Shown here piece after piece: positions 1-59,466 of a stretch of 59,466 nucleotides of DNA (position 1 is the stretch's first letter; each line of letters begins with the position of its first letter). The notes beneath the pieces were generated by a model. It ran no database searches, was not told the origin of the DNA, and saw only the letters and a list, made by a program, of their open reading frames with translations. Origin of the DNA: a candidate division WOR-3 bacterium (lineage in GTDB: Bacteria; Hydrothermota; Tepidihabitantia; Tepidihabitantales; Tepidihabitantaceae); the NCBI GenBank assembly GCA_026397595.1, contig JAPLUO010000197.1:1-59466 (forward strand), in the 5' to 3' direction. A program made the translations under genes and the position numbers.

Positions 1-162
1 TGTTCCAAGTAAAGCAACACGCCCCTGGCTCGGTGCCAAAGACGGAGATTGCCGTCCGACCTCGCCCGCGCGAGCAAGGCTCGCAGCATTCGCACCTGTC
101 GGGCAGCTCGATACTGCTTCCTTATCAGCGTAGACACCTCCTGTCAGGAAATCATGGTCCAT
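1..162 (-). CDS. 5' end of an unidentified gene running off the left edge (partial)
   Basis: An ATG at 160-162 (minus) lies 9 nt after a promoter-like -10. The frame stays open to position 1 (MDHDFLTGGVYADKEAV...). A second frame is also open, so start and frame are uncertain. No family recognised. Confidence 0.25.
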   Translation of the reverse strand, partial: MDHDFLTGGVYADKEAVSSCPTGANAASLARAGEVGRQSPSLAPSQGRVALLGT

Positions 163-171
163 ACGGGAGGG

Positions 172-200
172 AATGTAACAGAAGTCGCGCCTATTGTCAA
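172..200 (-). promoter_or_regulatory. sigma70-like promoter (TTGACA-17-TACATT)
   Basis: Read on the minus strand: TTGACA, 17-nt spacer, TACATT. It lies downstream of the stop of the 385..1701 gene. Confidence 0.4.
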
Positions 201-384
201 TAATTATGCCGTTTGATATAGTTCTCGCGGGTGCGGTCAGCGTGACAACAATCAGCCGCTGCAATTCTGCGCTTCTCATTCCAGCATCAGCGCTCCGACA
301 GTACAGTTCACACAACAATGCCAAGCCCCGACCCGTGACCGAGAAGCCGCCAAGCCAGTATCGTGTCACCGACACGCCCGACGA

Positions 385-1701
385 TCAGAAGCGTCCGCCC
401 CTGTGTAACAGCCATAGGTACGCTCCGGCAACGCTGTGACTGCCGTCACGAGGAAAGGCGCTCGTCAAGTACCCGGACCACAAATACAGGTTCAGCGCGA
501 TAACAGCCGACATCAGAACCGTCAGGAGGATGCTGTTTCTCCGCGTCATGCCGTTTCGTGATACCTCCAGACCGGCGACCAACGAAAGCATGGGCAAGGT
601 CTCGATAAACGCCCGATTGCCGAAGGAGTGGTCAAACCACCAGCACCACCATGTCCCATTAGCGACGGCAAAGAGCGCAAATGACCCGACCGCCGCGATT
701 GCCAGACCAAACAGCGCTTTCCGGCGGAACACGGCGCAGCCGGTCAGAAGCAGCAGGGCCGCATACCAAGGGTTGTATACGAACAACCCGTGGCGATGCG
801 AGAAGAGAGTGCCAACGACGCCCTTCAGACCGGCGCTGAAATGCTCGGAGGGGTACGTGCTGAGCCGCCACTGTCCCCACAGCAGATAGAGAGTGACAGG
901 CTGAATCGCCGCGACGCCCAGCGCACCTGCCAGGGCTGTAAGCACTTCGGCAGTTCGCCACCGGCGTTGGCGACCGGCCAGGACGATGAGGAACGGCAGC
1001 AGCAGGATGTTGGTGTTGCGAATCAGGAAGAGAAGGCCGACGAGGACGCCCATCAGCAGACTGAGCAAGTGCGGGACGCGCCGCTCGTTCTTTGGGAGAC
1101 GGCTGATCATGAACAGGAGTGCGTTAATCACTGTCACGCCGCCGGCATGCGACATCCCGGCATCCACAACGTAGTGGATGAGATTTGTCCCCACGAGGGC
1201 GATTGTACAGAAGCCGGCAGCCCAACGTCGGTCGACGCCGAAGTTCGCCAATGCGCGATACAGAAGGTAGAACGACGCAATGCAGTACAATATCAGCGAC
1301 CAGATGACGGATATCTGGTATGGCAGCGAGGCACCGTCTGCAGGCGACCTTGACAGAAGCGCCACGGCATGTCCCAACAGGAGACCGGGCACCTCGATGA
1401 TGGCGATGCCCACCGGGTACTTGTTTGCGACGAGGCCCCGAGGCGTGAGGACCGTTGCATAGCTGGGCATCTGAACGGGTGGATATAGAAGCTGATAGTC
1501 GTTACGGAAGTCGATGTCGTGGTCAAGAAGCACCGACCGCGCCCAGGCGTAGTAGCCGTTGGCGTCGCCGATGATGATGCGCTTGTCTTCCCTGAGCTTC
1601 GTGGCGAACACCGTGACCGCAAGCGAACCGACCAGCGCCAGGGCGAGCACAACCATGTACAGCCGGTCGTATCTGCGTGCAGTAGCAGGAATGTCAGACA
1701 T
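385..1701 (-). CDS. polytopic membrane protein, GT-C-fold (ArnT/PMT-like) glycosyltransferase candidate
   Basis: 438-aa ORF with many hydrophobic helices. It has the loop motif GYYAWARSVLLDHDIDFRNDYQL and NKYPVG..E.PGLL. It is a clear paralog of 19586..20923, with about half the residues identical by eye. Family assignment is an inference. Confidence 0.6.
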   Translation of the reverse strand: MSDIPATARRYDRLYMVVLALALVGSLAVTVFATKLREDKRIIIGDANGYYAWARSVLLDHDIDFRNDYQLLYPPVQMPSYATVLTPRGLVANKYPVGIAIIEVPGLLLGHAVALLSRSPADGASLPYQISVIWSLILYCIASFYLLYRALANFGVDRRWAAGFCTIALVGTNLIHYVVDAGMSHAGGVTVINALLFMISRLPKNERRVPHLLSLLMGVLVGLLFLIRNTNILLLPFLIVLAGRQRRWRTAEVLTALAGALGVAAIQPVTLYLLWGQWRLSTYPSEHFSAGLKGVVGTLFSHRHGLFVYNPWYAALLLLTGCAVFRRKALFGLAIAAVGSFALFAVANGTWWCWWFDHSFGNRAFIETLPMLSLVAGLEVSRNGMTRRNSILLTVLMSAVIALNLYLWSGYLTSAFPRDGSHSVAGAYLWLLHRGGRF

Positions 1702-1912
1702 TGCGTGGCATCCAGTTGTGCCGTGGTTTCACGGGTTGGGCCGCCGCGGGAGGCCACAAGAGAGACCTGCCGTAATAGGTCGACTCGACCTTACGTTGTC
1801 GGAATCGCAGTTGCACAACCAGCATTGCTAGCCACGGATTGTGGTCTTCCGGGATTCCGGGGGACACACTACCTCACCTCCGTCACGGCCGAGGGAGCGG
1901 ATTCCATGCGTC

Positions 1913-1941
1913 ATTATGGAGAATCTGGCCGGGCTTGTCAA
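1913..1941 (-). promoter_or_regulatory. sigma70-like promoter (TTGACA-17-CATAAT)
   Basis: On the minus strand: TTGACA (1941-1936), 17-nt spacer, CATAAT (1918-1913). It lies about 210 nt upstream of the start at 1701. Confidence 0.5.
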
Positions 1942-2026
1942 ATGCGCGGGGATGCTCGCTCACGGTTTGCGGTCTACGTTCGGTCACGGCTCGCGGGCCG
2001 GCCGCACCGTCGAGCAAGCGGCGCAG

Positions 2027-3316
2027 TTAGCCGGTGGTCTGAATCGTACGTCGCCGCGCGCCGGCGAGGTTGCCAATGAATAGTGCGACGACGGCAATCA
2101 GCAGCAGGTCGTAGGGCAGTCGGAAGCGGACGCGCGTGAACCAGACCGCATAGGCGAAGGCGTTGGACACATACAGAATAGTGAGCAGGACTTCCAGCCG
2201 GGAAAGACGCATCCGACCGGCGAGCAGCAGGCGAGCGATGAAGAGCAAGAGCAGCGGAGCGTATGTCACCAGCATCAGGAGGTCTCGGGCGCGGGACGAC
2301 TCGGATTTCTGCGCCAGGTCGTTCCGGTAGTTGAACCAGTTAAGTACCTTAAGAGCATAGAGCCGGATTGCCCGTCCTTTGTTGTGCCGGATGAAGTCGA
2401 TGGCCTGCCTTTGGTAGTACGCATCGAGCTCTACCTCGTTCAGCCCCGAGTCCTTGGGCACGTAGGCTGAGATGTCCGTGCTCGCGCCTGAATTCCAACC
2501 GGCCTTCTCAGAGTTCCCATAGAGCAGCGTGATACCGCCACCCGTGGTGAGGATTGGTGCACCAAGCACGCGTTGGTTGCGCACCAGCCAAAGCCCTACT
2601 ATCAGTGCCACTACTGCCGCCATTATCGCGACAGAGCCGACGCGCGCGCCCAAGTGCCACTCGCGCCGTGCGACAAGTAGCCAGACCGCGACGACCGTGA
2701 GTGAGAACAGGAAGTGAACCACCGAGGTGGCAAGCCACGCGCAAAGAACTCCAAGAAGCAGGCCCGAGGTGAACCAGCCGGGTCTGCGGGTCGCAAGCAC
2801 CGTTACCACAAGGACGAGGAGCAGGCCGGCCAAAGTCTGCGGATAGAGGGTCCCGGCAGTGTAGAACAGGACCACGTACCCGGCGCACATGACGGGTGCG
2901 GCGACAGCACCGATCCAGTTGCTGCGCCTGCGCACGAGCCGATACAGGAGGAGCATGCTCGCCGCCAGCATAACGAAGTTCAGGATTCTCAGTACCACAA
3001 CGTTGGCACCCAACGCGATGAAGACGGCGAGAAAGAGCGGATACCCCGGCGGGCGGAATGCCGTCGGAGTCACCCCGTCTAGGGAGTACCCGTGCCCGTG
3101 GACCAGGTTCTGTGCGATGGCGTAGTAGTCCTTCTCGTCGACGAATCGCAGCGTGTTGCCGAGTTTGACAGAGTAAGCGGCACCGGCGAGGACGATCAGC
3201 CCGGACAAGGCAAGCGCGACTACGACAGTCCATTTCGGCACGTCACAGCGTAGCCGGAGCAGCGGCAATGTCAATTGCCGCACTCGAACGAAGGCCGACC
3301 CTTGAGATTGGCGCAC
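2027..3316 (-). CDS. ArnT/GT39-GT83-like membrane glycosyltransferase
   Basis: 429-aa polytopic ORF. The motif DEKDYYAIAQNLVHGHGYS...FRPPGYPLFLA is typical of polyprenyl-phosphate-sugar dependent GT-C transferases. Confidence 0.65.
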   Translation of the reverse strand: MRQSQGSAFVRVRQLTLPLLRLRCDVPKWTVVVALALSGLIVLAGAAYSVKLGNTLRFVDEKDYYAIAQNLVHGHGYSLDGVTPTAFRPPGYPLFLAVFIALGANVVVLRILNFVMLAASMLLLYRLVRRRSNWIGAVAAPVMCAGYVVLFYTAGTLYPQTLAGLLLVLVVTVLATRRPGWFTSGLLLGVLCAWLATSVVHFLFSLTVVAVWLLVARREWHLGARVGSVAIMAAVVALIVGLWLVRNQRVLGAPILTTGGGITLLYGNSEKAGWNSGASTDISAYVPKDSGLNEVELDAYYQRQAIDFIRHNKGRAIRLYALKVLNWFNYRNDLAQKSESSRARDLLMLVTYAPLLLLFIARLLLAGRMRLSRLEVLLTILYVSNAFAYAVWFTRVRFRLPYDLLLIAVVALFIGNLAGARRRTIQTTG

Positions 3317-3450
3317 GGTCCATATTGTGGCGAATCGCGAGTGGAACTGTATCTGGCCGTCGGCCCTTTGTGGGCTGTAGGACCGCGTGTCTTAATACAG
3401 CCACGCGGGCGGCTCGTGCATCAGGCATCGCGCTGGAGCGGTGGCGGTGC

Positions 3451-3478
3451 TTGACCCAACGGGGTGCAGGGATATACT
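3451..3478 (+). promoter_or_regulatory. sigma70-like promoter (TTGACC-16-TATACT), leaderless relative to ATG 3486
   Basis: TTGACC at 3451-3456, TATACT at 3473-3478, and an ATG 7 nt downstream. Confidence 0.5.
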
Positions 3479-3485
3479 CAGGCCG

Positions 3486-3674
3486 ATGAAAGGCGTGGTC
3501 TTGGCCGGTGGCTTGTGCACGAGGCTGCTGCCGCTCACAAAGCTAACCAACAAGCATTTGTTGCCGCTCTATGACCGGCCGAAGGGCTGGCGGCATGATG
3601 CGGGGTCCTCGTTTGAGGCCTACGCCCGTGCCGACGCGCTGGCACGGGGATTGAGACTTCGGTCGGGTTCGTGA
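3486..3674 (+). pseudogene. remnant of a glucose-1-phosphate thymidylyl/nucleotidyl-transferase (RmlA-like N-terminus only)
   Basis: MKGVVLAGGLCTRLLPLTKLTNKHLLPLYDRP matches the RmlA-type N-terminus (GGxGTRL is degenerate here: GGLCTRL). Similarity is lost after about 32 codons. The ORF ends in a TGA that overlaps the polA GTG (GTGA). Confidence 0.6.
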
Positions 3675-6145
3675 AGCGTCTGCTGCTGATAGACGGCCAT
3701 TCGGTCATCTACCGGAGCTTCTTCGCGTTCATCCGCGCCCCGCTCCGGAACTCCAAGGGATTCAACACGTCCGCGGTCTTCGGATTTGCCCAGACTCTGA
3801 AGCGACTGCTCAAGAACCTGAAGCCGGATTACTGCGCCGTCGTTTATGACGCGCCGGGACGGACGTTTCGGGATGAGAAATTCAGCGAGTACAAGATGCA
3901 GCGGCCGCCCGCGCCTGAGGAACTGCCACCTCAGATGCCGGTTGTGAAGGAGATGGTGCGGGCCTGGGGGATTGTCGCTTTCGAGGTCGCGGGCGTGGAG
4001 GCGGATGACGTGCTTGGGACTTTGGCGCGGAGGTTCGAACACCGGGGTGTGGAAGTGACCATTGCGACTTCGGACAAGGACATGCTCCAGCTTGTCCGCA
4101 GCGGCGTGAGCGTATACGACCCGTGGAAGGAGAAACGGTTCGGCCCGGAGGACGTGAAGGAGAAGCTGGGCGTGGGCCCGGAACTGGTGCCGGACCTGCT
4201 GGCTTTGAGCGGTGATGACATTGACAACATACCGGGCGTGCCCGGGGTCGGGCCCAAACGGGCAAAGGAGATACTCGAGCGCTGGGGTTCGTTCGAGGCG
4301 GCGATGGCGCAGGATGAGCGTGTACGTGGTCACGTCGAGATTGCGCGGTTGAGCCGGGAGCTGGCGCAGATAAAGACTGACGTCGACGTGCCGGCCGAGC
4401 TTGATAGCCTGAGGCCCGGTGTGCCGGACGCGGCCGCGCTGCAGGCCATCTTCACTGAGATGGAATTCCGCGGGCTGGCGGCAGAGGTCGCCCCGGCGGC
4501 GGAAGTGAACGCGGAGGTTCAAGAGTTCGGGGGACTGAATGGCCTGAAGAACGCGGGAAGGTTTGGGGTGTGCCTGGAGCCGGGACGGGGCCTTTGGGTG
4601 AGTTCAGGGCCGGGCATGGTCGCGCTGGTGCGGGATTCGGACACGCAGAGGACGCTGCTGTCGGATTCGAGCCTGCTCAAGGTCGGGTTCGACTTGAAGG
4701 AGCAGGTGAGATCAGCGCACCTCCGTGGGCTGGACGTGCGCGGGCCTTTCTTTGACGTCGGGGTCGCAGCATGGCTTTCCGACCCCAACCGCCACACTTT
4801 CACGCCCGAGGAGGTGACCATGCAGGTGCTCGGCAGCCGTGTGCCGCCGCTGTCGAGCGGGGCGCGGGCGGCCCACGCGCTGACAATGTTCGGCGCGCTC
4901 GAGCCGCAACTGCTGGCCATGGGGCTGGGCAAGGTCGAAACCGAGCTCGAGATGCCGCTCGTCCCAGTCCTGGCAGCGATGGAAGAGCGGGGCATCAAGG
5001 TGGACCTCGCCGGTCTGAGCCGGCTTGAGACGCAGTTGGTGCAGAACCTGAAGGCGATTGAGCGGCAGGTGTATCAACTGGCCGGGCACGAGTTCAATAT
5101 CGGGTCGCCCAAGCAGCTTGGCGTGGTGCTGTTCGAGGAGTTGAAGCTGGCGCGGGGGAAGCGAACCAAGACAGGGTATTCGACCAGCGTGGACGTGCTG
5201 AACGAGCTCGCGCCAAAGAGCGAGGTTGTGCGCGAAGTGCTGAAGTACCGCGAGTTGACCAAGCTCTGCAACACGTACCTGGAGCCGCTGCGCCTGGCCG
5301 CCCGTGAGAACACGCACCGGGTCCACGCGGCCTTCAACCAGACCGGGACCGCGACCGGCAGGCTCTCATCGTCCGACCCGAACCTTCAGAATATCCCGAT
5401 TCGCACCGAGCTGGGCAAGCGGATACGGAGCGCATTTGTCGCCGAGCCCGGGAATGTGCTGGTCTCCGCCGACTACTCGCAGATTGAGATGCGGGTGCTG
5501 GCCCATTTGTCCGGCGACGAGCACTTGGCAGAGGCGTTTAAACGGGGTGAGGATATCCACGCTTCGACCGCGGCGGCGATCCTGCGCAAGGATGTCGCGG
5601 ACGTGAAGCCGGAAGACCGTCGCCTGGCCAAGGTTGTGAACTACGGATTGGTCTACGGTATGGGCGACCACGGACTGTCTTCGCGGGCCGAGATTCCGAT
5701 TGAACAGGCGCGGGCGTTCCTTGACGAGTACATGGCGAGGTTCGCGGGCGTGGCGCGGTGGCGTGAACAGACTATCGAGCAGGCGAAACAGAGCGGGTAC
5801 GTGCGGACAATCTCCGGCCGAATTCGGCCGACACCCGGTATCGCTGACTTGAACCGGGCCGTGGCCGAGGCGACCAAGCGCTATGCCATCAACGCCCCGG
5901 TGCAGGGCTCGGCCGCGGACATTATCAAGAGCGCGATGCTCCGGCTTGAGGAACGGCTGAGCGGCGGCGGATTCGGAATCGGTATGATTCTGCAGGTGCA
6001 CGATGAGCTGGTTTTCGAGGTCCCGGAAGCGAAGCTGGAGGAGGCACGCGAGATGATTCGAACCGAGATGGAGAATGCCTGGAACCTGACCGTGCCCCTG
6101 GTGGTCGAGACCGGCGCGGGCCGGACCTGGGGAGAAGCGCACTAG
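3671..6145 (+). CDS. polA: DNA polymerase I
   Basis: 824 aa. It has the 5'-3' exonuclease N-terminus (LLLIDGHSVIYRSFFA) and family-A motifs DYSQIEMRVLAH, RRLAKVVNYGLVYGM and QVHDELVFEV. The size is Taq-like. Confidence 0.95.
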   Translation: MKRLLLIDGHSVIYRSFFAFIRAPLRNSKGFNTSAVFGFAQTLKRLLKNLKPDYCAVVYDAPGRTFRDEKFSEYKMQRPPAPEELPPQMPVVKEMVRAWGIVAFEVAGVEADDVLGTLARRFEHRGVEVTIATSDKDMLQLVRSGVSVYDPWKEKRFGPEDVKEKLGVGPELVPDLLALSGDDIDNIPGVPGVGPKRAKEILERWGSFEAAMAQDERVRGHVEIARLSRELAQIKTDVDVPAELDSLRPGVPDAAALQAIFTEMEFRGLAAEVAPAAEVNAEVQEFGGLNGLKNAGRFGVCLEPGRGLWVSSGPGMVALVRDSDTQRTLLSDSSLLKVGFDLKEQVRSAHLRGLDVRGPFFDVGVAAWLSDPNRHTFTPEEVTMQVLGSRVPPLSSGARAAHALTMFGALEPQLLAMGLGKVETELEMPLVPVLAAMEERGIKVDLAGLSRLETQLVQNLKAIERQVYQLAGHEFNIGSPKQLGVVLFEELKLARGKRTKTGYSTSVDVLNELAPKSEVVREVLKYRELTKLCNTYLEPLRLAARENTHRVHAAFNQTGTATGRLSSSDPNLQNIPIRTELGKRIRSAFVAEPGNVLVSADYSQIEMRVLAHLSGDEHLAEAFKRGEDIHASTAAAILRKDVADVKPEDRRLAKVVNYGLVYGMGDHGLSSRAEIPIEQARAFLDEYMARFAGVARWREQTIEQAKQSGYVRTISGRIRPTPGIADLNRAVAEATKRYAINAPVQGSAADIIKSAMLRLEERLSGGGFGIGMILQVHDELVFEVPEAKLEEAREMIRTEMENAWNLTVPLVVETGAGRTWGEAH

Positions 6146-6146
6146 G

Positions 6147-7352
6147 ATGAAGGGGAGAAGGAGAAACGGCCAAGTGGGAGTCAGGCTAGCGATTAAGCAG
6201 CGAGTGATGTTCTGTTTTGGGACAAGGCCTGAGGCAATCAAGCTGGCACCGGTGATCCGCGAGTTGGCACGGCATCCGATGGAGTTCCACCCGCTTGTGC
6301 TGGTAACCGCACAGCACCGGCAGATGCTGGACCAGGTTCTTCGCGTGTTCGACATCAGGCCGGACTACGACCTTGACGTGATGCGACCCGGGCAGTCGCT
6401 GAGCGACGTGACCGTAGGCGTACTGCGCGGGGTCGAGCGGGTGCTGCGGCAGGTCGGGCCCGACATGGTCATGGTGCAGGGCGACACCACAAGCGCGCTG
6501 GCAGCGGCGCTGGCTGCGTTCTATGAGCGGATCCCCGTGGGACACGTCGAGGCCGGGCTCAGGACGGGCGACAAGTACTCGCCGTACCCGGAGGAGATGA
6601 ACCGGCGGCTCGTTAGCAGTCTCGCTGATATGCACTTCGCGCCAACGCGGACGGCAAGGGATAACCTTCTGAGGGAGGGCGTACCTCGGGGTCGGATTCG
6701 CGTGACCGGCAACACGGTTGTGGACGCGTTGAGGGCAATCCGCGCCAGCAAGGCGAAGTGGCGCGTGCCCGTACTGGACCGGATTGCGCCGGGACAGCGT
6801 GTGGTTCTAGTGACTGCCCACCGGCGAGAGAGTTTCGGGCCGGGGTTCGACCGAATATGTCGGGCCCTGCAGAGGATTGTTGAGCGAAGTCCCGATGTCG
6901 AGGTCGTGTACCCGGTTCACCTCAACCCGAACGTGCGAAGGCCGGCACGGGCCATCTTGGGTAGAAATCCAAGGGTGCACTTGGTTGAGCCGATGGAGTA
7001 TCTGCCGTTCGTCCGGCTGATGGAGCGCGCTTATCTGATACTGACCGATTCGGGCGGAATCCAGGAGGAGGCGTCCGCGCTGGGCAAACCGGTGCTTGTG
7101 ATGCGGGACGTGACGGAGAGGCCCGAGGCGGTTGCGGCCGGAACCGCAAGACTCGTCGGCACCGACGCCGAAGTGATTGTTTCCGCGACCGAGCGGCTGC
7201 TTCGTTCGACTGCTGCCTATCGGAGGATGGCGCGAGCCCGCAATCCGTTTGGTGACGGCCGCGCATCGACCCGGATTGCAGCGGCACTTCGACGGTTCTC
7301 CGTGCCGAAGGCAATTGACTTTGGCCGTCGATTTCCTAGACTTCCAGCGTGA
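6147..7352 (+). CDS. wecB: UDP-N-acetylglucosamine 2-epimerase
   Basis: Motifs FGTRPEAIKLAPV, HVEAGLRTGD and DSGGIQEEA. The exact start is uncertain because the ORF has a roughly 20-aa basic N-extension. Confidence 0.9.
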   Translation: MKGRRRNGQVGVRLAIKQRVMFCFGTRPEAIKLAPVIRELARHPMEFHPLVLVTAQHRQMLDQVLRVFDIRPDYDLDVMRPGQSLSDVTVGVLRGVERVLRQVGPDMVMVQGDTTSALAAALAAFYERIPVGHVEAGLRTGDKYSPYPEEMNRRLVSSLADMHFAPTRTARDNLLREGVPRGRIRVTGNTVVDALRAIRASKAKWRVPVLDRIAPGQRVVLVTAHRRESFGPGFDRICRALQRIVERSPDVEVVYPVHLNPNVRRPARAILGRNPRVHLVEPMEYLPFVRLMERAYLILTDSGGIQEEASALGKPVLVMRDVTERPEAVAAGTARLVGTDAEVIVSATERLLRSTAAYRRMARARNPFGDGRASTRIAAALRRFSVPKAIDFGRRFPRLPA

Positions 7353-8569
7353 ATAGACTAGTCAAGTATCTCAGCGTCATCATCAAGTGGCACCGCCTCA
7401 TTTTCTGGAATACGTTAGTATTCACGGCCCTCGCGGTTGTCGTAAGCTTCATCTTGTCTCCGCGTTACACAGCTACTGCCCAACTCCTGCCACCAAGTGA
7501 CGATGGCGACATTTTTGGCATCACGAGTCTCTTGGGTGGAGGCGCAAGTAGCGGTCTGAGCAAACTCAAGGCGGGGCTCACGGGGTCGTCGACCGGTTCG
7601 GACCTTACTATCGGGATTCTGAATAGCAGAACTGTGATGCAGCATGTCGCCGAGAGATGCAGCATTGCCAGCCACTACAGAATACGGAAACCCACGCCGG
7701 AGAAGCTGGTGCGACAACTTGGTGACATGGCGAAGTTCGCTGCCTCCGATGAGGGGATCGTGAAGATAACCGTTGAGGCTAATTCGCGACTGCTTGCCGC
7801 TCAGTTGGCCAATGCATTCGTGGCCGAACTCGACAGCTTCCTTAGATACTCCAACATCAGTCGCGGCCACAACATGCGTGTTTTCATCGAGAAGCGTCTC
7901 GGCCAGCTTGATACCAGTTTGGCCGTAGCGAGCGAGTCATTGAAGGCGTTCCAAGAAGTCAACAAGGTGGCCTCAGTGGACGACGAAACCAAGGCTTCAA
8001 TAGATGCCTATGCAAAGATGCAGTCGGAGTTGAGCGTCAAGGAGGCAGAGTACGAGGCTGCTCGATCTGGTGCAAGCGATGAGAATCCCTATGTCGACAA
8101 CCTTCGGCGCGAGATTGAGGCCTCCCGCGACGAGTTGCGAAAGTTGGAGCAGGGCGGCGGAGCGGACGGGTTTGGAGTGGGTTACGGAGTCTCGTTCGCG
8201 CGTCTGCCCGGAGTAGCAGCCCAGTTCGCGCGGCGCTACCAGGACTTCAAAATCCAGGAGGAATCCTACGCGACGCTCTACCAGCAGTACGAATACGCGC
8301 GAGTGCTCGAGGCCCGCGATGCCCCAGCATTGACGGTTCTGGACTATGCCGTGCCACCTGAACGGCGCAGCTTCCCGCGTCGGACCGTAATTGTCGGCGC
8401 GGTGCTGCTCTTCAGCCTGATCGCCGGAATCGGGTTCGCGTTCGTCGCTGAGTACTTTGCCGTGATCAAGACCACACGTCCAGAGGAGTACCAAGGCTGG
8501 CGAGGTGTCGCTGACGAGTTGGTAAGTCTGGTCCGCGGCGGTCGGTTAGCATCTGCTCGAAAGCGCTAA
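7349..8569 (+). CDS. Wzz/GumC-type polysaccharide co-polymerase (chain-length determinant), no kinase domain
   Basis: An N-terminal TM followed by LLPPSDD, a long helical periplasmic region and a C-terminal TM (VGAVLLFSLIAGIGFAFV). There is a 4-nt overlap with wecB. Confidence 0.7.
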   Translation: MNRLVKYLSVIIKWHRLIFWNTLVFTALAVVVSFILSPRYTATAQLLPPSDDGDIFGITSLLGGGASSGLSKLKAGLTGSSTGSDLTIGILNSRTVMQHVAERCSIASHYRIRKPTPEKLVRQLGDMAKFAASDEGIVKITVEANSRLLAAQLANAFVAELDSFLRYSNISRGHNMRVFIEKRLGQLDTSLAVASESLKAFQEVNKVASVDDETKASIDAYAKMQSELSVKEAEYEAARSGASDENPYVDNLRREIEASRDELRKLEQGGGADGFGVGYGVSFARLPGVAAQFARRYQDFKIQEESYATLYQQYEYARVLEARDAPALTVLDYAVPPERRSFPRRTVIVGAVLLFSLIAGIGFAFVAEYFAVIKTTRPEEYQGWRGVADELVSLVRGGRLASARKR

Positions 8570-8577
8570 CGGCCCGG

Positions 8578-10059
8578 ATGAACCCGGAGGCCCGGTCCAG
8601 CCGTGAAAATCCGCGGTCGGACACGAGGCGCGTTGCCACGAACACTGCGTATCTGGCACTTGCCGACGTGGCCGGCAAGGTCATGGTTTTTCTCTTCTAC
8701 GTGCTGGCGGCACGCCACCTGGGAGTGGAGAAATACGGCGTCTTGTCTTTCGCCCTGGCTTTCACGACGATGCTAGGGGTGTTGACCGACTTGGGACTCG
8801 GAGTCATAACTACCCGAGAAATAGCGCGGGACCCAGGGCGCGGGCGACCGCAGGTCAATGATGCCTTGACGATCAGGCTCATAGCTTCGGCTATCATCAT
8901 CGCCGTCGTGGCCGTGCTGGTCAATGTGCTCGGATATCCGGGGACAACGGTTCGAGTAGTCTACGTCTGCAGCGTCTGCATCCTCACCAACGCTGTAATC
9001 ACCTTATTTTGCGCCGTCTTTCAAGGCCACGAGCGAATGGAACTGCTGGCTCTGAACAGGATAGCGCAGACAGCAGTGCTGATTATCGGTGCCTTTCTGC
9101 TGCTACGTGGACCGGCGGTGACGGAGCGGTACGCGTTCCTATATGTTGTGGCAGGTGTGGTCTCGGTTGTGCTTGCCGGCATCAACGCAGTGCCCCTCCT
9201 GGGCCGACCGAAGCTCAGCTTCGCTTTTGGTCAATGGGGAAGTCTGCTTCGGCAGTCGATCCCCGTCGGTCTGGCTACGATATTTACGATGTTCTACTAC
9301 TGGATCAGTAGTACCCTTCTGTCCAAGATGGCGGGTGACGCTGCAGTGGGCAGCTATAGTGCCGCCTTCAGAGTGGCAAATGGCCTGGCTTTTATGGGGT
9401 TCGCTTTCTCGGGGGCGGTTTATCCACTATACTCGCGTTTGGTCGCTGGCAGTTCCGAACGCCTAGCTCGCGCACTCGAGCTGTCAATTAAATACATGGC
9501 CATACTCGCGCTGCCGGTCGCCGCGTTCGGCGCCGTGTTCGGGATGCAGGTTGTGCTACTAGTCTACGGCCGCGAATACGCTGGCGCGGCGCCGGTTCTT
9601 CGTCTGCTCGTATGGTGGGCGGCTTTCGCTTCACTGAATTCGCTACTAAGCAACTACCTCATCGCGGAGGGTCAGTCGGGTAGGGTTACGGCACAGACCG
9701 GTGTCTCTCTTCTGCTTAACATAGGCCTCAATCTCGTGTTGATACCGGTCTATGGGGCAGCGGGGGCGGCTATTGCGATTGTCGCTTCAGAGGGAGTTGG
9801 CTTAGTTTACCTAGCCGTGTCGCATTCGCGGGTGCAACATCACGCTCAGGGCCTGTTGGTTTTCGGTGGGGTGCTGCGCGTGTCTGTGGCGCTCGCAGGC
9901 GCATTGCTGGCGGCGGCTGGAGTCGCCAGATGGAACTGGGTAGCCGGCCTCGCGGCAGGGCTCACGGTCTATTTCGTGCTTCTCGTGGCCACTCGAGCGC
10001 TCGGCGGCCGGGACGTGAAGATGCTGCGCTCTTTGCTGGGCGGCGGTGACCCCAGATGA
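8578..10059 (+). CDS. polysaccharide flippase (Wzx/MOP superfamily)
   Basis: 493-aa protein with many TM helices. Its composition and position are typical of Wzx-type transporters. Confidence 0.7.
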   Translation: MNPEARSSRENPRSDTRRVATNTAYLALADVAGKVMVFLFYVLAARHLGVEKYGVLSFALAFTTMLGVLTDLGLGVITTREIARDPGRGRPQVNDALTIRLIASAIIIAVVAVLVNVLGYPGTTVRVVYVCSVCILTNAVITLFCAVFQGHERMELLALNRIAQTAVLIIGAFLLLRGPAVTERYAFLYVVAGVVSVVLAGINAVPLLGRPKLSFAFGQWGSLLRQSIPVGLATIFTMFYYWISSTLLSKMAGDAAVGSYSAAFRVANGLAFMGFAFSGAVYPLYSRLVAGSSERLARALELSIKYMAILALPVAAFGAVFGMQVVLLVYGREYAGAAPVLRLLVWWAAFASLNSLLSNYLIAEGQSGRVTAQTGVSLLLNIGLNLVLIPVYGAAGAAIAIVASEGVGLVYLAVSHSRVQHHAQGLLVFGGVLRVSVALAGALLAAAGVARWNWVAGLAAGLTVYFVLLVATRALGGRDVKMLRSLLGGGDPR

Positions 10060-11455
10060 GGTGCTGTCTTTGAAGGTGGCGTTGGGTTCAGCGCTTCGGT
10101 GGTTTCTAGTCTGCGAGGTACTGTGTGTGGGCGGCTTCCTGGTATTTCTCGGTCTCGGCAATGCGCGTCTGGCGCTGGTCTTCCTCGTCGGGCCCTTTCA
10201 AGTGCTGGCGTGGCTGGTCGCGCTCCGGGACAGTTCGTCTCTGCTTATGCTGTTCGCCGCGCTTCTCCCCGTGGCAGGTATGGAACTGCTTCCCGTTCCC
10301 TATCACCGGTACGTGTATCTCCCTGTGACAATACTCCTACTAGTCGTGACAACTCGCCGTTTCCTGGCCAATGATAGAGATCACAGACGAAATTCGCTCG
10401 ATAGGTATGATGCCTTGCCTTTGACGCTGCTTGGGGCATCGCTTGTGCTTTCTACCGCGAGCGCCGTGTTTCACGGGTGGACTAACGAGAATCTCCGGAA
10501 CCAGGTTGTGCTCTTGGTCGAAGCGATGGTTCTTCTATACGCCTCTGCCGTCGTACCTAGGACCATGCATGAGGTCCGGAATATCATTCTGGCATTCTGC
10601 GCGACATTGTCAGCGGCGATGACCATAGTGCTGCTGTTTTCGGTGCTTGGTGCCGGATGGGGGCCACTGCTAGGTGGTATTACAACCAAGGGGAGCTTCA
10701 ATGTGCTCGGCGCCTTTCTCTCCTGTGGAGCCGTCTTGCTGCTGGGCGCCTTCCTTCAAGCTGACAAGGTGTCTAACCGTGTCATAATACTGCTCTGTAT
10801 GGCTGTCGTGCTGAGCACTTTGGTCTTGACGAAGTCTCGCGGTGCATGGTTCGGGTTCGGGGCGGCCGTTCTGTACGCGCTGCTCCGGGTCCGATCCGGT
10901 TGGCTGTGGACGTTGGTCGTGCTCGCTGTGTTATTGCTTCTTGGTGTCGGCTCGTTGCGCGGAATCCTTCTGTCGCGAGCCGGTGAGACATCCGAAGGCG
11001 ACCCTTCGTTTCTCGGGCGCGTCGCCCTGTGGGTCTACGCATGGAAGGTCATCAAGGCAAACTGGTTGCTCGGCGTAGGCTTCGACAACTTTAGATACGT
11101 GAAGCACTTCTACGGATATCCGGAGCCACTGTGGTATACTATTCGTTTCCACACACACAACATTCTCCTGGAAATGCTCACGGACCTTGGCATCTTTGGC
11201 TTTTTGGGAGGTTGCTGGTTGTACTTGCGCACACTAGTCCGTCTGGATCGAGTCGTTCGCGCAAAGAGCCCGGGTAGTTGGGCACTCGCGCTCGGTTTGG
11301 AAGCCGCTCTGGTGACCTTCGCAGCGCACGGTCTGGTCGACTTCGTCGTTTGGCAATACGGTGCGTTGTCCCTGTTCGGTGTCCTCCTGGGATTGGGGAT
11401 CAGCGTGAGCCGTTTGAGCCCGGCAGTGAGCGCGCCGCCGGGGCGTGTCGCGTGA
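10046..11455 (+). CDS. O-antigen polymerase/ligase family protein (Wzy-like)
   Basis: 469-aa polytopic protein with LTKSRGAWFGFGAAVLY, as in Wzy_C/O-antigen ligase family members. Confidence 0.7.
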   Translation: MTPDEVLSLKVALGSALRWFLVCEVLCVGGFLVFLGLGNARLALVFLVGPFQVLAWLVALRDSSSLLMLFAALLPVAGMELLPVPYHRYVYLPVTILLLVVTTRRFLANDRDHRRNSLDRYDALPLTLLGASLVLSTASAVFHGWTNENLRNQVVLLVEAMVLLYASAVVPRTMHEVRNIILAFCATLSAAMTIVLLFSVLGAGWGPLLGGITTKGSFNVLGAFLSCGAVLLLGAFLQADKVSNRVIILLCMAVVLSTLVLTKSRGAWFGFGAAVLYALLRVRSGWLWTLVVLAVLLLLGVGSLRGILLSRAGETSEGDPSFLGRVALWVYAWKVIKANWLLGVGFDNFRYVKHFYGYPEPLWYTIRFHTHNILLEMLTDLGIFGFLGGCWLYLRTLVRLDRVVRAKSPGSWALALGLEAALVTFAAHGLVDFVVWQYGALSLFGVLLGLGISVSRLSPAVSAPPGRVA

Positions 11456-11612
11456 CGTTTGCCTACCTCAATGTCCTCCAGTCGCCCAGGTCGCCCCGTC
11501 CCACGACGGGGTACTACCGGCTCAGGCGGAGAACGTGGCCTGTAGGTCTCTCAGTTTTTTTTGGTTGGAATGAGAGCTGACTGATGGCCGTGCGATCGGA
11601 TCGTCTCTAGAT

Positions 11613-12821
11613 ATGCGAATCGGAGTTGATGCAGTTGCCCTTGATGCGCCCGGGGCAGGCGTGTCGCGCTACGTGCTTGAAGTATTGACGGGCATGATGG
11701 CCAGCTCTCCAGGCGATGATTTCGTGCTGTACTCATGGCGACCGGTCCATATGCCTGTCGTTGGCGGAAACTGGCGCACGCATGTCGCCCGCGCGGGACG
11801 CTGTTCCGCACCGGGAAGTTGGCTAAGGGATACTCTTCCCAGAATGGCTGCAGAGGACGACATCGACGTGTTCTGGGGACAAAACACGGTGATGCCTCTC
11901 CGGTTGATTCGCCCCTGTCGCAGGGTCCTGACCGTTCACGACGTTACCGGATTTGTCGTTCCCCGCACGATGGAGTTCGCAGGCCGCTTGTACTGGAACC
12001 TTGATTTCCGGGCTGCGATCAGGTCTGCTGATGCTATCATAGCGGTTTCGCGCGCGACGGCTCGCCTGCTCCGCAGGCTGCTCGGGGTTCCACCCGACCG
12101 GGTGACGGTGATCTACGAAGGCTGCTCGCTCCGTCTGGCAGCGGGTACGCCATCAAAGGTCGATGGAGATGTCGTGTCGCGGCTCGGTGTCCCAAGTGAG
12201 TTCATGCTGACAGTTGGAACGCTGGAACCGCGCAAGGACCATGCTACCTTGCTGGAGGCGATTAGGCAAAGGAGTGGTTTTCCACCTTTGATGGTTGCGG
12301 GCGCAGTCGGCTGGAACAGCCGCGGCATTCTCAGTCTTGTACGTGAAGCGGAGCGTGACGGCCGCGCGCGGTACCTGGGGCGGGTGAGCGACGAGGATTT
12401 GGCGTCTCTCTATCGTGCTGCACGGATCATGATCTACCCTTCGCTTTACGAAGGTTTTGGTCTTCCCGTTCTGGAGGCGATGGCCTGCGGATGTCCGGTC
12501 CTCTGCAGTTGGTCATCCAGCATGCCTGAGGTCGGCGGAAGGGCGGCCTGCTACTTCCGGTCGAGGGACGCACTTGGCCTAGCAGACAAGCTGCAGGAAC
12601 TACTGCGAGACGACAGTCGCTTGGCCGAGATGAAAGCCAAGGGAATCGAGCAGGCAGCGAAGTTCAGCTTCAGCAGCGCGGCAAAGCAGACGCTCGGCGT
12701 TCTGCACGGTTCGACGCAGGCGCACCAGCCCGTCGAGCGACGGCGCTGTATGTCAGCGCGCCCAGCCGGGCAAAGCGGGAGGCAAAGTGATCACGGACAA
12801 TCAGTCACGCCAGTCCGGTAG
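11613..12821 (+). CDS. glycosyltransferase family 4 (GT-B)
   Basis: MRIGVDAV... N-terminus and YPSLYEGFGLPVLEAMACGCPVLCS (E-x7-E motif). Confidence 0.85.
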   Translation: MRIGVDAVALDAPGAGVSRYVLEVLTGMMASSPGDDFVLYSWRPVHMPVVGGNWRTHVARAGRCSAPGSWLRDTLPRMAAEDDIDVFWGQNTVMPLRLIRPCRRVLTVHDVTGFVVPRTMEFAGRLYWNLDFRAAIRSADAIIAVSRATARLLRRLLGVPPDRVTVIYEGCSLRLAAGTPSKVDGDVVSRLGVPSEFMLTVGTLEPRKDHATLLEAIRQRSGFPPLMVAGAVGWNSRGILSLVREAERDGRARYLGRVSDEDLASLYRAARIMIYPSLYEGFGLPVLEAMACGCPVLCSWSSSMPEVGGRAACYFRSRDALGLADKLQELLRDDSRLAEMKAKGIEQAAKFSFSSAAKQTLGVLHGSTQAHQPVERRRCMSARPAGQSGRQSDHGQSVTPVR

Positions 12822-13872
12822 CACATTCGTAGATTGTCCGAGCAGTTCGCTCCCAGGTAAACAGAGTTGCCCTATTACGACCGATCTCGCTCAGTCGAGT
12901 CACAAGGCCAGGGCTGTCTAGCAACGTCTGCAGCTTGTCTGCCATGTCTCGGACCGAATAGGGGTCAAACAGGAGCGCCGCTCCTCCGGCGACCTCCGGC
13001 AGACTCGCTACGGCGCTGCACGCCACCGGTGCCCCGTGCAGCATTGCCTCGAGAACTGGGAGCCCGAACCCTTCATAGACCGACGGGCAGACTAATAGCC
13101 GGCAGTGCTGGTACAGGCTCGACAACTGGGCGTCAGAGACCCCACTGAGAATGATGACGCGCGATTGGATACTATCGGCCCTGACCGTTCGTGCAACATG
13201 ACCGAGTTGCTCCTCACTTCCACTTCCAACAAGAACGAGCTTGAGGTTCCGCTCGGCGCGAACCCGGGCGAACGAGTGTATGAGCCGGATTACGTTTTTG
13301 TGCGGGGCGTGGCTACCTACGTAGAGGACGTAGGGGACAAACCGCTTGGCGTAGTCGGTGTCTTCGCCGGAGGGCACGATGCCCGGGCCGCAGAAGGCGA
13401 CGGTGGCTCGCCGTCGAGGCAGAAGATTCATTGCAGCGAGGTCCCCCCTTGTGCAGTGTGAATCGGTGACAACTCGGTCGGCAAAGCGCAGGGTTTGGAG
13501 TCCGACCCAGAACGACGTCTTCTCCTTGATCGGGTTCAGCCCTCGTATCTTCAGCGGCGTCAAGTCGTGGACCACTGCTATTGTCGGCAGCAAGGTTGGC
13601 ACTGGGACCCCTGGGGTCAGACAGAGGAGCACATCGTATTTCTCTCTGCAATAGGCGCGAAGGCGAGTTAGGACCCAGAGCATCCTTCTGACGGGGTATC
13701 GAACGCCGTCCGGTATCTCGATTGCACGTCCATAACGGCAGAGAATGTGAGGGTCAGGCGTCAGTATGCTGAGATCACAGTGTTCCGCCAGGTGAGGAAC
13801 GAGCGAGCGGATGTAGAGTGAGATGCCAGCATAAGCGCGCGTATCGAAAGGCGCGCTCACGAGCATTCTCAT
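12805..13872 (-). CDS. glycosyltransferase family 4 (GT-B)
   Basis: CPSVYEGFGLPVLEAMLHGAPVACS motif. It is convergent with the previous GT4 and their 3' ends overlap by 17 nt. Confidence 0.85.
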   Translation of the reverse strand: MRMLVSAPFDTRAYAGISLYIRSLVPHLAEHCDLSILTPDPHILCRYGRAIEIPDGVRYPVRRMLWVLTRLRAYCREKYDVLLCLTPGVPVPTLLPTIAVVHDLTPLKIRGLNPIKEKTSFWVGLQTLRFADRVVTDSHCTRGDLAAMNLLPRRRATVAFCGPGIVPSGEDTDYAKRFVPYVLYVGSHAPHKNVIRLIHSFARVRAERNLKLVLVGSGSEEQLGHVARTVRADSIQSRVIILSGVSDAQLSSLYQHCRLLVCPSVYEGFGLPVLEAMLHGAPVACSAVASLPEVAGGAALLFDPYSVRDMADKLQTLLDSPGLVTRLSEIGRNRATLFTWERTARTIYECATGLA

Positions 13873-14318
13873 GTTAGAATTATAGCTGCAGAATCCCAGG
13901 TCTCAAGGGTGCGTGTGCACTCCGCAATTGCTGGGTGCCCCGCATGCCCGATATACGCATTCGCGGTACTCTCCGGACGTTGATGTCGGTGCCACCGGAC
14001 CGTGCGAAGCGTGGGAGTCTGGTGACGATGAGGGCAGCAGGGACGATCGGCACTTGGGAGGTCCGATGGCTCGATTCCTTGAATCAAGGCTGGTCTTAAC
14101 CGGCTGTTTTCTTAGAGTCAGGTCGATGAGACTGCGAAATTGCACCACGCGGGCCAAAGTCCTGCGAGGGCGGGTCACGAGTACGGTGGCGGTCGAGGTG
14201 CCAAACCTCGAAACGTCGGAATTGCCTCAGTTCGTTCTGTGGAAATCTGCTCTTGCGGCATGCGTGAGGATGGCGAGTCGCGGCTTCGCTCTGGTAGCAG
14301 GCATGCTGACGTGCACGG

Positions 14319-14346
14319 ATGATAGCCTGAGCGCGGCGGATGTCAA
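14319..14346 (-). promoter_or_regulatory. sigma70-like promoter (TTGACA-16-TATCAT)
   Basis: Minus-strand motifs about 450 nt upstream of the GT4 start at 13872. It sits back to back with the plus-strand promoter at 14365. Confidence 0.4.
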
Positions 14347-14364
14347 TTCCGCCTCATGCAGCGC

Positions 14365-14392
14365 TTGACCGCGGACGTGGATGGACTATACT
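14365..14392 (+). promoter_or_regulatory. sigma70-like promoter (TTGACC-16-TATACT)
   Basis: The hexamers are identical to those of the promoter at 3451. It lies about 147 nt upstream of ATG 14539. Confidence 0.5.
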
Positions 14393-14538
14393 GCCCAGCA
14401 GCGTGTCTCTCACGAATCTGGAGAATTACCGTACATGAGCGGGCTTGTGCCGCGGGGCCCAGCGGCAGGACACCGGTTGGACATTACACCTGCGACTGCC
14501 TTGTGGCATGACCCGGTTCGCAGTGACGGCGGTGACTG

Positions 14539-15672
14539 ATGCGCATCGGGGTGGATGCGGTACCTTTTGCGTTTGAGCGCACTGGGGTTGCACGCTACCT
14601 GGGCAGCGTGCTGGACGAGATGCTGGCTGTCGATCCCGCTTCCGAGTTCCTGCTATACACGCCCATTCCAGTATCAGTTCCTCTCCGTAGCGGCAACTGG
14701 CAATTGCGCTTGGTACCTGACCGGCTCGCTCTGCGTCCGAGCGTTTGGGTGCAGACGACGCTGCCCGGTTTGCTGGCATCCGACAAGGTTGATGCGTTCT
14801 GGGGGCAGCCGACGAACCTACCTCTCCGGCCGAAACACAAGTGCTTCCAGATGTTGACGGTCCACGACCTAGTGCCCTATGTTGTACCAGATAGCATGCG
14901 TTTCCGCTCCTGGCTCCGCATGCGGATCATGCTGGGCCTGACGGCCAGGGCAGCCGACGCCGTCATTGCCGACTCGTGGGCTACCGCGGCTCTGGCACGT
15001 CGTTATCTTGGCATTGATATGGAACGGCTGCACGTTGTGCACGCGGCGGCACAAGGTATGTTTCGGCCAGTGCCAAGGGATCAGGCCCGAGCAGCACTCA
15101 TGGATGAGTTTGGTTTACCTCGGAGTTACATTCTGTTCGTGAGCACAATCGAACCGAGGAAGGACCATCTGACGCTGCTGCGCGCCATAGCGAGGGTGCC
15201 GCATGCGCCTCTTCTCGTCTTGGCCGGGGGGGTTGGTTGGCGGTGTAACTCAATCCTCAGGGAGATCAGAGTCGCTGAGGATGCCGGGCGAGTCAAGTAC
15301 GTCGGCAGAGTGGATGACGATTGGCTTCCGGCACTGTACAGCGCGGCCACCATTTCGGTCTACCCTTCGGTGTACGAGGGATTCGGGCTACCGGTGCTCG
15401 AGGCCATGTCCTGCGGGTGCCCGGTACTTTGCAGCGACTCATCCAGTCTCCCGGAGGTCGGCGGTGATGCGGCTTGCTACTTCAGAACTGGCGATAGCGA
15501 AGACCTGGCTCGCAGGCTGACGGAGTTGCTTGACGACGGCGATCGTCTCGATGCCATGTCGGCTGCGGGCTTGAATCAAGCGAATCGGTTCAGTTTTCGG
15601 ACCGCCGCTGAGGAGATCTTGGGGATTATCAGGCGAGGCGTAGCCCCGTCGAGACGAGGCCCGGGCCGGTGA
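14539..15672 (+). CDS. glycosyltransferase family 4 (GT-B)
   Basis: MRIGVDAV... N-terminus and YPSVYEGFGLPVLEAMSCGCPVLCS. Close paralog of 11613..12821. Confidence 0.85.
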   Translation: MRIGVDAVPFAFERTGVARYLGSVLDEMLAVDPASEFLLYTPIPVSVPLRSGNWQLRLVPDRLALRPSVWVQTTLPGLLASDKVDAFWGQPTNLPLRPKHKCFQMLTVHDLVPYVVPDSMRFRSWLRMRIMLGLTARAADAVIADSWATAALARRYLGIDMERLHVVHAAAQGMFRPVPRDQARAALMDEFGLPRSYILFVSTIEPRKDHLTLLRAIARVPHAPLLVLAGGVGWRCNSILREIRVAEDAGRVKYVGRVDDDWLPALYSAATISVYPSVYEGFGLPVLEAMSCGCPVLCSDSSSLPEVGGDAACYFRTGDSEDLARRLTELLDDGDRLDAMSAAGLNQANRFSFRTAAEEILGIIRRGVAPSRRGPGR

Positions 15673-15717
15673 AGCGAGCAGGTTCGTTCCGCCCCGGGGC
15701 AGAGTGGCTCGGTTTGT

Positions 15718-16914
15718 GTGCGTGCTTGCCCGCTCCATGACATGTTGGACATACGTCGCATAGCTCTGGATGCCCGCAGGCTGAATGGCCTGAAGCGCGG
15801 AGTCGGTCAGTATGTGTTTCAGCTCGCCAAGTGGCTACCGAAGCTCGAACCCAATATTGAGTATCTACTGTTCGTTGACCGACCGCTGGGCGCGGGCAGC
15901 ATGCCTGCGGGATGCCGGGAGGTGATTGTCGGCCGTCCATTCACGACCGAGAGTCAATCTGTGAGCGGCATGTGGTCAAAGATTCGATCATATCACTGGA
16001 TGAACTACCTCGTTCCTCGGGCTCTAAAGCGAGAACGCGCAGACCTGTTCCATGCGACCAACTTCGCCGTGCCGGTTCGGGCGGTTTGTCCGTGCGTGGT
16101 GACGATTCACGATCTAATCTACGCCCGTGCGCCGGGCGCCTTTGAACCGCTATACGAACGTTACCTAAAGATGACAGTCCCAGCTGCGGTGCGGCGGGCG
16201 CGTCACGTTATCACTGACTCGGCCGCCACCCGGGATGATCTTCTGGAGTTTGTCCGCCCAGAACCGAGCCGGGTCAGTGTTGTTCACCTCGGAGTTGGTG
16301 ATGAGTATCGTGTGCACAACAGTCCAGTCGAGATCGAGCGCGCAAGGCAGATACTGCGGCTGCCGAGTCGCTTCATCCTTCATGTCGGTGCGATCGAACG
16401 ACGCAAGAAGCTGGAGACACTGCTCGCGGCGGCGGTTCCACTGTTGAGTGCCCATCTAGTCGACGAGGTCGTGCTGGCTGGCGAAGAAGGTCACGGCGCG
16501 GACGATGTGCGTCACGCAGCCGCTGAGCTTGGCGTCCAGGATCGGGTTCGATACTTGGGCTATGTCTCGCAGGACTTACTGCCTGTGCTTTACAGCCTTG
16601 CCGAAGTCTTGAGTCTGGCGTCAGTCTACGAGGGGTTTGGCATGCCAGTGCTCGAGGCGATGGCCTGCGGCACGCCGGTAGTTACTTCAAACGTCTCATC
16701 GCTTCCCGAGATCGCTGGCGACGCAGCACTCACGGTTGCCCCTGGTGACATTGACGGTCTCCGACAGGCTCTTGAGCGCTTGCTTACCGATTCCGGGTTT
16801 CGAAGCGAAATGATACGGCGTGGTCTGGCGAGAGCACGTGCGTTTTCATGGGAACGAACGGCTGCCGGGCACCTTGCCGTGTACCGCCAGGTCCTGGACG
16901 AGGATGGGAACTAG
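15718..16914 (+). CDS. glycosyltransferase family 4 (GT-B)
   Basis: ASVYEGFGMPVLEAMACGTPVVTS motif. The true start may be the ATG at 15742 (MLDIRRIALD...). Confidence 0.85.
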   Translation: MRACPLHDMLDIRRIALDARRLNGLKRGVGQYVFQLAKWLPKLEPNIEYLLFVDRPLGAGSMPAGCREVIVGRPFTTESQSVSGMWSKIRSYHWMNYLVPRALKRERADLFHATNFAVPVRAVCPCVVTIHDLIYARAPGAFEPLYERYLKMTVPAAVRRARHVITDSAATRDDLLEFVRPEPSRVSVVHLGVGDEYRVHNSPVEIERARQILRLPSRFILHVGAIERRKKLETLLAAAVPLLSAHLVDEVVLAGEEGHGADDVRHAAAELGVQDRVRYLGYVSQDLLPVLYSLAEVLSLASVYEGFGMPVLEAMACGTPVVTSNVSSLPEIAGDAALTVAPGDIDGLRQALERLLTDSGFRSEMIRRGLARARAFSWERTAAGHLAVYRQVLDEDGN

Positions 16915-16968
16915 GCGTGCGAGCGGCCCGCAGCGCTGAACCTATCTTGTTGTCCAAGGAGGATCTGC

Positions 16969-18117
16969 GTGTTTGACTGGGTTGCCGTCGTCTTCTTCTG
17001 GATTCCCGTCGCCATCCTGGTGTATCACTGGGTGCTTTACCCGGCTGCCCTGTGGGTGCTGTCGGAGGTCCGGCCGCGTCGGGATGCGCGCGCGGAGCGC
17101 TCAGAGCCATTCTTCGTATCGATTGTGATGGCTGCCTACAACGAGGAGGAGTTGATCGCGGACAAGCTCAGGAACTGCCTTGCGCTCGACTATCCGTCGG
17201 ACAAGATGGAGATCCTCGTCGGGTCGGACTCGTCAACAGACGCGACAGACGACATCGTGAGGCCGTTCAGCGACACCAGGGTGAGACTCGTCCGGTACGA
17301 GCCGCAATCCGGTAAGACGGTGGTCCAGAATCGGCTGCTAGGAGAGGCGAAAGGCGACGTCATCTTGTGCACGGACGTTGATTCACTATTGACCTCGGAG
17401 TCTCTGAAACTGATGGTCGAGCACATGCGTGACCCCAAGGTGGCGGTTGTTAATCCACGGTACGCGAGGGTCAACAAAGACGGCAGCGCCGCCGAGAGCA
17501 TCTATGACCGCTGGGAGACCAAGGTCAAGGAGTTCGAAGGGAGACTCGGGGCGATGGTCGGGTGCAATGCCTACGCGAACATGATACGCCGCGAAGTCGC
17601 GGACCCGATTCCAGATGATACCAATCTCGATGATTTTGTCCTCGGCATCAGGCCTTTCCGCAGCGGGTATGATGTGGTGACCGAGCCAAGGGCGCTGGTG
17701 GTTACGCAGACCGAAACCGAAAGACTCGAGTTTTGGCGCAAGGCGAGGATAAACCGCGGCAACCTGCAGGTGCTGTCGCGCTTTGCCGACCTGCTGTGTC
17801 CCAAGTATGGTATCAAGGCCTGGACATACTTCTCGCACAAGGTCATCAGGATGTTCGTGCCGTTCCTGCTCATCGCCATGCTGATTACCAGCGCGGTAGA
17901 GTTGTCGCAGCCGTTCTTCACCGTCATGCTGGTGCTGCAACTCGCAGCTTTGGCATCAGTCCCGCTGCTCTTGGTTGCGAGGGGCAGGTGGCGTAGGCTA
18001 CTATTCCCTCAGTACTACTACTTCATGAACATTGCTTTGCTCGTTGGTTACTGGCAGTTCTTCACCAGCCGTGAGAAGTACTGGACGAAGACGCCGCGGA
18101 ACCCTACCATCTTGTAA
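16969..18117 (+). CDS. membrane-anchored glycosyltransferase family 2
   Basis: GTG start preceded by AAGGAGG. It has VSIVMAAYNEEE and DSSTDATD (DxD region) plus C-terminal TM helices. Confidence 0.8.
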   Translation: MFDWVAVVFFWIPVAILVYHWVLYPAALWVLSEVRPRRDARAERSEPFFVSIVMAAYNEEELIADKLRNCLALDYPSDKMEILVGSDSSTDATDDIVRPFSDTRVRLVRYEPQSGKTVVQNRLLGEAKGDVILCTDVDSLLTSESLKLMVEHMRDPKVAVVNPRYARVNKDGSAAESIYDRWETKVKEFEGRLGAMVGCNAYANMIRREVADPIPDDTNLDDFVLGIRPFRSGYDVVTEPRALVVTQTETERLEFWRKARINRGNLQVLSRFADLLCPKYGIKAWTYFSHKVIRMFVPFLLIAMLITSAVELSQPFFTVMLVLQLAALASVPLLLVARGRWRRLLFPQYYYFMNIALLVGYWQFFTSREKYWTKTPRNPTIL

Positions 18118-18264
18118 TGAGCACCCGGACGTCCGGCCGACAGGCACGCCGCACTGGGCATGTCCGGGCTCATTGCCGAGTTAGCTGCAGGATTCACATG
18201 GAAGTGTTGCTGTTCGCCGCAGGTGAGTCCATTCCGATTGCCATCTTGTATCAGGAGGAAGACT

Positions 18265-19212
18265 ATGCCTAATTTCCGCGTTTCGATACTTCGAATCCTG
18301 GCTCTGTTGATCGTCGCACATACAGCTTGGGCCAATCTGACCGTGGTCGGCGACAAACTGTCTCTGGACGCGTTGGTCCGAACAAGTGCGTATTGGTGGC
18401 GGGCGGATCAGTCCGGTCTTGCGCGGAGCGAGTTTGCATTTGAGCGAGTCGGGGCGCTCGCCGGCCTGACCGGATACCTTAGTCCAGTCGTTTCGCTCCG
18501 CGTGAGCGGCGATGTCAGTGCCCTGCAACCGCAGGACTTGTACGTCGACATGCACTGGCGCAGCGGGCTCGGGCTGCGCGCTGGCCAGCTTCTGCTACCG
18601 CTGGGTATGGATGCCATGACTGAGCCTGACAGCCAGGCACTGGGCAGCTCGTTCCTGGTCAGCTACGCTAAGCCAGCCGGGACGCGGGATATCGGGGTTC
18701 AGGGCAGTTGGACGCTTGGCCGCCTCTCGGTATCGGCCGCGGTCGTCAACGGAACCGGAGCGAATGCCGGTGACAACAACGACCGGAAGGACTTGTGCGG
18801 GCGACTCACCGTAAGGCCGTTGGTCGTCATGGACGCGGTCCTCGCACTGCGTGCCTACTACGGCTGGCCGGGTTCTCTGGACTCGGTCTGGCGGTCCACG
18901 GCGCTTGAAGCCCGCTTCAGACGTGGGCCGCTGGAACTCCAGGCCGAATTCCAGAATCATCGCAGTCAGTATGCACGGAACAACATGGCATATCTGCAGG
19001 CAGTTTGGGATATCGGGCGATTCGAGCCCGTTGGCCGGTTCGACCTCGTCCTGCCCCAGGGAAAGCGCACTGAGTGGATGATGACCGGGGGGCTGAACCT
19101 GCGTCCCGTGTCTGACCATCTCAAGGTCATGCTCGACTGTTCTTATCATCGGAGCGACCAAGACAACTGGAGCGTCTTCGGCTTCAGCCTCCGACTGCAG
19201 GCAGGGCTTTAG
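18265..19212 (+). CDS. outer-membrane beta-barrel protein (porin-like)
   Basis: ATG at 18265 preceded by AGGAGG. Signal peptide MPNFRVSILRILALLIVAHTAWA. The rest shows an alternating beta-strand pattern. The ORF-track start at 18160 was rejected. Confidence 0.5.
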   Translation: MPNFRVSILRILALLIVAHTAWANLTVVGDKLSLDALVRTSAYWWRADQSGLARSEFAFERVGALAGLTGYLSPVVSLRVSGDVSALQPQDLYVDMHWRSGLGLRAGQLLLPLGMDAMTEPDSQALGSSFLVSYAKPAGTRDIGVQGSWTLGRLSVSAAVVNGTGANAGDNNDRKDLCGRLTVRPLVVMDAVLALRAYYGWPGSLDSVWRSTALEARFRRGPLELQAEFQNHRSQYARNNMAYLQAVWDIGRFEPVGRFDLVLPQGKRTEWMMTGGLNLRPVSDHLKVMLDCSYHRSDQDNWSVFGFSLRLQAGL

Positions 19213-19296
19213 CCTGAATGCAGCGCCCGTCTAGGAGCGACAGGCTTTGAACGGACAAAGAATCCTACGACACCTGGTGCCCCGCATTAGCGTCAT

Positions 19297-19548
19297 ATGG
19301 CCAATGCTTCCGAGCGTTCTGACTCCAGGGCGGGATTCTATATCAGTCCTCGGAGTGGTGGGCGGCTTTCTTTCTGGATTCCCGTGCTGCTTTTCACCTT
19401 GGTGTTGCTGGTTCACGGCCTTAGCCCTGTCTCGCAGTCGTGCGATTCCATGTGGTCGGTCCTTCTGGGTCTCAGCACGATGCGAGAGGGCTACGACGAC
19501 TTCGACGAGTGCCGCGACGCCGTTATGGGAACTGGAAGCGCATCTTGA
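19297..19548 (+). pseudogene. duplicated 5' fragment of the 20981..22405 membrane-protein gene
   Basis: ...RLSFWIPVLLFTLVLLVHGLSPVSQSCDSMWSVLLGLSTMREGYDDFDECRDAV parallels residues of the full gene. About 80% nt identity over about 164 nt (19351-19514 vs 21087-21250) by eye alignment. It ends prematurely. Confidence 0.65.
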
Positions 19549-19585
19549 CTGTCTCGGGAGCTGAGACAACGCTCTGTCTCGAGTC

Positions 19586-20923
19586 GTGAAGTCGCGGAGA
19601 GACAGGTCCTGTGATACGGCGTTCGTTCTATCGCTGTGTCTTGTCTTCCTCGCGTCCATTGGTCTGACCCTTGTTTCCGTCACGCAGGGGAAGAACAAAG
19701 CACTAATCACGAGTGATGGGAAGGACTACTACGTTTGGGCTCGGTCCATTCTTCTTGACCACGACATCGACTTCAGCAACGACTATCAACTGCTGCCCGG
19801 GTCGGGGTCCAACCCGGCCGCGTCTGTAGTGTGGAGTCCGGCGGGGCACGCTGTCAACAAGTACCCCGTCGGCATGGCGATTCTGGAGACGCCCGGGCTT
19901 CTGGTCGGCCATGTCGTGGCCCGCTACGTGGTGCATTCCTCGACAAACGGCGTGACGGCGCCTTATCAAATCGCCGTTGCCTGGTCATTGCTCATCCTCT
20001 ATTTCGTATCCTTTCTCCTTCTATACCGGGCCATGCTTGATCTTGGCGTAACCCGAATGTGGGCATTCGGCTTCTGCCTCACGGCTCTCCTTGGCACGAA
20101 CCTTATCCACTACGTCGCAAAGGAGATGACAATGGTGCACGCGGCAGGAGTAGCGGTGTTCAACATACTGCTCTTCCTGTCTGTTCGGTGGTTCGGTGAG
20201 CACCGGAGAATTCACGTGGCTCACGGAATCCTGCTGGGTGCACTCGTTGGTCTCCTGTTCCTGGTTCGCAACACGAACATCCTGATTCTGCCTGTCCTGG
20301 CAGCGGTGGTTTGGACCAGGAGACGGGTCTACGTCAGCGAGGTATTGCCCGCTCTTTTTGGCGCTGCGGCCATCGCAGCGCTCCAGCCCGTCAGCCTCTG
20401 GTTCCTGTGGGGACGGCTGCGTTTCTCCACTTACTACAACGAGTCGTTCACATCCGGGATCTCGGGGGTCATCAACGCGCTTGGGTCGGCGCGGCACGGG
20501 CTGCTGGTCTATAGTCCTTGGTACTCTGTCCTCCTGCTGATTGCAGCCTATGGGGCGTTTCGCTTGCCACAAGCGAGGCGAGTCTGCATCGCGGCCATCG
20601 CGTCGTTCCTCTTGATGGCTATCGTCAATGGCACATGGTGGTGTTGGTGGTTCGGTTACAGCTTTGGCAACCGCGCCTTCATCGAGACACTTCCTTCACT
20701 CTCTCTCGCTGCCGCCTTGTCAGTCTCGCGACTGAGTATCGGCAGAAAGGTAACGATCGCGCTGATGGTTGTCATGCTCGCTGTCGTGGTTCTGAATCTC
20801 TATCTCTGGATAGGTTTCCTACTTCAGGCATACCCACTCGGCGGCGACCACACCATTGCACAGGCATACCTGTGGCCGTTCTTTCACAGTCCGGCTTCCC
20901 TGATCAATAGATTGTCTCAGTGA
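19586..20923 (+). CDS. polytopic membrane protein, GT-C-like; paralog of 385..1701
   Basis: 445 aa with DYYVWARSILLDHDIDFSNDYQL, NKYPVGMAILETPGLL and NGTWWCWWFGYSFGNRAFIETLP, all shared with 385..1701. Confidence 0.6.
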   Translation: MKSRRDRSCDTAFVLSLCLVFLASIGLTLVSVTQGKNKALITSDGKDYYVWARSILLDHDIDFSNDYQLLPGSGSNPAASVVWSPAGHAVNKYPVGMAILETPGLLVGHVVARYVVHSSTNGVTAPYQIAVAWSLLILYFVSFLLLYRAMLDLGVTRMWAFGFCLTALLGTNLIHYVAKEMTMVHAAGVAVFNILLFLSVRWFGEHRRIHVAHGILLGALVGLLFLVRNTNILILPVLAAVVWTRRRVYVSEVLPALFGAAAIAALQPVSLWFLWGRLRFSTYYNESFTSGISGVINALGSARHGLLVYSPWYSVLLLIAAYGAFRLPQARRVCIAAIASFLLMAIVNGTWWCWWFGYSFGNRAFIETLPSLSLAAALSVSRLSIGRKVTIALMVVMLAVVVLNLYLWIGFLLQAYPLGGDHTIAQAYLWPFFHSPASLINRLSQ

Positions 20924-20980
20924 CACCGTTGATGCGCGACGAGCTTGCCCTGTTCCCGATGAACGACATGCCTTGAGTGA

Positions 20981-22405
20981 GTGCATAATGCGGTCATGTT
21001 CAGTGCCCCGCAGAGGTCCCCGGTGAGCCGGGCAACCGCACGTTCGAATCTTGGAGTGGGAACTCAAGTCCTACCTCGGACTGCTCGGTGGCTTCCTTTC
21101 TGGATTCCTGTGTCGCTGTTCATTCTGGTGCTGTTGGTTCATGGTTTCAGCCGGGTTTCGCAGTCGACCGATTCCATGTGGTCGGTCCATCTGGGCCTCA
21201 GCATAATGCGAGAGGGCGACACTGACCTCGACGAGTACCGTGACGCTGTTCTGAATGGACCTCGGTATGTATATGAGATAATCAACGGTCACATCTACAG
21301 CAGCTACCCGATCGGTACGCCTCTACTGGTTGCTCCGATAGTATATCTGATTGACCTCGGCATCCGATGGCTCCCCCAGCATTCTCCCGGTCCTGAGAGT
21401 TCCCTCACCGTGCCACGCTCTGAGCAAGGTGGGCGGGTGGGTGCTCTTGCGTTTCCCTGGGCAGTAGAGAGACTTATCGCATCGCTGTTGGTCGCACTGA
21501 CGGCCGTCGTCATGTACTTCGTCGGACGGCAGTTCCTGAACCGATGGCTCTCACTTCTATTGGCTTGCGTGTTTGCGTTCTGCACGCCGGCGTGGTCAAC
21601 AGCCAGCAGGGCGCTGTGGCAGCACGGTCCATCGATGCTGATGCTGGCAGCCGCCCTCCTCATCCTGCTTAAAGCCCACAAGAGGCCGTTCTTGGCGCAG
21701 TTTGCCAGCCTTCCCCTGGCGTATTCCTTCGTCATTCGTCCCACAAACGCGCTCTCAATCATCGCTTTGACTATCTACGTTGCCATCCGCTATCGGAGAT
21801 ACCTGCTGCGCTACCTTGCATGGAGTTTGGTGGTTGTCGTGCCGTTTGTGTGGTACGACTTGTGGCTCTATCATTCGATTCTGCCGACTTACTTTGCCCC
21901 CAGCAAAGTAGGCGCGGTTGCCCACTTGTTTGAAGGTCTAGCTGGGACCTTGGTCAGTCCGTCACGCGGTCTCTTTGTGTACTCTCCAGTGTTTCTCTTC
22001 TCGATTTGTGGCGTGGTCCTGAACCTGAAGAAAGGTAAGGACAGGTTGTTCGATCTGCTGTTGGTGGCGGTCGCAACGGCGCATTGGCTCGTTATCTCGA
22101 GTTTCCCTGACTGGTACGGCGGCCATAGTTTCGGGCCACGCTATTTTGCCGACATGGTGCCCTATCTGGTTTACTTCTTGGTCCCGGTGCTGACCTGGTT
22201 CGCGGAGGCGCGCGGCGTTCTCCGAGGTTGTGTCATGGCGGTCTTTCTGTTGCTCGTGCTAGCGAGTTTCCTCATCAATCTCAACGGGGCGGTGAACAGA
22301 GCCACGCAGCTCTGGAATGTCAATCCTGTCAACGTTGACGAAGCACGCGGACGGCTATGGGATTGGGCCGATCCCCAGTTCCTTCGAGGTATCACGAGAG
22401 AGTAA
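20981..22405 (+). CDS. polytopic membrane protein, GT-C/ArnT-like candidate
   Basis: 474-aa ORF with many TM helices. The likely real start is ATG 20996, which lies 6 nt after a CATAAT box at 20984-20989. Confidence 0.55.
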   Translation: MHNAVMFSAPQRSPVSRATARSNLGVGTQVLPRTARWLPFWIPVSLFILVLLVHGFSRVSQSTDSMWSVHLGLSIMREGDTDLDEYRDAVLNGPRYVYEIINGHIYSSYPIGTPLLVAPIVYLIDLGIRWLPQHSPGPESSLTVPRSEQGGRVGALAFPWAVERLIASLLVALTAVVMYFVGRQFLNRWLSLLLACVFAFCTPAWSTASRALWQHGPSMLMLAAALLILLKAHKRPFLAQFASLPLAYSFVIRPTNALSIIALTIYVAIRYRRYLLRYLAWSLVVVVPFVWYDLWLYHSILPTYFAPSKVGAVAHLFEGLAGTLVSPSRGLFVYSPVFLFSICGVVLNLKKGKDRLFDLLLVAVATAHWLVISSFPDWYGGHSFGPRYFADMVPYLVYFLVPVLTWFAEARGVLRGCVMAVFLLLVLASFLINLNGAVNRATQLWNVNPVNVDEARGRLWDWADPQFLRGITRE

Positions 22406-22508
22406 GCCGCCGCTGGCACCCGGGACGTGGAGTAACTGGCAACGGGCCGACCTCTGCGGCTGTAGGCGGATTCGGTGTCGCCGCTGGCGACTGCTGGCAG
22501 AATACCAG

Positions 22509-22844
22509 CTATGCGTTCGAACCGAGGAGTGACCGGAGGGCAACAAGCTCCTTCTTGAGCCAGAGGTGTGTTTGGCGGGGGTCCCTTGGCGCGGCGGTGG
22601 GGGTGGGGTTCGCGGACATCTTGGCGAGTTGGCGGCGGGCGCCGGTCACGGTCAGCTTCTCGGTTCGCACCAGGTGTTTGATGAGCTGTAGGCGTTCGAG
22701 CTGGGCGTCGGTGTAGATGCGGCGACCAGCAGAGTTACGGGCCGGCTTGAGCTCGAACCGCTGTTCCCAGTAGCGCAGCACGTGGGGTTTGATGCTGAGC
22801 TTGCGGCAATCCTCGGTCACCGAATAGTAGTTCCTCGTGTTCAT
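22509..22844 (-). CDS. MerR-family transcriptional regulator
   Basis: YSVTEDCRKLSIKPHVLRYWEQRF...GRRIYTDAQLERLQLIKHL is a typical MerR HTH. Confidence 0.8.
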   Translation of the reverse strand: MNTRNYYSVTEDCRKLSIKPHVLRYWEQRFELKPARNSAGRRIYTDAQLERLQLIKHLVRTEKLTVTGARRQLAKMSANPTPTAAPRDPRQTHLWLKKELVALRSLLGSNA

Positions 22845-23836
22845 TTCCAGATTTCCTGGCTCGGGTTACGTCTCAGCAGCCGGTTTATGCTGTCGCGCGG
22901 AGACAGACCTTCGTATAGAATCTTGCAGACTTCCTCAGTGATCGGCATCTCGACTCGTTGGCTGCCGGCCAGGGTTCGGGCCGAGCGAGCGGTTGTCGCG
23001 CCTTCGGCGACTCCGGATAGCTTCGCCATAGCCGCTGCCGTCGACTCGCCCTGGCCAATGGCGACGCCGAGGGTATGGTTGCGCGAGTGATCCGAGAACG
23101 CCGTGACGATGAGGTCGCCCATCCCGGACAGGCCCGCGAAGGTGAGCGGATTGGCGTTGAACGCGAGGCCGAGCCGGGTGATTTCGGCAAGCCCGCGGGT
23201 CAGCAGGGCAGCCTTGGCGTTGATGCCAAGCCCGATGCCGTCGGCGATGCCGGCGGCGATCGCGATGACGTTCTTCAGGGCGGCGCCGAGTTCGACGCCA
23301 ACGACGTCGCCGTGCGAGTAGACGCGGAGGTTCCCACCGGTGAACGTGTCTCGGACCAGCGTGGCGCCTGTCTCGTTTGAGGACGCGGCGACGAGCGAAG
23401 TGGGATCGCCTAGCGCGACGTCACGAGGTATGCCGGGTCCGGCCAGCACGACGACCGGGAGTGCGGGGAATGTCTCGCTGATAGCGACCGACAGGCGCTT
23501 GAGTGACTTCGGTTCGATGCCCTTGGTCACGGTCACGAATGCCTGAGGCTTCGGGCCCGCGGCTTTCACCTGCCGAACAACGTCAGCCAGGGCGTCCGAT
23601 GGCACCGCGAACACAACCAGCTCGGCCCCGTCGACCACTTTGCCAAGGTCGTCGGTCGCCACCATCGTCTCCGGTATGGTGACGCTCTCGGGCAGGTCAG
23701 GATGACGCCGGGTTGAATGAAGCCGGTCTAGGCTTGCCCGGTTGGATTCCCAGAGCGATACGTCCAGGCCTTTCGCGGCCAGCTTGATGCCGAGGGCAAG
23801 TGCCCAGCGGCCGGCTCCGGCAAAGGCGACCTTCAT
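22841..23836 (-). CDS. gpsA: NAD(P)H-dependent glycerol-3-phosphate dehydrogenase
   Basis: MKVAFAGAGRWALALG Rossmann N-terminus with conserved GpsA core. Its ATG at 23836 overlaps the plsY stop (ATGA). The 518-aa ORF extension is spurious. Confidence 0.9.
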   Translation of the reverse strand: MKVAFAGAGRWALALGIKLAAKGLDVSLWESNRASLDRLHSTRRHPDLPESVTIPETMVATDDLGKVVDGAELVVFAVPSDALADVVRQVKAAGPKPQAFVTVTKGIEPKSLKRLSVAISETFPALPVVVLAGPGIPRDVALGDPTSLVAASSNETGATLVRDTFTGGNLRVYSHGDVVGVELGAALKNVIAIAAGIADGIGLGINAKAALLTRGLAEITRLGLAFNANPLTFAGLSGMGDLIVTAFSDHSRNHTLGVAIGQGESTAAAMAKLSGVAEGATTARSARTLAGSQRVEMPITEEVCKILYEGLSPRDSINRLLRRNPSQEIWK

Positions 23837-24450
23837 GTTTTCCTGAACAGCTTGAGCCACAGTCCGAGCCGTGGTTCCGTGCCGTTGGCGAGGCGTCCGA
23901 TATTCGACCAGTGACGAATGACGATTACGACCGCCACGCCCAGCGTGAATGCGAGCAGCGGTGCGCTGTGCCGGTAGATGAGTGCGGTCAGGATCGGCAG
24001 GGCGCAGGCAAAGACCAGCGACGAGAGTGAGATGAAGCCGGTCACCGCGAGCACCGTAACGTATATACCGAGCCCGGCGAGCAGACCTTTCGGGCAGAGG
24101 AAAGCCGCAACGCCCACGGTTGTTGCCACACCCTTGCCACCCTTGAACCCGAGCCACGGGCAGAACACGTGGCCGAGGATTGCGCCCAGACCGACCAGCG
24201 CCGGCGTGAGGACAAGCGGCTGAGCGAACGCAGTCGGCAGAAGTCCCTTGGCGACATCGAGCAGCAGGACCGGTATTGCCCAGAGCCAGCCAATGGTGCG
24301 CTGGACGTTGGTGAACCCGATATTGCCTGAGCCGTGCCGGCGGATGTCGATTCCGTTCAACCGGCCCGCGACATACCCAAACGGGATCGAGCCGCACGTC
24401 GCGCCGGCCAGCAAGGAGAGGAGGGCAGTCCGGACCATCGGTTCAGTCAC
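23833..24450 (-). CDS. plsY: glycerol-3-phosphate acyltransferase PlsY
   Basis: GSIPFGYVAGR and HGSGNIGFTNVQR motifs in a 205-aa membrane protein. Confidence 0.9.
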   Translation of the reverse strand: MTEPMVRTALLSLLAGATCGSIPFGYVAGRLNGIDIRRHGSGNIGFTNVQRTIGWLWAIPVLLLDVAKGLLPTAFAQPLVLTPALVGLGAILGHVFCPWLGFKGGKGVATTVGVAAFLCPKGLLAGLGIYVTVLAVTGFISLSSLVFACALPILTALIYRHSAPLLAFTLGVAVVIVIRHWSNIGRLANGTEPRLGLWLKLFRKT

Positions 24451-24503
24451 CGCGGCCGACTCCTACTGATGGCGTCAGGATGCGAGTCTCATTCACTGAA
24501 TCC

Positions 24504-24531
24504 AAGATAGCCGCCTGTCGTCCGATGTCAA
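24504..24531 (-). promoter_or_regulatory. sigma70-like promoter (TTGACA-16-TATCTT) for plsY-gpsA-merR
   Basis: Minus-strand hexamers about 55 nt upstream of the plsY start. Confidence 0.4.
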
Positions 24532-24544
24532 GCGGCTGCGGTTG

Positions 24545-24573
24545 TTGACACCGGCCGGACGTGGCAATATGGT
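24545..24573 (+). promoter_or_regulatory. sigma70-like promoter (TTGACA-17-TATGGT)
   Basis: Divergent partner of the plsY promoter, 19 nt upstream of the TTG start at 24593. Confidence 0.45.
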
Positions 24574-24592
24574 TTAACCTAAGAGACGTAAG

Positions 24593-25426
24593 TTGAACAA
24601 CTCACTACCGCAGCAGGACGAGAAGCGACCCGACCGGGCGGTCGCAACGACCGGACAGGCTGCATCACCGCCGAAACTGGTTTTCGAGCCGGACGAGCGA
24701 CAGGCCGCACGGGTCGCACGCGTGCGGACGTTCACCGTACTGGCGGCCGCGGTCCTCACGCTGGGGGCGCTGGTTCTGATTCTGACATACCGACCCCGGC
24801 CACCGGCCCTGCCCGTTCAGATTGCGCAGGCACGTACCGTGCCTCTGCCCGAGAGCACGACTCCAGTTCCAGCGCCGGCTGTCATCCAACAACCTCCAGC
24901 CTTTCACGAGACCGGCGTGGTTGGGACCGCTCAACTAGCAGCAGCGGCAATAGATACACTGGTGAGCAGTGCGGCTGGAAAGTGGATGCGGGCTACCGAG
25001 TTATCGCGGCTCGGCAGTGTGACGCGCGAGAATGGGGAGGACGCGGTCACGAAGCTCAGAAAGGCAGTTGTCCTTGCGGACAGCGCGCGTGGAGACATCG
25101 CCCTGGCGCGGCAGCAGGCCGAGGTCATCTTCAGGGCCTCGCGCGGCGCGGAGTCCGGAACCGCCTTCCGGCTCAGCGCTCTCTACGCCGCCATCGACCG
25201 CTACTTGAAGTCCATGGCTGATGACGCCGATGATCGGTACTCCTTCTACTCGAAGTCAGAGGTCTCGGTCAAGACGGTGCTCCTTGGGGATTCTGCTGAG
25301 TCTGATATCCAGCAGAACGTGGCCATGAGTTATCTGCGCCGGTCTGAGGATCGACAGAACAGCATCCGGCGGCTGGCGCAGCAGGTTCGCGAGGCACTAC
25401 TCAACATTGATAATGCCGGCAGATAA
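24593..25426 (+). CDS. hypothetical membrane-anchored protein
   Basis: 277 aa with one TM (FTVLAAAVLTLGALVLILTY), a Pro-rich linker and a helical C-region. No family recognised. Confidence 0.5.
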   Translation: MNNSLPQQDEKRPDRAVATTGQAASPPKLVFEPDERQAARVARVRTFTVLAAAVLTLGALVLILTYRPRPPALPVQIAQARTVPLPESTTPVPAPAVIQQPPAFHETGVVGTAQLAAAAIDTLVSSAAGKWMRATELSRLGSVTRENGEDAVTKLRKAVVLADSARGDIALARQQAEVIFRASRGAESGTAFRLSALYAAIDRYLKSMADDADDRYSFYSKSEVSVKTVLLGDSAESDIQQNVAMSYLRRSEDRQNSIRRLAQQVREALLNIDNAGR

Positions 25427-26147
25427 GGGCGCGCGTAGCTGGCGACTCCGGGTAGTTCAGCTCGCCGTCGTCTTGGTTGGCATATGCCTGCTGGCGGGCT
25501 GCCGGTTCCCGACCACGGTCTATGGTCAGCTTGCGCTCAAGCCCGGGCAAGACGGCGACGTGCGGCTTGCTCGGGTCGAGTTGCATGACAGCGTTGCCTG
25601 GGATTCGGCCCCGCTATATGCCATTGTTCCGGAATCGGGCGGGTCGTTCTTCCGGGCGTCGTTCGAGTTCCCGGCGGTCGCGCCGGGGCCATACTACCTG
25701 CTGGCGTGGCAGGATAAGGACGCCGACGGCAAAGTCAGTGACGGGGACATGACCGGCGTGTACGGCGGTCCGCACGAGCCGGGCTCGCCAGGCAAGCCGG
25801 TGATGGTTCATGAGGACTGGACCGTCGACGCCGGAGAAATCGAGATGGCGAGGTATGCTGTGCTTGAAGTCGCGGCAGCCGGCCAAAGGTCGCAGTCCGG
25901 CGAGACGACCGGCTTCATCTACACCGCGAACTACGACGTCACTCTAGCCTCATTGACCATCACCTTTCCCGGCCAGCCGGCGATGCCTGATCCGAGTGCT
26001 CCCGGGCCAAAGCTTGCCGATTCAACGTACCGATCCGACGGCTGGAGAATGGGCGGTCCAATGCCCACCGGCCTGCACCAGCTCGAGTTCCGCGGTTTGC
26101 TCGACGACGACAGCTTCGACATCCGAGTGGCCGTGCCCGTCGAGTAG
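25407..26147 (+). CDS. hypothetical lipoprotein
   Basis: Signal peptide with lipobox (LLAGC). It overlaps the previous gene by 20 nt. No family recognised. Confidence 0.5.
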   Translation: MIMPADKGARSWRLRVVQLAVVLVGICLLAGCRFPTTVYGQLALKPGQDGDVRLARVELHDSVAWDSAPLYAIVPESGGSFFRASFEFPAVAPGPYYLLAWQDKDADGKVSDGDMTGVYGGPHEPGSPGKPVMVHEDWTVDAGEIEMARYAVLEVAAAGQRSQSGETTGFIYTANYDVTLASLTITFPGQPAMPDPSAPGPKLADSTYRSDGWRMGGPMPTGLHQLEFRGLLDDDSFDIRVAVPVE

Positions 26148-26177
26148 TTCTCCGTCCGGCGCGGCGGTTCATTCACC

Positions 26178-26205
26178 TTGACTCTCCAGCGTCAGTCCCT
26201 ATGAT
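26178..26205 (+). promoter_or_regulatory. sigma70-like promoter (TTGACT-16-TATGAT), leaderless relative to GTG 26214
   Basis: The -10 ends 8 nt before the start codon. Confidence 0.5.
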
Positions 26206-26213
26206 TACTCGCT

Positions 26214-27401
26214 GTGGACCTAATCGAGAGCCTTGCGGTCAAGAACGAGCAGAAGATACTGCTCGTCGTGCTTGATGGACTGGGCGGCCTGCCCAGGAAC
26301 GGCAAGACCGAACTCGAATCTGCCTCGACTCCCAACCTGGACGCACTGGCGGCCAAATCCGGGCTCGGGCTGCTGACGCCAGTGGATGTCGGAATAACCC
26401 CCGGGTCCGGACCCGGTCACATGGCGCTATTTGGCTATGACCCGGTCAGGTGTTTCGTCGGCCGGGGCGTGATGGAGGTCCTGGGCGTCGGCCTCCACCC
26501 GGGGCCGGACGATTTGTGCACGCGGGGCAACTTTGCCACGCTTGGCCCGGATGGGGCGGTCAGCGATCGCCGGGCCGGCAGGATTGCCACTGAGTTGTGC
26601 GTTGAGCTCTGTGAACGGTTGCAGGCCGCGATCCCGACCATAGAAGACGTCAAAGTGCTGGTCAGACCGGGCATGGGTCACCGGTTCGTCGTAGTGTTCC
26701 AGGGTCCGGGGCTTGGCGACGGGCTTACCGATTCGGACCCTCAGCACAACGGGTTGAAGCCGCTCGCGGTCGAGGCGTCAGGCCCGATCGCGGAAAAGTC
26801 GGCGCGCGTCGCCAATGGGTTCATCGAACGCGCCGCCGAGGTGCTTAAAGACCAGGACCGGGCCAACTTTGTTCTGCTGCGTGGTCTGGCCCTGCCGCCA
26901 CCGATTCCGTCAATGTGCGAGCGGTACAAGCTGACGCCGGCGTGTGTCGCCGCGTACCCGATGTATCGCGGCCTGGCTAAGCTCGTGGGCATGGACGTGC
27001 TTGAGACGGGCCAGACGTGGCAGAGTGAGGTCCAGACCGTGCGCGAGCACCAGTCTGAGTACGACTTCTTCTTCCTGCACTTCAAGGAGACAGACAAGGC
27101 GGGTGAAGACGGTAAGTTCGAGGCCAAGCAGGCGCTGATCGAGCAGTTCGACAAGGAGATTCTCCCGCAACTGCTCGCGCTCAACTTCGACGTGTTGTGT
27201 ATCACCGGCGACCATTCAGCCGGCGACAGTGGTCGGGCATTCGTGGCACCCGGTGCCGATGCTTCTGAACTCCGCGTACGTCCGGCCCCAACCGGTAGTC
27301 GGAGAGTTCGGGGAGGGCGCGTGCGCGCACGGCAGCCTCGGGCACATGCCTTCGGTGAAGCTGATGCAGTTGTTGCTGGCGAACGCGCTCAAGCTGAATA
27401 A
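26214..27401 (+). CDS. apgM: cofactor-independent phosphoglycerate mutase (ApgM type), frameshifted near 27219
   Basis: ILLVVLDGLGGLP...TPNLDALA...ITGDHS matches ApgM. After DHS the conserved continuation PATVVGHSWHPVPMLL...LKLNKFGA lies in the +1 frame (27220..27414). The in-frame tail is Arg/Ala-rich nonsense. Confidence 0.8.
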   Translation: MDLIESLAVKNEQKILLVVLDGLGGLPRNGKTELESASTPNLDALAAKSGLGLLTPVDVGITPGSGPGHMALFGYDPVRCFVGRGVMEVLGVGLHPGPDDLCTRGNFATLGPDGAVSDRRAGRIATELCVELCERLQAAIPTIEDVKVLVRPGMGHRFVVVFQGPGLGDGLTDSDPQHNGLKPLAVEASGPIAEKSARVANGFIERAAEVLKDQDRANFVLLRGLALPPPIPSMCERYKLTPACVAAYPMYRGLAKLVGMDVLETGQTWQSEVQTVREHQSEYDFFFLHFKETDKAGEDGKFEAKQALIEQFDKEILPQLLALNFDVLCITGDHSAGDSGRAFVAPGADASELRVRPAPTGSRRVRGGRVRARQPRAHAFGEADAVVAGERAQAE

Positions 27402-27414
27402 GTTCGGGGCATAG

Positions 27415-27975
27415 TTGGCTCAGCGTCGCGCAATCATCTCGGTCTGGGACAAGACCGGCATCGTCGAACTGGCGCGGGCACTGGCCGCTGCCGGGTACGA
27501 TATCCTCTCGACCTCCAAGACCGCGGCCGCGATTCGCGAAGCCGGAGTCCCCGTAACCGAGATCGCGACCTACACCGGCTCGCCTGAGATTCTCGGCGGC
27601 CGGGTCAAGACCCTTCACCCCAAGATTGCCGGCGGCATCCTGACCACACGTAAAGACGACACGGTCGACCCGATAGACATCGTGGTCTGCAACCTCTACG
27701 CTTTTGAGGACGGTCTGGCACGCGGAGCTACTCACGACGAGCTGGTTGAGTTGATAGACATCGGCGGTGTGACTCTCCTGCGCGCGGCGGCCAAGAACCA
27801 CGCGTTCGTGACCGTGGTCCCGGACCCGAAGCACTACCCGGCAATCATCGCCGAGTTGGGCCGAACCGGCACCATCAGTGCCGGGCTGCGGAAGAAGCTC
27901 GCGGCCGAAGCCTTCACCATCACCAGCCGCTACGACACCGCCATCGCCCGCTACCTCCAGTCCGTGACCGGCTAG
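27415..27975 (+). CDS. purH: stand-alone IMP cyclohydrolase (PurH N-terminal MGS-like domain only)
   Basis: ISVWDKTGIVELA, GGRVKTLHPKI and IDIGGVTLLRAAAKNH motifs. It stops after 186 aa, and no AICAR-transformylase domain is present downstream in any frame. Confidence 0.75.
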   Translation: MAQRRAIISVWDKTGIVELARALAAAGYDILSTSKTAAAIREAGVPVTEIATYTGSPEILGGRVKTLHPKIAGGILTTRKDDTVDPIDIVVCNLYAFEDGLARGATHDELVELIDIGGVTLLRAAAKNHAFVTVVPDPKHYPAIIAELGRTGTISAGLRKKLAAEAFTITSRYDTAIARYLQSVTG

Positions 27976-28218
27976 CCCCGGTTTCTGCTTCTCCGACACC
28001 TGTCTGACTTCCGAGCCGGTGGTCGTGCGTCGTACGTCAGGTGGGAGGCATCGCCGTGGCCTGTGACTATCGTACGGCCAGGGGAGAAGCCCGCGCGTCG
28101 GGCCCGCAGGGGTCCACACGTGTCTCCGCTTCCGTCTATTCCTCTGAGTTGACGTCGGGGCGGAGGGACCCGAGTTCCGCGGGGGGCCTGAGAGCCGGGC
28201 CGCCGACGTAGTCGGGCA

Positions 28219-28246
28219 TTGACATCAGGGGAGAACGGGCTAATCA
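28219..28246 (+). promoter_or_regulatory. sigma70-like promoter (TTGACA-16-TAATCA), leaderless relative to ATG 28253
   Basis: The -10 ends 6 nt before the ATG. Coordinates are +/-1. Confidence 0.5.
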
Positions 28247-28252
28247 AGTGCG

Positions 28253-29539
28253 ATGACGAACCCACCCGAGCCCGCAATGTCGTTGGAGCAGGCCTACGAT
28301 AATCTCAACCCGACTGTCCCCCTGGAGCATGACAGCGAGTTCCTCGTGAAGGAGCTGTACGGCGAGTTCTGCGACACTGTGAGAGACCGGTTGCTCGTGG
28401 GCAAGTCCAGCCGCTCCAAATTGCTCTTGTCCGGCCACATCGGTTGCGGCAAGTCTACACTGCTCAATGTCATTGAGTGCGACCCCAAGGTCGCCCAAGC
28501 ATTTCTTGTTGTCCGTTGCAGCATCAAGGAGTTCGTGGAGCCGAATGAGCTGGAGCATATCGATCTCCTGTTGGCCATCGCACTCACCGTTGTAGATGCG
28601 GGGCACGAAGCGGGCGTCAAGCTCGACACGGGCACGGGCAAGAGGGTGGTCGAGATGTACAGGGAGCTGCGAGGGCTACTGGTGCACACGAAAGCCACGC
28701 AGAGCACCCGGAAAGCAGCCGCGTCCGCGAGTGCAGGGGTGGGGCTGCCCAAGGCGCTCGCCTGGCTAAGTGCGGACTTCAGGGCTGAGTACAAGTATCA
28801 GGATGAGTTCCGTCGTGAGGTCAGGGAGCATTTCCGTCCGCGACTGACGGACTTCATCAAGACCATCAATCTCCTGCTGGATTCAGTGACGGTGAGACTC
28901 GCGGGCAAGGAGTTGCTGGTTCTCGTGGATGATACCGACAAGCCGGTGGCCGATACCGCCCGGACGCTCTTCGGTACCTACGCAGGACAACTGGCCCAGC
29001 CCAACGCAAGCATCGTATACGTGGTAGACACGTCCGTGTCGTGTTTCGAAGAATTCCCGGCCATCAGCAATCGACTCGGTGGTGAGGAGTTCTTCCCTGC
29101 GGTTATCGTTCAGCCAGAGGGTAACAACCCGAGGACGCCGCGGGAACGGGTGCTCTGCGACCTGCTGCGCAGGCGGGTTCCTGCGAGTGTCATCCCGGAC
29201 GAGCATCTCCTACGGTTGGCTCGACTGAGCGGCGGTGTCGTACGGGAACTGCTGAGACTGGCTCAGCATGCCGTCTTCTTTGGTCGAGGTCGGGTCACGT
29301 CAGACGACATAACGCGTGCCGAGACCAAAGTATTCAACAGCTTCAACTTCGATGCCTCGGACGTCAAAGTCCTCAAAGCAGTTCTCAAGGACAAGACCTG
29401 GCTGCCGACGGATGAAATAGAGAAGAAGTCGTTCTTCAGGCTGCTCTTTTGGACTGCGCTCTTCCAGTACCGAAACGGCGACCGGAAATGGCACCGTCCG
29501 AACCCCATCTTCATTCCTTGGCTGCAAAAGCTCAGCTAG
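28253..29539 (+). CDS. Orc1/Cdc6-like AAA+ P-loop ATPase with winged-helix-like C-terminus
   Basis: Walker A GHIGCGKST, Walker B LLVLVDDTD, the sensor-2-like segment LSGGVVRELLRLAQHA...VTSDDITRAE, and a C-terminal segment of about 80 aa. Confidence 0.7.
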   Translation: MTNPPEPAMSLEQAYDNLNPTVPLEHDSEFLVKELYGEFCDTVRDRLLVGKSSRSKLLLSGHIGCGKSTLLNVIECDPKVAQAFLVVRCSIKEFVEPNELEHIDLLLAIALTVVDAGHEAGVKLDTGTGKRVVEMYRELRGLLVHTKATQSTRKAAASASAGVGLPKALAWLSADFRAEYKYQDEFRREVREHFRPRLTDFIKTINLLLDSVTVRLAGKELLVLVDDTDKPVADTARTLFGTYAGQLAQPNASIVYVVDTSVSCFEEFPAISNRLGGEEFFPAVIVQPEGNNPRTPRERVLCDLLRRRVPASVIPDEHLLRLARLSGGVVRELLRLAQHAVFFGRGRVTSDDITRAETKVFNSFNFDASDVKVLKAVLKDKTWLPTDEIEKKSFFRLLFWTALFQYRNGDRKWHRPNPIFIPWLQKLS

Positions 29540-31770
29540 AGCTCGGGCAGCGGCGTGAACTCGACGACCTGATTCGCAGGCTGCGCCTGCACCTCGGGCG
29601 CGGCGGCATCTTCATTCTCGAAGTCAAGGATGACGCGACGCTGACGGTCGTACGCGAGCGCATCCGGGTCGAACTGGGCCATGTCGAATGGCAGGAACTC
29701 GGATTGAGTGACGACCCGATAGCCGAGGCGCTGCGGCTGTTGAGGTCGGGTGCGACACCCGACGCAGTTTTCACCGTGAACCTGCGCGGGCTAGATGAAA
29801 AGCGCGAGAAGCGCACACTCGTCAACCTGAACACCCGACGTGAGTATGTTCCTGAACGGAGTATCCTGCTGCTGCTCTGGTGCCGACCCGGACAGATGTC
29901 CCGCGTGTCCGATATCGCCAAGGACTTCTGGAGTTTCCGGACCGACGTGGGCCGGTTCAGCGTGATGCCGGACCACACTGCCGAGAAGATGCTCGGTCTA
30001 GCCGCAAGGGAGCTAGAGATTGCGGAGGCGCGAGCCCTGCTCGAACGGGTCGAGCGCGACAGTAAAGCCGCTCCATCAGTGCTGCCATCAGTCCATTTCC
30101 GGTTGGGCGACCTGTTGTCCGACGCCGGTCGGCCGGATGAGGCGCTCGATCACTATCTACCCGCGGTAGACGCGTACCGCAGGCTCGACGACAAGCGGAA
30201 CCTTGGCGCGGTCCTCGGCAACATCGGGAACATCTATAGTGCCAAGGGCGAACTCGACAAGGCTCTCAAGTTCCATGACGAGGCGCTGGCAATACACCGC
30301 GAAGGTGGGTATCAGCAGGGCGTGGCGGATGACCTCGGCAACACCGGGAACATCCACAGCGCCAAGGGCGAACCCGACAAGGCGCTCAAGTACTACGAGG
30401 AGGCGCTGGCGACACATCGCGAAATCGGGCATCAACAGAGCGTGGCGAGCGACCTCGGCAACATCGGGAACATCTACAGCAACAAGGGCGAACCCGACAA
30501 GGCGCTCAAGTACTACGAGGAGGCGCTGTCGATACATCGCGAAATTGGGTATCAGCAGGGCGTGGCGGACCAGCTCGGCAACATCGGTAACATCTATAAC
30601 GCCAAGGGTGAGCCCGACAAGGCGCTCAAGTACTACGAGGAAGCGCTGGCCATGGACCGCGAAATTGGGTATCAGCAGGGCGTGGCGAGCGACCTCGGCA
30701 ACATCGCGAACACCTACAGCAACAAGGGTGAAACCGACAAGGCGCTGAAGCACTTAGAGGAGGCGCTGGCCATAAGCCGCGAAATCGGATATCAGCAGGG
30801 CGTGGCGACCCATCTGGGCAACATTGGGCTCATCTACAGCGACAAGGGTGAACCCGACAAGGCGCTGAAGCACTTAGAGGAAGCGCTGGCGATTAACCGC
30901 GGAATTGGGCATCAGCAAGGCGTGGCGATCGACCTCGGCAACATCGGGAACATCTACAGCGACAAGGGCGAACCCGACAAGGCGCTCAAGTACTACGAGG
31001 AAGCGCTGGCGATTGACCGCAAAACTGGGTATCAGCAGGGCGTGGCGACCCAGCTTAGCAACATCGGGCTCATCTACATCGCCAAGGGCGAACCCGACGA
31101 GGCGCTCAAGTACCATGTGGAAGCGCTGGCGATGGCCCGCGAAATCGGGCATCAGCAAGGCGTGGCGGACCAGCTCGGTAGCATCGGGAACATCTACCGC
31201 GCCAAGGGCGAACTCGACCAGGCGCTCAAGCACTACGAGGAAGCGCTGGCGATAGACCGGGAGATCGGGTACCAGCAGGGCGTGGCGAGCTGCCTCGGCA
31301 ACATCGGGCTCATCAACATCGCCAAGGGCGAACCCGACAAGGCGCTCAGGTACCATGAAGAGTCGCTGGCGATTCACCGCGAAATCGGGTACCAGCAGGG
31401 CGTGGCGACCCAACTCGGCAACATCGGGCTCATCTACATCGCCAAGGGCGAACCCGACAAGGCGCTCAAGTACTATGAGGAAGCGCTGGCGATAGACCGG
31501 GAGATCGGGTACCAGCAGGGCGTGGCGACCCAGCTCGGCAACATCGGGCTCGTTTTGACGGACATGGGGAGGCTGGAGCAGGCCGTGCCGAAATTGGTGG
31601 AGGCGTTGGGCGTTTTTCGGGCCATCGGTTTGGCTGACGGCCCCGCGCAGGTGCTGACCGGGTTGGTCCGGTGTGGAGACAAGCTTGGCCGGGCACGGGT
31701 CCAGGAACTGCTCAAGGACGCGGGACTGGATGTCGAGGGCATTGCCAATCTGCTGAAGTTGGTGGACTAG
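29488..31770 (+). CDS. TPR-repeat protein (unassigned ~200-aa N-domain + 12-13 tandem 40-aa TPR units)
   Basis: Repeats of the form LGNIGNIYSxKGEPDKALKYYEEALAIxREIGYQQGVAxx. The start is ATG 29488 (or 29449), which overlaps the ATPase gene by 52 (91) nt. Confidence 0.8.
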   Translation: MAPSEPHLHSLAAKAQLELGQRRELDDLIRRLRLHLGRGGIFILEVKDDATLTVVRERIRVELGHVEWQELGLSDDPIAEALRLLRSGATPDAVFTVNLRGLDEKREKRTLVNLNTRREYVPERSILLLLWCRPGQMSRVSDIAKDFWSFRTDVGRFSVMPDHTAEKMLGLAARELEIAEARALLERVERDSKAAPSVLPSVHFRLGDLLSDAGRPDEALDHYLPAVDAYRRLDDKRNLGAVLGNIGNIYSAKGELDKALKFHDEALAIHREGGYQQGVADDLGNTGNIHSAKGEPDKALKYYEEALATHREIGHQQSVASDLGNIGNIYSNKGEPDKALKYYEEALSIHREIGYQQGVADQLGNIGNIYNAKGEPDKALKYYEEALAMDREIGYQQGVASDLGNIANTYSNKGETDKALKHLEEALAISREIGYQQGVATHLGNIGLIYSDKGEPDKALKHLEEALAINRGIGHQQGVAIDLGNIGNIYSDKGEPDKALKYYEEALAIDRKTGYQQGVATQLSNIGLIYIAKGEPDEALKYHVEALAMAREIGHQQGVADQLGSIGNIYRAKGELDQALKHYEEALAIDREIGYQQGVASCLGNIGLINIAKGEPDKALRYHEESLAIHREIGYQQGVATQLGNIGLIYIAKGEPDKALKYYEEALAIDREIGYQQGVATQLGNIGLVLTDMGRLEQAVPKLVEALGVFRAIGLADGPAQVLTGLVRCGDKLGRARVQELLKDAGLDVEGIANLLKLVD
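30190..31560 (+). repeat. 120-bp tandem coding repeats (TPR units) of high nucleotide identity
   Basis: Twelve consecutive units, each starting GGCAACATCGGG.... They generate antisense and off-frame shadow ORFs. Confidence 0.9.
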
Positions 31771-31821
31771 CGGCGGCAGGCGATGGACGCAAAGAACTAG
31801 CCGTCGTGTTCGCTCCCCGGC

Positions 31822-31850
31822 AGCCGGCTGATGGCCGGCTTTCTCTTCTT
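31822..31850 (+). terminator. intrinsic terminator after the TPR gene
   Basis: AGCCGGC-tgatg-GCCGGCT forms a 7-bp GC stem, followed by TTCTCTTCTT. Confidence 0.55.
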
Positions 31851-31892
31851 GGCGCAGAAGTCAAGGAGGCGGGGCGCATGCCATGTGTTCTT

Positions 31893-31920
31893 GCCGATTT
31901 CCGATTGGCGATTCGGGCGA
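31893..31920. repeat. heptamer array (GCCGATT TCCGATT GGCGATT ...)
   Basis: The 7-nt period is visible by eye. It leads into the 24-bp array. Confidence 0.6.
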
Positions 31921-31969
31921 AGGCTCCGGGGAAGGCCGCGGGGAAGGGCCGGGTCAAGGTATGGGGCAG

Positions 31970-32190
31970 GAGTTGGGGGAAGAGTTGACCCAAGAGTTGG
32001 GGGAAGAGTTGACCCAAGAGTTGGGGGAAGAGTTGACCCAAGAGTTGGGGGAAGAGTTGGCCCAAGAGCTGGGGGAAGAGTCGGCCCAAGAGTTGGGGGA
32101 AGAGCTGACCCATGAGTTGGGGGAAGAGTTGGCCCAAGAGCTGGGGGAAGCGCTGGCCCAAGAGTTGGGGGAAGTCTTGGGGGAATGGGG
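31970..32190. repeat. 24-bp tandem repeat, ~8.5 units (GAGTTGGGGGAAGAGTTGACCCAA)
   Basis: Near-perfect units with an internal 12-bp sub-period (GAGTTGGGGGAA / GAGTTGACCCAA). It is open in frames on both strands, so coding status is unknown. Confidence 0.9.
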
Positions 32191-32401
32191 GAGGGGAGTT
32201 TCGGAAAGGCTGACTAGTGAATTGAGACTGCCGTAGTTAGGCGGCGGACGGGCGCGGCAGAGTTGTATCCTATCACTAAACTCCCGGCTTGGGGAGCTGG
32301 TAGCTGAATGATTCTAGCATACCGGACGTAACGCCAGCGCAGTAGATCGGTTAAGTCATTTGCGGCCGAGAGCAATTCAAGGGTAGTGGTCGCCCCCTAA
32401 G

Positions 32402-32701
32402 CAGCTTTCGAGTTAGCTTTCGAACAAGCCTTGAATGGTGCTCTGAAATGAGCTTTAAGTCCAGCTTTCAGAAGAGCTTTGTCGTGTGCTTTCACTGAAG
32501 CTATGAACTGAGCGATGGAAGAAGCGATGGCCTGAGCTTTGAGGCGAGCGATGCGCTAAGCGATTGAACGAGCTTTGGACTGAGCTTTGAGAGGTGCTTT
32601 GAAATGAGCTTTCGAGTGAGCTCTTGAATGAGCCTTCGATGGAGCTTTCCGGCGAGCTTTCCAGGGAGTTTCCGAGGGAGCTCTCAAGAGAGCTTTGGCG
32701 G
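32402..32701. repeat. 25 consecutive 12-bp units in perfect register, consensus RAGCTTTNNNNN
   Basis: For example GAGCTTTGAAAT GAGCTTTCGAGT GAGCTCTTGAAT GAGCCTTCGATG GAGCTTTCCGGC GAGCTTTCCAGG. There are no indels over 300 bp, and the region is visibly more AT-rich than its flanks. Confidence 0.85.
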
Positions 32702-32743
32702 GTCGCGGACGGTACCGCGCCGACGGGAGTATAGCGTTCGGGG

Positions 32744-32771
32744 TTGACCTGAATCGGGAATCGAATAGATT
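32744..32771 (+). promoter_or_regulatory. sigma70-like promoter (TTGACC-16-TAGATT), leaderless relative to GTG 32777
   Basis: The -10 ends 5 nt before the GTG. Confidence 0.5.
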
Positions 32772-32776
32772 GAGGA

Positions 32777-33373
32777 GTGATTGGCAGGTTTCTGTTCCGC
32801 TCGCGCGGGGTCATTGGACTGGCCGCGTTCGTCGTGGTGTTCTGGCTGGCAAGGCCGACCGTCGGGTCGTGCTCTGCCGGCCTCGCGTTCGTGCTGGCCG
32901 GGTTGGCGGTGCGGTTCTGGGCTTCGGGCTACATCGGGATTGAGGGCCGGGCGCGGGAAATCGGCGCGAGTCGGAGGATTGCGAGCGGGCCGTATCGTCT
33001 GCTGAGACATCCACTATACATCGGGAACTTCCTGTTGGTGGCGGGGATGGTTATCGCGCTGCGGCCTCCTTTGTTGCTGATGGCTGTCGTACTGGTGGGG
33101 TTTTGCGTGGAGTATGCGGTCATCGTTGTTGAGGAAGAGCGGGATTTGTCACGAGGGCGAGGTCAGAGGCTAGAAGCTAGAAGGCAGAATGCAGAAGTGC
33201 TGAGGCAAGAAGCCAAAAGCCAAGAGCCAAAAGCCAAAACTGCGAATGGCGATGGGCGAGAGGCGAATGGCGAGCAGTTCACCGTTGGACGCGCCATGTG
33301 CGAGTGGCGGACGTGGGTGGTGACTGGCGTGGCGTTCGGGCTTGCGGTTGCCAAGGCGGCAGCGAGGAGTTAG
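32777..33373 (+). CDS. isoprenylcysteine carboxyl / phospholipid methyltransferase-family membrane protein
   Basis: GPYRLLRHPLYIGNFLLVAGMVIAL motif. The C-terminal third carries a heptamer-array-encoded insert (RGQRLEARRQNAEVLRQEAKSQEPKAKTANGDGREANGE). Confidence 0.7.
   Translation: MIGRFLFRSRGVIGLAAFVVVFWLARPTVGSCSAGLAFVLAGLAVRFWASGYIGIEGRAREIGASRRIASGPYRLLRHPLYIGNFLLVAGMVIALRPPLLLMAVVLVGFCVEYAVIVVEEERDLSRGRGQRLEARRQNAEVLRQEAKSQEPKAKTANGDGREANGEQFTVGRAMCEWRTWVVTGVAFGLAVAKAAARS
33162..33273. repeat. heptamer array, ~16 units, in frame inside the ICMT-like gene
   Basis: GCTAGAA x2, GCAGAA-type x2, AGCCAAA/AGCCAAG x4 and NGGCGA-type x5, read in 7-nt steps. Confidence 0.8.
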
Positions 33374-33450
33374 GAGTTAGGTGTTAGGAGTTAGGAGACA
33401 GGAAGCAGCGGAAGACTGCTAACCGCTAACTCTTAACTGCTAACTCTCCC
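33367..33450. repeat. inverted heptamer arrays (GAGTTAG-type then CTGCTAA-type) filling a convergent intergenic spacer; possible bidirectional terminator
   Basis: Twelve units in all. The two arms are about 80% complementary over about 30 nt. The TAG stop of the ICMT-like gene (33371-33373) lies in the first unit. Confidence 0.75.
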
Positions 33451-34863
33451 TCACCGCCGGGGCAGGATTTCGAACTCGGCGGTCAGGGAGGCGGAAATGG
33501 ACGGATGGGAGACATCGCATAAATCCTTGACGCGGCTGACCAGCAGGTAGTGGCCGGGTTTCAGGTCCATGGTGTGGATTCGCTCGACCGCGACGCCGGT
33601 CCGGCCGGGACCGGTGATGGAGCGGCTCGAGACTGGCAGGATTGCTTTCTCGCGGGTTTCGCGCTCGACCAGTTCGTAGGTCGCCTGTACGTCATGGCTG
33701 CCCGCCGAGTACGTGGCGAGGTGGTAGATCTCATAGAGGACATAGAATGACTGCCCGCTTCGCACGCGGGGCACGACCAGCGGGACTGCCCGAGCCCAGT
33801 CGAGGCGGCCGAACTGCGGGCTCTGGGGCGTCGAGTCAACCAGCGAGTAGAAAAGCACGTCAGATACCGGTTGGTCGCGCCGGGAGTAGTCTATGAGGTT
33901 CAGGTTCTGAACGCGGCGGGACGCGGTCTGGCCGCCGTCGGCAATGGCCGTGACGGTTACGGTGTAGATGTCGGCAGGCAGGTTGAAAACCTCGCGGCCT
34001 ACGGCGAACTCGACCACGGTCGTGTCCGGCGGCATCGCGCAGCTTACCCATGATTCCCGGTGAGCCGGCGTGCCCTTGTCCCGGGGAGCGAGGTCAATCG
34101 CGACGTTGATGAGAGGCTGGGTCTGGGACGGGAATGCGGCCATGATCGTCCGTAGCGGAATCCCGAACGCGAGTTCGACTTCGACCGAGTCGGCGTGCTG
34201 CCCGAGCCGGCCGAGCGATACCTCTAGTCCAAGGGGCCGGGCGTCCTTTGTGATGGCGGGCGCGGAACGACCCAGGTCCACCGGTTCAAGCGACGGCATG
34301 ACAGCGCTGCGGCCGTAGCGGCTTTCGCCGACCTGTTTGTACGCGGTGCCGGTGCGGACGAAGTCGAACTGGCGACCGAGGGAGTCGTATGACCAGATTT
34401 CCGCCGGGTTGACATAAATGCGGCTGGTTTCGGTCTCTATGGCGTGCGGTTCGTATTGCTCGCGGCGGGCCGGGCCGTAGCGGATGTAGGTGCGGACCCG
34501 GTCGTCGTTCAGCAGGTCGGTCGCGCCGAAGAAGGTCCGGGCCTGAAGCGCGCGCTGGTGGTAGAAGGCAGAGGGAGAAGGGAGGAGGGAGTCGGGAGTA
34601 GGGTTCAGGCCGGGAGGAAGATTGCGCCAGAACCAGTCAAGGTATTCGGCCCGGCCGCGGGCCGTGCTCGACGATGCGTATTGCTGGGCCGCGTTCGGGG
34701 CAATCGCTGCAAGCACGAGATAGTTGAGTTTGTCGTCGTCAGAGAGCGAGTCAGCGGGGGACAACTGTCTGACCTGGCCGCAGGAGGACAGCAGGAGAAT
34801 GCAGAATGCAGATTGCAGAATGCAGATTGCAGACTGCAGACCGCGGGGTTCCGGGTTAGTCAT
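33451..34863 (-). CDS. secreted lipoprotein, possibly GWxTD-domain-like
   Basis: The N-terminus RGLQSAICILQSAFCILLLSSCG is a signal peptide plus lipobox. AEYLDWFWRNLPP...RVRTYIRYGPA is weakly reminiscent of GWxTD proteins. Confidence 0.5.
   Translation of the reverse strand: MTNPEPRGLQSAICILQSAFCILLLSSCGQVRQLSPADSLSDDDKLNYLVLAAIAPNAAQQYASSSTARGRAEYLDWFWRNLPPGLNPTPDSLLPSPSAFYHQRALQARTFFGATDLLNDDRVRTYIRYGPARREQYEPHAIETETSRIYVNPAEIWSYDSLGRQFDFVRTGTAYKQVGESRYGRSAVMPSLEPVDLGRSAPAITKDARPLGLEVSLGRLGQHADSVEVELAFGIPLRTIMAAFPSQTQPLINVAIDLAPRDKGTPAHRESWVSCAMPPDTTVVEFAVGREVFNLPADIYTVTVTAIADGGQTASRRVQNLNLIDYSRRDQPVSDVLFYSLVDSTPQSPQFGRLDWARAVPLVVPRVRSGQSFYVLYEIYHLATYSAGSHDVQATYELVERETREKAILPVSSRSITGPGRTGVAVERIHTMDLKPGHYLLVSRVKDLCDVSHPSISASLTAEFEILPRR
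34791..34849. repeat. heptamer array (GCAGAAT/GCAGATT x6) encoding the signal-peptide core
   Basis: GCAGAAT GCAGATT GCAGAAT GCAGATT GCAGACT GCAGACC at 34801-34842. Confidence 0.85.
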
Positions 34864-34881
34864 TGGGACCTGGCTATTTCC

Positions 34882-36237
34882 TTACAGCATCGGAATCTTG
34901 ACGCCCTGGGTGCGGGCGACTTCGATGGCGTCGTCGTACCCGGCGTCGGCGTGGCGGGCGATTCCGGTGCCGGGGTCGTTCAAGAGCACACGCTTCAGCC
35001 TTTCGTCCATCTCAGTCGTGCCGTCGCAGACAATGACCTGGCCCGCGTGGATAGAGTAACCGATGCCGACGCCGCCACCGTGGTGAATGGAAACCCATGA
35101 CGCGCCCGAGGCGACGTTGAGCATGGCGTTGAGCAGGGGCCAGTCGGCAATCGCGTCAGAGCCGTCTTTCATTGCTTCGGTTTCACGGTTGGGTGACGCG
35201 ACTGAGCCGGTGTCAAGGTGGTCGCGGCCGATGACTATCGGCGCGCTGATTCGCCCCTCGCGCACGGCGAGGTTGAAGGCCAACCCGGCTTTGTCGCGTT
35301 CGCCAAACCCGAGCCAGCAGATGCGGCTGGGCAGGCCCTGGAACGGTATCTCGGCGCCGGCCCTCTTTATCCAGTTGACAAGTGCGGTGTTGTTCGGGAA
35401 GAGGTCGCAGACAAGCCGGTCGGTCTCGGCGATGTCTTTCGGGTCGCCGGAGAGCGCGGCCCAGCGGAACGGCCCCTTGCCCTGGCAGAACAGCGGACGG
35501 ATGTAGGCGGGAACGAAACCGGGGTACTTCCAAGTGCCGATTGACGATTGGCGATTGGCGATTGGCGAGGTGGGGTTGCGGATTTCGGACTCGGGGAGGA
35601 AGCCGCCCTCGACTGCTTTGCCGCGCAGGTTGTTGCCGTAGTCGAACGTTACCGCGCCCATTGACTGGAGCGCAAGCATCAGGCGGACGTGTTCGGCCAT
35701 CGTGCGAAAAGACGCCTGCTTGTATGCGGCCGGGTCCTTACGGCGGAGTTCGAGCGCCTGCTCGAACGACATGCCGCTCGGCACGTAGCCGTTCAGTTCG
35801 TCATGGGCCGAGGTCTGGTCGGTGAGCAGGTCGGGCACGACTTTGCGCTCGACCAGGCGCTTAAGCAGGTCAACGATGTTGCCGCACCAGGCGAAACTGG
35901 CCGCCTGCTTATGGCTCTTCGCGTCGAGGGCCCGGTCAATAGCCTTATCAAGGTCAGGGATACTCTCGTCGAGGTAGCGGGGCTTCTTGCTGGCCAGGCG
36001 TCGGGCCACGCGGGCCGGGTCGACCTCTGCGCCGAGATAGGTCGCGCCGGCCATGGTCGCGGCCAGGGGCTGGGCGCCGCTCATGCCGCCGAGCCCGCCG
36101 GACACGACCAGCCGGCCCGCGAGGTCAGGAGTCCCGAAGTGCTTCCTGCCCGCGGCAACAAACGTCTCGTGCGTTCCCTGCAGGATACCCTGGGTGCCGA
36201 TGTATATCCACGAGCCCGCGGTCATCTGGCCGTACAT
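34882..36237 (-). CDS. hutU: urocanate hydratase, C-terminal 451 aa (gene interrupted by in-frame TAG at 36259-36261)
   Basis: [43 protein letters not shown] and [18 protein letters not shown] motifs. Confidence 0.9.
35537..35592. repeat. heptamer array (GCCGATT GACGATT GGCGATT GGCGATT ...) in frame inside hutU
   Basis: It encodes ...[16 protein letters not shown]..., an insert just before the conserved [13 protein letters not shown]. Confidence 0.8.
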
Positions 36238-36258
36238 TATGAGGCCGGCGGCTTCGAG

Positions 36259-36609
36259 CTAGTCGAAGTAGGGCTTGGTGGCCCAGTGCGGGACGAGGTT
36301 GGAGTTGGCAATCAGCACCCGCGGGGCATGGGGCCATGTGCGAAAGACCGCGACCGGCTTGCCCGACTGGACGAGCAGGGTCTCGTCGTTCTCCAGTTCC
36401 TTCAGCGTGCGGACGATGGCGTGGAAGCAGTCCCAGTTGCGGGCGGCGCGGCCGGTGCCGCCGTACACAATGAGCTGCTCGGGATTCTCGGCGACCTCGG
36501 GGTCGAGGTTGTTCATCAGCATCCGCAGGGCCGCTTCCTGGTGCCAGCCCTTGCACTTGAGGTGCGGGCCGCGCGGCGCCTTGACGGGTTGATATTGAGT
36601 CTGGTTCAT
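36259..36609 (-). CDS. hutU: urocanate hydratase, N-terminal 116 aa
   Basis: [28 protein letters not shown] and LLVQSGKPV...ANSNLVPHW motifs. It is in the same frame as 34882..36237, separated by TAG plus 7 codons. Confidence 0.9.
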
Positions 36610-36626
36610 GGCTGTTCTCCAAGGTC

Positions 36627-36655
36627 AGATTATCGGGCGACACGCTCGATGTCAA
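36627..36655 (-). promoter_or_regulatory. sigma70-like promoter (TTGACA-17-TAATCT) for hutU
   Basis: Followed by a 17-nt leader containing GGAG before ATG 36609. Confidence 0.5.
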
Positions 36656-36693
36656 TCCCGCCCGAATCCCGGAAACCGGAATACAACCGCCAC

Positions 36694-36784
36694 GTAGGAG
36701 AATAGTGAATGGAGAATTGTGAAACTCGAATCCGCCTTTCACTATTCTTAATTCACTATTTTCGCTGTGTCTTTGTGTCTTGGT
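36694..36784. repeat. intergenic palindromic heptamer array
   Basis: AATAGTG AATGGAG AATTGTG AAACTCG ... is followed by its near-complement CTTTCAC TATTCTT AATTCAC TATTTTC. The arms match at about 23 of 27 positions. Confidence 0.75.
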
Positions 36785-36823
36785 GATGAACTCCTATCCT
36801 GGTCCTCTGGTCAACCGGCGGGC

Positions 36824-36852
36824 TTGAATAGCGGAGGCCAAGCCGGTATTAT
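36824..36852 (+). promoter_or_regulatory. sigma70-like promoter (TTGAAT-17-TATTAT), leaderless relative to TTG 36859
   Basis: The -10 ends 6 nt before the start. Confidence 0.5.
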
Positions 36853-36858
36853 CAGGCG

Positions 36859-38619
36859 TTGATTCCAGTGCTGCTCCTGTGTCTGGCGGGCCAGCTTCAC
36901 ACCGGCGACACGCTTGAGGCGGTCAGGTTTGAAGGCATGCGCACGTTCAGCAGCCGAGCCCTGTCCCAACTGGTCACGGTGCGGGTCAGGCGGCCATCCA
37001 GCGAGAACCAACTCAACAACGATGCCGCGGCGCTGGAGTCGTTTTACCAAGACGAGGGATTTCACTCGGTTCGGGTCGAGAAGCAGATGACGCGGGGAAG
37101 GCGGCTGCCGGTTGTGACGTTCCACATTACCGAAGGGCCGCGCACGCGGGTGAGCGCGATTGCACTCACGGGCAACAGTACGGTCGGGACCGAGCAGTTG
37201 CTCAAGCAACTGACGGTGCGTCCGGGCCGCTTCTTTTCGCAGACCGCGCTTGACCAGAGCGTGGCGGCGCTGCGGACATACTACCTCAACTCCGGCTACC
37301 CGTTCGCGCAGGTACAAGATACGGTCACGCGCACCGACACCCTGGCCACGATTTCATTCAGTATCACCGAGGGCAGGCTGTGCCACGTGAGCGAGGTGCG
37401 GGTACGCGGTAACCGGACCGTCCGCACCAGAACCGTGCTGCGGGCCTCGGAAATCCGGCCGGGCGAGCAGTTCTCTCAGAAGCGGATGCAGGAGGCGCAA
37501 CGCCGGCTGTACGCGACCAAGCTGTTCTACCGGGTGATGTTCTTCGTCATAGCGGATAGCGGGCAGGAAACCAGGACCCGGGACCAGGGAGGACCGGACA
37601 GCGTGGCGGTCCGGTTCGACGTAGTCGAACAGGCGTACCGGGGCGTGTCCCTGGGCGCCGGGGTCGAGATTCCGCCCCGGCTGTTGGTATCGGCGGAGTG
37701 GGAGCACGACAACCTGTTCAACCGCGGCCACACGCTGGTCGTCGGCGGTGAGTTCAGCCCGACGCTTCCTTGGAGCTACCGGGTCGGGTTTGACGGTACA
37801 TACCGGGTGCCGTATCTGATTCTGACCAGGATTGACTTCCAGACTCATCCCTACTTCTCGTATGAGCGCCTGAACGACTTGATACGGCAGCGGGAGTATG
37901 GCATTGAAACCGGCATGACCCGGAGCCTTGTTCCCCAGTTCACAGTCGGCCTGACCAACCGTCTCCTGCTGCATTCCGACACTTTGTCCGGCATCACCAA
38001 TTCACTGGCGCTGAGCGGCCAGTATGATACGCGCGACGACATCTTTGACCCGGCTCAGGGCTTGTCTGTCCATGTGGTAGTCGAAGGCGCGGGCGGGCCA
38101 CTGTGGGGTGACAACGACTTCTACCGGCTGACCGGGGACGTGCGCTGGTATCAGCGGTTGGGGATAAGAGTTAGGGGTCAGGGTGCAGGGAGCGGGGATT
38201 TCGTGCTGGCAATGCGCGGCATGGCCGGGAGCGTCCGGCCCTACGGGCGCACCGTGGCAGTGCCGTACTACGAGGCGTTTACGCTCGGAGGCAGGAGTAC
38301 TCTGCGAGGGTATCCGGACCGGTCCATCGGGCCGGGCAGTTCGCCCGGGGACGAATACCGCTACGGTACGGCAGTGGTCAACGGCAACGTCGAGTTGCGC
38401 ACGCCTTACATACTGCGCTGGGTCGGGTTGGTCGGCTTCTTCGATGTCGGCGACGTGGGGTACGACTTCCGGATGCGAGTCTATGAATACGGCGCCGGGG
38501 CAGGCATACGGGTGCGGACCCCAATCGGGCCGGTCAGGCTGGACTGGGGTAAACGCCTGCGGAACCCGCCATCCGGGGACAAGGGCCGTTTCTACCTGGG
38601 GCTGCTCCATGCTTTCTAG
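36859..38619 (+). CDS. tamA: Omp85-family outer-membrane protein (TamA-like; BamA-like not excluded)
   Basis: 586 aa with a POTRA-like N-region and GGRSTLRGY. The barrel ends in ...YLGLLHAF. It lies immediately upstream of tamB, and its size fits the 3-POTRA TamA. Confidence 0.75.
   Translation: MIPVLLLCLAGQLHTGDTLEAVRFEGMRTFSSRALSQLVTVRVRRPSSENQLNNDAAALESFYQDEGFHSVRVEKQMTRGRRLPVVTFHITEGPRTRVSAIALTGNSTVGTEQLLKQLTVRPGRFFSQTALDQSVAALRTYYLNSGYPFAQVQDTVTRTDTLATISFSITEGRLCHVSEVRVRGNRTVRTRTVLRASEIRPGEQFSQKRMQEAQRRLYATKLFYRVMFFVIADSGQETRTRDQGGPDSVAVRFDVVEQAYRGVSLGAGVEIPPRLLVSAEWEHDNLFNRGHTLVVGGEFSPTLPWSYRVGFDGTYRVPYLILTRIDFQTHPYFSYERLNDLIRQREYGIETGMTRSLVPQFTVGLTNRLLLHSDTLSGITNSLALSGQYDTRDDIFDPAQGLSVHVVVEGAGGPLWGDNDFYRLTGDVRWYQRLGIRVRGQGAGSGDFVLAMRGMAGSVRPYGRTVAVPYYEAFTLGGRSTLRGYPDRSIGPGSSPGDEYRYGTAVVNGNVELRTPYILRWVGLVGFFDVGDVGYDFRMRVYEYGAGAGIRVRTPIGPVRLDWGKRLRNPPSGDKGRFYLGLLHAF
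38162..38198. repeat. short heptamer array in frame inside tamA
   Basis: ATAAGAG TTAGGGG TCAGGGT GCAGGGA GCGGGGA, encoding GIRVRGQGAGSGD. Confidence 0.6.
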
Positions 38620-40894
38620 CATTCGGCGGGTTCTGCTCGGAATCGCGATTGCGCTGGTCGCGCTGATTCAGGTCGTACTGGTACTGGCAGCACTGATACT
38701 GCTGGTGCCGTCGGTCGGCAGGTACGCGCTCAGCCAGGCGCTGACGCGGTTCGGGCCGCGGGTGGGGTTCGAGGTGAGCTTCGGACGGATTGAGGGAACC
38801 ATCACGCGGAGCATTACCCTTGCCGACCTGACGTTGAAGCTCGGGCCGGATTCCCTCAAGGTGAGGAAGCTGACGCTGACATACGATCCGTGGACATCAA
38901 TCACGCATCGGACCTTCTCTGCCTCGTTGGCAAGTGCGGTCGAACCGAGGTTCTTCATCAGCTCGGTGCGTCCCGTTTCAGGCCGAGGCGGGACCGGCCG
39001 AAGTCAGTATCCGCCGATTCGGATTGGGCAACTCCGTCTGTCCGGCGGGAGCGCGTTCATCGATACGGCGATGCGCCTCGATTCGGTTGACCTCATTCTG
39101 AATCTCGTCTCAACGCCGGAGCAGATGCAGGTGCAGTTGTCGGAAGTGAAGGCCCGCATGTACCAGGAACACATCTCGCTAGAGAACCTGAGCGGTGGGG
39201 CACGACTTACCCGGGACTCGCTGGTAATAACCGAACTTGTGGCGATGACCAAGAGCTCTTCGTTGCGCGCCGGGTTGAAGATGGCATTCCAGCCGAATAC
39301 TATCGTTGCCCAGCTTGAGAGCCTTTCCATTAGCCTGCAGGAGTTGGCCTCAGTAGCCCCTGTCGGACAGCGCACGCCGGTTCCGGGCCGACTGAGACTG
39401 AAGGGCACCGCGAAGCTGGAGAAGAACCAGGGCTCGGGAAACCTGCAGTTTGCGGCGGAAGGTCTCGCATGGCGTACCATCGAACTGCCGACAATCAGCG
39501 GCGAGCTGGTGCTGCAAGACTCGGTGGTACAAGTGACTATGGCCGGCGCAGATTCGGGACTGGGCAGCGCGGATGTGACCGGCAGGCTGGACCTGCGCAA
39601 GCTCGACTTCTCAGGCTCGGCGCAGTTGGTCGGCATCCGCGTGCGGCGACTCAGTTCGGGGTTGCCGGACGTGATGGTTGACGCCGACATCGAGGCCTCG
39701 GGCCGTGGGCTCGACTCGATTGCGGCGACCGTCAATGCGCGAATACCCGCCCTTGAAATCAACACGCTGAAGGTGGTCGGTTCCTACCGCCAGGCTGGCG
39801 GGCGGGTTGCGATTGAACAGCTTGAGCTGAGCGGGCCGGTCGGTGTCGTCTCCGGCCATGGCACCTGGCAGGGCAGCAGGTTCCAGGCTGAGGTACGGAT
39901 GGACACTTTCGACCTGGGGCTGCTTGCGAAGCTCGAATCGTTGCCGGTGCAAGGACGGGTTTCCGGCAACCTGAGCCTGGCCGGGACCGCGGAGACGCTG
40001 GATGTTGTGTCTGAACTGTCAGTCACCGACCTGAGCGTTGCCGGCGTCAATGCAGCGACAGCGCATGTTGGTCTTGCGGCCGCGATGGGGCGGGAGCTGT
40101 CCGGACAGGTGCGGGTCGGGGTTGCCAGGGCAAGCTACGGCGGATTCACGGTTGATTCCGTGCAGTTGACCTGGCAGGAGCAGCAGTTCGGGCTCGGGGT
40201 CTGGCAGCCCGGGGTCCAGGTCTCAGCCGAGGGCGCAGCCCGGCTGGCGCGAGACAGCGTTGTCATTGACTTCGCCACGCTCCGAATTGGTGCCAAGCCC
40301 GAAACGCTGACCATGCACGACGCGCTTCACCTCCGGCTGCGACAAAACTCACTCGACGTCCAACTCGCCGCACCGGATATCGCCGGCGGCGACGTGCGGG
40401 CGACGCTGGCCAGCGCGGCCGGGAAACCGGCCCGCCTCGACGTGGCCGTGAGTCGGCTGGACCTTGCCAGAGTCAAGGCACTGCTGGGCCTCGGGTTTGA
40501 TATGTCCGGCACAGTCAGTCTTGGCGTAACCGGCAGCGACACGTTCCTTCTGACCCTGGATGCCGACCGGCTGAGCATACCGTCTGCGGACGTCAATCTG
40601 AGCCGGGTCCAGGGCGCGGTCAGTGTCACCCGGACGCGCGCGGCCATTGATCATCTCTGGTTGGTGCACATGGACAGCAGCGCGGTGCCGGAGACAAGCG
40701 TGGTCGCCGGTTCAGTCGAATACCAGACCGAGGCCGGCTTCAAACTGGGTGCCGCTGACTTACGGGTGAGGCTGCGCAATCCCGGAGTCTGGGTGGTGGC
40801 TTTCCTGAAGCCGATCATGGAGTTGCGGCAGGGCACCATCTTCGGAGACCTGGCGCTGAAGGGTGGTCTGACTCGGCCGGTGTTCACCGGGTGA
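38609..40894 (+). CDS. tamB: TamB-like translocation/assembly module protein, N-terminal part
   Basis: ATG 38609 overlaps the tamA end. It has an N-terminal TM anchor (VLLGIAIALVALIQVVLVLAALILLV) and a long repetitive beta-rich region. Confidence 0.7.
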   Translation: MLSSIRRVLLGIAIALVALIQVVLVLAALILLVPSVGRYALSQALTRFGPRVGFEVSFGRIEGTITRSITLADLTLKLGPDSLKVRKLTLTYDPWTSITHRTFSASLASAVEPRFFISSVRPVSGRGGTGRSQYPPIRIGQLRLSGGSAFIDTAMRLDSVDLILNLVSTPEQMQVQLSEVKARMYQEHISLENLSGGARLTRDSLVITELVAMTKSSSLRAGLKMAFQPNTIVAQLESLSISLQELASVAPVGQRTPVPGRLRLKGTAKLEKNQGSGNLQFAAEGLAWRTIELPTISGELVLQDSVVQVTMAGADSGLGSADVTGRLDLRKLDFSGSAQLVGIRVRRLSSGLPDVMVDADIEASGRGLDSIAATVNARIPALEINTLKVVGSYRQAGGRVAIEQLELSGPVGVVSGHGTWQGSRFQAEVRMDTFDLGLLAKLESLPVQGRVSGNLSLAGTAETLDVVSELSVTDLSVAGVNAATAHVGLAAAMGRELSGQVRVGVARASYGGFTVDSVQLTWQEQQFGLGVWQPGVQVSAEGAARLARDSVVIDFATLRIGAKPETLTMHDALHLRLRQNSLDVQLAAPDIAGGDVRATLASAAGKPARLDVAVSRLDLARVKALLGLGFDMSGTVSLGVTGSDTFLLTLDADRLSIPSADVNLSRVQGAVSVTRTRAAIDHLWLVHMDSSAVPETSVVAGSVEYQTEAGFKLGAADLRVRLRNPGVWVVAFLKPIMELRQGTIFGDLALKGGLTRPVFTG

Positions 40895-41970
40895 ACGCCG
40901 AACTGGTATTCGACCGCAGCCGTATCAGTATTGAGAAGCTGACCGGCAGGTCTGACCACGGGAACACGCTGGTCACGGGTTTCGTCGACATCGGCGAGAA
41001 GTGGCAGGTTGACTCGCTCCGGTTCCACGGCGATTTCAGCGGTACCACAATCAACCCACAGCCGGAAATCTATGGCATAATCGGGGGCAGCCTTGACCTT
41101 GACTGGGCCATGGGCCGGCCGTACTCGATTTCCGGAACGGTTGACATCGAGGAAGCGCTGGTGGCATTCGCGTTCGGTCAGTCGGCCGGCGTCGCCCGGG
41201 GGCCCGATACCACATTCGTCTTCGATGTCCGGGTGAGGGCCGAGCGCGACATCTGGCTGCGCAGCCAGCGAGCGGGCATCGATTTCGGCGGGGCGGACAT
41301 TGAGTTCGGCGGGGACATGACCATCCGCAAGACCATGACCGACATGCTCTACACCGGCGAACTGGTCTCGCGGCAGGGCACGGTCTACTACCTCGACCAG
41401 GCCCTGCGTGTTACCAGCGGTTCGGTGAAGTTCGAGAACATCAGCACCGTGAACCCGGACCTTGATATCATCGCCGAGTTGCCAATCCGGGCGGGTCCGG
41501 GTGATACGAAGGTGCCGGACAAGATCGTCCTGACCCTGACCGGCACCCTGGAGAAGCCGGCTTTCGGGTTCACGTCCGAGCCGCCCATCTGGGACGAGAC
41601 GGCGATTGCCTCGTACCTCAGTCTGAACGTGACCCCGGGCCAGCTTGACCAGCAAGGCGCGGTCACCAAGCTGCTGTCCCAACGCCTGCTCAACTACTTT
41701 CAGTTGCAGGTTTCCAAGCGTGCGCGCGGGTTCGTCAGTCTCGACTACCTCGAGTTTGAGAGCGGGCTGCTCGGGGACCGGGAGACCAAGGTCACGGTAG
41801 GCAAGTACGTGGGCAGGAACCTGTACGTGACGTACACGCAGAACTTCACCGGCGACCTCAACCCGGCATTCCGGGTCGAATACTACGTTAACCGTAAGAA
41901 CGAAATCCTCGCCGAGGGCTCGGCCAGCGGCCCGTTCTCGCTTCGATACCAGTTCAAACTCCGGTACTGA
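40891..41970 (+). CDS. tamB: TamB-like protein, C-terminal part (DUF490-type end)
   Basis: GTGA overlap with the previous ORF. The end ...VTVGKYVGRNLYVTYTQNF...FSLRYQFKLRY is typical of TamB C-termini. Confidence 0.7.
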   Translation: MNAELVFDRSRISIEKLTGRSDHGNTLVTGFVDIGEKWQVDSLRFHGDFSGTTINPQPEIYGIIGGSLDLDWAMGRPYSISGTVDIEEALVAFAFGQSAGVARGPDTTFVFDVRVRAERDIWLRSQRAGIDFGGADIEFGGDMTIRKTMTDMLYTGELVSRQGTVYYLDQALRVTSGSVKFENISTVNPDLDIIAELPIRAGPGDTKVPDKIVLTLTGTLEKPAFGFTSEPPIWDETAIASYLSLNVTPGQLDQQGAVTKLLSQRLLNYFQLQVSKRARGFVSLDYLEFESGLLGDRETKVTVGKYVGRNLYVTYTQNFTGDLNPAFRVEYYVNRKNEILAEGSASGPFSLRYQFKLRY

Positions 41971-41973
41971 CGC

Positions 41974-44100
41974 ATGGCGCGTGACGCATTGCGCATGACG
42001 CCAGCCGCCGCCGGCCTGAAGCGTGAAGCGTCGGGCGTAGAGCGCTACTGCAACGTCGCGATACCCCATACCCGGCTGCACGAGCTGACCTACGAGTTCG
42101 AGCCGGAACGCTTCCTCGAACTTGCGCCCGGCGCGTGCGTGCAGGTCCGCCTGCGTGGGAAGAAAGCCAAAGGTCTCGTGCTCGAAGTCCTGGCCCGCAG
42201 CCCGGTGCCAAAGACACTGCCGGTCGAGAAGCTGGTCGAGCCGCGGTTGGTCTCGGAGGAGCTTCTGCGCCTGCTGCGCTGGGTCGGCGCATACTACTTT
42301 GGCCGGATGGGCGCAGTACTCGGCATGGCCCTGCCGCGCGGCATCTGCGGCCACGGACTCAGAAGAGGGGCGAGGGGCGGTGAACGAGCGCTTAGTGGAA
42401 GACGGCCGGTTGTTGTCTCCGACCTTCATCTTTCATCCTTCATCTTCCCTCCTTCTTTCTCCGTGAACGTCCATACCGGTTCGGGCTCGCAAGAAGACGT
42501 CGTGGCCGGCTTCGTCGGTGCGGGGCTTGAGCGCGGGACGGTGATAGTCTTGATGCCGGAGTCCGAGACCGGCGTATGGGCGGGCACGCTACGGGCGAGG
42601 CTGGGAATCGAGCCGGTTCTTTACCACGGCGACCGGAAGGCGTCGGAACGGAAGAGCGTCTGGCGCGAGGTGCGCTCAAGCGAGCGCATGTTGGTTCTTG
42701 GTGTTCGTTCGGCCGTGTTCGCTCCGGTGCCGGACCTTGCCGGCGTCGTTGTGATAGATGAGCACGACAAGGTCTTCAAGGAAGAGCGGCATCCGCGGTT
42801 CAATGCCCGGGACGTGGCTATTGCCCGGGCCCGACTCGCCGACTGCCCGGTGCTGCTCTGCGACCCGACCCCGTCGGCCGAGACCTGGCTGAACCTGCGC
42901 AACGGACAGTACCAGATGGTGCAAAGTCCCGCCGCAAAGTCACAAGGGGAAAGTCCCAAGTCTGAAGTGGAAGGTACAAAGTCTGAAGTGCAAAGTCCCG
43001 CCGCAAAGTCACAAGGGGAAAGTCCCAAGTCTGAAGAGGAAAGTCCCGAATCACAAGTGGAAAGTGCCAAGTCCCGAGGGGAAAGCACCAAGTCCAACTT
43101 GTCCATTTCCCCTTTCCACTTCGTCATTTCCGGCTCCCCGCCTGATACCCTCGTCGTTGACATGCGCAAGCATCGGGGCGAGGTGCTCGCGCCGGTGCTG
43201 GTGAATGAGCTGAAAGAAGCCCGCGCTGCCGGCGAGTCATCGGTGTTGTATATCAACCGCCGGGGACTAAGCCGATACGTCGCGTGCCGTGACTGCGGGA
43301 GTCCACTCCTGTGTACGGACTGTGGAGTCTCGCTCGTGCTCTATTCCGGTGGCAACCTCTGTTGCCGCTACTGCGGCAAGACCAGCACCGCACCGGAGAC
43401 GTGCCCAGCATGCGGCAGTCCTGACTTCCGGCTCAAGGCGCCGGGCATCGAGATGGCCGCGCGCGAAGTGAGCCGGCTGTTGCCGGACGCAAATGTCTTG
43501 ACGGTGCTCACCGAATCCGTTCATCGTTCTTCCCCTGAACCCGGGTCGGTGGTCGTCGGCACGCGTGCGCTGTTCGGGGTTCACTGGCCGGAGCGGGTGA
43601 GGGTAGTTGCTGCCCTGTCGGTTGACGACGACCTGTGCCTGCCAGATTTCCGGGCAAGGGAGCGGACGTTCCAGGTGCTCTCAGAACTGTCCCGGCGCGC
43701 GGCAGCGCATGGGGCTACGCTTGTGCTCCAGACCCGTCGGCCCGACGACCCGGCGGTGCAGGCCGCGACCGCGGGAGATGTGGCGCGTTTCCTTGACCAG
43801 GAATTGAAACTGAGGGAGGAACTGGAGTTCCCGCCCTATCGGCGGCTTGTGCTCATCGAGCTGAGCGCTGCGAGCGAGTCCAAAGCAGCGAGGCACGGAG
43901 AAATGCTGTGTCGAAAACTGGGGCGGGTTCAGGGTGTGGAAGCGATGGGCCCGGTACCGGTGCGCGGAAGAACGAATACCGTGCAGGTTCTCGTCAAGGT
44001 CGCCCGCAACCTCAGGCTGGACCGATTAGTGACCCTGAAACAGCTTGAGTCCGACGGCGTCAGGGCCAGGGTCGACGTGGACCCTTTGGAGACAGTGTAG
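41974..44100 (+). CDS. priA: primosomal protein N' (PriA) with degenerate helicase motifs and two repeat-encoded inserts
   Basis: CNVAIPHTRLHELTYEF N-terminus, a Cys-rich zinc region (CRDCGSPLLCTDCGVSL...CRYCG...CPACGS) and LYINRRG. Walker A reads HTGSGSQEDV and motif II reads IDEHD. Confidence 0.85.
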   Translation: MARDALRMTPAAAGLKREASGVERYCNVAIPHTRLHELTYEFEPERFLELAPGACVQVRLRGKKAKGLVLEVLARSPVPKTLPVEKLVEPRLVSEELLRLLRWVGAYYFGRMGAVLGMALPRGICGHGLRRGARGGERALSGRRPVVVSDLHLSSFIFPPSFSVNVHTGSGSQEDVVAGFVGAGLERGTVIVLMPESETGVWAGTLRARLGIEPVLYHGDRKASERKSVWREVRSSERMLVLGVRSAVFAPVPDLAGVVVIDEHDKVFKEERHPRFNARDVAIARARLADCPVLLCDPTPSAETWLNLRNGQYQMVQSPAAKSQGESPKSEVEGTKSEVQSPAAKSQGESPKSEEESPESQVESAKSRGESTKSNLSISPFHFVISGSPPDTLVVDMRKHRGEVLAPVLVNELKEARAAGESSVLYINRRGLSRYVACRDCGSPLLCTDCGVSLVLYSGGNLCCRYCGKTSTAPETCPACGSPDFRLKAPGIEMAAREVSRLLPDANVLTVLTESVHRSSPEPGSVVVGTRALFGVHWPERVRVVAALSVDDDLCLPDFRARERTFQVLSELSRRAAAHGATLVLQTRRPDDPAVQAATAGDVARFLDQELKLREELEFPPYRRLVLIELSAASESKAARHGEMLCRKLGRVQGVEAMGPVPVRGRTNTVQVLVKVARNLRLDRLVTLKQLESDGVRARVDVDPLETV
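42358..42465. repeat. composite heptamer array in frame in priA (purine-rich half then complementary pyrimidine-rich half)
   Basis: ...GGGCGAG GGGCGGT GAACGAG... is followed by CCTTCAT CTTTCAT CCTTCAT CTTCCCT CCTTCTT. It encodes ...RGARGGERALSG...SDLHLSSFIFPPSFS, directly N-terminal to the Walker A position. Confidence 0.75.
42919..43132. repeat. repeat block in frame in priA: 69-bp unit x ~2.6 built from AAAGTC-type heptamers, then a pyrimidine-rich inverted tail
   Basis: The copy at 42919-42987 is nearly identical over its first ~50 nt to the copy at 42988-43056. It encodes VQSPAAKSQGESPKSE... twice. The tail CCATTTCCCCTTTCCACTTCGTCATTTCC is the complement of the word GGGGAAATGG... seen at about 45065 and about 54844. 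Confidence 0.85.
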
Positions 44101-44216
44101 AGGACGAAGCCAGAAGCTAGATGCTAGAAGTCAGAAGTCCGGGCAGTCCTAACTGCTAACTTACTAACTGCTAACTTACTAACCGCTACCTTACTAACTC
44201 GCGGCGAAGCCGCGTC
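44101..44216. repeat. intergenic heptamer/15-mer array filling the priA / 44217 convergent spacer
   Basis: CAGAAGC TAGATGC TAGAAGT CAGAAGT, then (CTAACTGCTAACTTA) x3. It is flanked by the short inverted termini GTAGAGGACG / CGTCCTAC, which contain both stop codons. Confidence 0.8.
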
Positions 44217-45011
44217 CTACTTGCTGCCCGCCGGTCGTGTCAGGTTCTCCCTGATTGTCTTCGCTTCTTTCGGATACGCGGTCGAGTCGAGCAGGGCCGC
44301 GGCCTCGCGGTAGGCGTCTCCGGCGGAGGCCGTGTCCTTCAAGACTTCGAGCGCCGCGCCCGCGTTGTTGGCGGCTTGCGCCCTGAGCAGGCGGGCTGAA
44401 TCCGGAAGGAACCGGCGCGCGCGCGAGTAGTACGCGACCGCGCTGTCCTGATACCCTCGGCTCTGGAATACCCAGCCAATGGAGAACGCAAGCCGGGGTG
44501 CTGTCCCGGTCGGGCTAGAGTCTTCCCCCATGGACCTTCGGAAGGATTGGACCGAGCGGTCGAGGTTGTCGGCGTCGTACCAGCAGAAAGCCATATAGGC
44601 GCGTATTGCAGCCGACTCGGGCCGAGTCGCGCGATTCAGCATGTTGTTGAGAGCCGTCAGCGCGTCGTACCAGCGGCGCTGGGCGTAGAGCGAGTCAGGG
44701 CCGACGAACCGCGCGCTCATCTCCTCGGGAAACAGGGTCCGGACGCCGCTGTCGAGCTTCACGTCGCCGAGCATCCGGGTTATCGAAATCAGGTCGGGCT
44801 TGGCGTTCGTGAGCAGCGGAATCGGTGCGGGCTCGGATGGCGGTCGGGAAAGAGCTCCCACGACCAGGAAGATCAGGACGACCACGACCACCCCGACGAT
44901 TCCCCACTGCACAACGCTGTTCGACAGCCGAAACTTCTTCGCCGGACGCTTCTGGCGGATATTCTTTATCTTAGCCACGCAGGATATTAGCCGACTCGCG
45001 CCGGCTGTCAA
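44217..45011 (-). CDS. membrane-anchored TPR-like protein (hypothetical)
   Basis: An N-terminal TM (WGIVGVVVVVLIFLVVGAL) and helical repeat-like Ala/Tyr/Arg-rich segments. No specific family recognised. Confidence 0.5.
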   Translation of the reverse strand: MTAGASRLISCVAKIKNIRQKRPAKKFRLSNSVVQWGIVGVVVVVLIFLVVGALSRPPSEPAPIPLLTNAKPDLISITRMLGDVKLDSGVRTLFPEEMSARFVGPDSLYAQRRWYDALTALNNMLNRATRPESAAIRAYMAFCWYDADNLDRSVQSFRRSMGEDSSPTGTAPRLAFSIGWVFQSRGYQDSAVAYYSRARRFLPDSARLLRAQAANNAGAALEVLKDTASAGDAYREAAALLDSTAYPKEAKTIRENLTRPAGSK

Positions 45012-45051
45012 TCAGGCGGTGAATCCCGAGACCCGAAACGGGACCGCCAGG

Positions 45052-45115
45052 ACGCAAATGGGAAGGGGAAATGGCGAAGTGAAGGTAATGAAGTCAGGGG
45101 TCAGAGACCAGGAAC
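45052..45115. repeat. intergenic heptamer array
   Basis: GGAAGGG GAAATGG CGAAGTG AAGGTAA TGAAGTC AGGGGTC AGAGACC. Confidence 0.65.
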
Positions 45116-45122
45116 TGCCCTC

Positions 45123-45686
45123 TTACCACGAAATCTTGAATCCGAATAGTTCAGCCGAAATGCCCGAACTCGTCCGATTTGCCTTGAATGCTGTTGTGTT
45201 ATTGATGTCGCGTTCTTTGGCGCCCCTCTGAGAAACACCACTTACGCTAAGGGCGTCAGAACCATAGGAAACGCTTACGTATGTTGACGACCAAGAGCCA
45301 TCTTCGCTAATCACGCCATTCAAGGTAAGGTCGACGTTCAGGTCCGATGGAGAAGAGGTGGAGGATACGCGGCACTGAGACATGTCATACTTCAAATGTA
45401 CCGTCTGGATGCCATTGCCCTGGTCGTAACTCGTGGTCCCGGTGATGTGCACTGTACCGCCGAACGGCCCGCTGGCGGTTATGTCGATGGCGCCCGAAGG
45501 CGTGCCGGCAATGTTCTGGTTGTAGATGTCCGACAACCCGGTCATTATGCCCCAGGCAACGTCCTTGTAGAATGACTCGTCGCTATACTTGGTTTCATGG
45601 ACGCAGGACACGTTCAGCATCGTTAGGAATGGAATAGCCAAAAACAGGGCCACCCACTTATGTCTGGCATGTAGGAACCTACGCAT
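45123..45686 (-). CDS. hypothetical lipoprotein
   Basis: Signal peptide with lipobox-like LNVSC and a Ser/Thr-rich body. The gene is visibly more AT-rich than its neighbours. Confidence 0.5.
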   Translation of the reverse strand: MRRFLHARHKWVALFLAIPFLTMLNVSCVHETKYSDESFYKDVAWGIMTGLSDIYNQNIAGTPSGAIDITASGPFGGTVHITGTTSYDQGNGIQTVHLKYDMSQCRVSSTSSPSDLNVDLTLNGVISEDGSWSSTYVSVSYGSDALSVSGVSQRGAKERDINNTTAFKANRTSSGISAELFGFKISW

Positions 45687-45871
45687 TCAATTCTCCTCGT
45701 TCACATTCGCGCTCAATAGCATGGGGCAGAAGTCGGGACTTCGAACATTCCCGCGTTCGCAGTCTTCGTGAGGACCGGGCCGAATTCGGAGCATATCATC
45801 AGGCGAAGCCTACCAAATCGGGCCGGGATGTCAAGGCGGCGGCGTGGCTGGAGCTTGTCCTTGGGCTAACG

Positions 45872-47953
45872 CTATTGCTGCGGGTGTCCCGCGAACATTG
45901 GGTAGAGGCGTTCGCGGGTTGGCTGGTCGACTGCGCTGAAGTGCGAGAACTGCATGGAGTTGGCGGCGCGGCCCTGGGAGAGGGAGCGGAGCTGAGTGGC
46001 GTAGCCGAAGGTCTTGATCAGCGGCAGTTCGGCCTTGATTATCTGGTGGCCTTTGACCGGTTCGAGGTGCAGAATCCTGCCGTCGCGCGATGTGACGTCG
46101 CCGAGCACGCTGCCTAAGTACTGGTCCGGGGTTACGACTTCGAGTTCCATTATCGGCTCCAGGAAGGTCGGGCTCGCGGCTGTGAAGGCCTCGCGGAACG
46201 CCTGGCCCGCCGCGACCTTGAAGTCAACGTCGGAGGAGTCCTGTTCGTGCCACTCGCCGTCGAGGATGCGGGCCTTGACGTTGACGACCGCGTACCCGGC
46301 CAGCACGCCCGATTCGAAGCTGTCTTGGATGGCCTGTTTGATGGCGGCGGCGAACTCGCGCGGTAGTGTTCCGGGCTTGAGTTCATCCTCCACGAGGTTG
46401 CCGTCGGGCGAAGGTTCGAGCGCGAGCTTGACGACCGCGTAGTGTCCCTTGCCGCCACTCTGCCGGATGAATCTGCCTTCGGCGGTCGCGGCCGCGGTGA
46501 CGGTCTCGCGGTAGGAGACCTGCGGCTTGCCGGAGTGGACGCCGACCTTGTAGTCGCGGAGCAGCCGGTCAATCAGGATTTCGAGGTGCAGTTCGCCCAT
46601 GCCGGACAGGATGAGCTGGCCGGTTTCCTCGTCGGTGCGGACCTTGAAGGTCGGGTCCTCGAGCGCGAGCGTGTCGAGCGACGTGTGGAGCTTGTCCTCG
46701 TCCGCCTTGGTCCTCGGCTCAATCGCGAGGAACACGACCGGTTCAGGGTACTTGACCGGCTCGAACGCAATCGGGTGGGCGAGATTGGTCAGGGTCTGCC
46801 CGGTGCGCGGTTCCTTGAGGCCGATGACCACGCCGATTTCCCCGGCGGAGAGCGATTCGACTTCCTGCTGCCGGTTGGCGTGCATGATGGCGAGCTTGGG
46901 AATCCGCACGCGCTTCATCTCCGGCACCGACATCACGACTTCGCCTTCTTCGACCTTGCCCGAGTAGACGCGGACGTAGGCGAGCATGCCGCGCTGCGGG
47001 TCGGAGGCGAGCTTGAAGGTCAGCGCCGAGAACGGCGACTTGGCATCGGACGGCCGGGTCTCATCCTTGCCGGTCTTCGGATTGGTGCCGCGCGCTGGCG
47101 GGACGTCGAGCGGCGACGGCAGGTAGTGGACGATGCCGTCGAGCAGCTTCTGGATGCCCTTGTTCTTGAACGCGCTGCCGCAGAAGACCGGCACGATCTT
47201 GAGGGCGATGGTGCCTGTGCGCAGGGCGTGTTTCAGGTCGGTTTCGCCAATCGGCGAGCCGGCCAGGTACTTCTCCAGTAGTTGTTCGTCGAACGTGGTC
47301 AGCGTGTCAATCATCCGGTGCCGGTAGTCCGCGACCTCGGGCAGTCGGTCTTCGGGAATCGGCATTTCCTCGAAGGTCGCGCCCAGGTCGTCGGTGTGCC
47401 AGACAAAGGCCTTCTCGGCCACGAGGTCAATCAAGCCCTTGTACTCGTCTTCAGCGCCGATGGGCAACTGGACCGGAACCGGCGTCTGCTCGAACTTCTC
47501 GGCCATCATCTTGACCACGCGGTAGAAGTCCGCGCCGTTGCGGTCGAGCTTGTTAACGAACGCAATGCGGGGCACGTGGTAGCGGTCGGCCTGGCGCCAG
47601 ACGGTCTCGGACTGGGGTTCGACCCCGCCGACCCCGCAGAAGACGATTATCGCGCCGTCGAGCACCTTGAGCGAGCGCTCGACCTCGACCGTGAAGTCAA
47701 CGTGGCCGGGCGTGTCGATGATGTTGATGCGGTGCTCCAGCCAGGAGACGGTGGTGGCCGCGGCGGTGATGGTGATGCCGCGCTCGCGTTCCTGCACCAT
47801 CCAGTCCATCTGGGTGTTGCCGTCGTCGATGTCACCCATCCGGTGAATACGGCCCGAGTAATAGAGTATGCGCTCGGTCGTCGTCGTCTTGCCAGCGTCG
47901 ATGTGCGCGGCAATGCCGATATTACGAATCTGCGTCAGGTCGGCGCTTTGCAT
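45872..47953 (-). CDS. fusA: elongation factor G (stand-alone copy, not in an rpsL-rpsG-fusA-tuf context)
   Basis: The start [32 protein letters not shown] is at 47953. It has [12 protein letters not shown] and full EF-G domains. The ORF-track extension to 48244 was rejected. Confidence 0.93.
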
Positions 47954-47960
47954 AGGCGTC

Positions 47961-48044
47961 AATGCTATTGGCTGATAGCTAAGAGTCAAGTCGGGACTGC
48001 CGATTCCCGATTGACAATCGTCAACTGTCGGTCGCCAACTCCCA
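47961..48044. repeat. intergenic heptamer array (12 units) containing promoter hexamers
   Basis: AATGCTA TTGGCTG ATAGCTA AGAGTCA AGTCGGG ACTGCCG ATTCCCG ATTGACA ATCGTCA ACTGTCG GTCGCCA ACTCCCA. Confidence 0.7.
47962..47989 (-). promoter_or_regulatory. sigma70-like promoter (TTGACT-16-TAGCAT), near-leaderless for fusA
   Basis: The -10 ends 8 nt before ATG 47953. Both hexamers lie inside the heptamer array. Confidence 0.45.
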
Positions 48045-48051
48045 GCAGGTG

Positions 48052-48080
48052 TTGCGAACGCGGGTCGAGTCTGATATTCT
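48052..48080 (+). promoter_or_regulatory. sigma70-like promoter (TTGCGA-17-TATTCT), leaderless relative to GTG 48086
   Basis: The -10 ends 5 nt before the GTG. Confidence 0.4.
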
Positions 48081-48085
48081 CTCGC

Positions 48086-49075
48086 GTGTACAGACAGTCC
48101 TCGCCGGGCGACGCGGCCGTGTTTCGCGCGGATGTGAGACGGATATGGGACGAGTTCCAGCGGCTCGATAAGTCGCAGGAGTTCGGGAACCTGGAGGGCG
48201 GGAGCGTGGAGCAGCAGCGGGACCACCGTTTGCAACTCCACCATTGCGCGAACTACGCGGCCGTGCTCGAAGTCCTGAGTCAGACGGGTCAGACGAGTCC
48301 GACCGGTCAGACAAGGTCCCTGCGACTGCTGGAGCTCGGCTGCGGCAGCGGTATGCTGACGAGCGCCCTGGCCCGGGTGATGCCCGAGGGTTGGACAATC
48401 GAGGCGACCGACTACTCGGAGCGACTGCTGGCCGGGGCCCGGTCACGGTTCGAGTGCGCGAATATCAGTTTCCGCCACCTGGACGCGCGGGCCATCGGGC
48501 CGGAGCGGCTGGCGGGGATAGACGCGGTGTTGCTGCTTGAGGTGATTGAGCATCTGCCGCAGGATGAGGCGGCCGGTCTGCTGCGACGGGTGTACGATGC
48601 GCTGCCGCCGGGCGGGTTGACGGTGATGACCACGCTCGACCGGGCCGCGTTCCCGCGCACCTTCTCCGGCTACGCGCCGCACTTCGTTGAGTACACTCAC
48701 CGGTCGCTCTCGCAGTTCCTTAAGGAGGGGCGGCACAGCCCGTTCGAGGCTTGCGACGTGTTCCGGCTCGCGTCCGCGCGCATCGTGTGTGAGGCGGTAC
48801 GGGCCGAGGAGCGCGGCGGTTACCTCCTGAACCGGCTCCGGCGGCTGGAGTTGAGTCTCGAGCGCCGGCACGCTGAGTTCAGCGCGTTTCGGGATTGGCT
48901 GGAATCCCGCCTGTTTCGGCTGTACGCTCTTCTGCCCGAGAACGACGGATTCGATCTTGAAGGCTACTTGAGCACGCTTGAGTTCGTCCGGTCCGCACCT
49001 GAATCGCGCGACCGGGATTCATTCGGGCTTGTCGCAGTCCTGAGGAAGGCCGGCGGGGCGGCCACGATGGAGTAA
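48086..49075 (+). CDS. class I SAM-dependent methyltransferase
   Basis: Motif [13 protein letters not shown] with [12 protein letters not shown]. The GTG 48086 start was chosen from promoter geometry. The part of the ORF upstream of it is antisense to fusA. Confidence 0.65.
48279..48317. repeat. 9-bp tandem repeat in frame in the methyltransferase
   Basis: GTCAGACGG GTCAGACGA GTCCGACCG GTCAGACAA, encoding [12 protein letters not shown] just before motif I. Confidence 0.7.
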
Positions 49076-49157
49076 CGGCATCGAGACGAAGCAGATGAAG
49101 AGACTTGCCGCGCCGCTCGCAATGACGGTGTTCAAGGTGCTGCTGGTGAGGTAGCCC

Positions 49158-50210
49158 GTGCCGGCACGGAAGGACGCAGAGCATCTGCCCGGGTTCCTTT
49201 TCCGGGCGGTATCGTTCGAGCGCGGCCGGCTGCGGATTCTCGACCAGACACAGTTACCGCACCGCGTCACTTACCTCTACCCGACCAAAGCGGCTGACGT
49301 AGTTGCAGTCATCAAACGGCTGGCGGTGCGCGGGGCACCGGCCATCGGCGTGGCCGCCGCGTACGGTATGGCCGTCGAGGCCGGGCGACTGCCTGACCGG
49401 AATCTAAGGAGCGGGCTTGAGCGGGCAGCGCGCATGCTGGTCGCCGCGCGACCGACTGCGGTCAACCTCAAGTGGGCTGTTGTCCGTGTCATGCAGTCCG
49501 TGTCCGTCCGTGCGATGTCGCCCGAGGAGAAGCGCCGGGCCGTGCTCGCTGAGGCTCAGCGGATTGAGACCGAGGAAGTCGAACGCTCGCTCGCGATAGC
49601 GCGACACGGTGCGAAACTGCTTCCCAAGAACGCCGAAGTCCTCACCATCTGCAACACCGGTGCGCTCGCCGCTCCTGGAATGGGCACCGCGCTCGGTGTG
49701 ATATTCCAGGCTCACATTGACGGCAAGCGGCCGCACGTGTATGCCTGCGAGACTAGACCACTGTTGCAGGGTAGCAGACTGACAACGCTCGAACTGCAAC
49801 GGGCTAGGATTCCGGTCACGCTGATTGCCGATAGCGCTGCGGCCAGCGTGATTGACCGGTGCGACGTGATGCTCGTTGGTGCCGACCGCATAGCAGCCAA
49901 CGGCGACACAGCGAACAAGGTCGGGACGCGGATGCTCGCGACACTAGCGCGCGCCGCACGCAAGCCGTTCTACGTTGTCGCGCCGTCCTCGACCTTTGAC
50001 TCCGCAACTCGGACCGGACAGCAGATTGTCGTCGAGCAAAGGGATGGGGAGGAGGTACGGGCCTTCGCCGGGTGCCGTGCCGCGCCGGCCCGGACCGTCG
50101 TATTCAACCCGGCCTTTGACGTAACTCCGGCCCGTCTCATCGCCGGCTTCATCACCGACCGCGGCATCCTCAAGCCGCCGTTCCGCAAGAACGTCAGCTC
50201 CAACCCCTGA
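49158..50210 (+). CDS. mtnA: S-methyl-5-thioribose-1-phosphate isomerase
   Basis: FERGRLRILDQTQLP, RGAPAIGVAAAYG, GADRIAANGDTANKVGT and FDVTPARLIAGFITDRG motifs. Confidence 0.88.
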   Translation: MPARKDAEHLPGFLFRAVSFERGRLRILDQTQLPHRVTYLYPTKAADVVAVIKRLAVRGAPAIGVAAAYGMAVEAGRLPDRNLRSGLERAARMLVAARPTAVNLKWAVVRVMQSVSVRAMSPEEKRRAVLAEAQRIETEEVERSLAIARHGAKLLPKNAEVLTICNTGALAAPGMGTALGVIFQAHIDGKRPHVYACETRPLLQGSRLTTLELQRARIPVTLIADSAAASVIDRCDVMLVGADRIAANGDTANKVGTRMLATLARAARKPFYVVAPSSTFDSATRTGQQIVVEQRDGEEVRAFAGCRAAPARTVVFNPAFDVTPARLIAGFITDRGILKPPFRKNVSSNP

Positions 50211-50479
50211 CTTCGGTCTCGCGTCCTGACCTGCGATGCGTCCAAGTCTGACTGCCGACATCCCATAGGAGAGCCCGTCAAGCCTGCGCAGCGTGGCTGC
50301 GACCTGTGATACGGCAACCGAGGCACCCGGGCGCATCAAGCTCTGACATCGCCTGCCCTCTCTGCCGTCCGAGGACGCGAGCTGGGCGGCGATGGTGTGG
50401 CATCTCGTATTCCCGTGGGTCGCGCGACATCGAGAGGAGGCGCGAAGCGCTTGACGATCGGCTGGAGTCGGTTGCCCAT

Positions 50480-50507
50480 TTGACACGCCGCCCGCGAGCG
50501 CTAGAAT
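50480..50507 (+). promoter_or_regulatory. sigma70-like promoter (TTGACA-16-TAGAAT), leaderless relative to ATG 50514
   Basis: The -10 ends 6 nt before the ATG. Confidence 0.55.
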
Positions 50508-50513
50508 CGGGGC

Positions 50514-51575
50514 ATGGTCAGGTCGTCCGAACCCAAGGCCACCTTGACAGACGCTAGTACTAGGCCGGCGTCATCGAGAGCCCCGATCGGAGATGCTCGA
50601 GGTAGCACTTGTGCTCTAGAGCTGCAGGTCCGTAGATACGCGTTCGTACCGCTTCTGATCTGTATGGTCCTGCGCACTGCGGGGGGCTCGCTGATAGACG
50701 AGAACAGCATCTCGCCCCAGGCTGACTCGATGCTGTCCGATACTGTGTTCACGCATCCAAACCCGTTAATGTGGGGGAGCATCCGACCGCCCAAGGGCTG
50801 GCAGACGTGGTCCTACAGCGACTACACCATGGAGCTGTCCGCACCGGGGGGCGCGAAACTCCGGATCACACGCTTGCCTATGGGTAGCTGCGATGTCGGC
50901 CAACCGCTGTCGATGCGCCGCCAGGTGGCAGAGCGGTTACGGAGGCGCTTTCCCGGGACCGTGGTCACCGTGGAGTCAACCACCGCCTTCGGCAAACCCG
51001 CGACTGCTCTGCATCTGGTTTTGCCGAGCGGAGATGTCCGCGACCAGATCAGGTATGCGGATCGGTCCGACCTGGTGACAATCGAGTACCGCGCGGACAG
51101 CTCGAACTACCACCGCCTGCTCCCGCTGGTGAAGGTCAGCCTGCTAACGCTCAACTGCGGCCGTGCGGTTCAGCGTGTGAGGTTGGCCCGTATGTACTTG
51201 GCGATGGGATGCAGCACCTGGGCGGCGGCTGAAGTCGCTCAGGGCCTACGCGATGCCCCCAGCGACAGCGAACTGCAGCAACTTGCGCGCGCCTCAAATC
51301 GGATTGACACGACTGCCACGCAGGGCGACCGCGTACCTGATAGAAGACGACCACCACTAGAGAACCTGGTGAGTGGGGTGATCGATGCGCTCATCGCACC
51401 GCTGCGCCAGTTGACGGTTTCCTGTGATCGATCGCGACGGTATGAACCCACCCAGATGCTGGGGCAGCGTTGGTCAACTCGAGGTTTCTGGTACCGCTGT
51501 GGTGTAGTGATGGGCTTCGCTCTTATTCTGCTCATCGTTGGCGGATGGGGTGTGTATCGGAGGAACCGGCGATGA
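50514..51575 (+). CDS. hypothetical protein with C-terminal TM anchor
   Basis: 353-aa ORF with its own promoter and a C-terminal helix (VVMGFALILLIVGGWGVY). No family recognised. Confidence 0.5.
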   Translation: MVRSSEPKATLTDASTRPASSRAPIGDARGSTCALELQVRRYAFVPLLICMVLRTAGGSLIDENSISPQADSMLSDTVFTHPNPLMWGSIRPPKGWQTWSYSDYTMELSAPGGAKLRITRLPMGSCDVGQPLSMRRQVAERLRRRFPGTVVTVESTTAFGKPATALHLVLPSGDVRDQIRYADRSDLVTIEYRADSSNYHRLLPLVKVSLLTLNCGRAVQRVRLARMYLAMGCSTWAAAEVAQGLRDAPSDSELQQLARASNRIDTTATQGDRVPDRRRPPLENLVSGVIDALIAPLRQLTVSCDRSRRYEPTQMLGQRWSTRGFWYRCGVVMGFALILLIVGGWGVYRRNRR

Positions 51576-51614
51576 CCATCACTGCCGGCTGCCCGCCATC
51601 GGTGCCAGCGGGGG

Positions 51615-51920
51615 GTGCAAGTCGGGACGTGGATGCTCGCGACACTCGCGCGGGCGGCACACAAGCCGTTCTACGTGGTGGCGCCGTCCTCGACCTTTGA
51701 CCTCGCGACCCGGACCGGACGGCAGATTGCGGTCGAGGAAAGGAATGGGGAAGAGGTTAGGGCATTCGCCGGCTGCCGCGCCGCGCCGGCCCCGACCGTC
51801 GTATTCAACCCGGCCTTTGACGTTACTCCGGCCCGCCTCATCACCGGCTTCATCACCGACCGCGGCATCCTCACGTCGCCGTTCCGCCAGAGCATCGCTC
51901 GGCTGTTGGCACGCGCCTAG
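51615..51920 (+). pseudogene. mtnA: duplicated 3' fragment of mtnA
   Basis: TRMLATLARAA.KPFYVVAPSSTFD...FNPAFDVTPARLI.GFITDRGIL is shared with mtnA. There are 29 mismatches and no gaps in about 270 nt aligned by eye (49920-50189 vs 51621-51890). Confidence 0.8.
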
Positions 51921-51930
51921 CGGCGGGGCA

Positions 51931-51969
51931 ACAGAAAAGACGCGGCCCGGGCAGGAATGCCCGGGCCGT
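51931..51969 (-). terminator. intrinsic (possibly bidirectional) terminator
   Basis: An 11-12 bp perfect GC stem, GCGGCCCGGGCA-ggaa-TGCCCGGGCCG. It is flanked by an A-run on the plus strand, which is a T-run for the minus-strand cyclophilin operon. Confidence 0.7.
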
Positions 51970-51985
51970 GATGATTGTCGTCAGG

Positions 51986-52693
51986 CTAGTCGGTGGTGAC
52001 GAAGACCTGTTCCATGACAACCGGTGTGAGCGGCTTGTCCGTGGGAGCGCCCGCGGTCTTCACCGTTGCGAGTTTGTCCAGCACGTCCATACCTTCCTTG
52101 AGCTGGCCGATGACCGTGTACTGGCCGTCAAGCTGGGGTGTGGGTTGGAAGCAGATGTAGAATTGGCTGCCGGATGAGCGTCTCTCCGGGTTGACATTGT
52201 CCCCGGTGCGCGCCATCGCCATCGAGCCTTTGTCGTGACGGCGCTTGATTTCCGCGGGCACGGTGTAGCCCGGCCCGCCGGTTCCGTTGCCGGACGGGTC
52301 GCCGCCCTGGATCATGAAGCCCGGGATGAGTCGGTGGAATACCAGGCCGTTGTAGAACCCCTTGATGCCGAGGTTCGCGACGTTGGTGACGTTCAAGGGC
52401 GCGTCTTTGGTGTAGAACTGGATCTTCATCGTCCCGTAGTCCTTGACCTTGATGGTCAGGTACAGGTTCTCGGGAAGTTTGGTTGCGACGAGCGTGTCTT
52501 TAAGCATACCTTTTGCCGCCGGGGGCGGGGTTACGGACTTGGCTGCAGTTGTGTCGGCCGGCGCGGCCGGCTTGATTGTGTCGGCGGCCAAGGCGGGCGG
52601 CTCAGCCGGCGGCTTGGCCACGGGCTGAGTCGGCTTGGGCGTACCGCAGCCGACAACGAGCAGCACGACCAGTATTGTCAGAAGCCACTTCAT
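51986..52693 (-). CDS. cyclophilin-type peptidyl-prolyl isomerase, lipoprotein
   Basis: Lipobox VVGCG, a Pro/Ala-rich linker, and FHRLIPGFMIQGGDPSGNGTGGPGY. Confidence 0.88.
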   Translation of the reverse strand: MKWLLTILVVLLVVGCGTPKPTQPVAKPPAEPPALAADTIKPAAPADTTAAKSVTPPPAAKGMLKDTLVATKLPENLYLTIKVKDYGTMKIQFYTKDAPLNVTNVANLGIKGFYNGLVFHRLIPGFMIQGGDPSGNGTGGPGYTVPAEIKRRHDKGSMAMARTGDNVNPERRSSGSQFYICFQPTPQLDGQYTVIGQLKEGMDVLDKLATVKTAGAPTDKPLTPVVMEQVFVTTD

Positions 52694-52708
52694 CGAAACG
52701 GACCTCCT

Positions 52709-54745
52709 TTAGTTGCTTGCATGTCCTTGCCGGGATGAACCGTGCGTCACGACGAACTTGTGCCGGGAGGCACCGGTCGCGGTCTCAAGTTCCGCCAGAT
52801 AGACACCGGGTGCGAGCCCGGCTGCCTCGGTGTCCACCGTATACTGCGTCGGTTTGCCTCCGGTCGGGTAACATTTTACCGTCCGACCCGCAATGTCAAT
52901 GATTTTCAAGTCTCGGCTGTCGGCCGGAAGCGTGACGTGCAGTACGCGGTAGGCCGGATTGGGCCATACCGATGTCGATCCGGAGGGCGGAAGACGAAAG
53001 GCGAAAGGCGAAACGGCGCCGGCAGGGGGTGAGCGGTACGACACGGCATCAAGGTCGAGGCCGGCTCTTGGGTCAGAGGGTGAGCCGGTGCTGTCACAGA
53101 CGATGCGCAGGTAGCAGGCGGAGTCGAGGCCGGCCGAGCCCAGGTCGAATGAGGCGGTGCCGCTAGCGTGGCCGATCCTGTTCCACAAACCGGTCCAGTC
53201 GTTGGCGGCGTACAGCCAGTAGCCGTCCGCGACGCTATCACCGTCAAAGACCGTAATGTCGTTGCCCGGCAGATTCCTCATTGTCCTATCGCGGCCCGCA
53301 CTGAGGCAGACATCGCCTTTCCGGCCCAGCGAGAAGTAGCGGCCGTCGGGCGCGCCCAGTGCGTAGATGGAGGTCGTGGGCATGACCTTGGTCGAGTCCC
53401 CGTTGTTCAGCCAGACCATTTCTTCGATGTAGACTTGTCCTGACGTGTCGGGCGCGAGGTCGAAATCAGCAGTCGCCCTGCCTCCGGCCGGCACGACCAC
53501 ACCGGCGACCGTCTTGGGCAGAAAACCCTGCGCGTGGGCGGTCAGCGTGTAGGTGCCGGGCTGAAGCAGGTGGTCGTAGTCGCCGAGTGCATGGTCGGTG
53601 TAGCAGTCCCAGCGCACCGGGCTGTCAACCGATATGCGGGCGAAGAGCGGCGCGCCGGTCAACGAGTCGCGGACCACGCCGCTTGCTCCCTGGCGGCAGG
53701 CGCGAATCATGCCGAGCAGTGCCCGGCGGTTGGCAACGCAAATCGAGTCTATCTGGGCCTGCTCAGATTGATGCGGCCTCTGTGTCTCAATCGTGTAGGC
53801 GAAGTTGCCGAAGAGGCCGAATCCGGCATCCTGGCACGATCCGTCCACCTCGTACCAGCCATAGCCGTTGATGGGCTCAAGCAGTGTCGTGCCCGAGCCG
53901 TAGGTCGAGTCCGCGTACTGTTGGGCCAGAGCCATGATAGAGCCGGAGTCGGGCGGGTCGGCCGGGTGGTTGTCCCAAAGGTAGTTGACATACGACGAGG
54001 CCGAGTGGTACGCGAATTCCATGCAGATGTTGTTGTCCATGCTGTGCTGCCGGATGAAGCGCGTCTCCGGCTGCGAGAATGGACTCGGGCTCCCGCCCAT
54101 TCCGCTCCAGCGATAGCCGTAGTCGCGGTTCAGGTCAACGCCTTTGGCGTTGGAACGGTCACTCGCGATGAAGCCGTCCACGTTGACAATCGGGATGACC
54201 CAGAGCTCGGTTGAGTCCACCAGGTTGTGGATTGAGGTGCTGGTGTCGTAGCTTGCCAGTACGTATTGCAGGAACGAGAGCGTGATTTCGGTCGCAATCT
54301 TCTCATCGCCGTGATGCGGGCCGAGGACCCGGAACTCGGGTTCGGCTTCTTCAGTGAGCGAGTTGTCGGTCACCCGCATCGCCAGAATCAGGCTGTCGTT
54401 GGCACTCCGGCCGATGGTGTCGAGCCGGCAGATGAGCGGGTAGGCCTGGACCAGGCTGACCATGGTGCTGCAGACTTGCGCGTAGGTCCGGTAGTCGAAC
54501 TGCGCCGAGTCGGTCCATGCCTGGTAGTCCGGGATGGTGACTATCGGTGAATAGCCGAGGGCGCGGAGCCGGACAAGGTCGGCGTCAGTGACAAGCACGC
54601 GGGCGGAGCCGTCGGCGACGCTGATGATGGTCAGGTCGTGCGGCAACTGATATACGGCAGCGTGGCTGGGGAGCTGGACTTCGGCCACGCGCCGGGCCTG
54701 CCCGGGCGCGCCGAGAAGCAGCAGGGCGGCGACGATGAGATTCAC
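52709..54745 (-). CDS. M14-family zinc carboxypeptidase with T9SS C-terminal sorting domain
   Basis: GPHHGDEKIATE (HxxE) and the M14 core. The C-terminal ~80 aa (VWPNPAYRVLHV...IIDIAGRTV...LAPGVYLAEL) resembles a type-A Por sorting domain. Confidence 0.75.
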   Translation of the reverse strand: MNLIVAALLLLGAPGQARRVAEVQLPSHAAVYQLPHDLTIISVADGSARVLVTDADLVRLRALGYSPIVTIPDYQAWTDSAQFDYRTYAQVCSTMVSLVQAYPLICRLDTIGRSANDSLILAMRVTDNSLTEEAEPEFRVLGPHHGDEKIATEITLSFLQYVLASYDTSTSIHNLVDSTELWVIPIVNVDGFIASDRSNAKGVDLNRDYGYRWSGMGGSPSPFSQPETRFIRQHSMDNNICMEFAYHSASSYVNYLWDNHPADPPDSGSIMALAQQYADSTYGSGTTLLEPINGYGWYEVDGSCQDAGFGLFGNFAYTIETQRPHQSEQAQIDSICVANRRALLGMIRACRQGASGVVRDSLTGAPLFARISVDSPVRWDCYTDHALGDYDHLLQPGTYTLTAHAQGFLPKTVAGVVVPAGGRATADFDLAPDTSGQVYIEEMVWLNNGDSTKVMPTTSIYALGAPDGRYFSLGRKGDVCLSAGRDRTMRNLPGNDITVFDGDSVADGYWLYAANDWTGLWNRIGHASGTASFDLGSAGLDSACYLRIVCDSTGSPSDPRAGLDLDAVSYRSPPAGAVSPFAFRLPPSGSTSVWPNPAYRVLHVTLPADSRDLKIIDIAGRTVKCYPTGGKPTQYTVDTEAAGLAPGVYLAELETATGASRHKFVVTHGSSRQGHASN
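52986..53020. repeat. short heptamer array in frame in the peptidase
   Basis: GACGAAA GGCGAAA GGCGAAA CGGCGCC, encoding ...SPFAFRLPP... on the minus strand just before the sorting domain. Confidence 0.6.
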
Positions 54746-54751
54746 GAGCGA

Positions 54752-57139
54752 CTAGTGTAGCAGGACCAGCTTGCTGGTCAAACTCCCTTGCGGCGTGGCG
54801 GAGCGAAGGAAGTAGGCGCCGGGAGGCAAGTCGGAAGTGGAAAGGGGAAATGGCGAAGTCGAGACCGTGAAGGACCGGACGAAGCGGCCGGAGGCATCGT
54901 ACAGGGACAACGATGAACGATGAGCGATGAACGATGAACCGGAGATGCGGACGGTCGCGCGGCCGTGGCAGGGGTTGGGGGATACGAAGAGGGAAGCGGG
55001 AGGAGGGAGGAGGGAGGAGTGGGGCTCGGCCAGTCCGACCCCGGGTGCGCGGAACAGAATGCTCGTGGAATCGGCCGGCACGTGCTTGAGCGGGTTGGCG
55101 TCGTACACGTATTGCTGGTACCAGTTCCAACTGCCGTCATCGCCCTGGATTCCGACGGTGCTGCTCGTGGCGTCGGCAGTAACATCGAGGTAGTTGAACC
55201 GGATATTGCCACTGTGTTCGAGGATGACTTGGAACGTGAGCAGGCCGGTGTCCGGCTGCGCTCGCGCAGCGCCGACCCATGTGTAGACTGCCTGTTCGCT
55301 CGTGAGGTTCTCGTAGACTTGTCCGGTGTCGCGGAGAGAGATGTCGTCCCAGAACGGCGCGATGATGTCGGTGATGTCCTCGAAGGGAAGCGGGAAATTG
55401 AGGCCGGCAATGCTGTTCGAGGTCTGGATGTAGCCGTTGGTGCATACGTGGACGCGGTCGGTCGAGTCCCCGTAGAAACGAAACTTGAACGGCAGGTGAC
55501 GGCGGGAAGTGCCCTCGTCCGGGTTCGGGTTCCAGTCGTCAATAACGGTTCCCCCGGCCGTGTCGAACCACGAGAACGCGACCGAGTCCGGTTCCTGTGA
55601 TGATTCGTAGACGTAACCGAACCCGTCCGGGTCGCTGCCCGTGGTCGTGCGCGAGCGCTGGCGGCTGGTGTCGTTGCCCGGGTTTTCGTCACCGGTGAGA
55701 CTGACAAAGGCAGTGGCGTGGAACACGGTCCGCTCCGAGGGCAGGAAGACGCCGAAGTCAACCTGTTGACTCGAGTCCGGCGCGAGTTGGAGCACGGTGT
55801 CCCGGTCGAATACCGGAGCCTGGGTGGCGGAGTCGAGAATCGTAATACGGGCAGTCGGGGTTTCGCCGGCAGCGCCGAAGTTGCGAATCAGCACCAGAAC
55901 CGGGCAGGGGTCGTCCGGGACCAACCTGCCCGAGGGCGAGACGACGCCGGCTACGCCGACATCATGCGCGAAACTCGTCATGTCGAGGTACTCAGTGGTC
56001 TGCGAGTACGGTGCGGCGCCGGGATAGCCGCCGGGGACGTAGATGCGACCGGCCGGGTCGGTGCCGGTGCCGAAGACGCTGGAGACCGGGTGCGGCTTGG
56101 CGGCGCGTTCGTGCCACAGGCCGGTGGCGGCCCCGACCGACCAGACGTCGGAGAGGGCGGAGAAGGATGAAGGCTGAAGGATGAAGGATGAAGACGGAAG
56201 GCCCAAGGCGGGATGCTGTATGCCGTATGCTGTATGCCGTATGCTCTCCGCGGCTGTGCCGTCCAGCGTGAGCCCGCCGATGACGTACAGTTCGTTGTTG
56301 ACCACGCCGCAGGCGGCGCGGCAGCGGCGGGGTCCGGGCAGAGTGTCGAGTTCGGACCAGTAGATAACCGTGGGACTTACGGGGTCGATGAGGCCCATCC
56401 ACGCCTTGTTGGTCGGACCCGAATCGGTCCAGCCGGTCGCGACCAGAATCGTGTCGCCCACGATGCCGCAGGCCATGGCGCCGAGCGGCTCAGGCAAGGG
56501 CGTTGCCGGGTACCAAGTGCTGGTCGCCGCGTCGAAGAACTTGACCGTATCGGTCGGCGGCATTGAGGGATGCCAACTGCCACCGCCCAGCGTGAAAATC
56601 AGGCTGTCGCGCCAGACCACGGTGCCGAAGTCGTACAGGCCTTCCGGCATGTTCGGGCCGACCGTCCACGTATCCGCGGCCGGGTCGTAGACTTCGACGT
56701 CGGCCAGCCCGGTGCCGAACGTCCGGCACCCGCCGAGCACATAGACCTGTCCCTTCACAGTGCACGCCTGTCCCAGCCCACGGCGCTGGGACATGGCGGC
56801 GCGCTGGCGCCACGAGTTTGGCTGCGGCGAATACTCGATGCACAGTCGTTCCATCGTGTCGGAAGGCGAACGCTGGCCGCCGATTGCATAGAGCCGAGGG
56901 CCGGAATCGGTCGAGGCGAACGCGGTCATGTGGAAGGCACGGGGACCGGGCAGCGGCGCGACTTCAAACCACTCGTTGCCGTCCGTCACCGAGCCCGCCA
57001 AGACGGTGCAATAGACCAGGACCAACGCCATCGCCAGGAAAATGGTGCGGCCCGAGTCGAGTCCGCTACATCCGCGCCGGTCCGTATTCTGCATCACAAG
57101 GTCGTGACTGAGGTTACCACTTGGTGTTGTAAGAGTCAA
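54752..57139 (-). CDS. Kelch-repeat protein with T9SS C-terminal sorting domain
   Basis: Kelch-like blades (RLYAIGG, VYVLGG, ELYVIGG) and the C-terminus LFVSPNPCHGRATVRI...LYDASGRFV...PPGAYFL. The likely true start is ATG 57094 (MQNTDRR..., signal peptide). Confidence 0.75.
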   Translation of the reverse strand: MTLTTPSGNLSHDLVMQNTDRRGCSGLDSGRTIFLAMALVLVYCTVLAGSVTDGNEWFEVAPLPGPRAFHMTAFASTDSGPRLYAIGGQRSPSDTMERLCIEYSPQPNSWRQRAAMSQRRGLGQACTVKGQVYVLGGCRTFGTGLADVEVYDPAADTWTVGPNMPEGLYDFGTVVWRDSLIFTLGGGSWHPSMPPTDTVKFFDAATSTWYPATPLPEPLGAMACGIVGDTILVATGWTDSGPTNKAWMGLIDPVSPTVIYWSELDTLPGPRRCRAACGVVNNELYVIGGLTLDGTAAESIRHTAYGIQHPALGLPSSSFILQPSSFSALSDVWSVGAATGLWHERAAKPHPVSSVFGTGTDPAGRIYVPGGYPGAAPYSQTTEYLDMTSFAHDVGVAGVVSPSGRLVPDDPCPVLVLIRNFGAAGETPTARITILDSATQAPVFDRDTVLQLAPDSSQQVDFGVFLPSERTVFHATAFVSLTGDENPGNDTSRQRSRTTTGSDPDGFGYVYESSQEPDSVAFSWFDTAGGTVIDDWNPNPDEGTSRRHLPFKFRFYGDSTDRVHVCTNGYIQTSNSIAGLNFPLPFEDITDIIAPFWDDISLRDTGQVYENLTSEQAVYTWVGAARAQPDTGLLTFQVILEHSGNIRFNYLDVTADATSSTVGIQGDDGSWNWYQQYVYDANPLKHVPADSTSILFRAPGVGLAEPHSSLLPPPASLFVSPNPCHGRATVRISGSSFIAHRSSLSLYDASGRFVRSFTVSTSPFPLSTSDLPPGAYFLRSATPQGSLTSKLVLLH
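54827..55025. repeat. three heptamer arrays in frame within the Kelch-protein sorting-domain region
   Basis: GAAGTGG AAAGGGG AAATGGC GAAGTCG; ATGAACG ATGAGCG ATGAACG ATGAACC; GGAGGGA x3. Confidence 0.75.
56151..56248. repeat. heptamer array, 14 units, in frame in the Kelch domain
   Basis: GGATGAA GGCTGAA GGATGAA GGATGAA ... TGCTGTA TGCCGTA TGCTGTA TGCCGTA, encoding HTAYGIQHPALGLPSSSFILQPSSFSAL on the minus strand. Confidence 0.85.
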
Positions 57140-57316
57140 CAGGCAGATTCCCGCAGGCCCGCCCGACCCTCGGCCGGTGGTTTGACAGCAAGCCGAGGTG
57201 GGGGAGGGGAGATGAGGGTTAGGCGGGAGGCCGCAGGATGTCGGAGTGTCACCGACGGTTCGCGACCATCTGACGGCTCTAGGAGTGGCGCTGCAGCCAC
57301 GTACTTCCCACCTGTC

Positions 57317-57344
57317 TTGACTCGGAGTCCGAACGGCCTATTCT
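57317..57344 (+). promoter_or_regulatory. sigma70-like promoter (TTGACT-16-TATTCT), leaderless relative to ATG 57351
   Basis: The -10 ends 6 nt before the ATG. Confidence 0.55.
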
Positions 57345-57350
57345 CAGCCC

Positions 57351-59466
57351 ATGGCGAAAGCGACGCCTGCGTTTGAGCCCTACAGCCTGCAGCCGGTAAC
57401 CGGCGACGACCTCATCGGTCGGGATGCCGACAAGCAGGAGCTCCAGCGCCTGCTATCCGGCAGGGCCAAGGTCATCATCCTGACCGGCGAGCGCGGCATC
57501 GGCAAGACCTCGCTCCTGATGACCATTCCGTCCCTGGTCGAGAACATGGAGTGGATTCCGCAGTACAATGCGGCCACTGGCGGCGAGTTCTGGGAGACGC
57601 TTGGCGCCCAGCTTGCCGGTCTGCTTCATGCTGCAAAGAGGCTGGGTACATGGCGGTTCGATGGCCTTATCCCCATAGCGGATTTACTCGGGTTGCCGCC
57701 TGTGCCGTCATTGCCGGCGAAGCTATTCACCATTGAGCGTACCGGCGCAGCGGAGCCGGACTTCACCCGATTCCTCAAGGTCTGCGCCAAACTGAAGACA
57801 CGGCGCAAGCCCGTCTGTATCCGCGTCGAGAGCGCGCACCTCATGAAACCGACTGACCACGTCTGGCTGATGGAGTTGTGCCGGGAGTCCGGGAACCTAT
57901 TTGTCATCCTCGAAGCTCCCAGCAACGAACTGGACAAGCTAGATGGTTCGGTACGCAAGGCGGCGTCAGAGCTTCCTCTCGGGCGCCTCTCCGAGAAGGC
58001 TGCCCGCGAACTCGTGCAACGCGGCAAGTTCTTGGAGGACGGCGCGGTCAAGCGCATCGTCAAACTGGGTGAGGGTAGTCCATACTACCTGCAGAACGTC
58101 TGCTGGGTTCTCTGGCAGCGTCACAACTCGGGGCGGTCGGACGAAATCCCTCACATCATCGAGCATCTCGACGCGAGGGACCTGACCGACAAGCTGAAGG
58201 TCGTGCACGGCGAGGTTGTTGGAAGTCTGGGGCGGCCTGCAGCTCAACTGGCTCAGGACCTTGCCATCGTGCCGGCGGCGTTTACCGATGCAATCGCGCG
58301 ACAGTTCACGGGGCTGAAGGCTAAGGACTACGCCGGGGCGCTGCAAGAACTGCTCGACCGCTGCATCGCAGTACAAGAGGGTGAGACGATGCACCTGTAC
58401 CATGGCCGGTTCCGCGAACACCTGCGTGACGTCCAGCACCTGACTGCCGCGGAGGTCGGCAAGCGCTACCTGAAGGCGGCAAGAGCGCTGACCGCGGACC
58501 CGCCGGTTGAACTCGTCCTGCTCGAAGTCTACGACGACGCGCCGCTGCTCAACGAACTCGTTCGAGTCGTGACTCACCCGAATGCGCTGAGCAAACTGGC
58601 GTCCCGTCTCTATGTCAACGGTAGGACGGCCGAGGCACTGGCGACGTGGCAGCGGTTGCTGGACCTCGCCGGAACCGACAAGGTCTGGCGCTCCGCCGCC
58701 CTCGGCAACATCGGGCTCATCTTCAGCGACAAGGGCGAACCCAACAAGGCGCTCAAGTACCTAGAAGAAGCGCTGGCGATACTCCGTGAAATCGGGCATC
58801 AGCAGGGCGTGGCGAGCGCCCTTGGCAATATCGGGAACATCTTCAGCGACAAGGGCGAATCCGACAAGGCGCTCAAGCATCTCGAGGAAGCACTGGCGAT
58901 AGACCGGGAAATCGGGTATCAGCAGGGCGTGGCTGCCCATCTCGGCGACATCGGGCTCATCTTCATCGGCAAGGGCGAATCCGACAAGGCGCTCAAGTAT
59001 TTCGAGGAAGCACTGGCGATAGACCGTGAGATCGGGTATCAACTGGGCGTGGCGAACCATCTCGGCAACATCGGGAGCATCTACATCGGCAAGGGCGAAC
59101 CCGACACGGCGCTCAAGTACCTTGAGGAGGCGCTGGCGATACACCGTGAAATCGGGTATCAGCAGGGCGTGGCGAACGGCCTCGGCAACGTCGGCCGCAT
59201 CTACATCGACAAGGGCGAGCCCGACAAGGCGCTTAGGTACTTGGAGGAAGCGCTGGCGATAGGCCGCGAAATCGGACACCAGCAGGGCGTGGCGAACGGC
59301 CTCGGCGACATCGGGACCATCTACCGCGACAAAGGCGAACCCGACAAGGCGCTCAAGTACTTGGAGGAAGCGCTGGCGATAGACCGGGAAACCGGGCATC
59401 AGCAGGGCGTGGCGGCCCATCTCGGCGACATCGGGCTCATCTACCGCGACAAGGGCGAACTCGACA
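57351..59466 (+). CDS. STAND-like P-loop ATPase (Arch_ATPase/Orc-like) fused to a TPR array; 3' end beyond the window
   Basis: I translated this manually; it is absent from the ORF track because it has no stop in the window. It reads MAKATPAFEPYSLQPVTGDDLIGRDADKQELQRLLSGRAKVIILTGERGIGKTSLLM..., then GEGSPYYLQNV, and from about 58690 at least seven 40-aa TPR units. Confidence 0.8.
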   Translation, partial: MAKATPAFEPYSLQPVTGDDLIGRDADKQELQRLLSGRAKVIILTGERGIGKTSLLMTIPSLVENMEWIPQYNAATGGEFWETLGAQLAGLLHAAKRLGTWRFDGLIPIADLLGLPPVPSLPAKLFTIERTGAAEPDFTRFLKVCAKLKTRRKPVCIRVESAHLMKPTDHVWLMELCRESGNLFVILEAPSNELDKLDGSVRKAASELPLGRLSEKAARELVQRGKFLEDGAVKRIVKLGEGSPYYLQNVCWVLWQRHNSGRSDEIPHIIEHLDARDLTDKLKVVHGEVVGSLGRPAAQLAQDLAIVPAAFTDAIARQFTGLKAKDYAGALQELLDRCIAVQEGETMHLYHGRFREHLRDVQHLTAAEVGKRYLKAARALTADPPVELVLLEVYDDAPLLNELVRVVTHPNALSKLASRLYVNGRTAEALATWQRLLDLAGTDKVWRSAALGNIGLIFSDKGEPNKALKYLEEALAILREIGHQQGVASALGNIGNIFSDKGESDKALKHLEEALAIDREIGYQQGVAAHLGDIGLIFIGKGESDKALKYFEEALAIDREIGYQLGVANHLGNIGSIYIGKGEPDTALKYLEEALAIHREIGYQQGVANGLGNVGRIYIDKGEPDKALRYLEEALAIGREIGHQQGVANGLGDIGTIYRDKGEPDKALKYLEEALAIDRETGHQQGVAAHLGDIGLIYRDKGELD
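58690..59466 (+). repeat. 120-bp tandem coding repeats (TPR units), highly similar at nucleotide level to 30190..31560
   Basis: For example GGCGAACCCGACAAGGCGCTCAAGTAC...GAGGAAGCGCTGGCGAT recurs in both arrays. Confidence 0.85.

Follow-up and report, generated by a model that had tools for sequence, protein, structure and literature searches.

Pairs of bacterial genes in which an active NTPase is encoded beside an inactive one have already been described. In the nSTAND2 two-gene system, the active NTPase is accompanied by an inactive full STAND protein fused to GT4 or HEPN, the operon is mobile and a hetero-multimer was predicted by the authors, while the iSTAND/iSTAND2 systems require a MoxR-vWA pair (Kaur et al. 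2020, PMC7159879; Kaur et al. 2021, PMC8195603). Here, a stretch of 59,466 nt from a candidate division WOR-3 bacterium (GCA_026397595.1 JAPLUO010000197.1:1-59466, hereafter the window) was analysed, and a pair of genes at 28219-31850 was characterised for which no published description was found. All features of the module given below with coordinates lie on the plus strand. Gene 1 (28253-29539) encodes an AAA+ NTPase of 428 aa, the length also annotated by NCBI, with base, lid and winged-helix domains. Gene 2 (29488-31770) encodes a protein of 760 aa, delimited from the ORF, Pfam matches and homologues in other loci, in which an N-terminal degenerate AAA+-like domain (the N-domain) is followed by a helical linker and a 13-unit TPR array. 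A first-pass annotation had described the two ORFs with a long overlap in different frames; both were found as described, and every motif it quoted was located (GCGKST, LVDDTD, SGGVVRELLRLAQHA...VTSDDITRAE, GGIFILEVKDDATLTVVRERI and TLVNLNTRREYVPERSILLLLWCRPGQM). We lean towards the reading that the two genes form a self-contained module, are coupled in translation and act together as a split, NTP-gated sensor of the STAND/NLR type.

The logic is that of nSTAND2, where the partner of the active NTPase carries an inactive NTPase-like module with variable fusions, but here the inactive part is limited to a minimal AAA+-like core and the fusions are to TPR, WD40, STAND or CHAT. The nSTAND2/iSTAND Pfam models matched neither gene 1 nor the N-domain, and no MoxR or vWA genes adjoin the pair, either in the window or at the other loci inspected. 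With STAND/NLR proteins (Avs, bacterial NACHT, AP-ATPase/NB-ARC-TPR, nSTAND1-WD40) the pair shares the NTPase base, lid and winged helix together with a long TPR or WD40 array, but NTPase and sensor are on two polypeptides, the sensor opens with a P-loop-less AAA+-like domain rather than an effector, and the module has no effector, no NACHT/NB-ARC/nSTAND Pfam match in gene 1 and no PADLOC match. RdrA of the RADAR system is likewise an AAA+ ATPase from the structural neighbourhood of gene 1 with a separately encoded partner; unlike here, that partner is an adenosine deaminase and not a TPR protein, and neither sequence similarity nor a PADLOC match links the two systems. PADLOC-DB v2, one of the checks proposed in the first-pass annotation, gave no defence-system match, with no significant NTPase hit (best E 0.036 and 0.053) and generic TPR models only for gene 2.

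The AF2 model of gene 1 (pLDDT 83.7, pTM 0.82) consists of an AAA+ base, a lid and a winged helix. Its best Foldseek matches in the PDB were Cdc6/Orc1 structures (7jgr_G, 2e-7; 2qby_A, 3.6e-7; 1fnn_A, 1.4e-6), aligned over the full length with TM scores of just 0.38-0.47. Further matches were PaBy2304 (2qen, 1.2e-6), RdrA (8hr8_H, 1.9e-4), Apaf-1 (3sfz, 2.1e-4), CED-4 (4m9s, 4.7e-4) and TnsC, with MuB-type ATPases, like TnsC, lower down the match lists. Those to Apaf-1, CED-4 and PaBy2304 are in keeping with a NOD-type module of the STAND/NLR kind.

Conservation was assessed in 18 members of the gene 1 family, for which 37 homologues were found. Walker A (GHIGCGKST, residues 61-69, 28433-28459), preceded by only about 50 residues, has G61, H62, G64, G66, K67, S68 and T69 invariant. 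Strand 2 is separated from the Walker B strand by about 110 aa of soluble insert (residues 102-213, 28556-28891), modelled as four amphipathic helices (102-119, 126-150, 165-182 and 184-213) with R187 invariant. In Walker B (LLVLVDDTDK, residues 221-230, 28913-28942), D226 and D229 are invariant and D227 and K230 nearly so. The lid motif SGGVVREL (residues 326-333, 29228-29251) occupies a sensor-2-like position between lid helices 316-326 and 330-344 and is invariant at S326, G327, G328, V329, R331, E332 and L333. The C-terminal winged-helix domain (residues ~345-428, 29285-29536) is net basic and was modelled with three helices and strands 403-408 and 411-416; its beta-hairpin wing, FQYRNGDRKWHRPNP, is highly conserved, and Y406, W413 and P418 are invariant in the domain.

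Gene 1 thus has the AAA+ base, the lid with a sensor-2-like Arg and the C-terminal winged helix of Orc1/Cdc6, but it lacks a sequence match to these proteins, carries the 110-aa helical insert ahead of Walker B, comes from bacteria, always has a TPR protein as its partner, and has no visible origin-like context. No Cdc6/ORC Pfam model passed threshold for the window protein, PF24389 was below cut-off in a cyanobacterial relative (E 0.0088), and PDB sequence searches returned P-loop matches only. NACHT, NB-ARC, nSTAND and AAA_16 models all remained below their gathering scores for the window protein, AAA_16 passing in the cyanobacterial relative only. The only Pfam family that aligns past the P-loop is KAP_NTPase (PF07693, which includes the Tmn defence NTPase), at 13.4 bits against a gathering cut-off of 20 for the window protein and 27.6 bits for the relative in locus L014, with precomputed PF07693 matches in many homologues. 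KAP proteins share the insertion between Walker A and Walker B, but in gene 1 the insert is soluble and free of transmembrane helices, and the score is under the cut-off. The highest 19-residue Kyte-Doolittle mean in gene 1 was 1.47, outside the insert, and no transmembrane-like segment was seen in the protein. Transmembrane helices inside the NTPase domain are reportedly typical of KAP, though not universal. The original description of gene 1 as Orc/Cdc6-like with a winged-helix tail therefore holds for the fold and not for the sequence, which is nearest to KAP_NTPase; we describe gene 1 as Orc/Cdc6/STAND-like by fold and, at a borderline level, KAP-like by sequence.

The N-domain of gene 2 (residues ~1-165, 29488-29982) is matched by no Pfam or NCBIfam model, in line with its having been called unplaceable at first; a fold can now be proposed. 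Foldseek searches of its AF2 model (pLDDT 89.7) against the PDB and BFVD returned AAA+ domains alone, consistently yet marginally (E 2e-4 to 5e-3, TM 0.4-0.5), with 7z6h_K (2.3e-4), Hda, clamp-loader delta, ORC2/4, Sir3 and p97 in the PDB; ORC2, Sir3 and clamp-loader delta are themselves inactive. Strand 1 (IFILEV) and helix 1 are joined by KDD alone, a loop of 2-3 residues, and therefore no Walker A is present; GxxGxGK[ST] is absent from every member of the family, and the domain lacks both Walker A and Walker B as nucleotide-binding motifs. Conserved motifs are GGIF(I/L), LNxRREY(V/I)P, W131 and A(K)DFWSFR. From these matches, the N-domain appears, on marginal scores, to be an AAA+-like alpha/beta core that has lost its nucleotide-binding loop; it is not a housekeeping fold, and hhalign detected no sequence relation between it and gene 1.

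The TPR array (30073-31653) was recognised by Pfam TPR_12 (E 2.4e-155, 13 stretches). TRF reported a period of 120 nt with 11.1 copies at 30213-31548, and by manual count there are 11 near-identical units of 40 aa with one degenerate unit at either end, which agrees with the 12-13 units of 40 aa first proposed. Within this TPR superhelix, variation clusters at nine of the 40 unit positions (6, 9, 10, 14, 20, 21, 28, 39 and 40). The dN/dS at these variable codons was 1.55, an estimate that is biased because the codons were picked for variability. The number of units differs among relatives at 95% identity, a difference that could reflect metagenome assembly collapse.

Upstream of gene 1, a promoter-like element (28219-28246) was found, with TTGACA at 28219-28224, a 16-nt spacer and TAATCA at 28241-28246; the gene 1 ATG follows about 7 nt downstream of TAATCA. 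TTGACA is invariant in the window, in loci L006 and L007 and in L002, and it is followed after 16-17 nt by TAATCA, TAATCT or TAACCT in an otherwise diverged spacer. The site went unreported in a sigma-70 consensus scan, its -10 element, TAATCA, being weak. Since both elements are conserved and the ATG is close, a conserved promoter with a leaderless or very-short-leader start of gene 1 is plausible, if putative. Downstream of gene 2, the terminator proposed at 31822-31850 was recovered as an intrinsic-terminator-like hairpin, AGCCGGCTGATGGCCGGCT (31822-31840 in the scan), followed by TTCTCTTCTT. It is kept in L006 and L007 whereas the flanks diverge; the region has no more terminator-like sites than expected from shuffling. 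In the window, the flanks of the module encode the housekeeping proteins GpsA, ApgM, a short PurH, PEMT, urocanase and BamA, and no effector domain was seen in them or in either protein, as had been noted before. A true frameshift was observed in apgM near 27205-27230, about 1 kb upstream of the module; the assembly or the genome therefore does carry indels.

The N-domain family comprises 4,359 representative clusters (50% identity, E<=1e-3). The domain is always N-terminal, ahead of TPR alone, NB-ARC+TPR, nSTAND1+WD40/TPR, TPR+CHAT protease or TPR+GTPase, and the relatives in which it is followed by NB-ARC or nSTAND1 and by WD40/TPR arrays back the split NLR/STAND-like architecture first suggested for the pair. 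In every gene-1-seeded locus (L001-L021; L022, with a P-loop match only, was left out), the next gene on the same strand encodes an N-domain protein, and gene 1 homologues in paired loci span 95% to 23% identity. Conversely, most N-domain-seeded loci examined have a gene 1 homologue immediately upstream: L023/24 (fragmented), L026 (Microcoleus vaginatus), L029/30, L035, L037, L038/39, L040, L041 and L042. Only a short gene 1 fragment is left in L036, and gene 1 is missing from L025, L027/28 and L034. A gene 1 C-terminus also abuts the CHAT version of the N-domain protein (E 3.8e-17), and over all loci examined a gene 1 homologue directly precedes the N-domain gene in nearly every one. The pairing as neighbours, which the first-pass annotation had put forward for testing, is therefore conserved, and in every lineage examined the TPR array is encoded apart from the NTPase. 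Pairwise distances of gene 1 and the N-domain were correlated (Mantel r 0.98, reached in 0/2000 permutations), and homology across clades was retained with leave-out profiles. Distant bacteria thus inherit the two genes as a unit, while whatever follows the N-domain in gene 2 is exchanged from lineage to lineage.

The flanks of the pair differ at every locus, decayed copies are frequent (L019, L023/24, L025) and no consistent defence-island context was seen. These observations bear on whether the pair could instead be a non-immune signalling or assembly switch, be it a scaffold, a chaperone or a split counterpart of STAND regulators of the MalT/AfsR type, in which the TPR array binds an endogenous partner and the winged helix binds DNA or a client. 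TPR_MalT, AfsR and NsdA-type TPR models do match gene 2, and the housekeeping neighbours, the lack of an effector, the negative PADLOC result, the conserved wing and the net basic winged-helix domain would all suit such a switch. We nevertheless regard it as unlikely, since the distribution is sporadic with different flanks at each locus, copies often decay, the number of TPR units and the contact-like positions differ among close relatives, and the N-domain of relatives is fused to CHAT protease, NB-ARC, nSTAND1 and WD40, modules that are typical of conflict systems.

The variable flanks would equally be expected of a mobile unit, and the Cdc6/Orc1 structures at the top of the match list, with TnsC and MuB-type ATPases below, could mean that gene 1 serves a mobile element as a DNA-acting AAA+ protein, either initiating replication or selecting targets in the manner of TnsC/MuB, with gene 2 as an accessory adaptor. 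This is improbable: no transposase, integrase, replication origin features or flanking repeats were found in the window or the inspected loci, no Pfam Cdc6/ORC model was above threshold, and no copy was found in the IMG/VR viral contigs and GenBank phages searched.

Gene 2 has candidate starts at 29449, 29488 and 29518 and ends at 31770, giving 773, 760 or 750 aa in a frame different from that of gene 1. With the ATG at 29488 as start, the overlap measures 52 nt (29488-29539), and with the TTG at 29449 it measures 91 nt. Of these starts, the one at 29488 alone is conserved, being a GTG in the 67% identity relative L002. The junction was compared in the window, L006, L007, L009 and L002. No gap occurs in the alignment, which takes in four independent 95%-identity assemblies and a species at 67% identity, and neither the TAG of gene 1 nor the ATG/GTG of gene 2 changes position. 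More distant lineages show overlaps of 4-19 nt or gaps of 7 to 302 nt, the spacing thus ranging from the 52-nt overlap to a 302-nt gap. A single STAND gene of about 1,170 aa split by a frameshift (a sequencing error or a pseudogene), the alternative raised in the first-pass annotation and one to which the long overlap and the nearby apgM frameshift might lend some credit, is refuted because independent assemblies, the most distant at 67% identity, show no indel at the junction, and the variable spacing in distant lineages, together with a complete winged helix at the end of gene 1 and a complete folded domain at the start of gene 2, leaves it hardly any probability. Gene 1 and gene 2 are separate, real genes.

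Taken as a split NTP-gated sensor, the pair might work as follows. By analogy with inactive ORC and clamp-loader subunits, the dead AAA+-like N-domain would dock gene 2 onto the live gene 1 ATPase, and the ligand of the TPR array would be a protein or a peptide. Binding would shift the nucleotide state and the assembly of the gene 1/gene 2 complex, a change that in relatives may control the fused protease or STAND module. In the effector-less version found here, the output may be the assembly itself, through ligand sequestration or DNA binding by the winged helix of gene 1, or it may lie with an unlinked partner.

The pair looks like an undescribed split relative of NLR/STAND immune receptors, and its predicted biological role is most likely that of a conflict or immune sensor. 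Counting against this reading are the missing effector, the housekeeping neighbours, the negative PADLOC search, the lack of copies in the viral contigs and phages searched and the N-domain genes that occur without gene 1. For the family as a whole, a broader reading seems possible to us, if doubtful: many bacteria would possess NLR-like immune receptors of two components, a large family so far undescribed, whose constant core is gene 1 plus the N-domain. In it, a live ATPase of the Orc/Cdc6-like type would form a hetero-oligomer with a dead AAA+ domain and serve plug-in TPR, WD40, NB-ARC, nSTAND1, CHAT protease and GTPase modules, and the stand-alone N-domain genes of mobile elements (L027/L028) may act as decoys that poison the assembly.

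Two overlapping genes in the window encode an intact AAA+ NTPase and a TPR protein that begins with a dead AAA+-like domain. In the ORF listing, gene 1 lies at 28253-29539 on the plus strand (428 aa), and gene 2, in a different frame, runs from 29449 (TTG), 29488 (ATG) or 29518 (TTG) to 31770. The NCBI annotation of the gene 1 product is the same 428-aa form starting at M1, and the exact gene 2 product, with all three starts tried, was absent from the protein collection searched. Every peptide string quoted from the module in the first-pass annotation was found in window ORFs.

The junction was aligned between the window, L006-L009 (related loci of about 95% identity from four independent assemblies) and L002 (a locus of another species, 67% identity), with zero gaps and with the gene 1 TAG conserved. 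The ATG at 29488 is GTG at the same position in L002, where the TTG alternatives at 29449 and 29518 have no start codons; what is conserved is hence an overlap of 52 nt. In other lineages the two genes overlap by 19 nt (L004), 11 nt (L014) or 4 nt (L029), or are separated by gaps of 7 nt (L020), 23 nt (L010), 47 nt (L011), 107 nt (L005) and 302 nt (L026). The long overlap had also been read as the trace of a single gene split by a frameshift. This is refuted by the gap-free alignment and the varied spacing, and the predicted structures place a complete folded domain at both the end of gene 1 and the beginning of gene 2. The two genes are probably translationally coupled.

A leaderless promoter had been proposed upstream of gene 1. 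It was not called by a sigma-70 consensus scan because its -10 (TAATCA) is weak, but its elements are conserved in relatives: across the window, L006/L007 and L002, TTGACA is invariant and is followed after 16-17 nt by TAATCA, TAATCT or TAACCT, while the spacer around them has diverged, and the gene 1 ATG lies about 7 nt past the -10-like element in each. From this alignment it is plausible that gene 1 has a conserved promoter and a leaderless or near-leaderless start. At the other end of the module, the proposed terminator was matched by a terminator scan as a hairpin at 31822-31840 with a T-rich tail, and the hairpin is conserved in L006/L007 while its flanks have diverged; the number of terminator-like sites in the region is, however, not higher than chance. 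No structured RNA was matched by Rfam in the window.

Gene 1 and gene 2 are co-inherited. In every locus seeded from gene 1, a gene for the N-terminal domain of the gene 2 product (N-domain) was found directly downstream; L022 was set aside from this count as a P-loop match only, and among the matches listed, a scan of genome contigs gave cyanobacterial relatives only. Loci seeded from the N-domain alone served as an independent test of linkage. Immediately upstream, and in the same orientation, a gene 1 homologue was found in L023/24 (Thiotrichales, fragmented), L026 (Microcoleus vaginatus), L029/30, L035, L037, L038/39, L040, L041 and L042, and L036 held a short gene 1 fragment only. The exceptions were pseudogene fragments (L025), a contig of 1.3 kb (L033) and stand-alone N-domains of 179 aa (L034) and 146 aa, the latter in a mobile-element-like region (L027/28). 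The two genes are thus neighbours in the gene-1-seeded loci and in most N-domain-seeded loci, as the module proposed in the first-pass annotation requires. Across 18 loci, the pairwise distances of gene 1 and the N-domain were correlated with a Mantel r of 0.98, which was reached in 0 of 2000 permutations. The genes flanking the module differ in every locus and are housekeeping genes in the window.

The gene 1 product, for which 37 homologues were detected, is a P-loop NTPase by sequence. Walker A (GHxGCGKST), Walker B (DDTDK) and a lid motif (SGGVVREL) are invariant across the family, as are Y406, W413 and P418 in a conserved C-terminal hairpin. Its Pfam matches were all sub-threshold and only KAP_NTPase reached beyond the P-loop (13.4 bits, cut-off 20), a cut-off exceeded by the cyanobacterial relatives (27.6 bits). 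Sequence searches of the PDB gave P-loop matches only. An AlphaFold model from an 18-sequence alignment (pLDDT 83.7, pTM 0.82) consists of an AAA+ base, a four-helix insert, a helical lid and a winged helix, the last conserved and basic. The insert, of about 110 aa, lies between strand 2 and the Walker B strand and has no transmembrane character. Foldseek against the PDB ranked Cdc6/Orc1 structures first (7jgr_G, 2e-7; 2qby_A, 3.6e-7; 1fnn_A, 1.4e-6), followed by the archaeal STAND-like ATPase PaBy2304 (2qen) and then RdrA, Apaf-1, CED-4 and TnsC, with TM-scores of about 0.4, low values that are expected for multi-domain proteins differing in domain angles. As a statement about the fold, the earlier label of an Orc/Cdc6-like protein with a winged-helix tail thus holds; by sequence the protein could not be assigned to the family.

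The N-terminal part of gene 2 had been left unplaced, and its first approximately 190 residues indeed have no Pfam or NCBIfam match. An N-terminal domain of about 160 residues is common to the downstream partners from all loci and carries the motifs GGIF, LNxRREY(V/I)P, an invariant Trp and A(K/P)DFWS(F/W)R. No named family was obtained from Pfam, NCBIfam or PDB sequence searches, where the best match was the Sir3 AAA+ domain at E 0.081, and Pfam, NCBIfam and PADLOC hold no model for it. The fold was placed as AAA+-like by Foldseek. The model built from a 40-sequence alignment (pLDDT 89.7) shows a five-stranded alpha/beta core preceded by a long helix at the N-terminus, and its matches in the PDB and the viral BFVD library were exclusively AAA+ domains, the PDB ones including RAD17-RFC, Hda, clamp-loader delta, ORC2/ORC4, the AAA+-like domain of Sir3, p97 and NSF; E-values were marginal (2e-4 to 5e-3) and the result uniform. 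Only two or three residues link strand 1 to helix 1, and a Walker A motif is absent from every family member. On its predicted structure, the most fitting description of the N-domain is that of an AAA+-like module that has degenerated and is nucleotide-free. Its derivation from the gene 1 core by divergence was rejected, since hhalign detected no sequence relation between the two (probability 0.1).

When a profile of the N-domain only was searched against 1.84 billion representative proteins, 4,359 clusters were found at E<=1e-3, and a threshold of E<=1e-10 left 1,941. Matches lay without exception at residues ~10-170 in proteins of 170 to 2,060 aa. Homology across the clades survived leave-out tests: a profile from the window clade only finds cyanobacterial and CHAT-type members (E 1e-7 to 1e-10), and a profile without the STAND-linked subtype finds the N-terminus of the L011 protein at 2.9e-11. 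Against an index of 5.8 billion proteins, a single-sequence query gave no match and an alignment query returned only proteins under ~400 aa, so long TPR proteins are seemingly not covered there.

In gene 2, 13 stretches match the Pfam model TPR_12 (E 2.4e-155), and cutting the array by hand gave 11 near-identical 40-aa units with one degenerate unit on each side, in agreement with the 12-13 units of 40 aa counted in the first reading. In the DNA, TRF detects a tandem repeat at 30213-31548 with a period of 120 nt and 11.1 copies. The 11 canonical units vary mainly at positions 6, 9, 10, 14, 20, 21, 28, 39 and 40. Nei-Gojobori dN/dS was 1.55 at these nine codons versus 0.18 at the other 31, the former value being suggestive only because the codons were chosen for their variability. 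Positions 39, 40, 6, 9 and 10 follow a helical periodicity that would assign them to the first helix of the unit, which lines the concave face in TPR proteins generally. The gene 2 partners in the 95%-identity relatives are 571, 731, 761 and 771 aa long and differ mainly in the number of 40-aa units, either by real gain and loss or by assembly collapse.

Architectures were taken from Pfam scans of a sample of N-domain proteins (P-numbers) and from the L011 locus. The N-domain followed by TPRs is the common form; it is also joined to NB-ARC and TPR (P0105, P0117), to nSTAND1 (P0083 and P0151, and in L011 also with WD40), to a giant WD40 array (P0148), to TPR and a CHAT protease (P0116) and to TPR and a GTPase (P0194). 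The portion of gene 2 downstream of the N-domain is thus exchangeable among relatives, and the CHAT-bearing P0116 directly adjoins the C-terminal end of a gene 1 homologue (E 3.8e-17). The association with NB-ARC, nSTAND1, WD40 and CHAT modules points to the conflict systems described by Kaur et al. (PMC7159879, PMC8195603) and to STAND immunity (PMC13581612). The PADLOC check suggested earlier found no known defence system for gene 1. IMG/VR held no relatives of gene 1 or of the window-clade N-domain, and no viral or defence-island context was found in IMG/VR, GenBank phages or the window flanks. The sole defence-like neighbourhood among the loci examined was L010 (5988-11127), where a module of 35% identity has, at a distance of no more than a few kb, an HSDR_N_2 protein, a TIR_2 protein of 774 aa and two pairs of PIN-domain toxins, one of them with MazE.

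Decayed and stand-alone copies were also observed. In L019 (7280-8085) a decayed copy has its N-domain gene broken into two ORFs, gene 1 is split into two ORFs at differing points in two assemblies of one Thiotrichales locus (L023/L024, 5676-6986), and L025 (Nostocales HT-58-2, 7001-10115) retains N-domain and TPR fragments without gene 1. The 179-aa N-domain gene of L034 (4938-5477) carries the full motif set (GRGGIFIF, LNIQREFVP, AKDFWSFRT) without gene 1 or TPR, in a low-GC genome with a transporter and a DUF362-like gene on either side. P0067, the 146-aa protein encoded at 6001-6441 in both L027 and L028, likewise has no TPR and no gene 1; its surroundings resemble a mobile element, with numerous small ORFs, a helicase of 1,678 aa, two DNA methyltransferases, and lysozyme, M23 and PG-binding proteins. 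In PHROGs, consulted for a phage identity, this region gave endolysin-like matches only. P0067 itself matches, weakly, two cyanobacterial plasmids only (Nostoc, Calothrix) and nothing in GenBank phages; it might act as a decoy or inhibit the gene 1/gene 2 system.

Further features were recorded beside the module. The apgM gene (2,3-bisphosphoglycerate-independent phosphoglycerate mutase; ORF 26214-27401) has an apparent frameshift near 27205-27230, within 27100-27414: one frame reads LCITGDHS and then nonsense, and the conserved C-terminus (ATVVGHSWHPVPMLL) is in another frame (ORF 27229-27414), which is either an assembly indel error or a pseudogene. A PurH-like protein at 27415-27975 (186 aa) is confined to the MGS-like/IMP cyclohydrolase portion plus some 60 residues from the start of the AICARFT domain. 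It belongs to a cluster of 32 proteins, and each of the 15 listed has a length of 186 aa, therefore the short form is real and no truncation. Between the gene 2 terminator and a PEMT-like gene, a 24-nt tandem repeat (GAGTTGGGGGAAGAGTTGACCCAA; 8.5 copies, 91% matches) and then more 12/24-nt repeats occupy 31970-32174 and 32523-32696, with ORFs of repeated peptides on both strands (ELGEELTQ on plus, LLGQLFPQ on minus). The corresponding region of L007 has no tandem repeat. GC skew is unusually high (0.22-0.25) at 31-34 kb.

By analogy with ORC and clamp loaders, the N-domain may dock on the gene 1 product as an inactive AAA+ partner, an arrangement that would resemble the active/inactive NTPase pair predicted for nSTAND2 by Kaur et al. 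(PMC8195603). The TPR array would bind a ligand, and the signal would be passed on by nucleotide-dependent assembly, in relatives to a CHAT protease or STAND module fused to the N-domain protein. As had been noticed from the sequence, an effector is missing from the window version, whose flanks are housekeeping genes. Its output might lie in sequestration or assembly, in the binding of DNA by the winged helix of gene 1, which is conserved and basic, or in an unlinked partner.

The module is like STAND/NLR receptors in its logic and in the fold of gene 1, but it differs from their defining single-chain architecture and family models. Gene 1 resembles Orc1/Cdc6 in fold only, and is borderline KAP by sequence, without the transmembrane inserts. 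The nearest described logic is that of the nSTAND2 two-gene operon and the iSTAND components of Kaur et al., whose partner domains and models nevertheless differ; compared by description, none of their EACC1, iSTAND and nSTAND2 systems matches the pair. No description of the gene 1/N-domain pair was found in full-text open-access papers and preprints.

NTPase-plus-repeat receptors are central to the innate immunity of animals, plants, fungi and bacteria. To our knowledge, nearly every characterised one is a single chain to which an effector is attached. In the present module the NTPase switch stands apart from the sensor and would be joined to it through a degenerate AAA+ domain, and the effector-less window version raises the question of what a sensor puts out without an effector. 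If the pairing is physical, it would give a role to thousands of proteins annotated merely as "tetratricopeptide repeat protein" or "ATP-binding protein", and would offer a simple two-protein system in which to study the gating of an active AAA+ subunit by an inactive partner.

Follow-up and report, generated by a model that had tools for sequence, protein, structure and literature searches.

In this study we analysed a 59,466-nt stretch of DNA from a candidate division WOR-3 bacterium (the window, throughout) and found that it carries heptanucleotide simple sequence repeat (SSR) arrays, which have proliferated in one WOR-3 sub-clade. A sliding autocorrelation scan of the whole window (21-nt scanning frame, match of at least 85%) returned 11 arrays of period 7, 7 of period 14 and 1 of period 15, with none at periods 4 to 6 or 8 to 13, and dinucleotide-preserving shuffles of the window gave no arrays by the same strict scan. 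With looser settings there were 23 period-7 arrays against approximately 2 in shuffles; 22 of the 23 lay beyond 28 kb, and Tandem Repeats Finder reported some 20 period-7 rows, all within 31.9 to 56.2 kb. The polysaccharide-side portion (positions 1 to 28 kb) held no strict array and a single weak one. The period-7 arrays and this one-sided distribution had both been noticed in an earlier, sequence-only reading of the window, and both are borne out. On re-reading of the sequence, the arrays quoted there were also found in place, and Pfam agrees with the hosts it had named (hutU, PriA, Omp85/TamA, a PEMT/ICMT-like gene, an M14 peptidase, a Kelch protein, a lipoprotein signal peptide and five spacers). 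Arrays typically comprise about 4 to 7 units and span 25 to 50 nt, with compound arrays reaching about 200 nt; they share a period and not a sequence. They also grade into the flanking sequence.

The array-free left portion does not differ from the array-rich part in GC skew or in the amount of intergenic space. Its central 8 to 24 kb is mildly atypical, and no close relative was found for its Wzx. Recent horizontal acquisition of this half is, however, only partly supported, given that the position of the locus is conserved and that the matching region of a relative is array-free too.

The leftmost array, of TTGCCGA/CGATTGG-type heptamers, lies 3′ of a TPR gene (31891-31915). In the PEMT/ICMT-like gene, three abutting plus-strand arrays (33159-33274; GCTAGAA/GCAGAAT, followed at 33202-33274 by AGCCAAA and then GGCGANN) form an internal insert of about 45 aa preceding a conserved C-terminal helix. 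At this position the outgroup loci L090 and L091 have 6 to 8 aa, and the sub-clade locus L089 has about 75 aa encoded by different arrays, a comparison that shows the arrays to be an internal insert and not a C-terminal tail. The stop codon of the same gene is supplied by a (GGAGTTA)n array (33359-33404), which together with an inverted partner, (TAACTCN)n, forms a hairpin in the convergent-gene spacer at 33359-33452 (ΔG, −36.6/−35.5 kcal/mol; z, −3.3/−4.3) that is conserved in L085. Two minus-strand arrays fall in a 470-aa lipoprotein to which no function is assigned: (GGGAGNN)n at 34563-34603 encodes a loop insert, PTPDSLLPSPS, and (GCAGAAT)n at 34792-34846 encodes the hydrophobic region of the signal peptide (GLQSAICILQSAFCILLLSSC) and is 100% identical in L085 and L089.

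The hutU gene offers the clearest view of an array as an insert. Four copies of CGATTGG on the minus strand (35530-35572; CCAATCG in the sense direction) add a net 24 nt, in frame, to a surface loop that is short in about 55 WOR-3 proteins; 10 to 13 extra residues occur only in the nearest relatives, and these residues differ in peptide sequence from one relative to another. In L085 and L089 the same site is occupied by an unrelated period-8 array, so that proteins 94% identical carry a 7-mer or an 8-mer array in one loop, and L090 and L091 have no array there. Independently, Bacteroidota hutU genes also have heptamer inserts in this loop, one of them with similar GAAAGTG/GAAAATG units. No record matches the window's hutU fragment exactly, because the gene is interrupted. 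The adjoining hutU-Omp85 spacer contains a short CCCGGAA-type array and a hairpin (36661-36772) in which GAGAATN/GTGAATN heptamers make up a near-perfect stem of about 30 bp (z, −6.6). This hairpin is missing from the corresponding L085 spacer; L086 has it in the spacer between PriA and TPR264, where its loop is inverted. The hutU-Omp85 spacer shows a 157-nt presence/absence difference with the 5-nt repeat GTCAA at its borders; a microhomology deletion would explain this as well as a target-site duplication would. In Omp85/TamA itself, a weak plus-strand array lies in a POTRA-region loop (37569-37591), and a plus-strand GGGNNNN-type array (38170-38199) encodes a 10-aa barrel-loop insert that is not present in L090.

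PriA carries arrays at three sites, all on the plus strand. TGACGCA/TGAAGCG arrays run from the TamB stop codon to the PriA start and N terminus (41968-42038). A (TTCATCC)n array within the gene (42422-42455; SDLHLSSFIFPPSF) is retained in clade relatives and missing in L090. At 42919-43135, an insert of AAGNNNN heptamers is followed by an inverted copy that includes the dispersed core word described below; here the heptamers are organized in 21-nt units that encode KSQGESP-type 7-aa repeats, the length is hypervariable and the region folds as a hairpin (z, −3.5). None of the three sites is filled in L090, and other arrays occupy them in L087. The spacer between the convergent PriA and TPR264 genes contains (GAAGCTA)n and (CTAACTG)n (44105-44210), which form a minus-strand hairpin (ΔG, −48.2 kcal/mol; z, −3.7); in L086 a different hairpin stands in their place.

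The remaining hosts are an M14 peptidase and a Kelch protein, with all arrays on the minus strand. (GGCGAAA)n (52986-53017) lies in the M14 linker directly before the T9SS sorting domain, and the same site in a relative holds an unrelated GGGGNNN run. In the Kelch protein, the core word (54828-54859), (AACGATG)n and (GAGGGAG)n together span 54828-55025, inside and just N-terminal to the T9SS C-terminal domain; the core word here is 100% conserved in L133. A further segment of about 30 aa in the Kelch propeller protein is encoded by (GAAGGAT)n and (ATGCTGT)n (56159-56247).

That the same words recur at distant loci, as the sequence-only reading had noticed, is confirmed by identities of 20/20 between 43103-43122 and 54834-54853 and of 18/18 between 45063-45080 and 54842-54859. 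A spacer copy lies at 45045-45100 (GGGGAAATGGCGAAGT). The core word (AAGTGGAAAGGGGAAATGG) is present in 14, 13, 3 and 2 copies in four clade metagenome-assembled genomes (MAGs), compared with about 10 singletons in approximately 185,000 other genomes, and had no match among viral contigs. A 19-nt word that joins three different heptamers occurs at 14 loci in one MAG and 13 in another, between unrelated flanks. The core word is also part of a composite repeat, about 100 nt long, whose 5′ boundary is sharp. Among 33 aligned copies, inspection revealed no evident terminal inverted repeats or target-site duplications. Many copies are orthologous between MAGs and are therefore old. The 28-nt core is the one clear word family that we found; together with the composite it makes up the multicopy conserved sequence with unrelated flanks, and the units of most other arrays are unique.

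A survey of related genomes placed the arrays in the sub-clade represented by loci L081 to L089, at 0.2 to 0.9 arrays per kb, and found none in the syntenic sister WOR-3 loci L090 and L091 (21.7 kb each). Across 305 kb of clade sequence there were 90 arrays of period 7 and 11 of period 8, with at most 3 at each of periods 4 to 6 and 9 to 11; period 8 thus accounts for roughly a tenth of the clade arrays. Fifty-eight of the 90 (about 64%) lie inside open reading frames (ORFs), at a density of 0.24 per kb of coding sequence against 0.51 per kb of noncoding sequence. Within ORFs the inserts are, in net length, in frame at permissive positions of conserved genes (hutU, PriA, PEMT, Omp85, the M14 peptidase, the Kelch protein and the lipoprotein with its signal peptide), and orthologues in array-free WOR-3 relatives do not have them. 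On this evidence the earlier view of the arrays as insertions holds: they are derived, and they are tolerated in loops, in linkers and at termini. The 90 arrays are built from 60 distinct units, most of them confined to a single locus, which argues for a local origin; no sub-motif is universal to all 60, and what they have in common goes no further than a bias towards purines and the frequent occurrence of GA/AG. Between genomes that are 88 to 92% identical, arrays differ by unit, copy number or presence. Within strains (L087 versus L088; L089 versus L085 and L086), in contrast, the sequences are identical through every array. Extreme hypermutability was rejected on this basis, and the lack of within-strain length polymorphism indicates that the slippage rate is not extreme. 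Array hairpins are more stable than shuffles (z between −3.3 and −6.6), and their right arms are degenerate.

At 19 of 24 loci the purine-rich strand of the arrays is the one that GC skew marks as G-rich (P = 0.007), with a Spearman rho of 0.58 (P = 8e-5). It bears no relation to gene strand (a match at 12 of 24 loci) and opposes the local AT skew. The purine-rich array strand therefore appears to track the replication strand, as read from the GC skew of short loci. The preference for 7 is not peculiar to this clade: at low density, 80 unrelated loci contained 21 arrays of period 7, compared with 0 to 5 at other periods.

The best explanation of these observations, and on balance a probable one, is that slippage and template switching tied to replication, in steps of roughly 7 nt, act together with a selection filter and some ectopic copying. 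Strands that slip during replication, preferably in a register near 7 nt, would seed arrays and turn them over in situ, and template switching would generate the inverted copies that give rise to hairpins. Within genes, only stop-free arrays that keep the net reading frame would survive, and then only in loops, linkers, signal peptides and termini, where they would be translated as low-complexity, 7-aa-periodic peptides; coding arrays would consequently evolve as 21-nt units. Units with stop codons on both strands (GGAGTTA, GAAGCTA, CTAACTG and GAGAATA) would be expected to persist in spacers only. Selection that keeps only stop-free arrays of net in-frame length is enough, with no special mechanism, for a period coprime with 3 to occur within ORFs, which the earlier reading had regarded as unexplained by any standard feature class. 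A minority of multiunit words, chiefly AAGTGGA-AAGGGGA-AATGGCR, would also have been copied to many loci, either through ectopic recombination of one array with another or carried along with small dispersed repeats. The idea of a propagating repeat family thus stands for the core word, with its 13 to 14 or more loci per related genome and unrelated flanks, and is not supported for most arrays, whose unit diversity fits an in situ origin better than a single propagating family. Slippage alone leaves several observations unexplained: the preferred register of 7; unrelated arrays at one site (the hutU 7- and 8-mers, and GGCGAAA and GGGGNNN in the M14 peptidase); the dispersal of the core word; the GAGAATN/GTGAATN hairpin at different loci in two close relatives; and the sharp-ended composite repeat. 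Nor does it account for the array-free 28 kb adjoining the array-rich part.

Several of these residual observations are what would be expected of very small nonautonomous mobile elements, comparable to the small dispersed repeats (SDR) of Nostoc, MITEs, Rickettsia palindromic elements (RPEs) or REP/REPIN. From this possible but less probable source, hairpin or word units would insert, perhaps into single-stranded DNA at the fork, would be retained where the frame is kept, and would then only be embroidered by local slippage. The concentration of the core word in clade MAGs, the composite repeat, the displaced hairpin with its inverted loop and the swapping of unrelated arrays in the hutU loop and M14 linker all point in this direction, as do the similar units in the Bacteroidota hutU insert. 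A replication-strand bias is expected of HUH-type single-strand transposition as well, and RPEs are an earlier example of palindromic repeats inserted in frame in conserved genes (PMC10969869). Against this, it is the period rather than the sequence that is conserved, with most units restricted to one locus each; hairpin right arms have degenerated, arrays blend into their flanks, and core copies have no evident terminal inverted repeats or target-site duplications. Moreover, the window contains no transposase, the core word has no viral matches, and many of its copies are old.

We consider it improbable that the arrays are maintained for a function, whether as recognition sites of a protein whose subunits each contact 7 nt, as terminators or mRNA-stabilizing hairpins, as G-quadruplex regulators or as adaptive hypervariable loops of surface proteins. 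Candidate 7-nt-per-subunit binders include cold-shock/OB-fold and nucleoid proteins. The two convergent-gene hairpins (33360-33452 and 44100-44222) are far more stable than shuffles, the arrays at 34792-34846 and 54828-54859 are 100% conserved while their flanks diverge, several arrays (34570-34603 and 54986-55025) have at least four G3 tracts, and roles in G-quadruplex formation and in Csp or S1 binding have been proposed for such repeats (PMC4692102; PMC4679880). Omp85, the M14 peptidase and the Kelch/T9SS protein are, in addition, envelope or secreted proteins. However, arrays occur equally in cytoplasmic enzymes (hutU and PriA), signal peptides and spacers, unit sequences are too varied for a specific binder, and most orthologous arrays have been replaced or turned over. 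The array hairpins have no U-tracts, a terminator/promoter consensus scan of 31.5 to 46 kb gave 12 terminators against 10.6 expected (no enrichment), and Rfam found no match in the whole window at gathering thresholds.

The arrays are not assembly artefacts, and the notion that they, or the join between array-free and array-rich parts, arose in assembly or binning is scarcely credible: TPR genes with similar 120-nt repeats do flank the array-rich block, synteny across 30 to 32.7 kb is seen in no relative, independent contigs end inside repeats and two conserved window genes are disrupted, but independent short-read (Logan) contigs from three sequencing runs match at 100% over 32512-35020 (four array loci) and 48430-52885, orthologous arrays recur across JGI, ENA and NCBI assemblies, both halves are present in one run (ERR15302223), and polA has clade relatives 80 to 90% identical with the same downstream synteny, one of which is likewise array-free in this region. 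This evidence largely answers the original caveat about chimeric assembly. A chimeric join at the TPR repeats is not supported by the run and polA evidence, and no independent contig crosses the junction.

Reports of tandem heptamer repeats in bacteria go back to 1990, and those of an excess relative to other repeat lengths to 2007; to our knowledge, neither the cause of the 7-nt register nor the biological effect of the repeats has been worked out. The cyanobacterial STRR, reportedly described by Mazel in 1990, had been named as the closest analogue, and tandem 7-nt units, several unit families and a period-7 excess are indeed all found here. The predominantly intergenic location of SSR and STRR repeats is not. 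The consensus units of STRR1 to STRR3 are CCCCAGT, TTGGTCA and CAACAGT, and neither these nor their complements are among the 60 canonical clade units. The SDR of Nostoc, according to Elhai and colleagues (Genome Research, 2008), are said to comprise dispersed families of 21 to 27 nt with a shared secondary structure, associated with tandem heptamers and inserted in heptamer repeats and conserved sequences. By that description, the dispersed WOR-3 words of about 20 to 30 nt, apparently mobile and with no obvious transposase, would resemble SDR (also cited by PMC3116915 and PMC2884548), although there is only one clear WOR-3 family.

A heptanucleotide SSR excess in many prokaryotes, with slippage as the proposed cause, is attributed to Mrazek (2007) in PMC4679880 and PMC4692102, and detailed cases are the GGGAATC repeats of Xanthomonas and GGGGAYT repeats of Nostoc (Rehm 2015, PMC4692102) and the TAACTGA repeats of Beggiatoaceae, cyanobacteria and Bacteroidetes (MacGregor 2015, PMC4679880); Lin and Kussell (2012) contains nothing on heptamers. 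With this published excess and that of the 80 unrelated loci, the statement that no standard feature class explains the arrays was too strong; they fall into the class that also holds the STRR, the GGGNATC repeats of Xanthomonas and Nostoc and the long heptanucleotide SSRs attributed to Mrazek. Like these SSRs, the WOR-3 arrays have head-to-tail 7-nt units in at least 3 copies (typically about 4 to 6), several G/A-rich unit families per genome, a period excess, inverted pairs capable of forming stem-loops, variation between relatives and patchy, lineage-specific abundance. Unlike them, they lie mostly within ORFs (7 to 11% overlap ORFs in Xanthomonas; elsewhere the ORFs are mostly small hypothetical proteins), have conserved housekeeping genes among their hosts and comprise at least 60 unit types, where the others have one to three that dominate. 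They also differ in belonging to an uncultured WOR-3 sub-clade, and replication-strand bias and same-site array replacement are documented for them here. RPEs (Ogata 2000, reviewed in PMC10969869) are likewise hairpin-capable, lineage-restricted repeats found in frame at fold-compatible sites of unrelated conserved genes. They are, however, about 100 to 150 bp long and fall into some ten families of conserved sequence, each with a conserved peptide, whereas the WOR-3 units are 7 nt long, mostly unique in sequence and part of no visibly bounded element. REP/REPIN sequences, mobilized by RAYT transposases (PMC3116915; PMC3733652), are similarly short imperfect palindromes in many copies, possibly strand biased and often between convergent genes; they are extragenic, 20 to 40 nt long and of a conserved sequence with a GTAG or CGTC tag, whereas the WOR-3 arrays are mostly intragenic, direct and tagless. 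GTAG precedes only the hairpin at 36690-36772, its L086 copy has none, and no RAYT (Y1 HUH) transposase gene was seen in the window. Finally, the bacterial tandem repeats of "constant size, variable sequence" of Subirana and Messeguer (PMC8161180; units of 20 to 21 and 52 nt) also conserve length and not sequence; each genome has several families of them, and their abundance depends on the taxon. Heptamer arrays would register as 14 or 21 nt in that search, in which the minimum unit was 10 nt, so part of its 20- to 21-nt class might be heptamer higher-order repeats.

Array-rich and array-free WOR-3 sisters with a common gene order constitute a natural experiment, and because gene order is shared, a comparison of gene content could reveal the genetic change that started the bloom. 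Dozens of orthologous sites record gain, replacement and copy number change, and the tracking of replication-strand composition by array orientation is a mechanistic clue. In conserved proteins, heptamer repeats can evidently give rise to insertions to a quantitatively important extent, which is relevant to protein evolution, to gene annotation in MAGs and to the reading of low-complexity inserts in alignments. One speculative and rather unlikely possibility is that an active process coupled to the replication fork, newly gained or set loose in the sub-clade, seeds 7-nt duplications and small heptamer-built hairpin elements all over the chromosome; candidates are a change in a component of the replisome or of repair, or a very small mobile element having no recognizable transposase. 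If so, this process would keep rewriting essential proteins in their signal peptides, linkers and surface loops, and, as the Bacteroidota hutU loop inserts suggest, it may operate more widely in the FCB superphylum.

The period-7 arrays of this contig are real. Those quoted by the sequence-only reading were found where it had placed them, and Tandem Repeats Finder returned about 20 period-7 rows in the window, all between 31.9 and 56.2 kb. A strict scan by sliding autocorrelation (21-nt window, at least 85% self-match) gave 11 arrays of period 7, 7 of period 14, 1 of period 15 and none of periods 4-6 or 8-13; the 11 period-7 arrays stand against 0 in dinucleotide-preserving shuffles. A looser scan found 23 arrays versus about 2 expected, and 22 of the 23 lie beyond 28 kb. 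As to an assembly artefact, short-read contigs from three independent sequencing runs match the window at 100% over 32512-35020 and 48430-52885, and JGI, ENA and NCBI assemblies also contain orthologous arrays, so that the arrays must be taken as genuine.

Searches with PriA and hutU assigned the window to candidate division WOR-3. Its left 28 kb is occupied by polA and a Wzx/Wzy/Wzz polysaccharide locus. Genes recognized through Pfam include those for a TPR protein, a PEMT/ICMT-like methyltransferase, a 470-aa lipoprotein, hutU, Omp85/TamA, TamB, PriA, EF-G, MtnA, a cyclophilin, an M14 peptidase and a Kelch protein, the last two both bearing T9SS sorting domains. The MAG CAZQZR01 (loci L085/L086) is syntenic with window positions 32.7-54.3 kb at 87-92% nucleotide identity, and L089, another locus of the array-rich sub-clade, matches CAZQZR01 at 99.97-100%.

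Several genes of the window are disrupted or repeated. An in-frame TAG interrupts hutU at 36259-36261 (minus strand), where the close relative L085 has GAA (Glu); given that the remainder of hutU is highly conserved, the TAG would be a nonsense mutation of recent date, a variant within the population or an error of the consensus. Within the same 5 kb a second conserved gene is broken: TamB, which forms one ORF of 1141-1165 aa in relatives, is frameshifted here (ORFs 38183-40894 and 40891-41970) by a net 61-nt deletion at about 40885 relative to L082-L085; in relatives, the missing segment is flanked by two direct copies of CCGGGTG. At the C terminus of MtnA (IF-2B family), a 285-nt segment (49916-50200) is duplicated at 51618-51900 with 88% identity; the intact gene lies about 1.4 kb upstream of the resulting 95-aa fragment ORF. 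The array-rich block lies between two TPR_12 genes (30213-31548 and 58697-59466) whose 120-nt (40-aa) repeats are about 85% identical; independent short-read contigs break inside these genes. Positions 31970-32174 hold 8.5 copies of a 24-nt repeat (91% identity), inside a possible 117-aa ORF encoding ELGEELTQ nine times. Positions 32400-32700 hold about 25 twelve-nucleotide units in which an invariant GAGCTTT heptamer is combined with 5 variable bases; this array would fit a minus-strand ORF encoding SSxE-type 4-aa repeats and is nonsyntenic in relatives.

Strict array density in the window's sub-clade (L081-L089) is 0.2-0.9 per kb, versus no strict arrays in 21.7 kb each of two syntenic WOR-3 outgroup loci, L090 (hutU 84%) and L091 (hutU 78%; the complete WOR-3 genome CP070680.1). 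The CAZQZR01, CAIVTL01 and DDXO01 lineages are rich in arrays, and the sisters free of them are CP070680.1 and the lineage of a 157,843-nt contig. Across 305 kb of nonredundant clade sequence, 90 arrays had period 7 and 11 had period 8, with at most 3 at each of periods 4-6 and 9-11. Array length had a median of 33 nt and a maximum of 51 nt; about 64% of arrays lie inside ORFs, at a density of 0.24 per kb in coding versus 0.51 per kb in noncoding sequence. The same period-7 excess (21 arrays versus 0-5 at other periods) was found in 80 hutU loci from unrelated phyla (907 kb), at a density about 15-fold below that of the sub-clade. Five Bacteroidota genomes (Chitinophagaceae and relatives) carry heptamer inserts of 18-32 aa, mostly inverted purine/pyrimidine pairs, at the same hutU loop as WOR-3 (L026, 6595-6708; L051, 6595-6714; L054, 6700-6813; L055, 6595-6750; L063, 6595-6750). 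The GAAAGTG/GAAAATG units of L051 resemble the WOR-3 core word, a dispersed multi-heptamer word of the AAGTGGA-AAGGGGA-AATGGCR type. In a Gemmatimonadaceae locus, L022, (CGGATTG)n arrays form inverted pairs at two intergenic sites (3922-4025 and 8364-8478), on the same plan as the hairpins in the window's spacers.

Arrays are also unevenly spread within the window. Clade relatives of polA are 80-90% identical and share the gene order polA-epimerase-Wzz-Wzx-Wzy. In one clade relative (L218), 18.5 kb of the corresponding region contain 0 arrays, and window positions 1-28000 are likewise array free. The window's two halves show no difference in GC skew or in intergenic space; the array-free region has the same replication strand as the array-rich part and similar intergenic space. 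The regional heterogeneity is therefore real and conserved. Composition is mildly atypical across the central 8-24 kb, and no close relative of Wzx was found; exchange of polysaccharide genes explains the heterogeneity only partly.

Inside genes, the arrays represent derived insertions that keep the frame and lie at permissive sites, as the sequence-only reading had proposed. About 55 WOR-3 urocanases (77-85% identical) have a short hutU loop, RTPG(K/R)-(I/V)GSW, and an extension of this loop by 10-13 residues is confined to the closest relatives of the window (at least 86% identical). The loop peptides differ and are 7-aa periodic (PIANRQSPIAT, TRSLDPSIPRSLSS, TGPLDHLTTRPLSA and SLAPNPSSPAPLSS). 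The DNA is (CCAATCG)x4 (net +24 nt) in the window and L087, an unrelated period-8 array, (ACTGGACC)x5 (net +30 nt), in L085 and L089, and array free in L090 and L091. PriA has three array sites, each absent from L090; its central site consists of KSxGESx units spanning about 10 to 70 residues across relatives, and L087 carries different arrays at the same sites. In PEMT, arrays encode 45-75 aa before the conserved C-terminal helix with the frame kept, where outgroups have 6-8 aa. Omp85 has a 10-aa barrel-loop insert, and a GCAGAAT array encodes the hydrophobic region of the lipoprotein signal peptide. Units with stop codons on both strands (GGAGTTA, GAAGCTA, CTAACTG and GAGAATA) occur in spacers only; one such spacer array supplies the PEMT stop codon. 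A selection filter accounts for a period coprime with 3 inside ORFs, and a special mechanism is unnecessary for it.

The window was compared site by site with CAZQZR01. Unrelated arrays are substituted in the loop of hutU, the linker of M14 and the spacer between PriA and its convergent neighbor TPR264; the hutU-Omp85 hairpin block is present in one and absent from the other; the PriA central region and PEMT insert have changed copy number or modules; and several other arrays have diverged. Three features are 93-100% conserved, namely, the array of the signal peptide, the core word in Kelch and the 33359-33447 hairpin. No array differences were seen among 99.97-100% identical genomes from independent samples, which places turnover at the species-to-genus scale.

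The best-supported explanation is replication-linked slippage and template switching, combined with a selection filter and some ectopic copying: the first two would generate arrays, selection would determine which persist, and ectopic copying would add others. The 90 clade arrays comprise 60 distinct units, 73% purine on one strand. In 19 of 24 loci (p = 0.007; Spearman rho 0.58, p = 8e-5) the purine-rich strand is also the one richer in G across the locus, as it is in 13 of 16 nonorthologous loci (hand count from the per-locus table). Its orientation is unrelated to gene strand (12 of 24) and opposes the local AT skew, so the asymmetry is no by-product of composition. Folding of inverted array pairs is much more stable than that of shuffles (z, -3.3 to -6.6).

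A tiny mobile element is a rather unlikely alternative source, to which the dispersed core word, a relocated hairpin and the array replacements at the same site lend some weight. A 19-mer that joins three different heptamers, AAGTGGAAAGGGGAAATGG, has 14, 13, 3 and 2 copies in four clade MAGs, and only about 10 singletons among some 185,000 other genomes; a 28-nt core is common to its copies, whose flanks are unrelated. Neither terminal repeats nor target duplications were evident around the aligned core-word copies. In CAZQZR01, four core-word copies (L097, L100, L107 and L127) lie in a composite repeat of about 100 nt that runs in the order (CGCCAAGA)x2, core word, GTGATGTCATTCCGAGCG...GAGTCGAGGAATCTCTC; its 5' boundary is sharp and its upstream flanks are unrelated. 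A GAGAATN/GTGAATN hairpin occupies different loci in two close relatives, with its loop inverted. Nostoc SDRs are among the nearest precedents for such an element. RPEs are another (PMC10969869). That the arrays are kept purely for function is a weak reading, because they are indiscriminate in location (cytoplasmic enzymes, signal peptides and spacers all carry such arrays), a terminator scan of 31.5-46 kb showed no enrichment, and the whole window has no Rfam match at gathering thresholds.

The kind of repeat is already known, namely, heptanucleotide SSRs, of which the STRR, GGGAATC and TAACTGA repeats are specific cases. According to Mrazek (2007), as relayed in PMC4679880 and PMC4692102, they outnumber every other class of long SSR in many prokaryotes, and slippage involving a polymerase contact of about 7 nt is the proposed cause. 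Subirana and Messeguer searched for tandem repeats with a minimum unit of 10 nt and described an enigmatic 20-21 nt class of "constant size, variable sequence" (PMC8161180); given that minimum, part of this class may be heptamer higher-order (3x7) repeats like those of the window's PriA. Overall, the observation made from sequence alone stands, and its interpretation as a propagating or recombination-seeded family tolerated in loops and termini is partly supported. What the window records is a clade-restricted bloom of heptanucleotide repeats, mostly in frame inside conserved genes and turning over fast at recurrent loops.

Follow-up and report, generated by a model that had tools for sequence, protein, structure and literature searches.

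Positions 32322-32701 of the window (the whole stretch of 59,466 nucleotides of WOR-3 DNA that was analysed) very probably represent one copy of a lineage-specific, dispersed, non-coding element, which consists of a leader of ~80-150 nt followed by an array of ~21-24 units of 12 nt. The element is previously undescribed and is found only in a small WOR-3 subclade. The element and its surroundings comprise the following features:

31896-32207, plus strand: a second 12-periodic array with the 24-bp unit GAGTTGGGGGAAGAGTTGACCCAA, in the same orientation and 12-nt phase as the main array.
32322-32401, plus strand: leader module of type A, with conserved blocks at fixed spacing.
32327-32332, 32349-32355 and 32388-32401, plus strand: the leader blocks CGTAAC, GGTTAAG and GGTCGCCCCCTAAG, respectively, from the alignment of type A leaders.
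32402-32701, plus strand: the array of 25 units of 12 nt, each consisting of the core RAGC(T/G)(T/A)T (positions 1-7) and a purine-rich half (positions 8-12).
32455-32814, minus strand: a mechanically called open reading frame of 119 amino acids in frame -1 with SSx[EQK] repeats, judged not to be a gene.
32702-32743, plus strand: post-array spacer, unconserved among copies, with the small inverted repeat GTCGCGGACGGTACCGCG and no T run after it.
32744-32771, plus strand: promoter-like site of the downstream gene, TTGACC-16-TAGATT, outside the element.
32777-33373, plus strand: ICMT/PEMT-like methyltransferase gene, a neighbour outside the element.

Direct division of the window sequence shows that 32402-32701 is exactly 25 × 12 nt with no indels, so that the coordinates and the perfect register given for the array in the earlier note are exact. 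Column 3 is G in all 25 units, columns 4 and 7 are C and T in 24 of the 25 each, and columns 1 and 2 are G in 18 and A in 22. Positions 5-6 are TT, replaced by GA in four units (AGCGAT, units 10, 11, 13 and 14), and a higher-order repeat of 36 nt is visible in units 10-15. The sequences AGCT, GAGCTC and AAGCTT, which occur within the core, are palindromes. The last five nucleotides of the unit had been described as varying freely, which does not hold: positions 8-12 are biased and are conserved position by position among copies, being purine-rich and T-poor, with only 2-3% A at position 8.

Three AGCNNT motifs at 12-nt spacing are matched 11 times in the 59 kb, always inside the array, with 0.01 matches expected by chance from dinucleotide shuffles, and all nine occurrences of GAGCTTT in the window are also inside it. 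Tandem Repeats Finder (TRF) reports the array only as fragments with periods of 12 and 24 and 68-77% matches, because the units have diverged. The GC content is ~0.49 in the array vs. ~0.62 in its flanks. The window copy belongs to the GAGCTTT family, the profile of which matches 32414-32701 with E = 7.8e-80 in nhmmer; the same search found no second copy of the family in the window.

The leader is conserved on the upstream side of the array only, and three types of it (A, B and C) are distinguished. The coordinates of the earlier note leave this upstream part of ~80-150 nt out. In the window copy the block GGTCGCCCCCTAAG directly adjoins the first unit of the array, and the homology detected by BLAST with other copies extends just 24 nt upstream of the array. 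The 11 full-length type A leaders align without a single gap over 80 nt, with variable sequence between the blocks. The alignment of type B leaders requires indels of 1-2 nt, while the arrays of the same family require none. Type C leaders contain a near-perfect 20-bp palindrome, ATATGTAGTATACTACATAT. In both type B and type C leaders GTAG is followed by an imperfect palindrome, an arrangement reminiscent of REP sequences and absent from type A. When the leaders are anchored on ATGTAG, the sequence GGTT..CG.CAATCTAT is conserved upstream of the anchor. Arrays with other cores are preceded by the same leader motif.

On the other side, homology among copies ends at the last unit or 0-50 nt beyond it. 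No terminal inverted repeats were seen at the ends of the element, one being the leader and the other the last unit, and no terminator-like site was called in 32702-32743. Arrays are often followed by 7-nt repeats, and the genomes are rich in other drifting tandem repeats of 6, 7 and 12 nt.

The earlier note had proposed searching for the array in related genomes. In all, 78 distinct copies of the leader-plus-array element are known, at least 20 of them in one MAG, and the phase is retained in all 78 arrays. Its occurrence is limited to five or six related WOR-3 MAGs and to metagenomes from lakes, wetlands and sediments. A pattern in which GAGCTTT recurs three times every 12 nt, and another pattern specific to the family, match many contigs of the five MAGs bearing the closest ICMT homologues (at least 20 contigs in CAZQZR01), and 69 further loci were found in metagenomes. 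The array-bearing MAGs are CAZQZR01, CAZVCQ01, DDXO01, CAYOCZ01 and CAZSUX01, while other WOR-3 genomes, such as CP070834 and CP070705, are array-free. Long contigs carry about one copy per 30-60 kb, and in the source lake metagenomes the contig depth rises 20- to 40-fold from the flanks to the array.

The copies are intergenic and lie in any orientation relative to the neighbouring genes. No gene family recurs within 3-4 kb of 89 arrays; a small protein without a Pfam family is encoded divergently upstream at six loci only. The array lies upstream of the ICMT gene in the window and at locus L001, and is absent from the equivalent site at L002-L004. The search for an ortholog of the array in the window was negative: its closest match among the copies (L249, 86% identity) is at another locus, as are the other close copies that were checked. 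Array subfamilies are common to more than one genome. The element is thus multi-copy, intergenic, lineage-restricted and variable at orthologous sites, as are repeats of the BOX, MIRU and REP kind, and it belongs with them by kind only, since it has no sequence relationship to any named family.

In the window and at L108 the array ends 8-42 bp before the promoter-like site of a co-oriented gene, and many other arrays face convergent genes. Array orientation agrees with the GC skew of the flanks in 18 of 27 cases, which is not significant. No match was found among the plasmids of PLSDB, and viral contigs gave weak matches only (at most 76 bits vs. 262 for the window copy), which are assumed to be coding repeats; carriage by a mobile element was rejected on these grounds. 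A role as a restriction-modification decoy or an AGCT methylation island was rejected as well, AGCT being barely avoided (observed/expected 0.77) while GATC is avoided (0.40).

The gene downstream of the window copy matches Pfam families PF04191 (4e-10) and PF04140 (1e-5), and its homologues in WOR-3 relatives show 57-65% identity. A TTGACC-type promoter-like motif also precedes the homologous genes at L001 and L005. The array at 31896-32207 shares the 12-bp phase of the main array, as had been pointed out: the distance from the GAG at 31970 to that at 32450 is 480 nt, or 40 × 12 nt. It looks like a younger, separate array family with a different core, and no copies of it were found at other loci by BLAST at E ≤ 1e-20. 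The equivalent place at L001 holds a comparable pair of arrays with other cores. The MerR-like and AAA+/wH proteins encoded locally, which had been put forward as binding candidates, do not explain the array, which is one copy of a dispersed family with unrelated neighbours.

The strict phase had been taken to imply a real constraint, and the comparison of the 78 arrays bears this out. The core RAGCTTT occurs 1142 times in phase and once out of phase, and an alignment of 25 arrays contains no internal gaps other than those of 12 or 24 nt. The number of units varies narrowly, with 47 of the 56 complete arrays containing 21-24. With a low gap cost, pairwise alignment introduced spurious 1-nt gaps that compensate each other, and it was not used to measure indels. 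Whole units are kept position by position between copies, for example GTGCTCTGAAAT-GAGCTTTCAAAT-GAGCTCTTGAAC...GAGCTTTCCGGC. Compared pairwise, copies differ at positions 2-4 and 7 in 0-4 aligned units per pair, and at positions 8-12 in 4-15. Over 1613 units, 4-5 core positions are more than 90% identical, while the neighbouring positions diverge by 30-40%. At L215 and L217 the flanking proteins are 48% identical and the arrays 83%. Nowhere has the phase been lost, and the region is not the decayed coding repeat of a recognisable gene, the two outcomes that had been named in advance as speaking against a constraint. The type of constraint had been left unassigned; judged from the sequence comparisons, the data point to one at the level of nucleotides and not of codons. 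The position-wise conservation could partly stem from recent spread instead of selection.

The only coding candidate is on the minus strand, where the array would specify a small serine-rich protein of S-S-x-(E/Q/K) repeats and the 12-nt phase would be a codon phase. Frame -1 has the fewest stops of the six frames (0.67 per array); it runs without a stop through the whole array in 16 of 27 copies, and several type B copies continue it into the leader. The length of every indel is divisible by 3. The same 12-nt pattern, GAGCTTTNNNNN, encodes xESS/AKAP-type repeats in other phyla, on the same strand and in the same frame. Those repeats are highly homogeneous and lie in reading frames open for 264-3201 nt, whereas the WOR-3 arrays fail the coding tests. 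Stops interrupt frame -1 in 11 of the 27 copies, the window copy containing two. Contrary to what had been stated, the frame is not open throughout: a TAA at 32455-32457, in unit 5, terminates the reading frame, which therefore spans only 32458-32701 of the array, or ~20 of the 25 units. The same note had held that this frame is not a gene, and here the codon tests agree with the position of its start, which lies inside the opposing ICMT/PEMT-like gene, so that the frame crosses the promoter-like site of that gene.

Codon usage in frame -1 departs strongly from that of genes (GAA 98% vs. 39%, CAA 88% vs. 24%, AAA 66% vs. 19%), as does GC3 (0.57 vs. 0.74). Unit positions 3, which is near-invariant, and 6, which is conserved, are wobble positions in this frame, so that the wobble base is fixed against the codon bias of the genome, while the x codon is unconstrained at its first two positions. 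Substitutions between copies show no 3-periodicity. No Met occurs in ~2300 codons of frame -1, there is no conserved start, and in many copies fewer than 60 nt of open frame precede the array. The reading frame in the window matches no Pfam family. The z-scores that column shuffling gives for stop depletion are confounded, since positions within a unit depend on one another. A minus-strand gene is therefore extremely improbable, and coding on either strand was ruled out by stops, starts, codon usage and the substitution pattern. Gene callers will call serine-rich reading frames on these arrays, and a protein annotation of such frames is unwarranted.

The search for a known RNA was negative: nothing in the window reaches the gathering score of a family in Rfam 15, the CsrB/Rsm families included, and a scan at permissive E-values of the window region and three other copies gave chance-level matches only. 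The two strands of the element fold no more stably than shuffled sequences (z = -0.3 and -0.1), and the leaders have folding z-scores of ~0 on both strands. RNAalifold predicts 23 pairs in the arrays, in palindromic cores only, one of them with a single compensatory change. For the leaders it gives 12 pairs without covariation in type B and no pairs in type A; hairpins picked by eye in type A leaders were dropped because they fall at differing alignment columns. A conserved RNA structure in the array or the leaders is thus unsupported by covariation or stability.

A sigma-70-like promoter, TTGnCG-N16-18-nAnAAn, is present upstream in a minority of copies, and the window copy is without it. The ATGTAG-anchored alignment of leaders shows no -35/-10 pair at standard spacing. 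A sigma-70 promoter as a component of the leader was rejected, only some copies carrying the promoter-like pattern. No consistent terminator was found among the copies. Element-like sequence, including the leader, is present on contigs of three independent metatranscriptomes, which are unstranded and shallow and hint weakly at transcription; since the element is multi-copy, carry-over of DNA could account for these contigs. Over the array, no signal was found in the three RNA runs of the sample from which the window comes.

Several known systems resemble the element in part. BOX of Streptococcus pneumoniae and MIRU of mycobacteria are dispersed modular intergenic repeats with units of 45 nt (boxB) or 40-100 nt (MIRU), which are few and variable in copy number. 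The element is similar to them in its many intergenic copies, in the conserved end module adjoining a tandem module, in being lineage-specific and variable at orthologous sites and in having no dedicated gene. It differs in its half-conserved 12-nt units, their narrow range around ~23 per array, the absence of phase-breaking indels and the lack of any sequence similarity.

In type III toxin-antitoxin systems, ToxI consists of 2-6 repeats of ~36 nt directly upstream of toxN, each of which binds the protein partner. The element as proposed here would likewise be a tandem-repeat non-coding RNA with each unit binding a protein, but it has ~23 repeats of 12 nt and no recurrent neighbour. Membership in this class, with its 34-40-nt repeats before a toxN-like gene, was rejected because the unit is 12 nt and the downstream genes vary and lie in either orientation. 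CRISPR arrays, with repeats of 23-50 nt, unique spacers and cas genes, do not fit a unit of 12 nt (7 + 5) whose 5-nt parts are common to copies and which has no recurrent neighbour.

CsrB and RsmZ are non-coding RNAs of 300-400 nt which titrate a protein through ~20 short motifs. The GGA motifs of the Csr/Rsm RNAs are displayed in hairpin loops at irregular spacing, and these RNAs, encoded by one to few genes per genome, are in Rfam. Protein sequestration of this type is the favoured working model for the element, which differs in its RAGCUUU motif, its exact spacing, its dozens of copies, the absence of detected conserved hairpins and the lack of an Rfam match.

In the TubR-tubC, ParR-parC and omega-heptad systems, a small DNA-binding protein co-operatively coats direct repeats of 7-12 bp, the tubC iterons of pBtoxis being 12 bp long. 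These centromeres are single loci of 4-12 repeats beside a par operon on plasmids or phages. The tubC centromeres are made up of blocks of direct repeats, and TubR forms filaments and rings by spreading along them (PMC6009700). The element shares with iteron centromeres the contiguous direct repeats and a constraint on both site and spacing, and differs in its dozens of chromosomal arrays, its ~23 units, its polar leader and the absence of par genes. A plasmid or phage centromere was rejected in view of the chromosomal multi-copy arrays, the varying neighbours and the lack of a PLSDB match.

The unit of TIGR arrays is ~36 nt long and contains two alternating repeats of 8-12 nt, two 9-nt spacers and box C/D motifs; the arrays usually have 5-15 units, adjoin a tas gene with a Nop domain and are found mostly in uncultured lineages (PMC12045711). 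Both kinds of array are long and regular, with alternating short conserved and variable segments, conserved within a locus and differing between loci. Unlike TIGR, the element has a single 7-nt core per 12 nt and a 5-nt part conserved between paralogues; no associated gene was found, no protein family recurring within 3-4 kb of the 89 arrays. TIGR-Tas membership was rejected because of the mismatched geometry.

The reading that is tentatively preferred is that the array forms a periodic multivalent platform, read by a sequence-specific nucleic-acid-binding protein. The ~23 evenly spaced RAGCUUU sites would be bound by a putative protein that occupies them, or polymerises along them, at a 12-nt step. 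The platform would most likely be the plus-strand RNA, synthesised from the leader into the array, largely unstructured and serving as a scaffold or a sponge. Selection on the spacing of sites would explain the lack of single-base indels, the narrow unit number and a core that is kept while the rest drifts, and the absence of a conserved fold in the array fits an unstructured platform. Counted in favour of this model are the spread of the family, homology over the whole array, its phase and length, the constraint on the core, retention beside a diverged gene, the one-sided leader, the exact length of type A leaders and the metatranscriptome contigs. Counted against it are the silence of the RNA runs from the window's sample over the array, the few promoters and inconsistent terminators, and the lack of a candidate binding protein and of a gene recurrent beside the arrays.

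The element might alternatively be a selfish or neutral dispersed minisatellite of no cellular function, analogous to BOX or MIRU, where a small non-autonomous leader spreads or is copied from one intergenic site to another and carries the array with it, while slippage or unequal exchange of whole units generates the array and keeps its phase. The many strictly intergenic copies in any orientation suggest this, as do the presence of the array upstream of ICMT in the window and L001 and its absence at the same site in L002-L004, the subfamilies common to several genomes and the unrelated cores with a common period. The abundance of drifting 6-, 7- and 12-nt repeats, of which the 7-nt ones often follow the arrays, points the same way, and neither a promoter or terminator consensus nor a structure or partner gene was found. 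However, slippage and homogenisation alone cannot hold 4-5 core positions above 90% while their neighbours diverge by 30-40%, and neutral decay predicts the 1-2-nt indels that are present in the type B leader alignments and absent from the arrays. The narrow range of 21-24 units, an array 83% identical beside a protein only 48% identical and the scarcity of plasmid and viral matches also speak against it, and the array loci showed no sign of a transposase, of terminal inverted repeats or of target duplications. On balance, this explanation appears somewhat unlikely.

Double-stranded DNA could be the bound species instead, the 23 tandem sites being coated at a 12-bp step by a DNA-binding protein in the manner of centromere-binding proteins on iterons; such an array would organise the nucleoid, act as a roadblock or insulator or regulate a nearby promoter. 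A conserved core at strict spacing is the signature of iteron arrays, the core contains palindromes, the 20-bp palindrome of type C leaders resembles the sites of dimeric repressors, and neither RNA structure nor a promoter is required. The arrays of the window and L108, ending just before a promoter-like site, would suit this role, but the many that face convergent genes show that arrays are not systematically promoter-proximal. The element is also polar, with a one-sided leader and a strand-asymmetric purine-rich half that sites on double-stranded DNA do not need, and a 12-bp step would place successive sites ~50 degrees apart on B-DNA. There is no par-like or other recurrent gene beside these numerous chromosomal copies, and the orientation bias with respect to GC skew (18 to 9) is not significant. 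DNA coating is accordingly considered unlikely. A precursor RNA processed once per unit, or at intervals of 24 or 36 nt, to yield short RNAs for loading onto a protein, in the manner of ToxI antitoxin repeats or TIGR/CRISPR arrays, is more doubtful still. It would account for a leader before a regular array, for the constant and variable part of each unit, for differing cores with constant geometry and for the 36-nt repeat in units 10-15. RNase E prefers to cleave at RN|WUU, with which GC|UUU is compatible, a lead only. That an array of 8-12-nt repeats and 9-nt spacers can function as guides is known from TIGR (PMC12045711). On the other hand, the 5-nt part is conserved between paralogues and so is not acquired sequence, the units have no alternating edge and loop repeats, and no effector or toxin gene was found beside any of the 89 arrays.

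The period is the same, and the size similar, even in arrays whose cores are quite different. One binder for each core would seem costly, which favours a geometric role or a mutational origin. A broader proposal, and quite a speculative one, is that the element belongs to a class of periodic arrays comprising several families with cores of 4-7 nt, a 12-nt period, ~21-29 units and a related leader, which would be transcribed and coated or processed by a dedicated protein. The 12-nt step might then correspond to a single turn of an A-form helix, whether RNA-RNA or RNA-DNA, or to the footprint of a partner that polymerises. If true, such a class would use a logic like that of CsrB sponges, ToxI and TIGR, unrelated to all three, dozens of times per genome.

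Little beyond gene content is known of uncultured phyla such as WOR-3, and their non-coding repertoire is unexplored. A register kept to the single nucleotide over 300 nt and ~23 units in every copy examined, and conserved beside proteins that are less than 50% identical, is difficult to account for unless some ligand measures steps of 12 nt. If the element is selfish, it is an unusually clean natural case of phase maintenance in a tandem array. If such a ligand exists, the family would represent a new system of protein-nucleic acid recognition, and perhaps a major RNA or DNA of this lineage with a regulatory or chromosome-organising role.

The array at 32402-32701 (+) is one member of a dispersed family. 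It is made up, as the earlier note stated, of 25 12-nt units without a single indel. Position 3 of the unit is G in 25/25 units, positions 4 (C) and 7 (T) are each kept in 24/25 and position 2 is A in 22/25, with TT at positions 5-6, replaced by GA in four units. Three AGCNNT sites at 12-nt spacing match 11 times in the window, 11/11 inside the array, where shuffles expect 0.01. The GC content of the array is ~0.49 versus ~0.62 in the flanks.

In the source lake metagenomes, contig depth reaches 300-580 over the array against ~15 over the flanks. The earlier note proposed looking for the array in related genomes, and copies are indeed present there: scanning one genome per species for the exact pattern places GAGCTTT arrays on many contigs of five MAGs, the same five that hold the closest homologues of the downstream ICMT-like protein. 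A second, family-specific pattern finds 17 contigs from three of those five MAGs and one unrelated contig. The MAG CAZQZR01 alone has at least 20 array-bearing contigs, and a metagenome scan adds 69 further loci, sampled from lakes, wetlands and sediments, with two copies on some contigs of 57-62 kb. The total set comprises 78 distinct arrays and 1613 units. The family profile detects a single copy in the window (32414-32701, E = 8e-80), no convincing match in viral contigs and zero matches in PLSDB. A 1-kb contig labelled Dehalococcoidales (L110, JAURWL010000029.1) carries a typical WOR-3-type array, 78% identical to that of the window, and is probably a binning error. The same DNA pattern in other phyla is a different thing, namely homogeneous tetrapeptide repeats (AKAP, SAES, LESS and others), mostly within long ORFs.

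Twenty-five aligned arrays are homologous end to end, with internal gaps always 12 or 24 nt long, and certain units are found at matching array positions in copies from different genomes. Across the 78 arrays the core AGC[TCG][TCA]T occurs 1142 times in phase and once out of phase, and 47 of the 56 complete arrays have 21-24 units. Homology between copies extends upstream for ~75-150 nt, into the leader, and downstream for a few tens of nt at most; the sequence just 3' of the arrays frequently consists of tandem 7-nt repeats. The leaders sort into three types.

Type A, that of the window (32322-32401): blocks (C)ATAAC, GGTT and AGGGGTCGCCC at invariant spacing
Type B: ..GGTT..CAATCTATATGTAGTGG..GGAACCACAATT..CCCGT..GGAGACCGCC..
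Type C: 20-bp palindrome ATATGTAGTATACTACATAT

Eleven full-length type A leaders align gap-free over 80 nt. The type B motif also stands 5' of a GTTGCGG-core array (locus L125), and at locus L001 a TAAS-core array is preceded by a leader ending in CCCCTAAG; several array families, each of ~21-29 units, thus have architecture and period in common.

The upstream 24-bp array, whose 12-nt periodicity spans 31896-32207 (+), shares the phase of the main array, as had been claimed, since the offset is exactly 40 x 12 nt. It is younger, with 12/24-nt repeats at 91% matches, and begins with GAAGGCNCCGGG units grading into GAGTTG units. Three frames are open, among them that of the plus-strand ORF 31883-32236, which reads (ELGEELTQ)n. 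Preceding it are an ATGTGT motif, reminiscent of the type B and C leaders, and heptamers such as TTGCCGA.

Copies of the element are intergenic, with neighbour genes in every orientation, and no recurrent neighbour protein family was found within 3-4 kb of 89 arrays, except for one small protein at six loci (L108, L207, L215, L217, L236 and L257). This family (130-260 aa) is encoded divergently on the opposite strand, 100-300 nt upstream of the leader, at times as two tandem paralogues; it contains the repeated motif ...YR.F/Y....L......G..L.......RKW...GL.PE.L... and matches no significant Pfam family. The flanking proteins of L215 and L217 are 48% identical and their arrays 83% identical. 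The element is co-oriented with the local GC skew in 18 copies against 9, a non-significant bias.

Two features lie downstream of the window's array.

32744-32771: promoter-like TTGACC-16-TAGATT, upstream of the ICMT-like gene
32777-33373 (+): ICMT/PEMT-like methyltransferase gene

The closest homologues of the ICMT-like protein come from MAGs of candidate division WOR-3 and are 57-65% identical to it. At two of the homologous loci (L001 and L005) the equivalent intergenic space holds 12-periodic arrays with different cores (TCATSR, TAAS, GAGCAGCTCTCC-like), and in L002-L004 it contains none. In L001, both 12-nt arrays that lie 5' of the ICMT homologue are preceded by a 45-nt motif with an inverted repeat, TAATTCCGGGGACATAGYATTCAATTATGTGTCCGTCAAG (1097-1140 and 1720-1765), and a related AATTCCGGGG...GGGGACATA motif flanks a AGATTGTCTCC-core array at locus L150. 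A 344-aa ORF of L001 (1193-2227, minus) spans both arrays and the intervening spacer and is taken for a by-product of stop-poor minus-strand composition.

The window's array is likewise crossed by a 119-aa minus-strand ORF in frame -1 (32455-32814), which the earlier note described as open throughout the array and doubted to be a gene. The former does not hold: of the array the ORF covers only 32458-32701, the stop being supplied by unit 5. It does begin inside the ICMT-like gene and would cross its promoter, given the promoter-like motif, which also stands 5' of the gene's homologues at L001 and L005. The core itself reads xAA-AGC-TCx in frame -1 (S-S-x-E/Q/K), which explains why this frame has the fewest stops, being open in 16/27 arrays. 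Its codon usage differs from that of the genome's genes (GAA 98% vs 39%, CAA 88% vs 24%, AAA 66% vs 19%; GC3 0.57 vs 0.74). Among its wobble positions are unit position 3, which is near-invariant, and the conserved position 6; the x codon varies freely at each of its three positions, and differences between close copies lack 3-periodicity. The arrays show no Met and no conserved start in this frame, and stops are present in 11 copies, the window's included. Coding in frame -1 is rejected on these grounds, in agreement with the earlier doubt; a serine-rich protein is scarcely credible, and the constraint therefore acts on nucleotides.

Tandem 7-nt repeats with many, drifting units (AGGAGTT, AGAATGC, AAGCCAA, CGATTGG, CTAACTG and others) are abundant in the window, some of them inside genes, where they give low-complexity inserts. 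Similar heptamer repeats are known from Beggiatoaceae, Cyanobacteria and Bacteroidetes, where they are intergenic (PMC4679880).

33165-33274, 33365-33447, 34563-34603, 34796-34840 and others: tandem 7-nt repeats
35538-35568, 44106-44199, 54909-55019, 56162-56245 and others: tandem 7-nt repeats

The run at 33165-33274 is within the ICMT-like gene, whose homologues have inserts of different length, and the N-terminus of ORF 33451-34863 reads LQSAICILQSAFCILL. At 33365-33447 an AGGAGTT run is followed ~20 nt on by a reverse-complement run (CTAACTC/CTAACCG). The two runs together make up a long, imperfect hairpin lying between ORF 33451-34863 and the ICMT-like gene, which converge; this hairpin may be a bidirectional terminator built from heptamers. 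Metagenome contig depth there rises to 1388 versus ~15, meaning that these heptamers are widespread.

Other repeats include 21- and 69-bp tandem repeats (AAGTCACAAGGGGAAAGTCCC) at 42919-43094, within the 708-aa ORF 41974-44100, and two sets of 120-bp (40-aa) TPR_12 repeats in two different genes (30213-31548 and 58697-59466), 84-85% alike within each set. The first TPR_12 gene (29449-31770) overlaps the 3' end of a P-loop protein gene (28253-29539), whose product matches no Pfam family; the two are a STAND-like pair. GATC is strongly under-represented window-wide (100 observed vs 252 expected, ratio 0.40), which suggests GATC-specific restriction activity in this lineage.

The element is a dispersed intergenic repeat in general kind and matches no named family. 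It does not fit the definitions of CRISPR, TIGR-Tas (PMC12045711), type III antitoxin RNAs, Csr/Rsm RNAs and plasmid centromeres such as tubC (PMC6009700), and a full-text literature search found no account of such 12-nt arrays in WOR-3. Rfam gives no match. Neither strand of the element folds more stably than shuffled sequence, leader z-scores are ~0, and in RNAalifold only the self-complementary cores pair, while neither arrays nor leaders show meaningful covariation. Sigma-70-like hexamers lie upstream of only a minority of copies, and no terminator is common to them.

Any explanation has to cover core conservation beside divergent positions, the lack of phase-breaking indels and the narrow unit number. 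Four to five unit positions are held at >90% across 1613 units, with adjoining positions diverging by 30-40% between copies; phase-breaking indels are wholly absent from the arrays, whereas type B leader alignments require small gaps. A selfish, BOX/MIRU-like minisatellite element is a doubtful reading: whole-unit slippage accounts for gaps in multiples of 12, but not for the contrast between core and rest or for the missing small indels. A ligand reading evenly spaced RAGCTTT sites would account for the contrast, the missing small indels and the narrow unit number alike. That the element is an iteron-like array of dsDNA is unlikely, and a precursor of processed small RNAs, ToxI- or TIGR-style, is improbable. 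The main fact left unexplained is that sister arrays have other cores but equal geometry, which weakens any model with one binder per core.

An RNA platform transcribed from leader to array is tentatively preferred, because the element is polar, with a one-sided leader and a purine-rich plus strand, and because contigs matching array and leader occur in three metatranscriptomes from different studies, although these contigs are unstranded and shallow and could include DNA carry-over from a multi-copy element. The RNA runs of the sample that yielded the window give nothing over the array. Such a platform would be a scaffold or sponge that is unstructured and CsrB-like yet strictly periodic.
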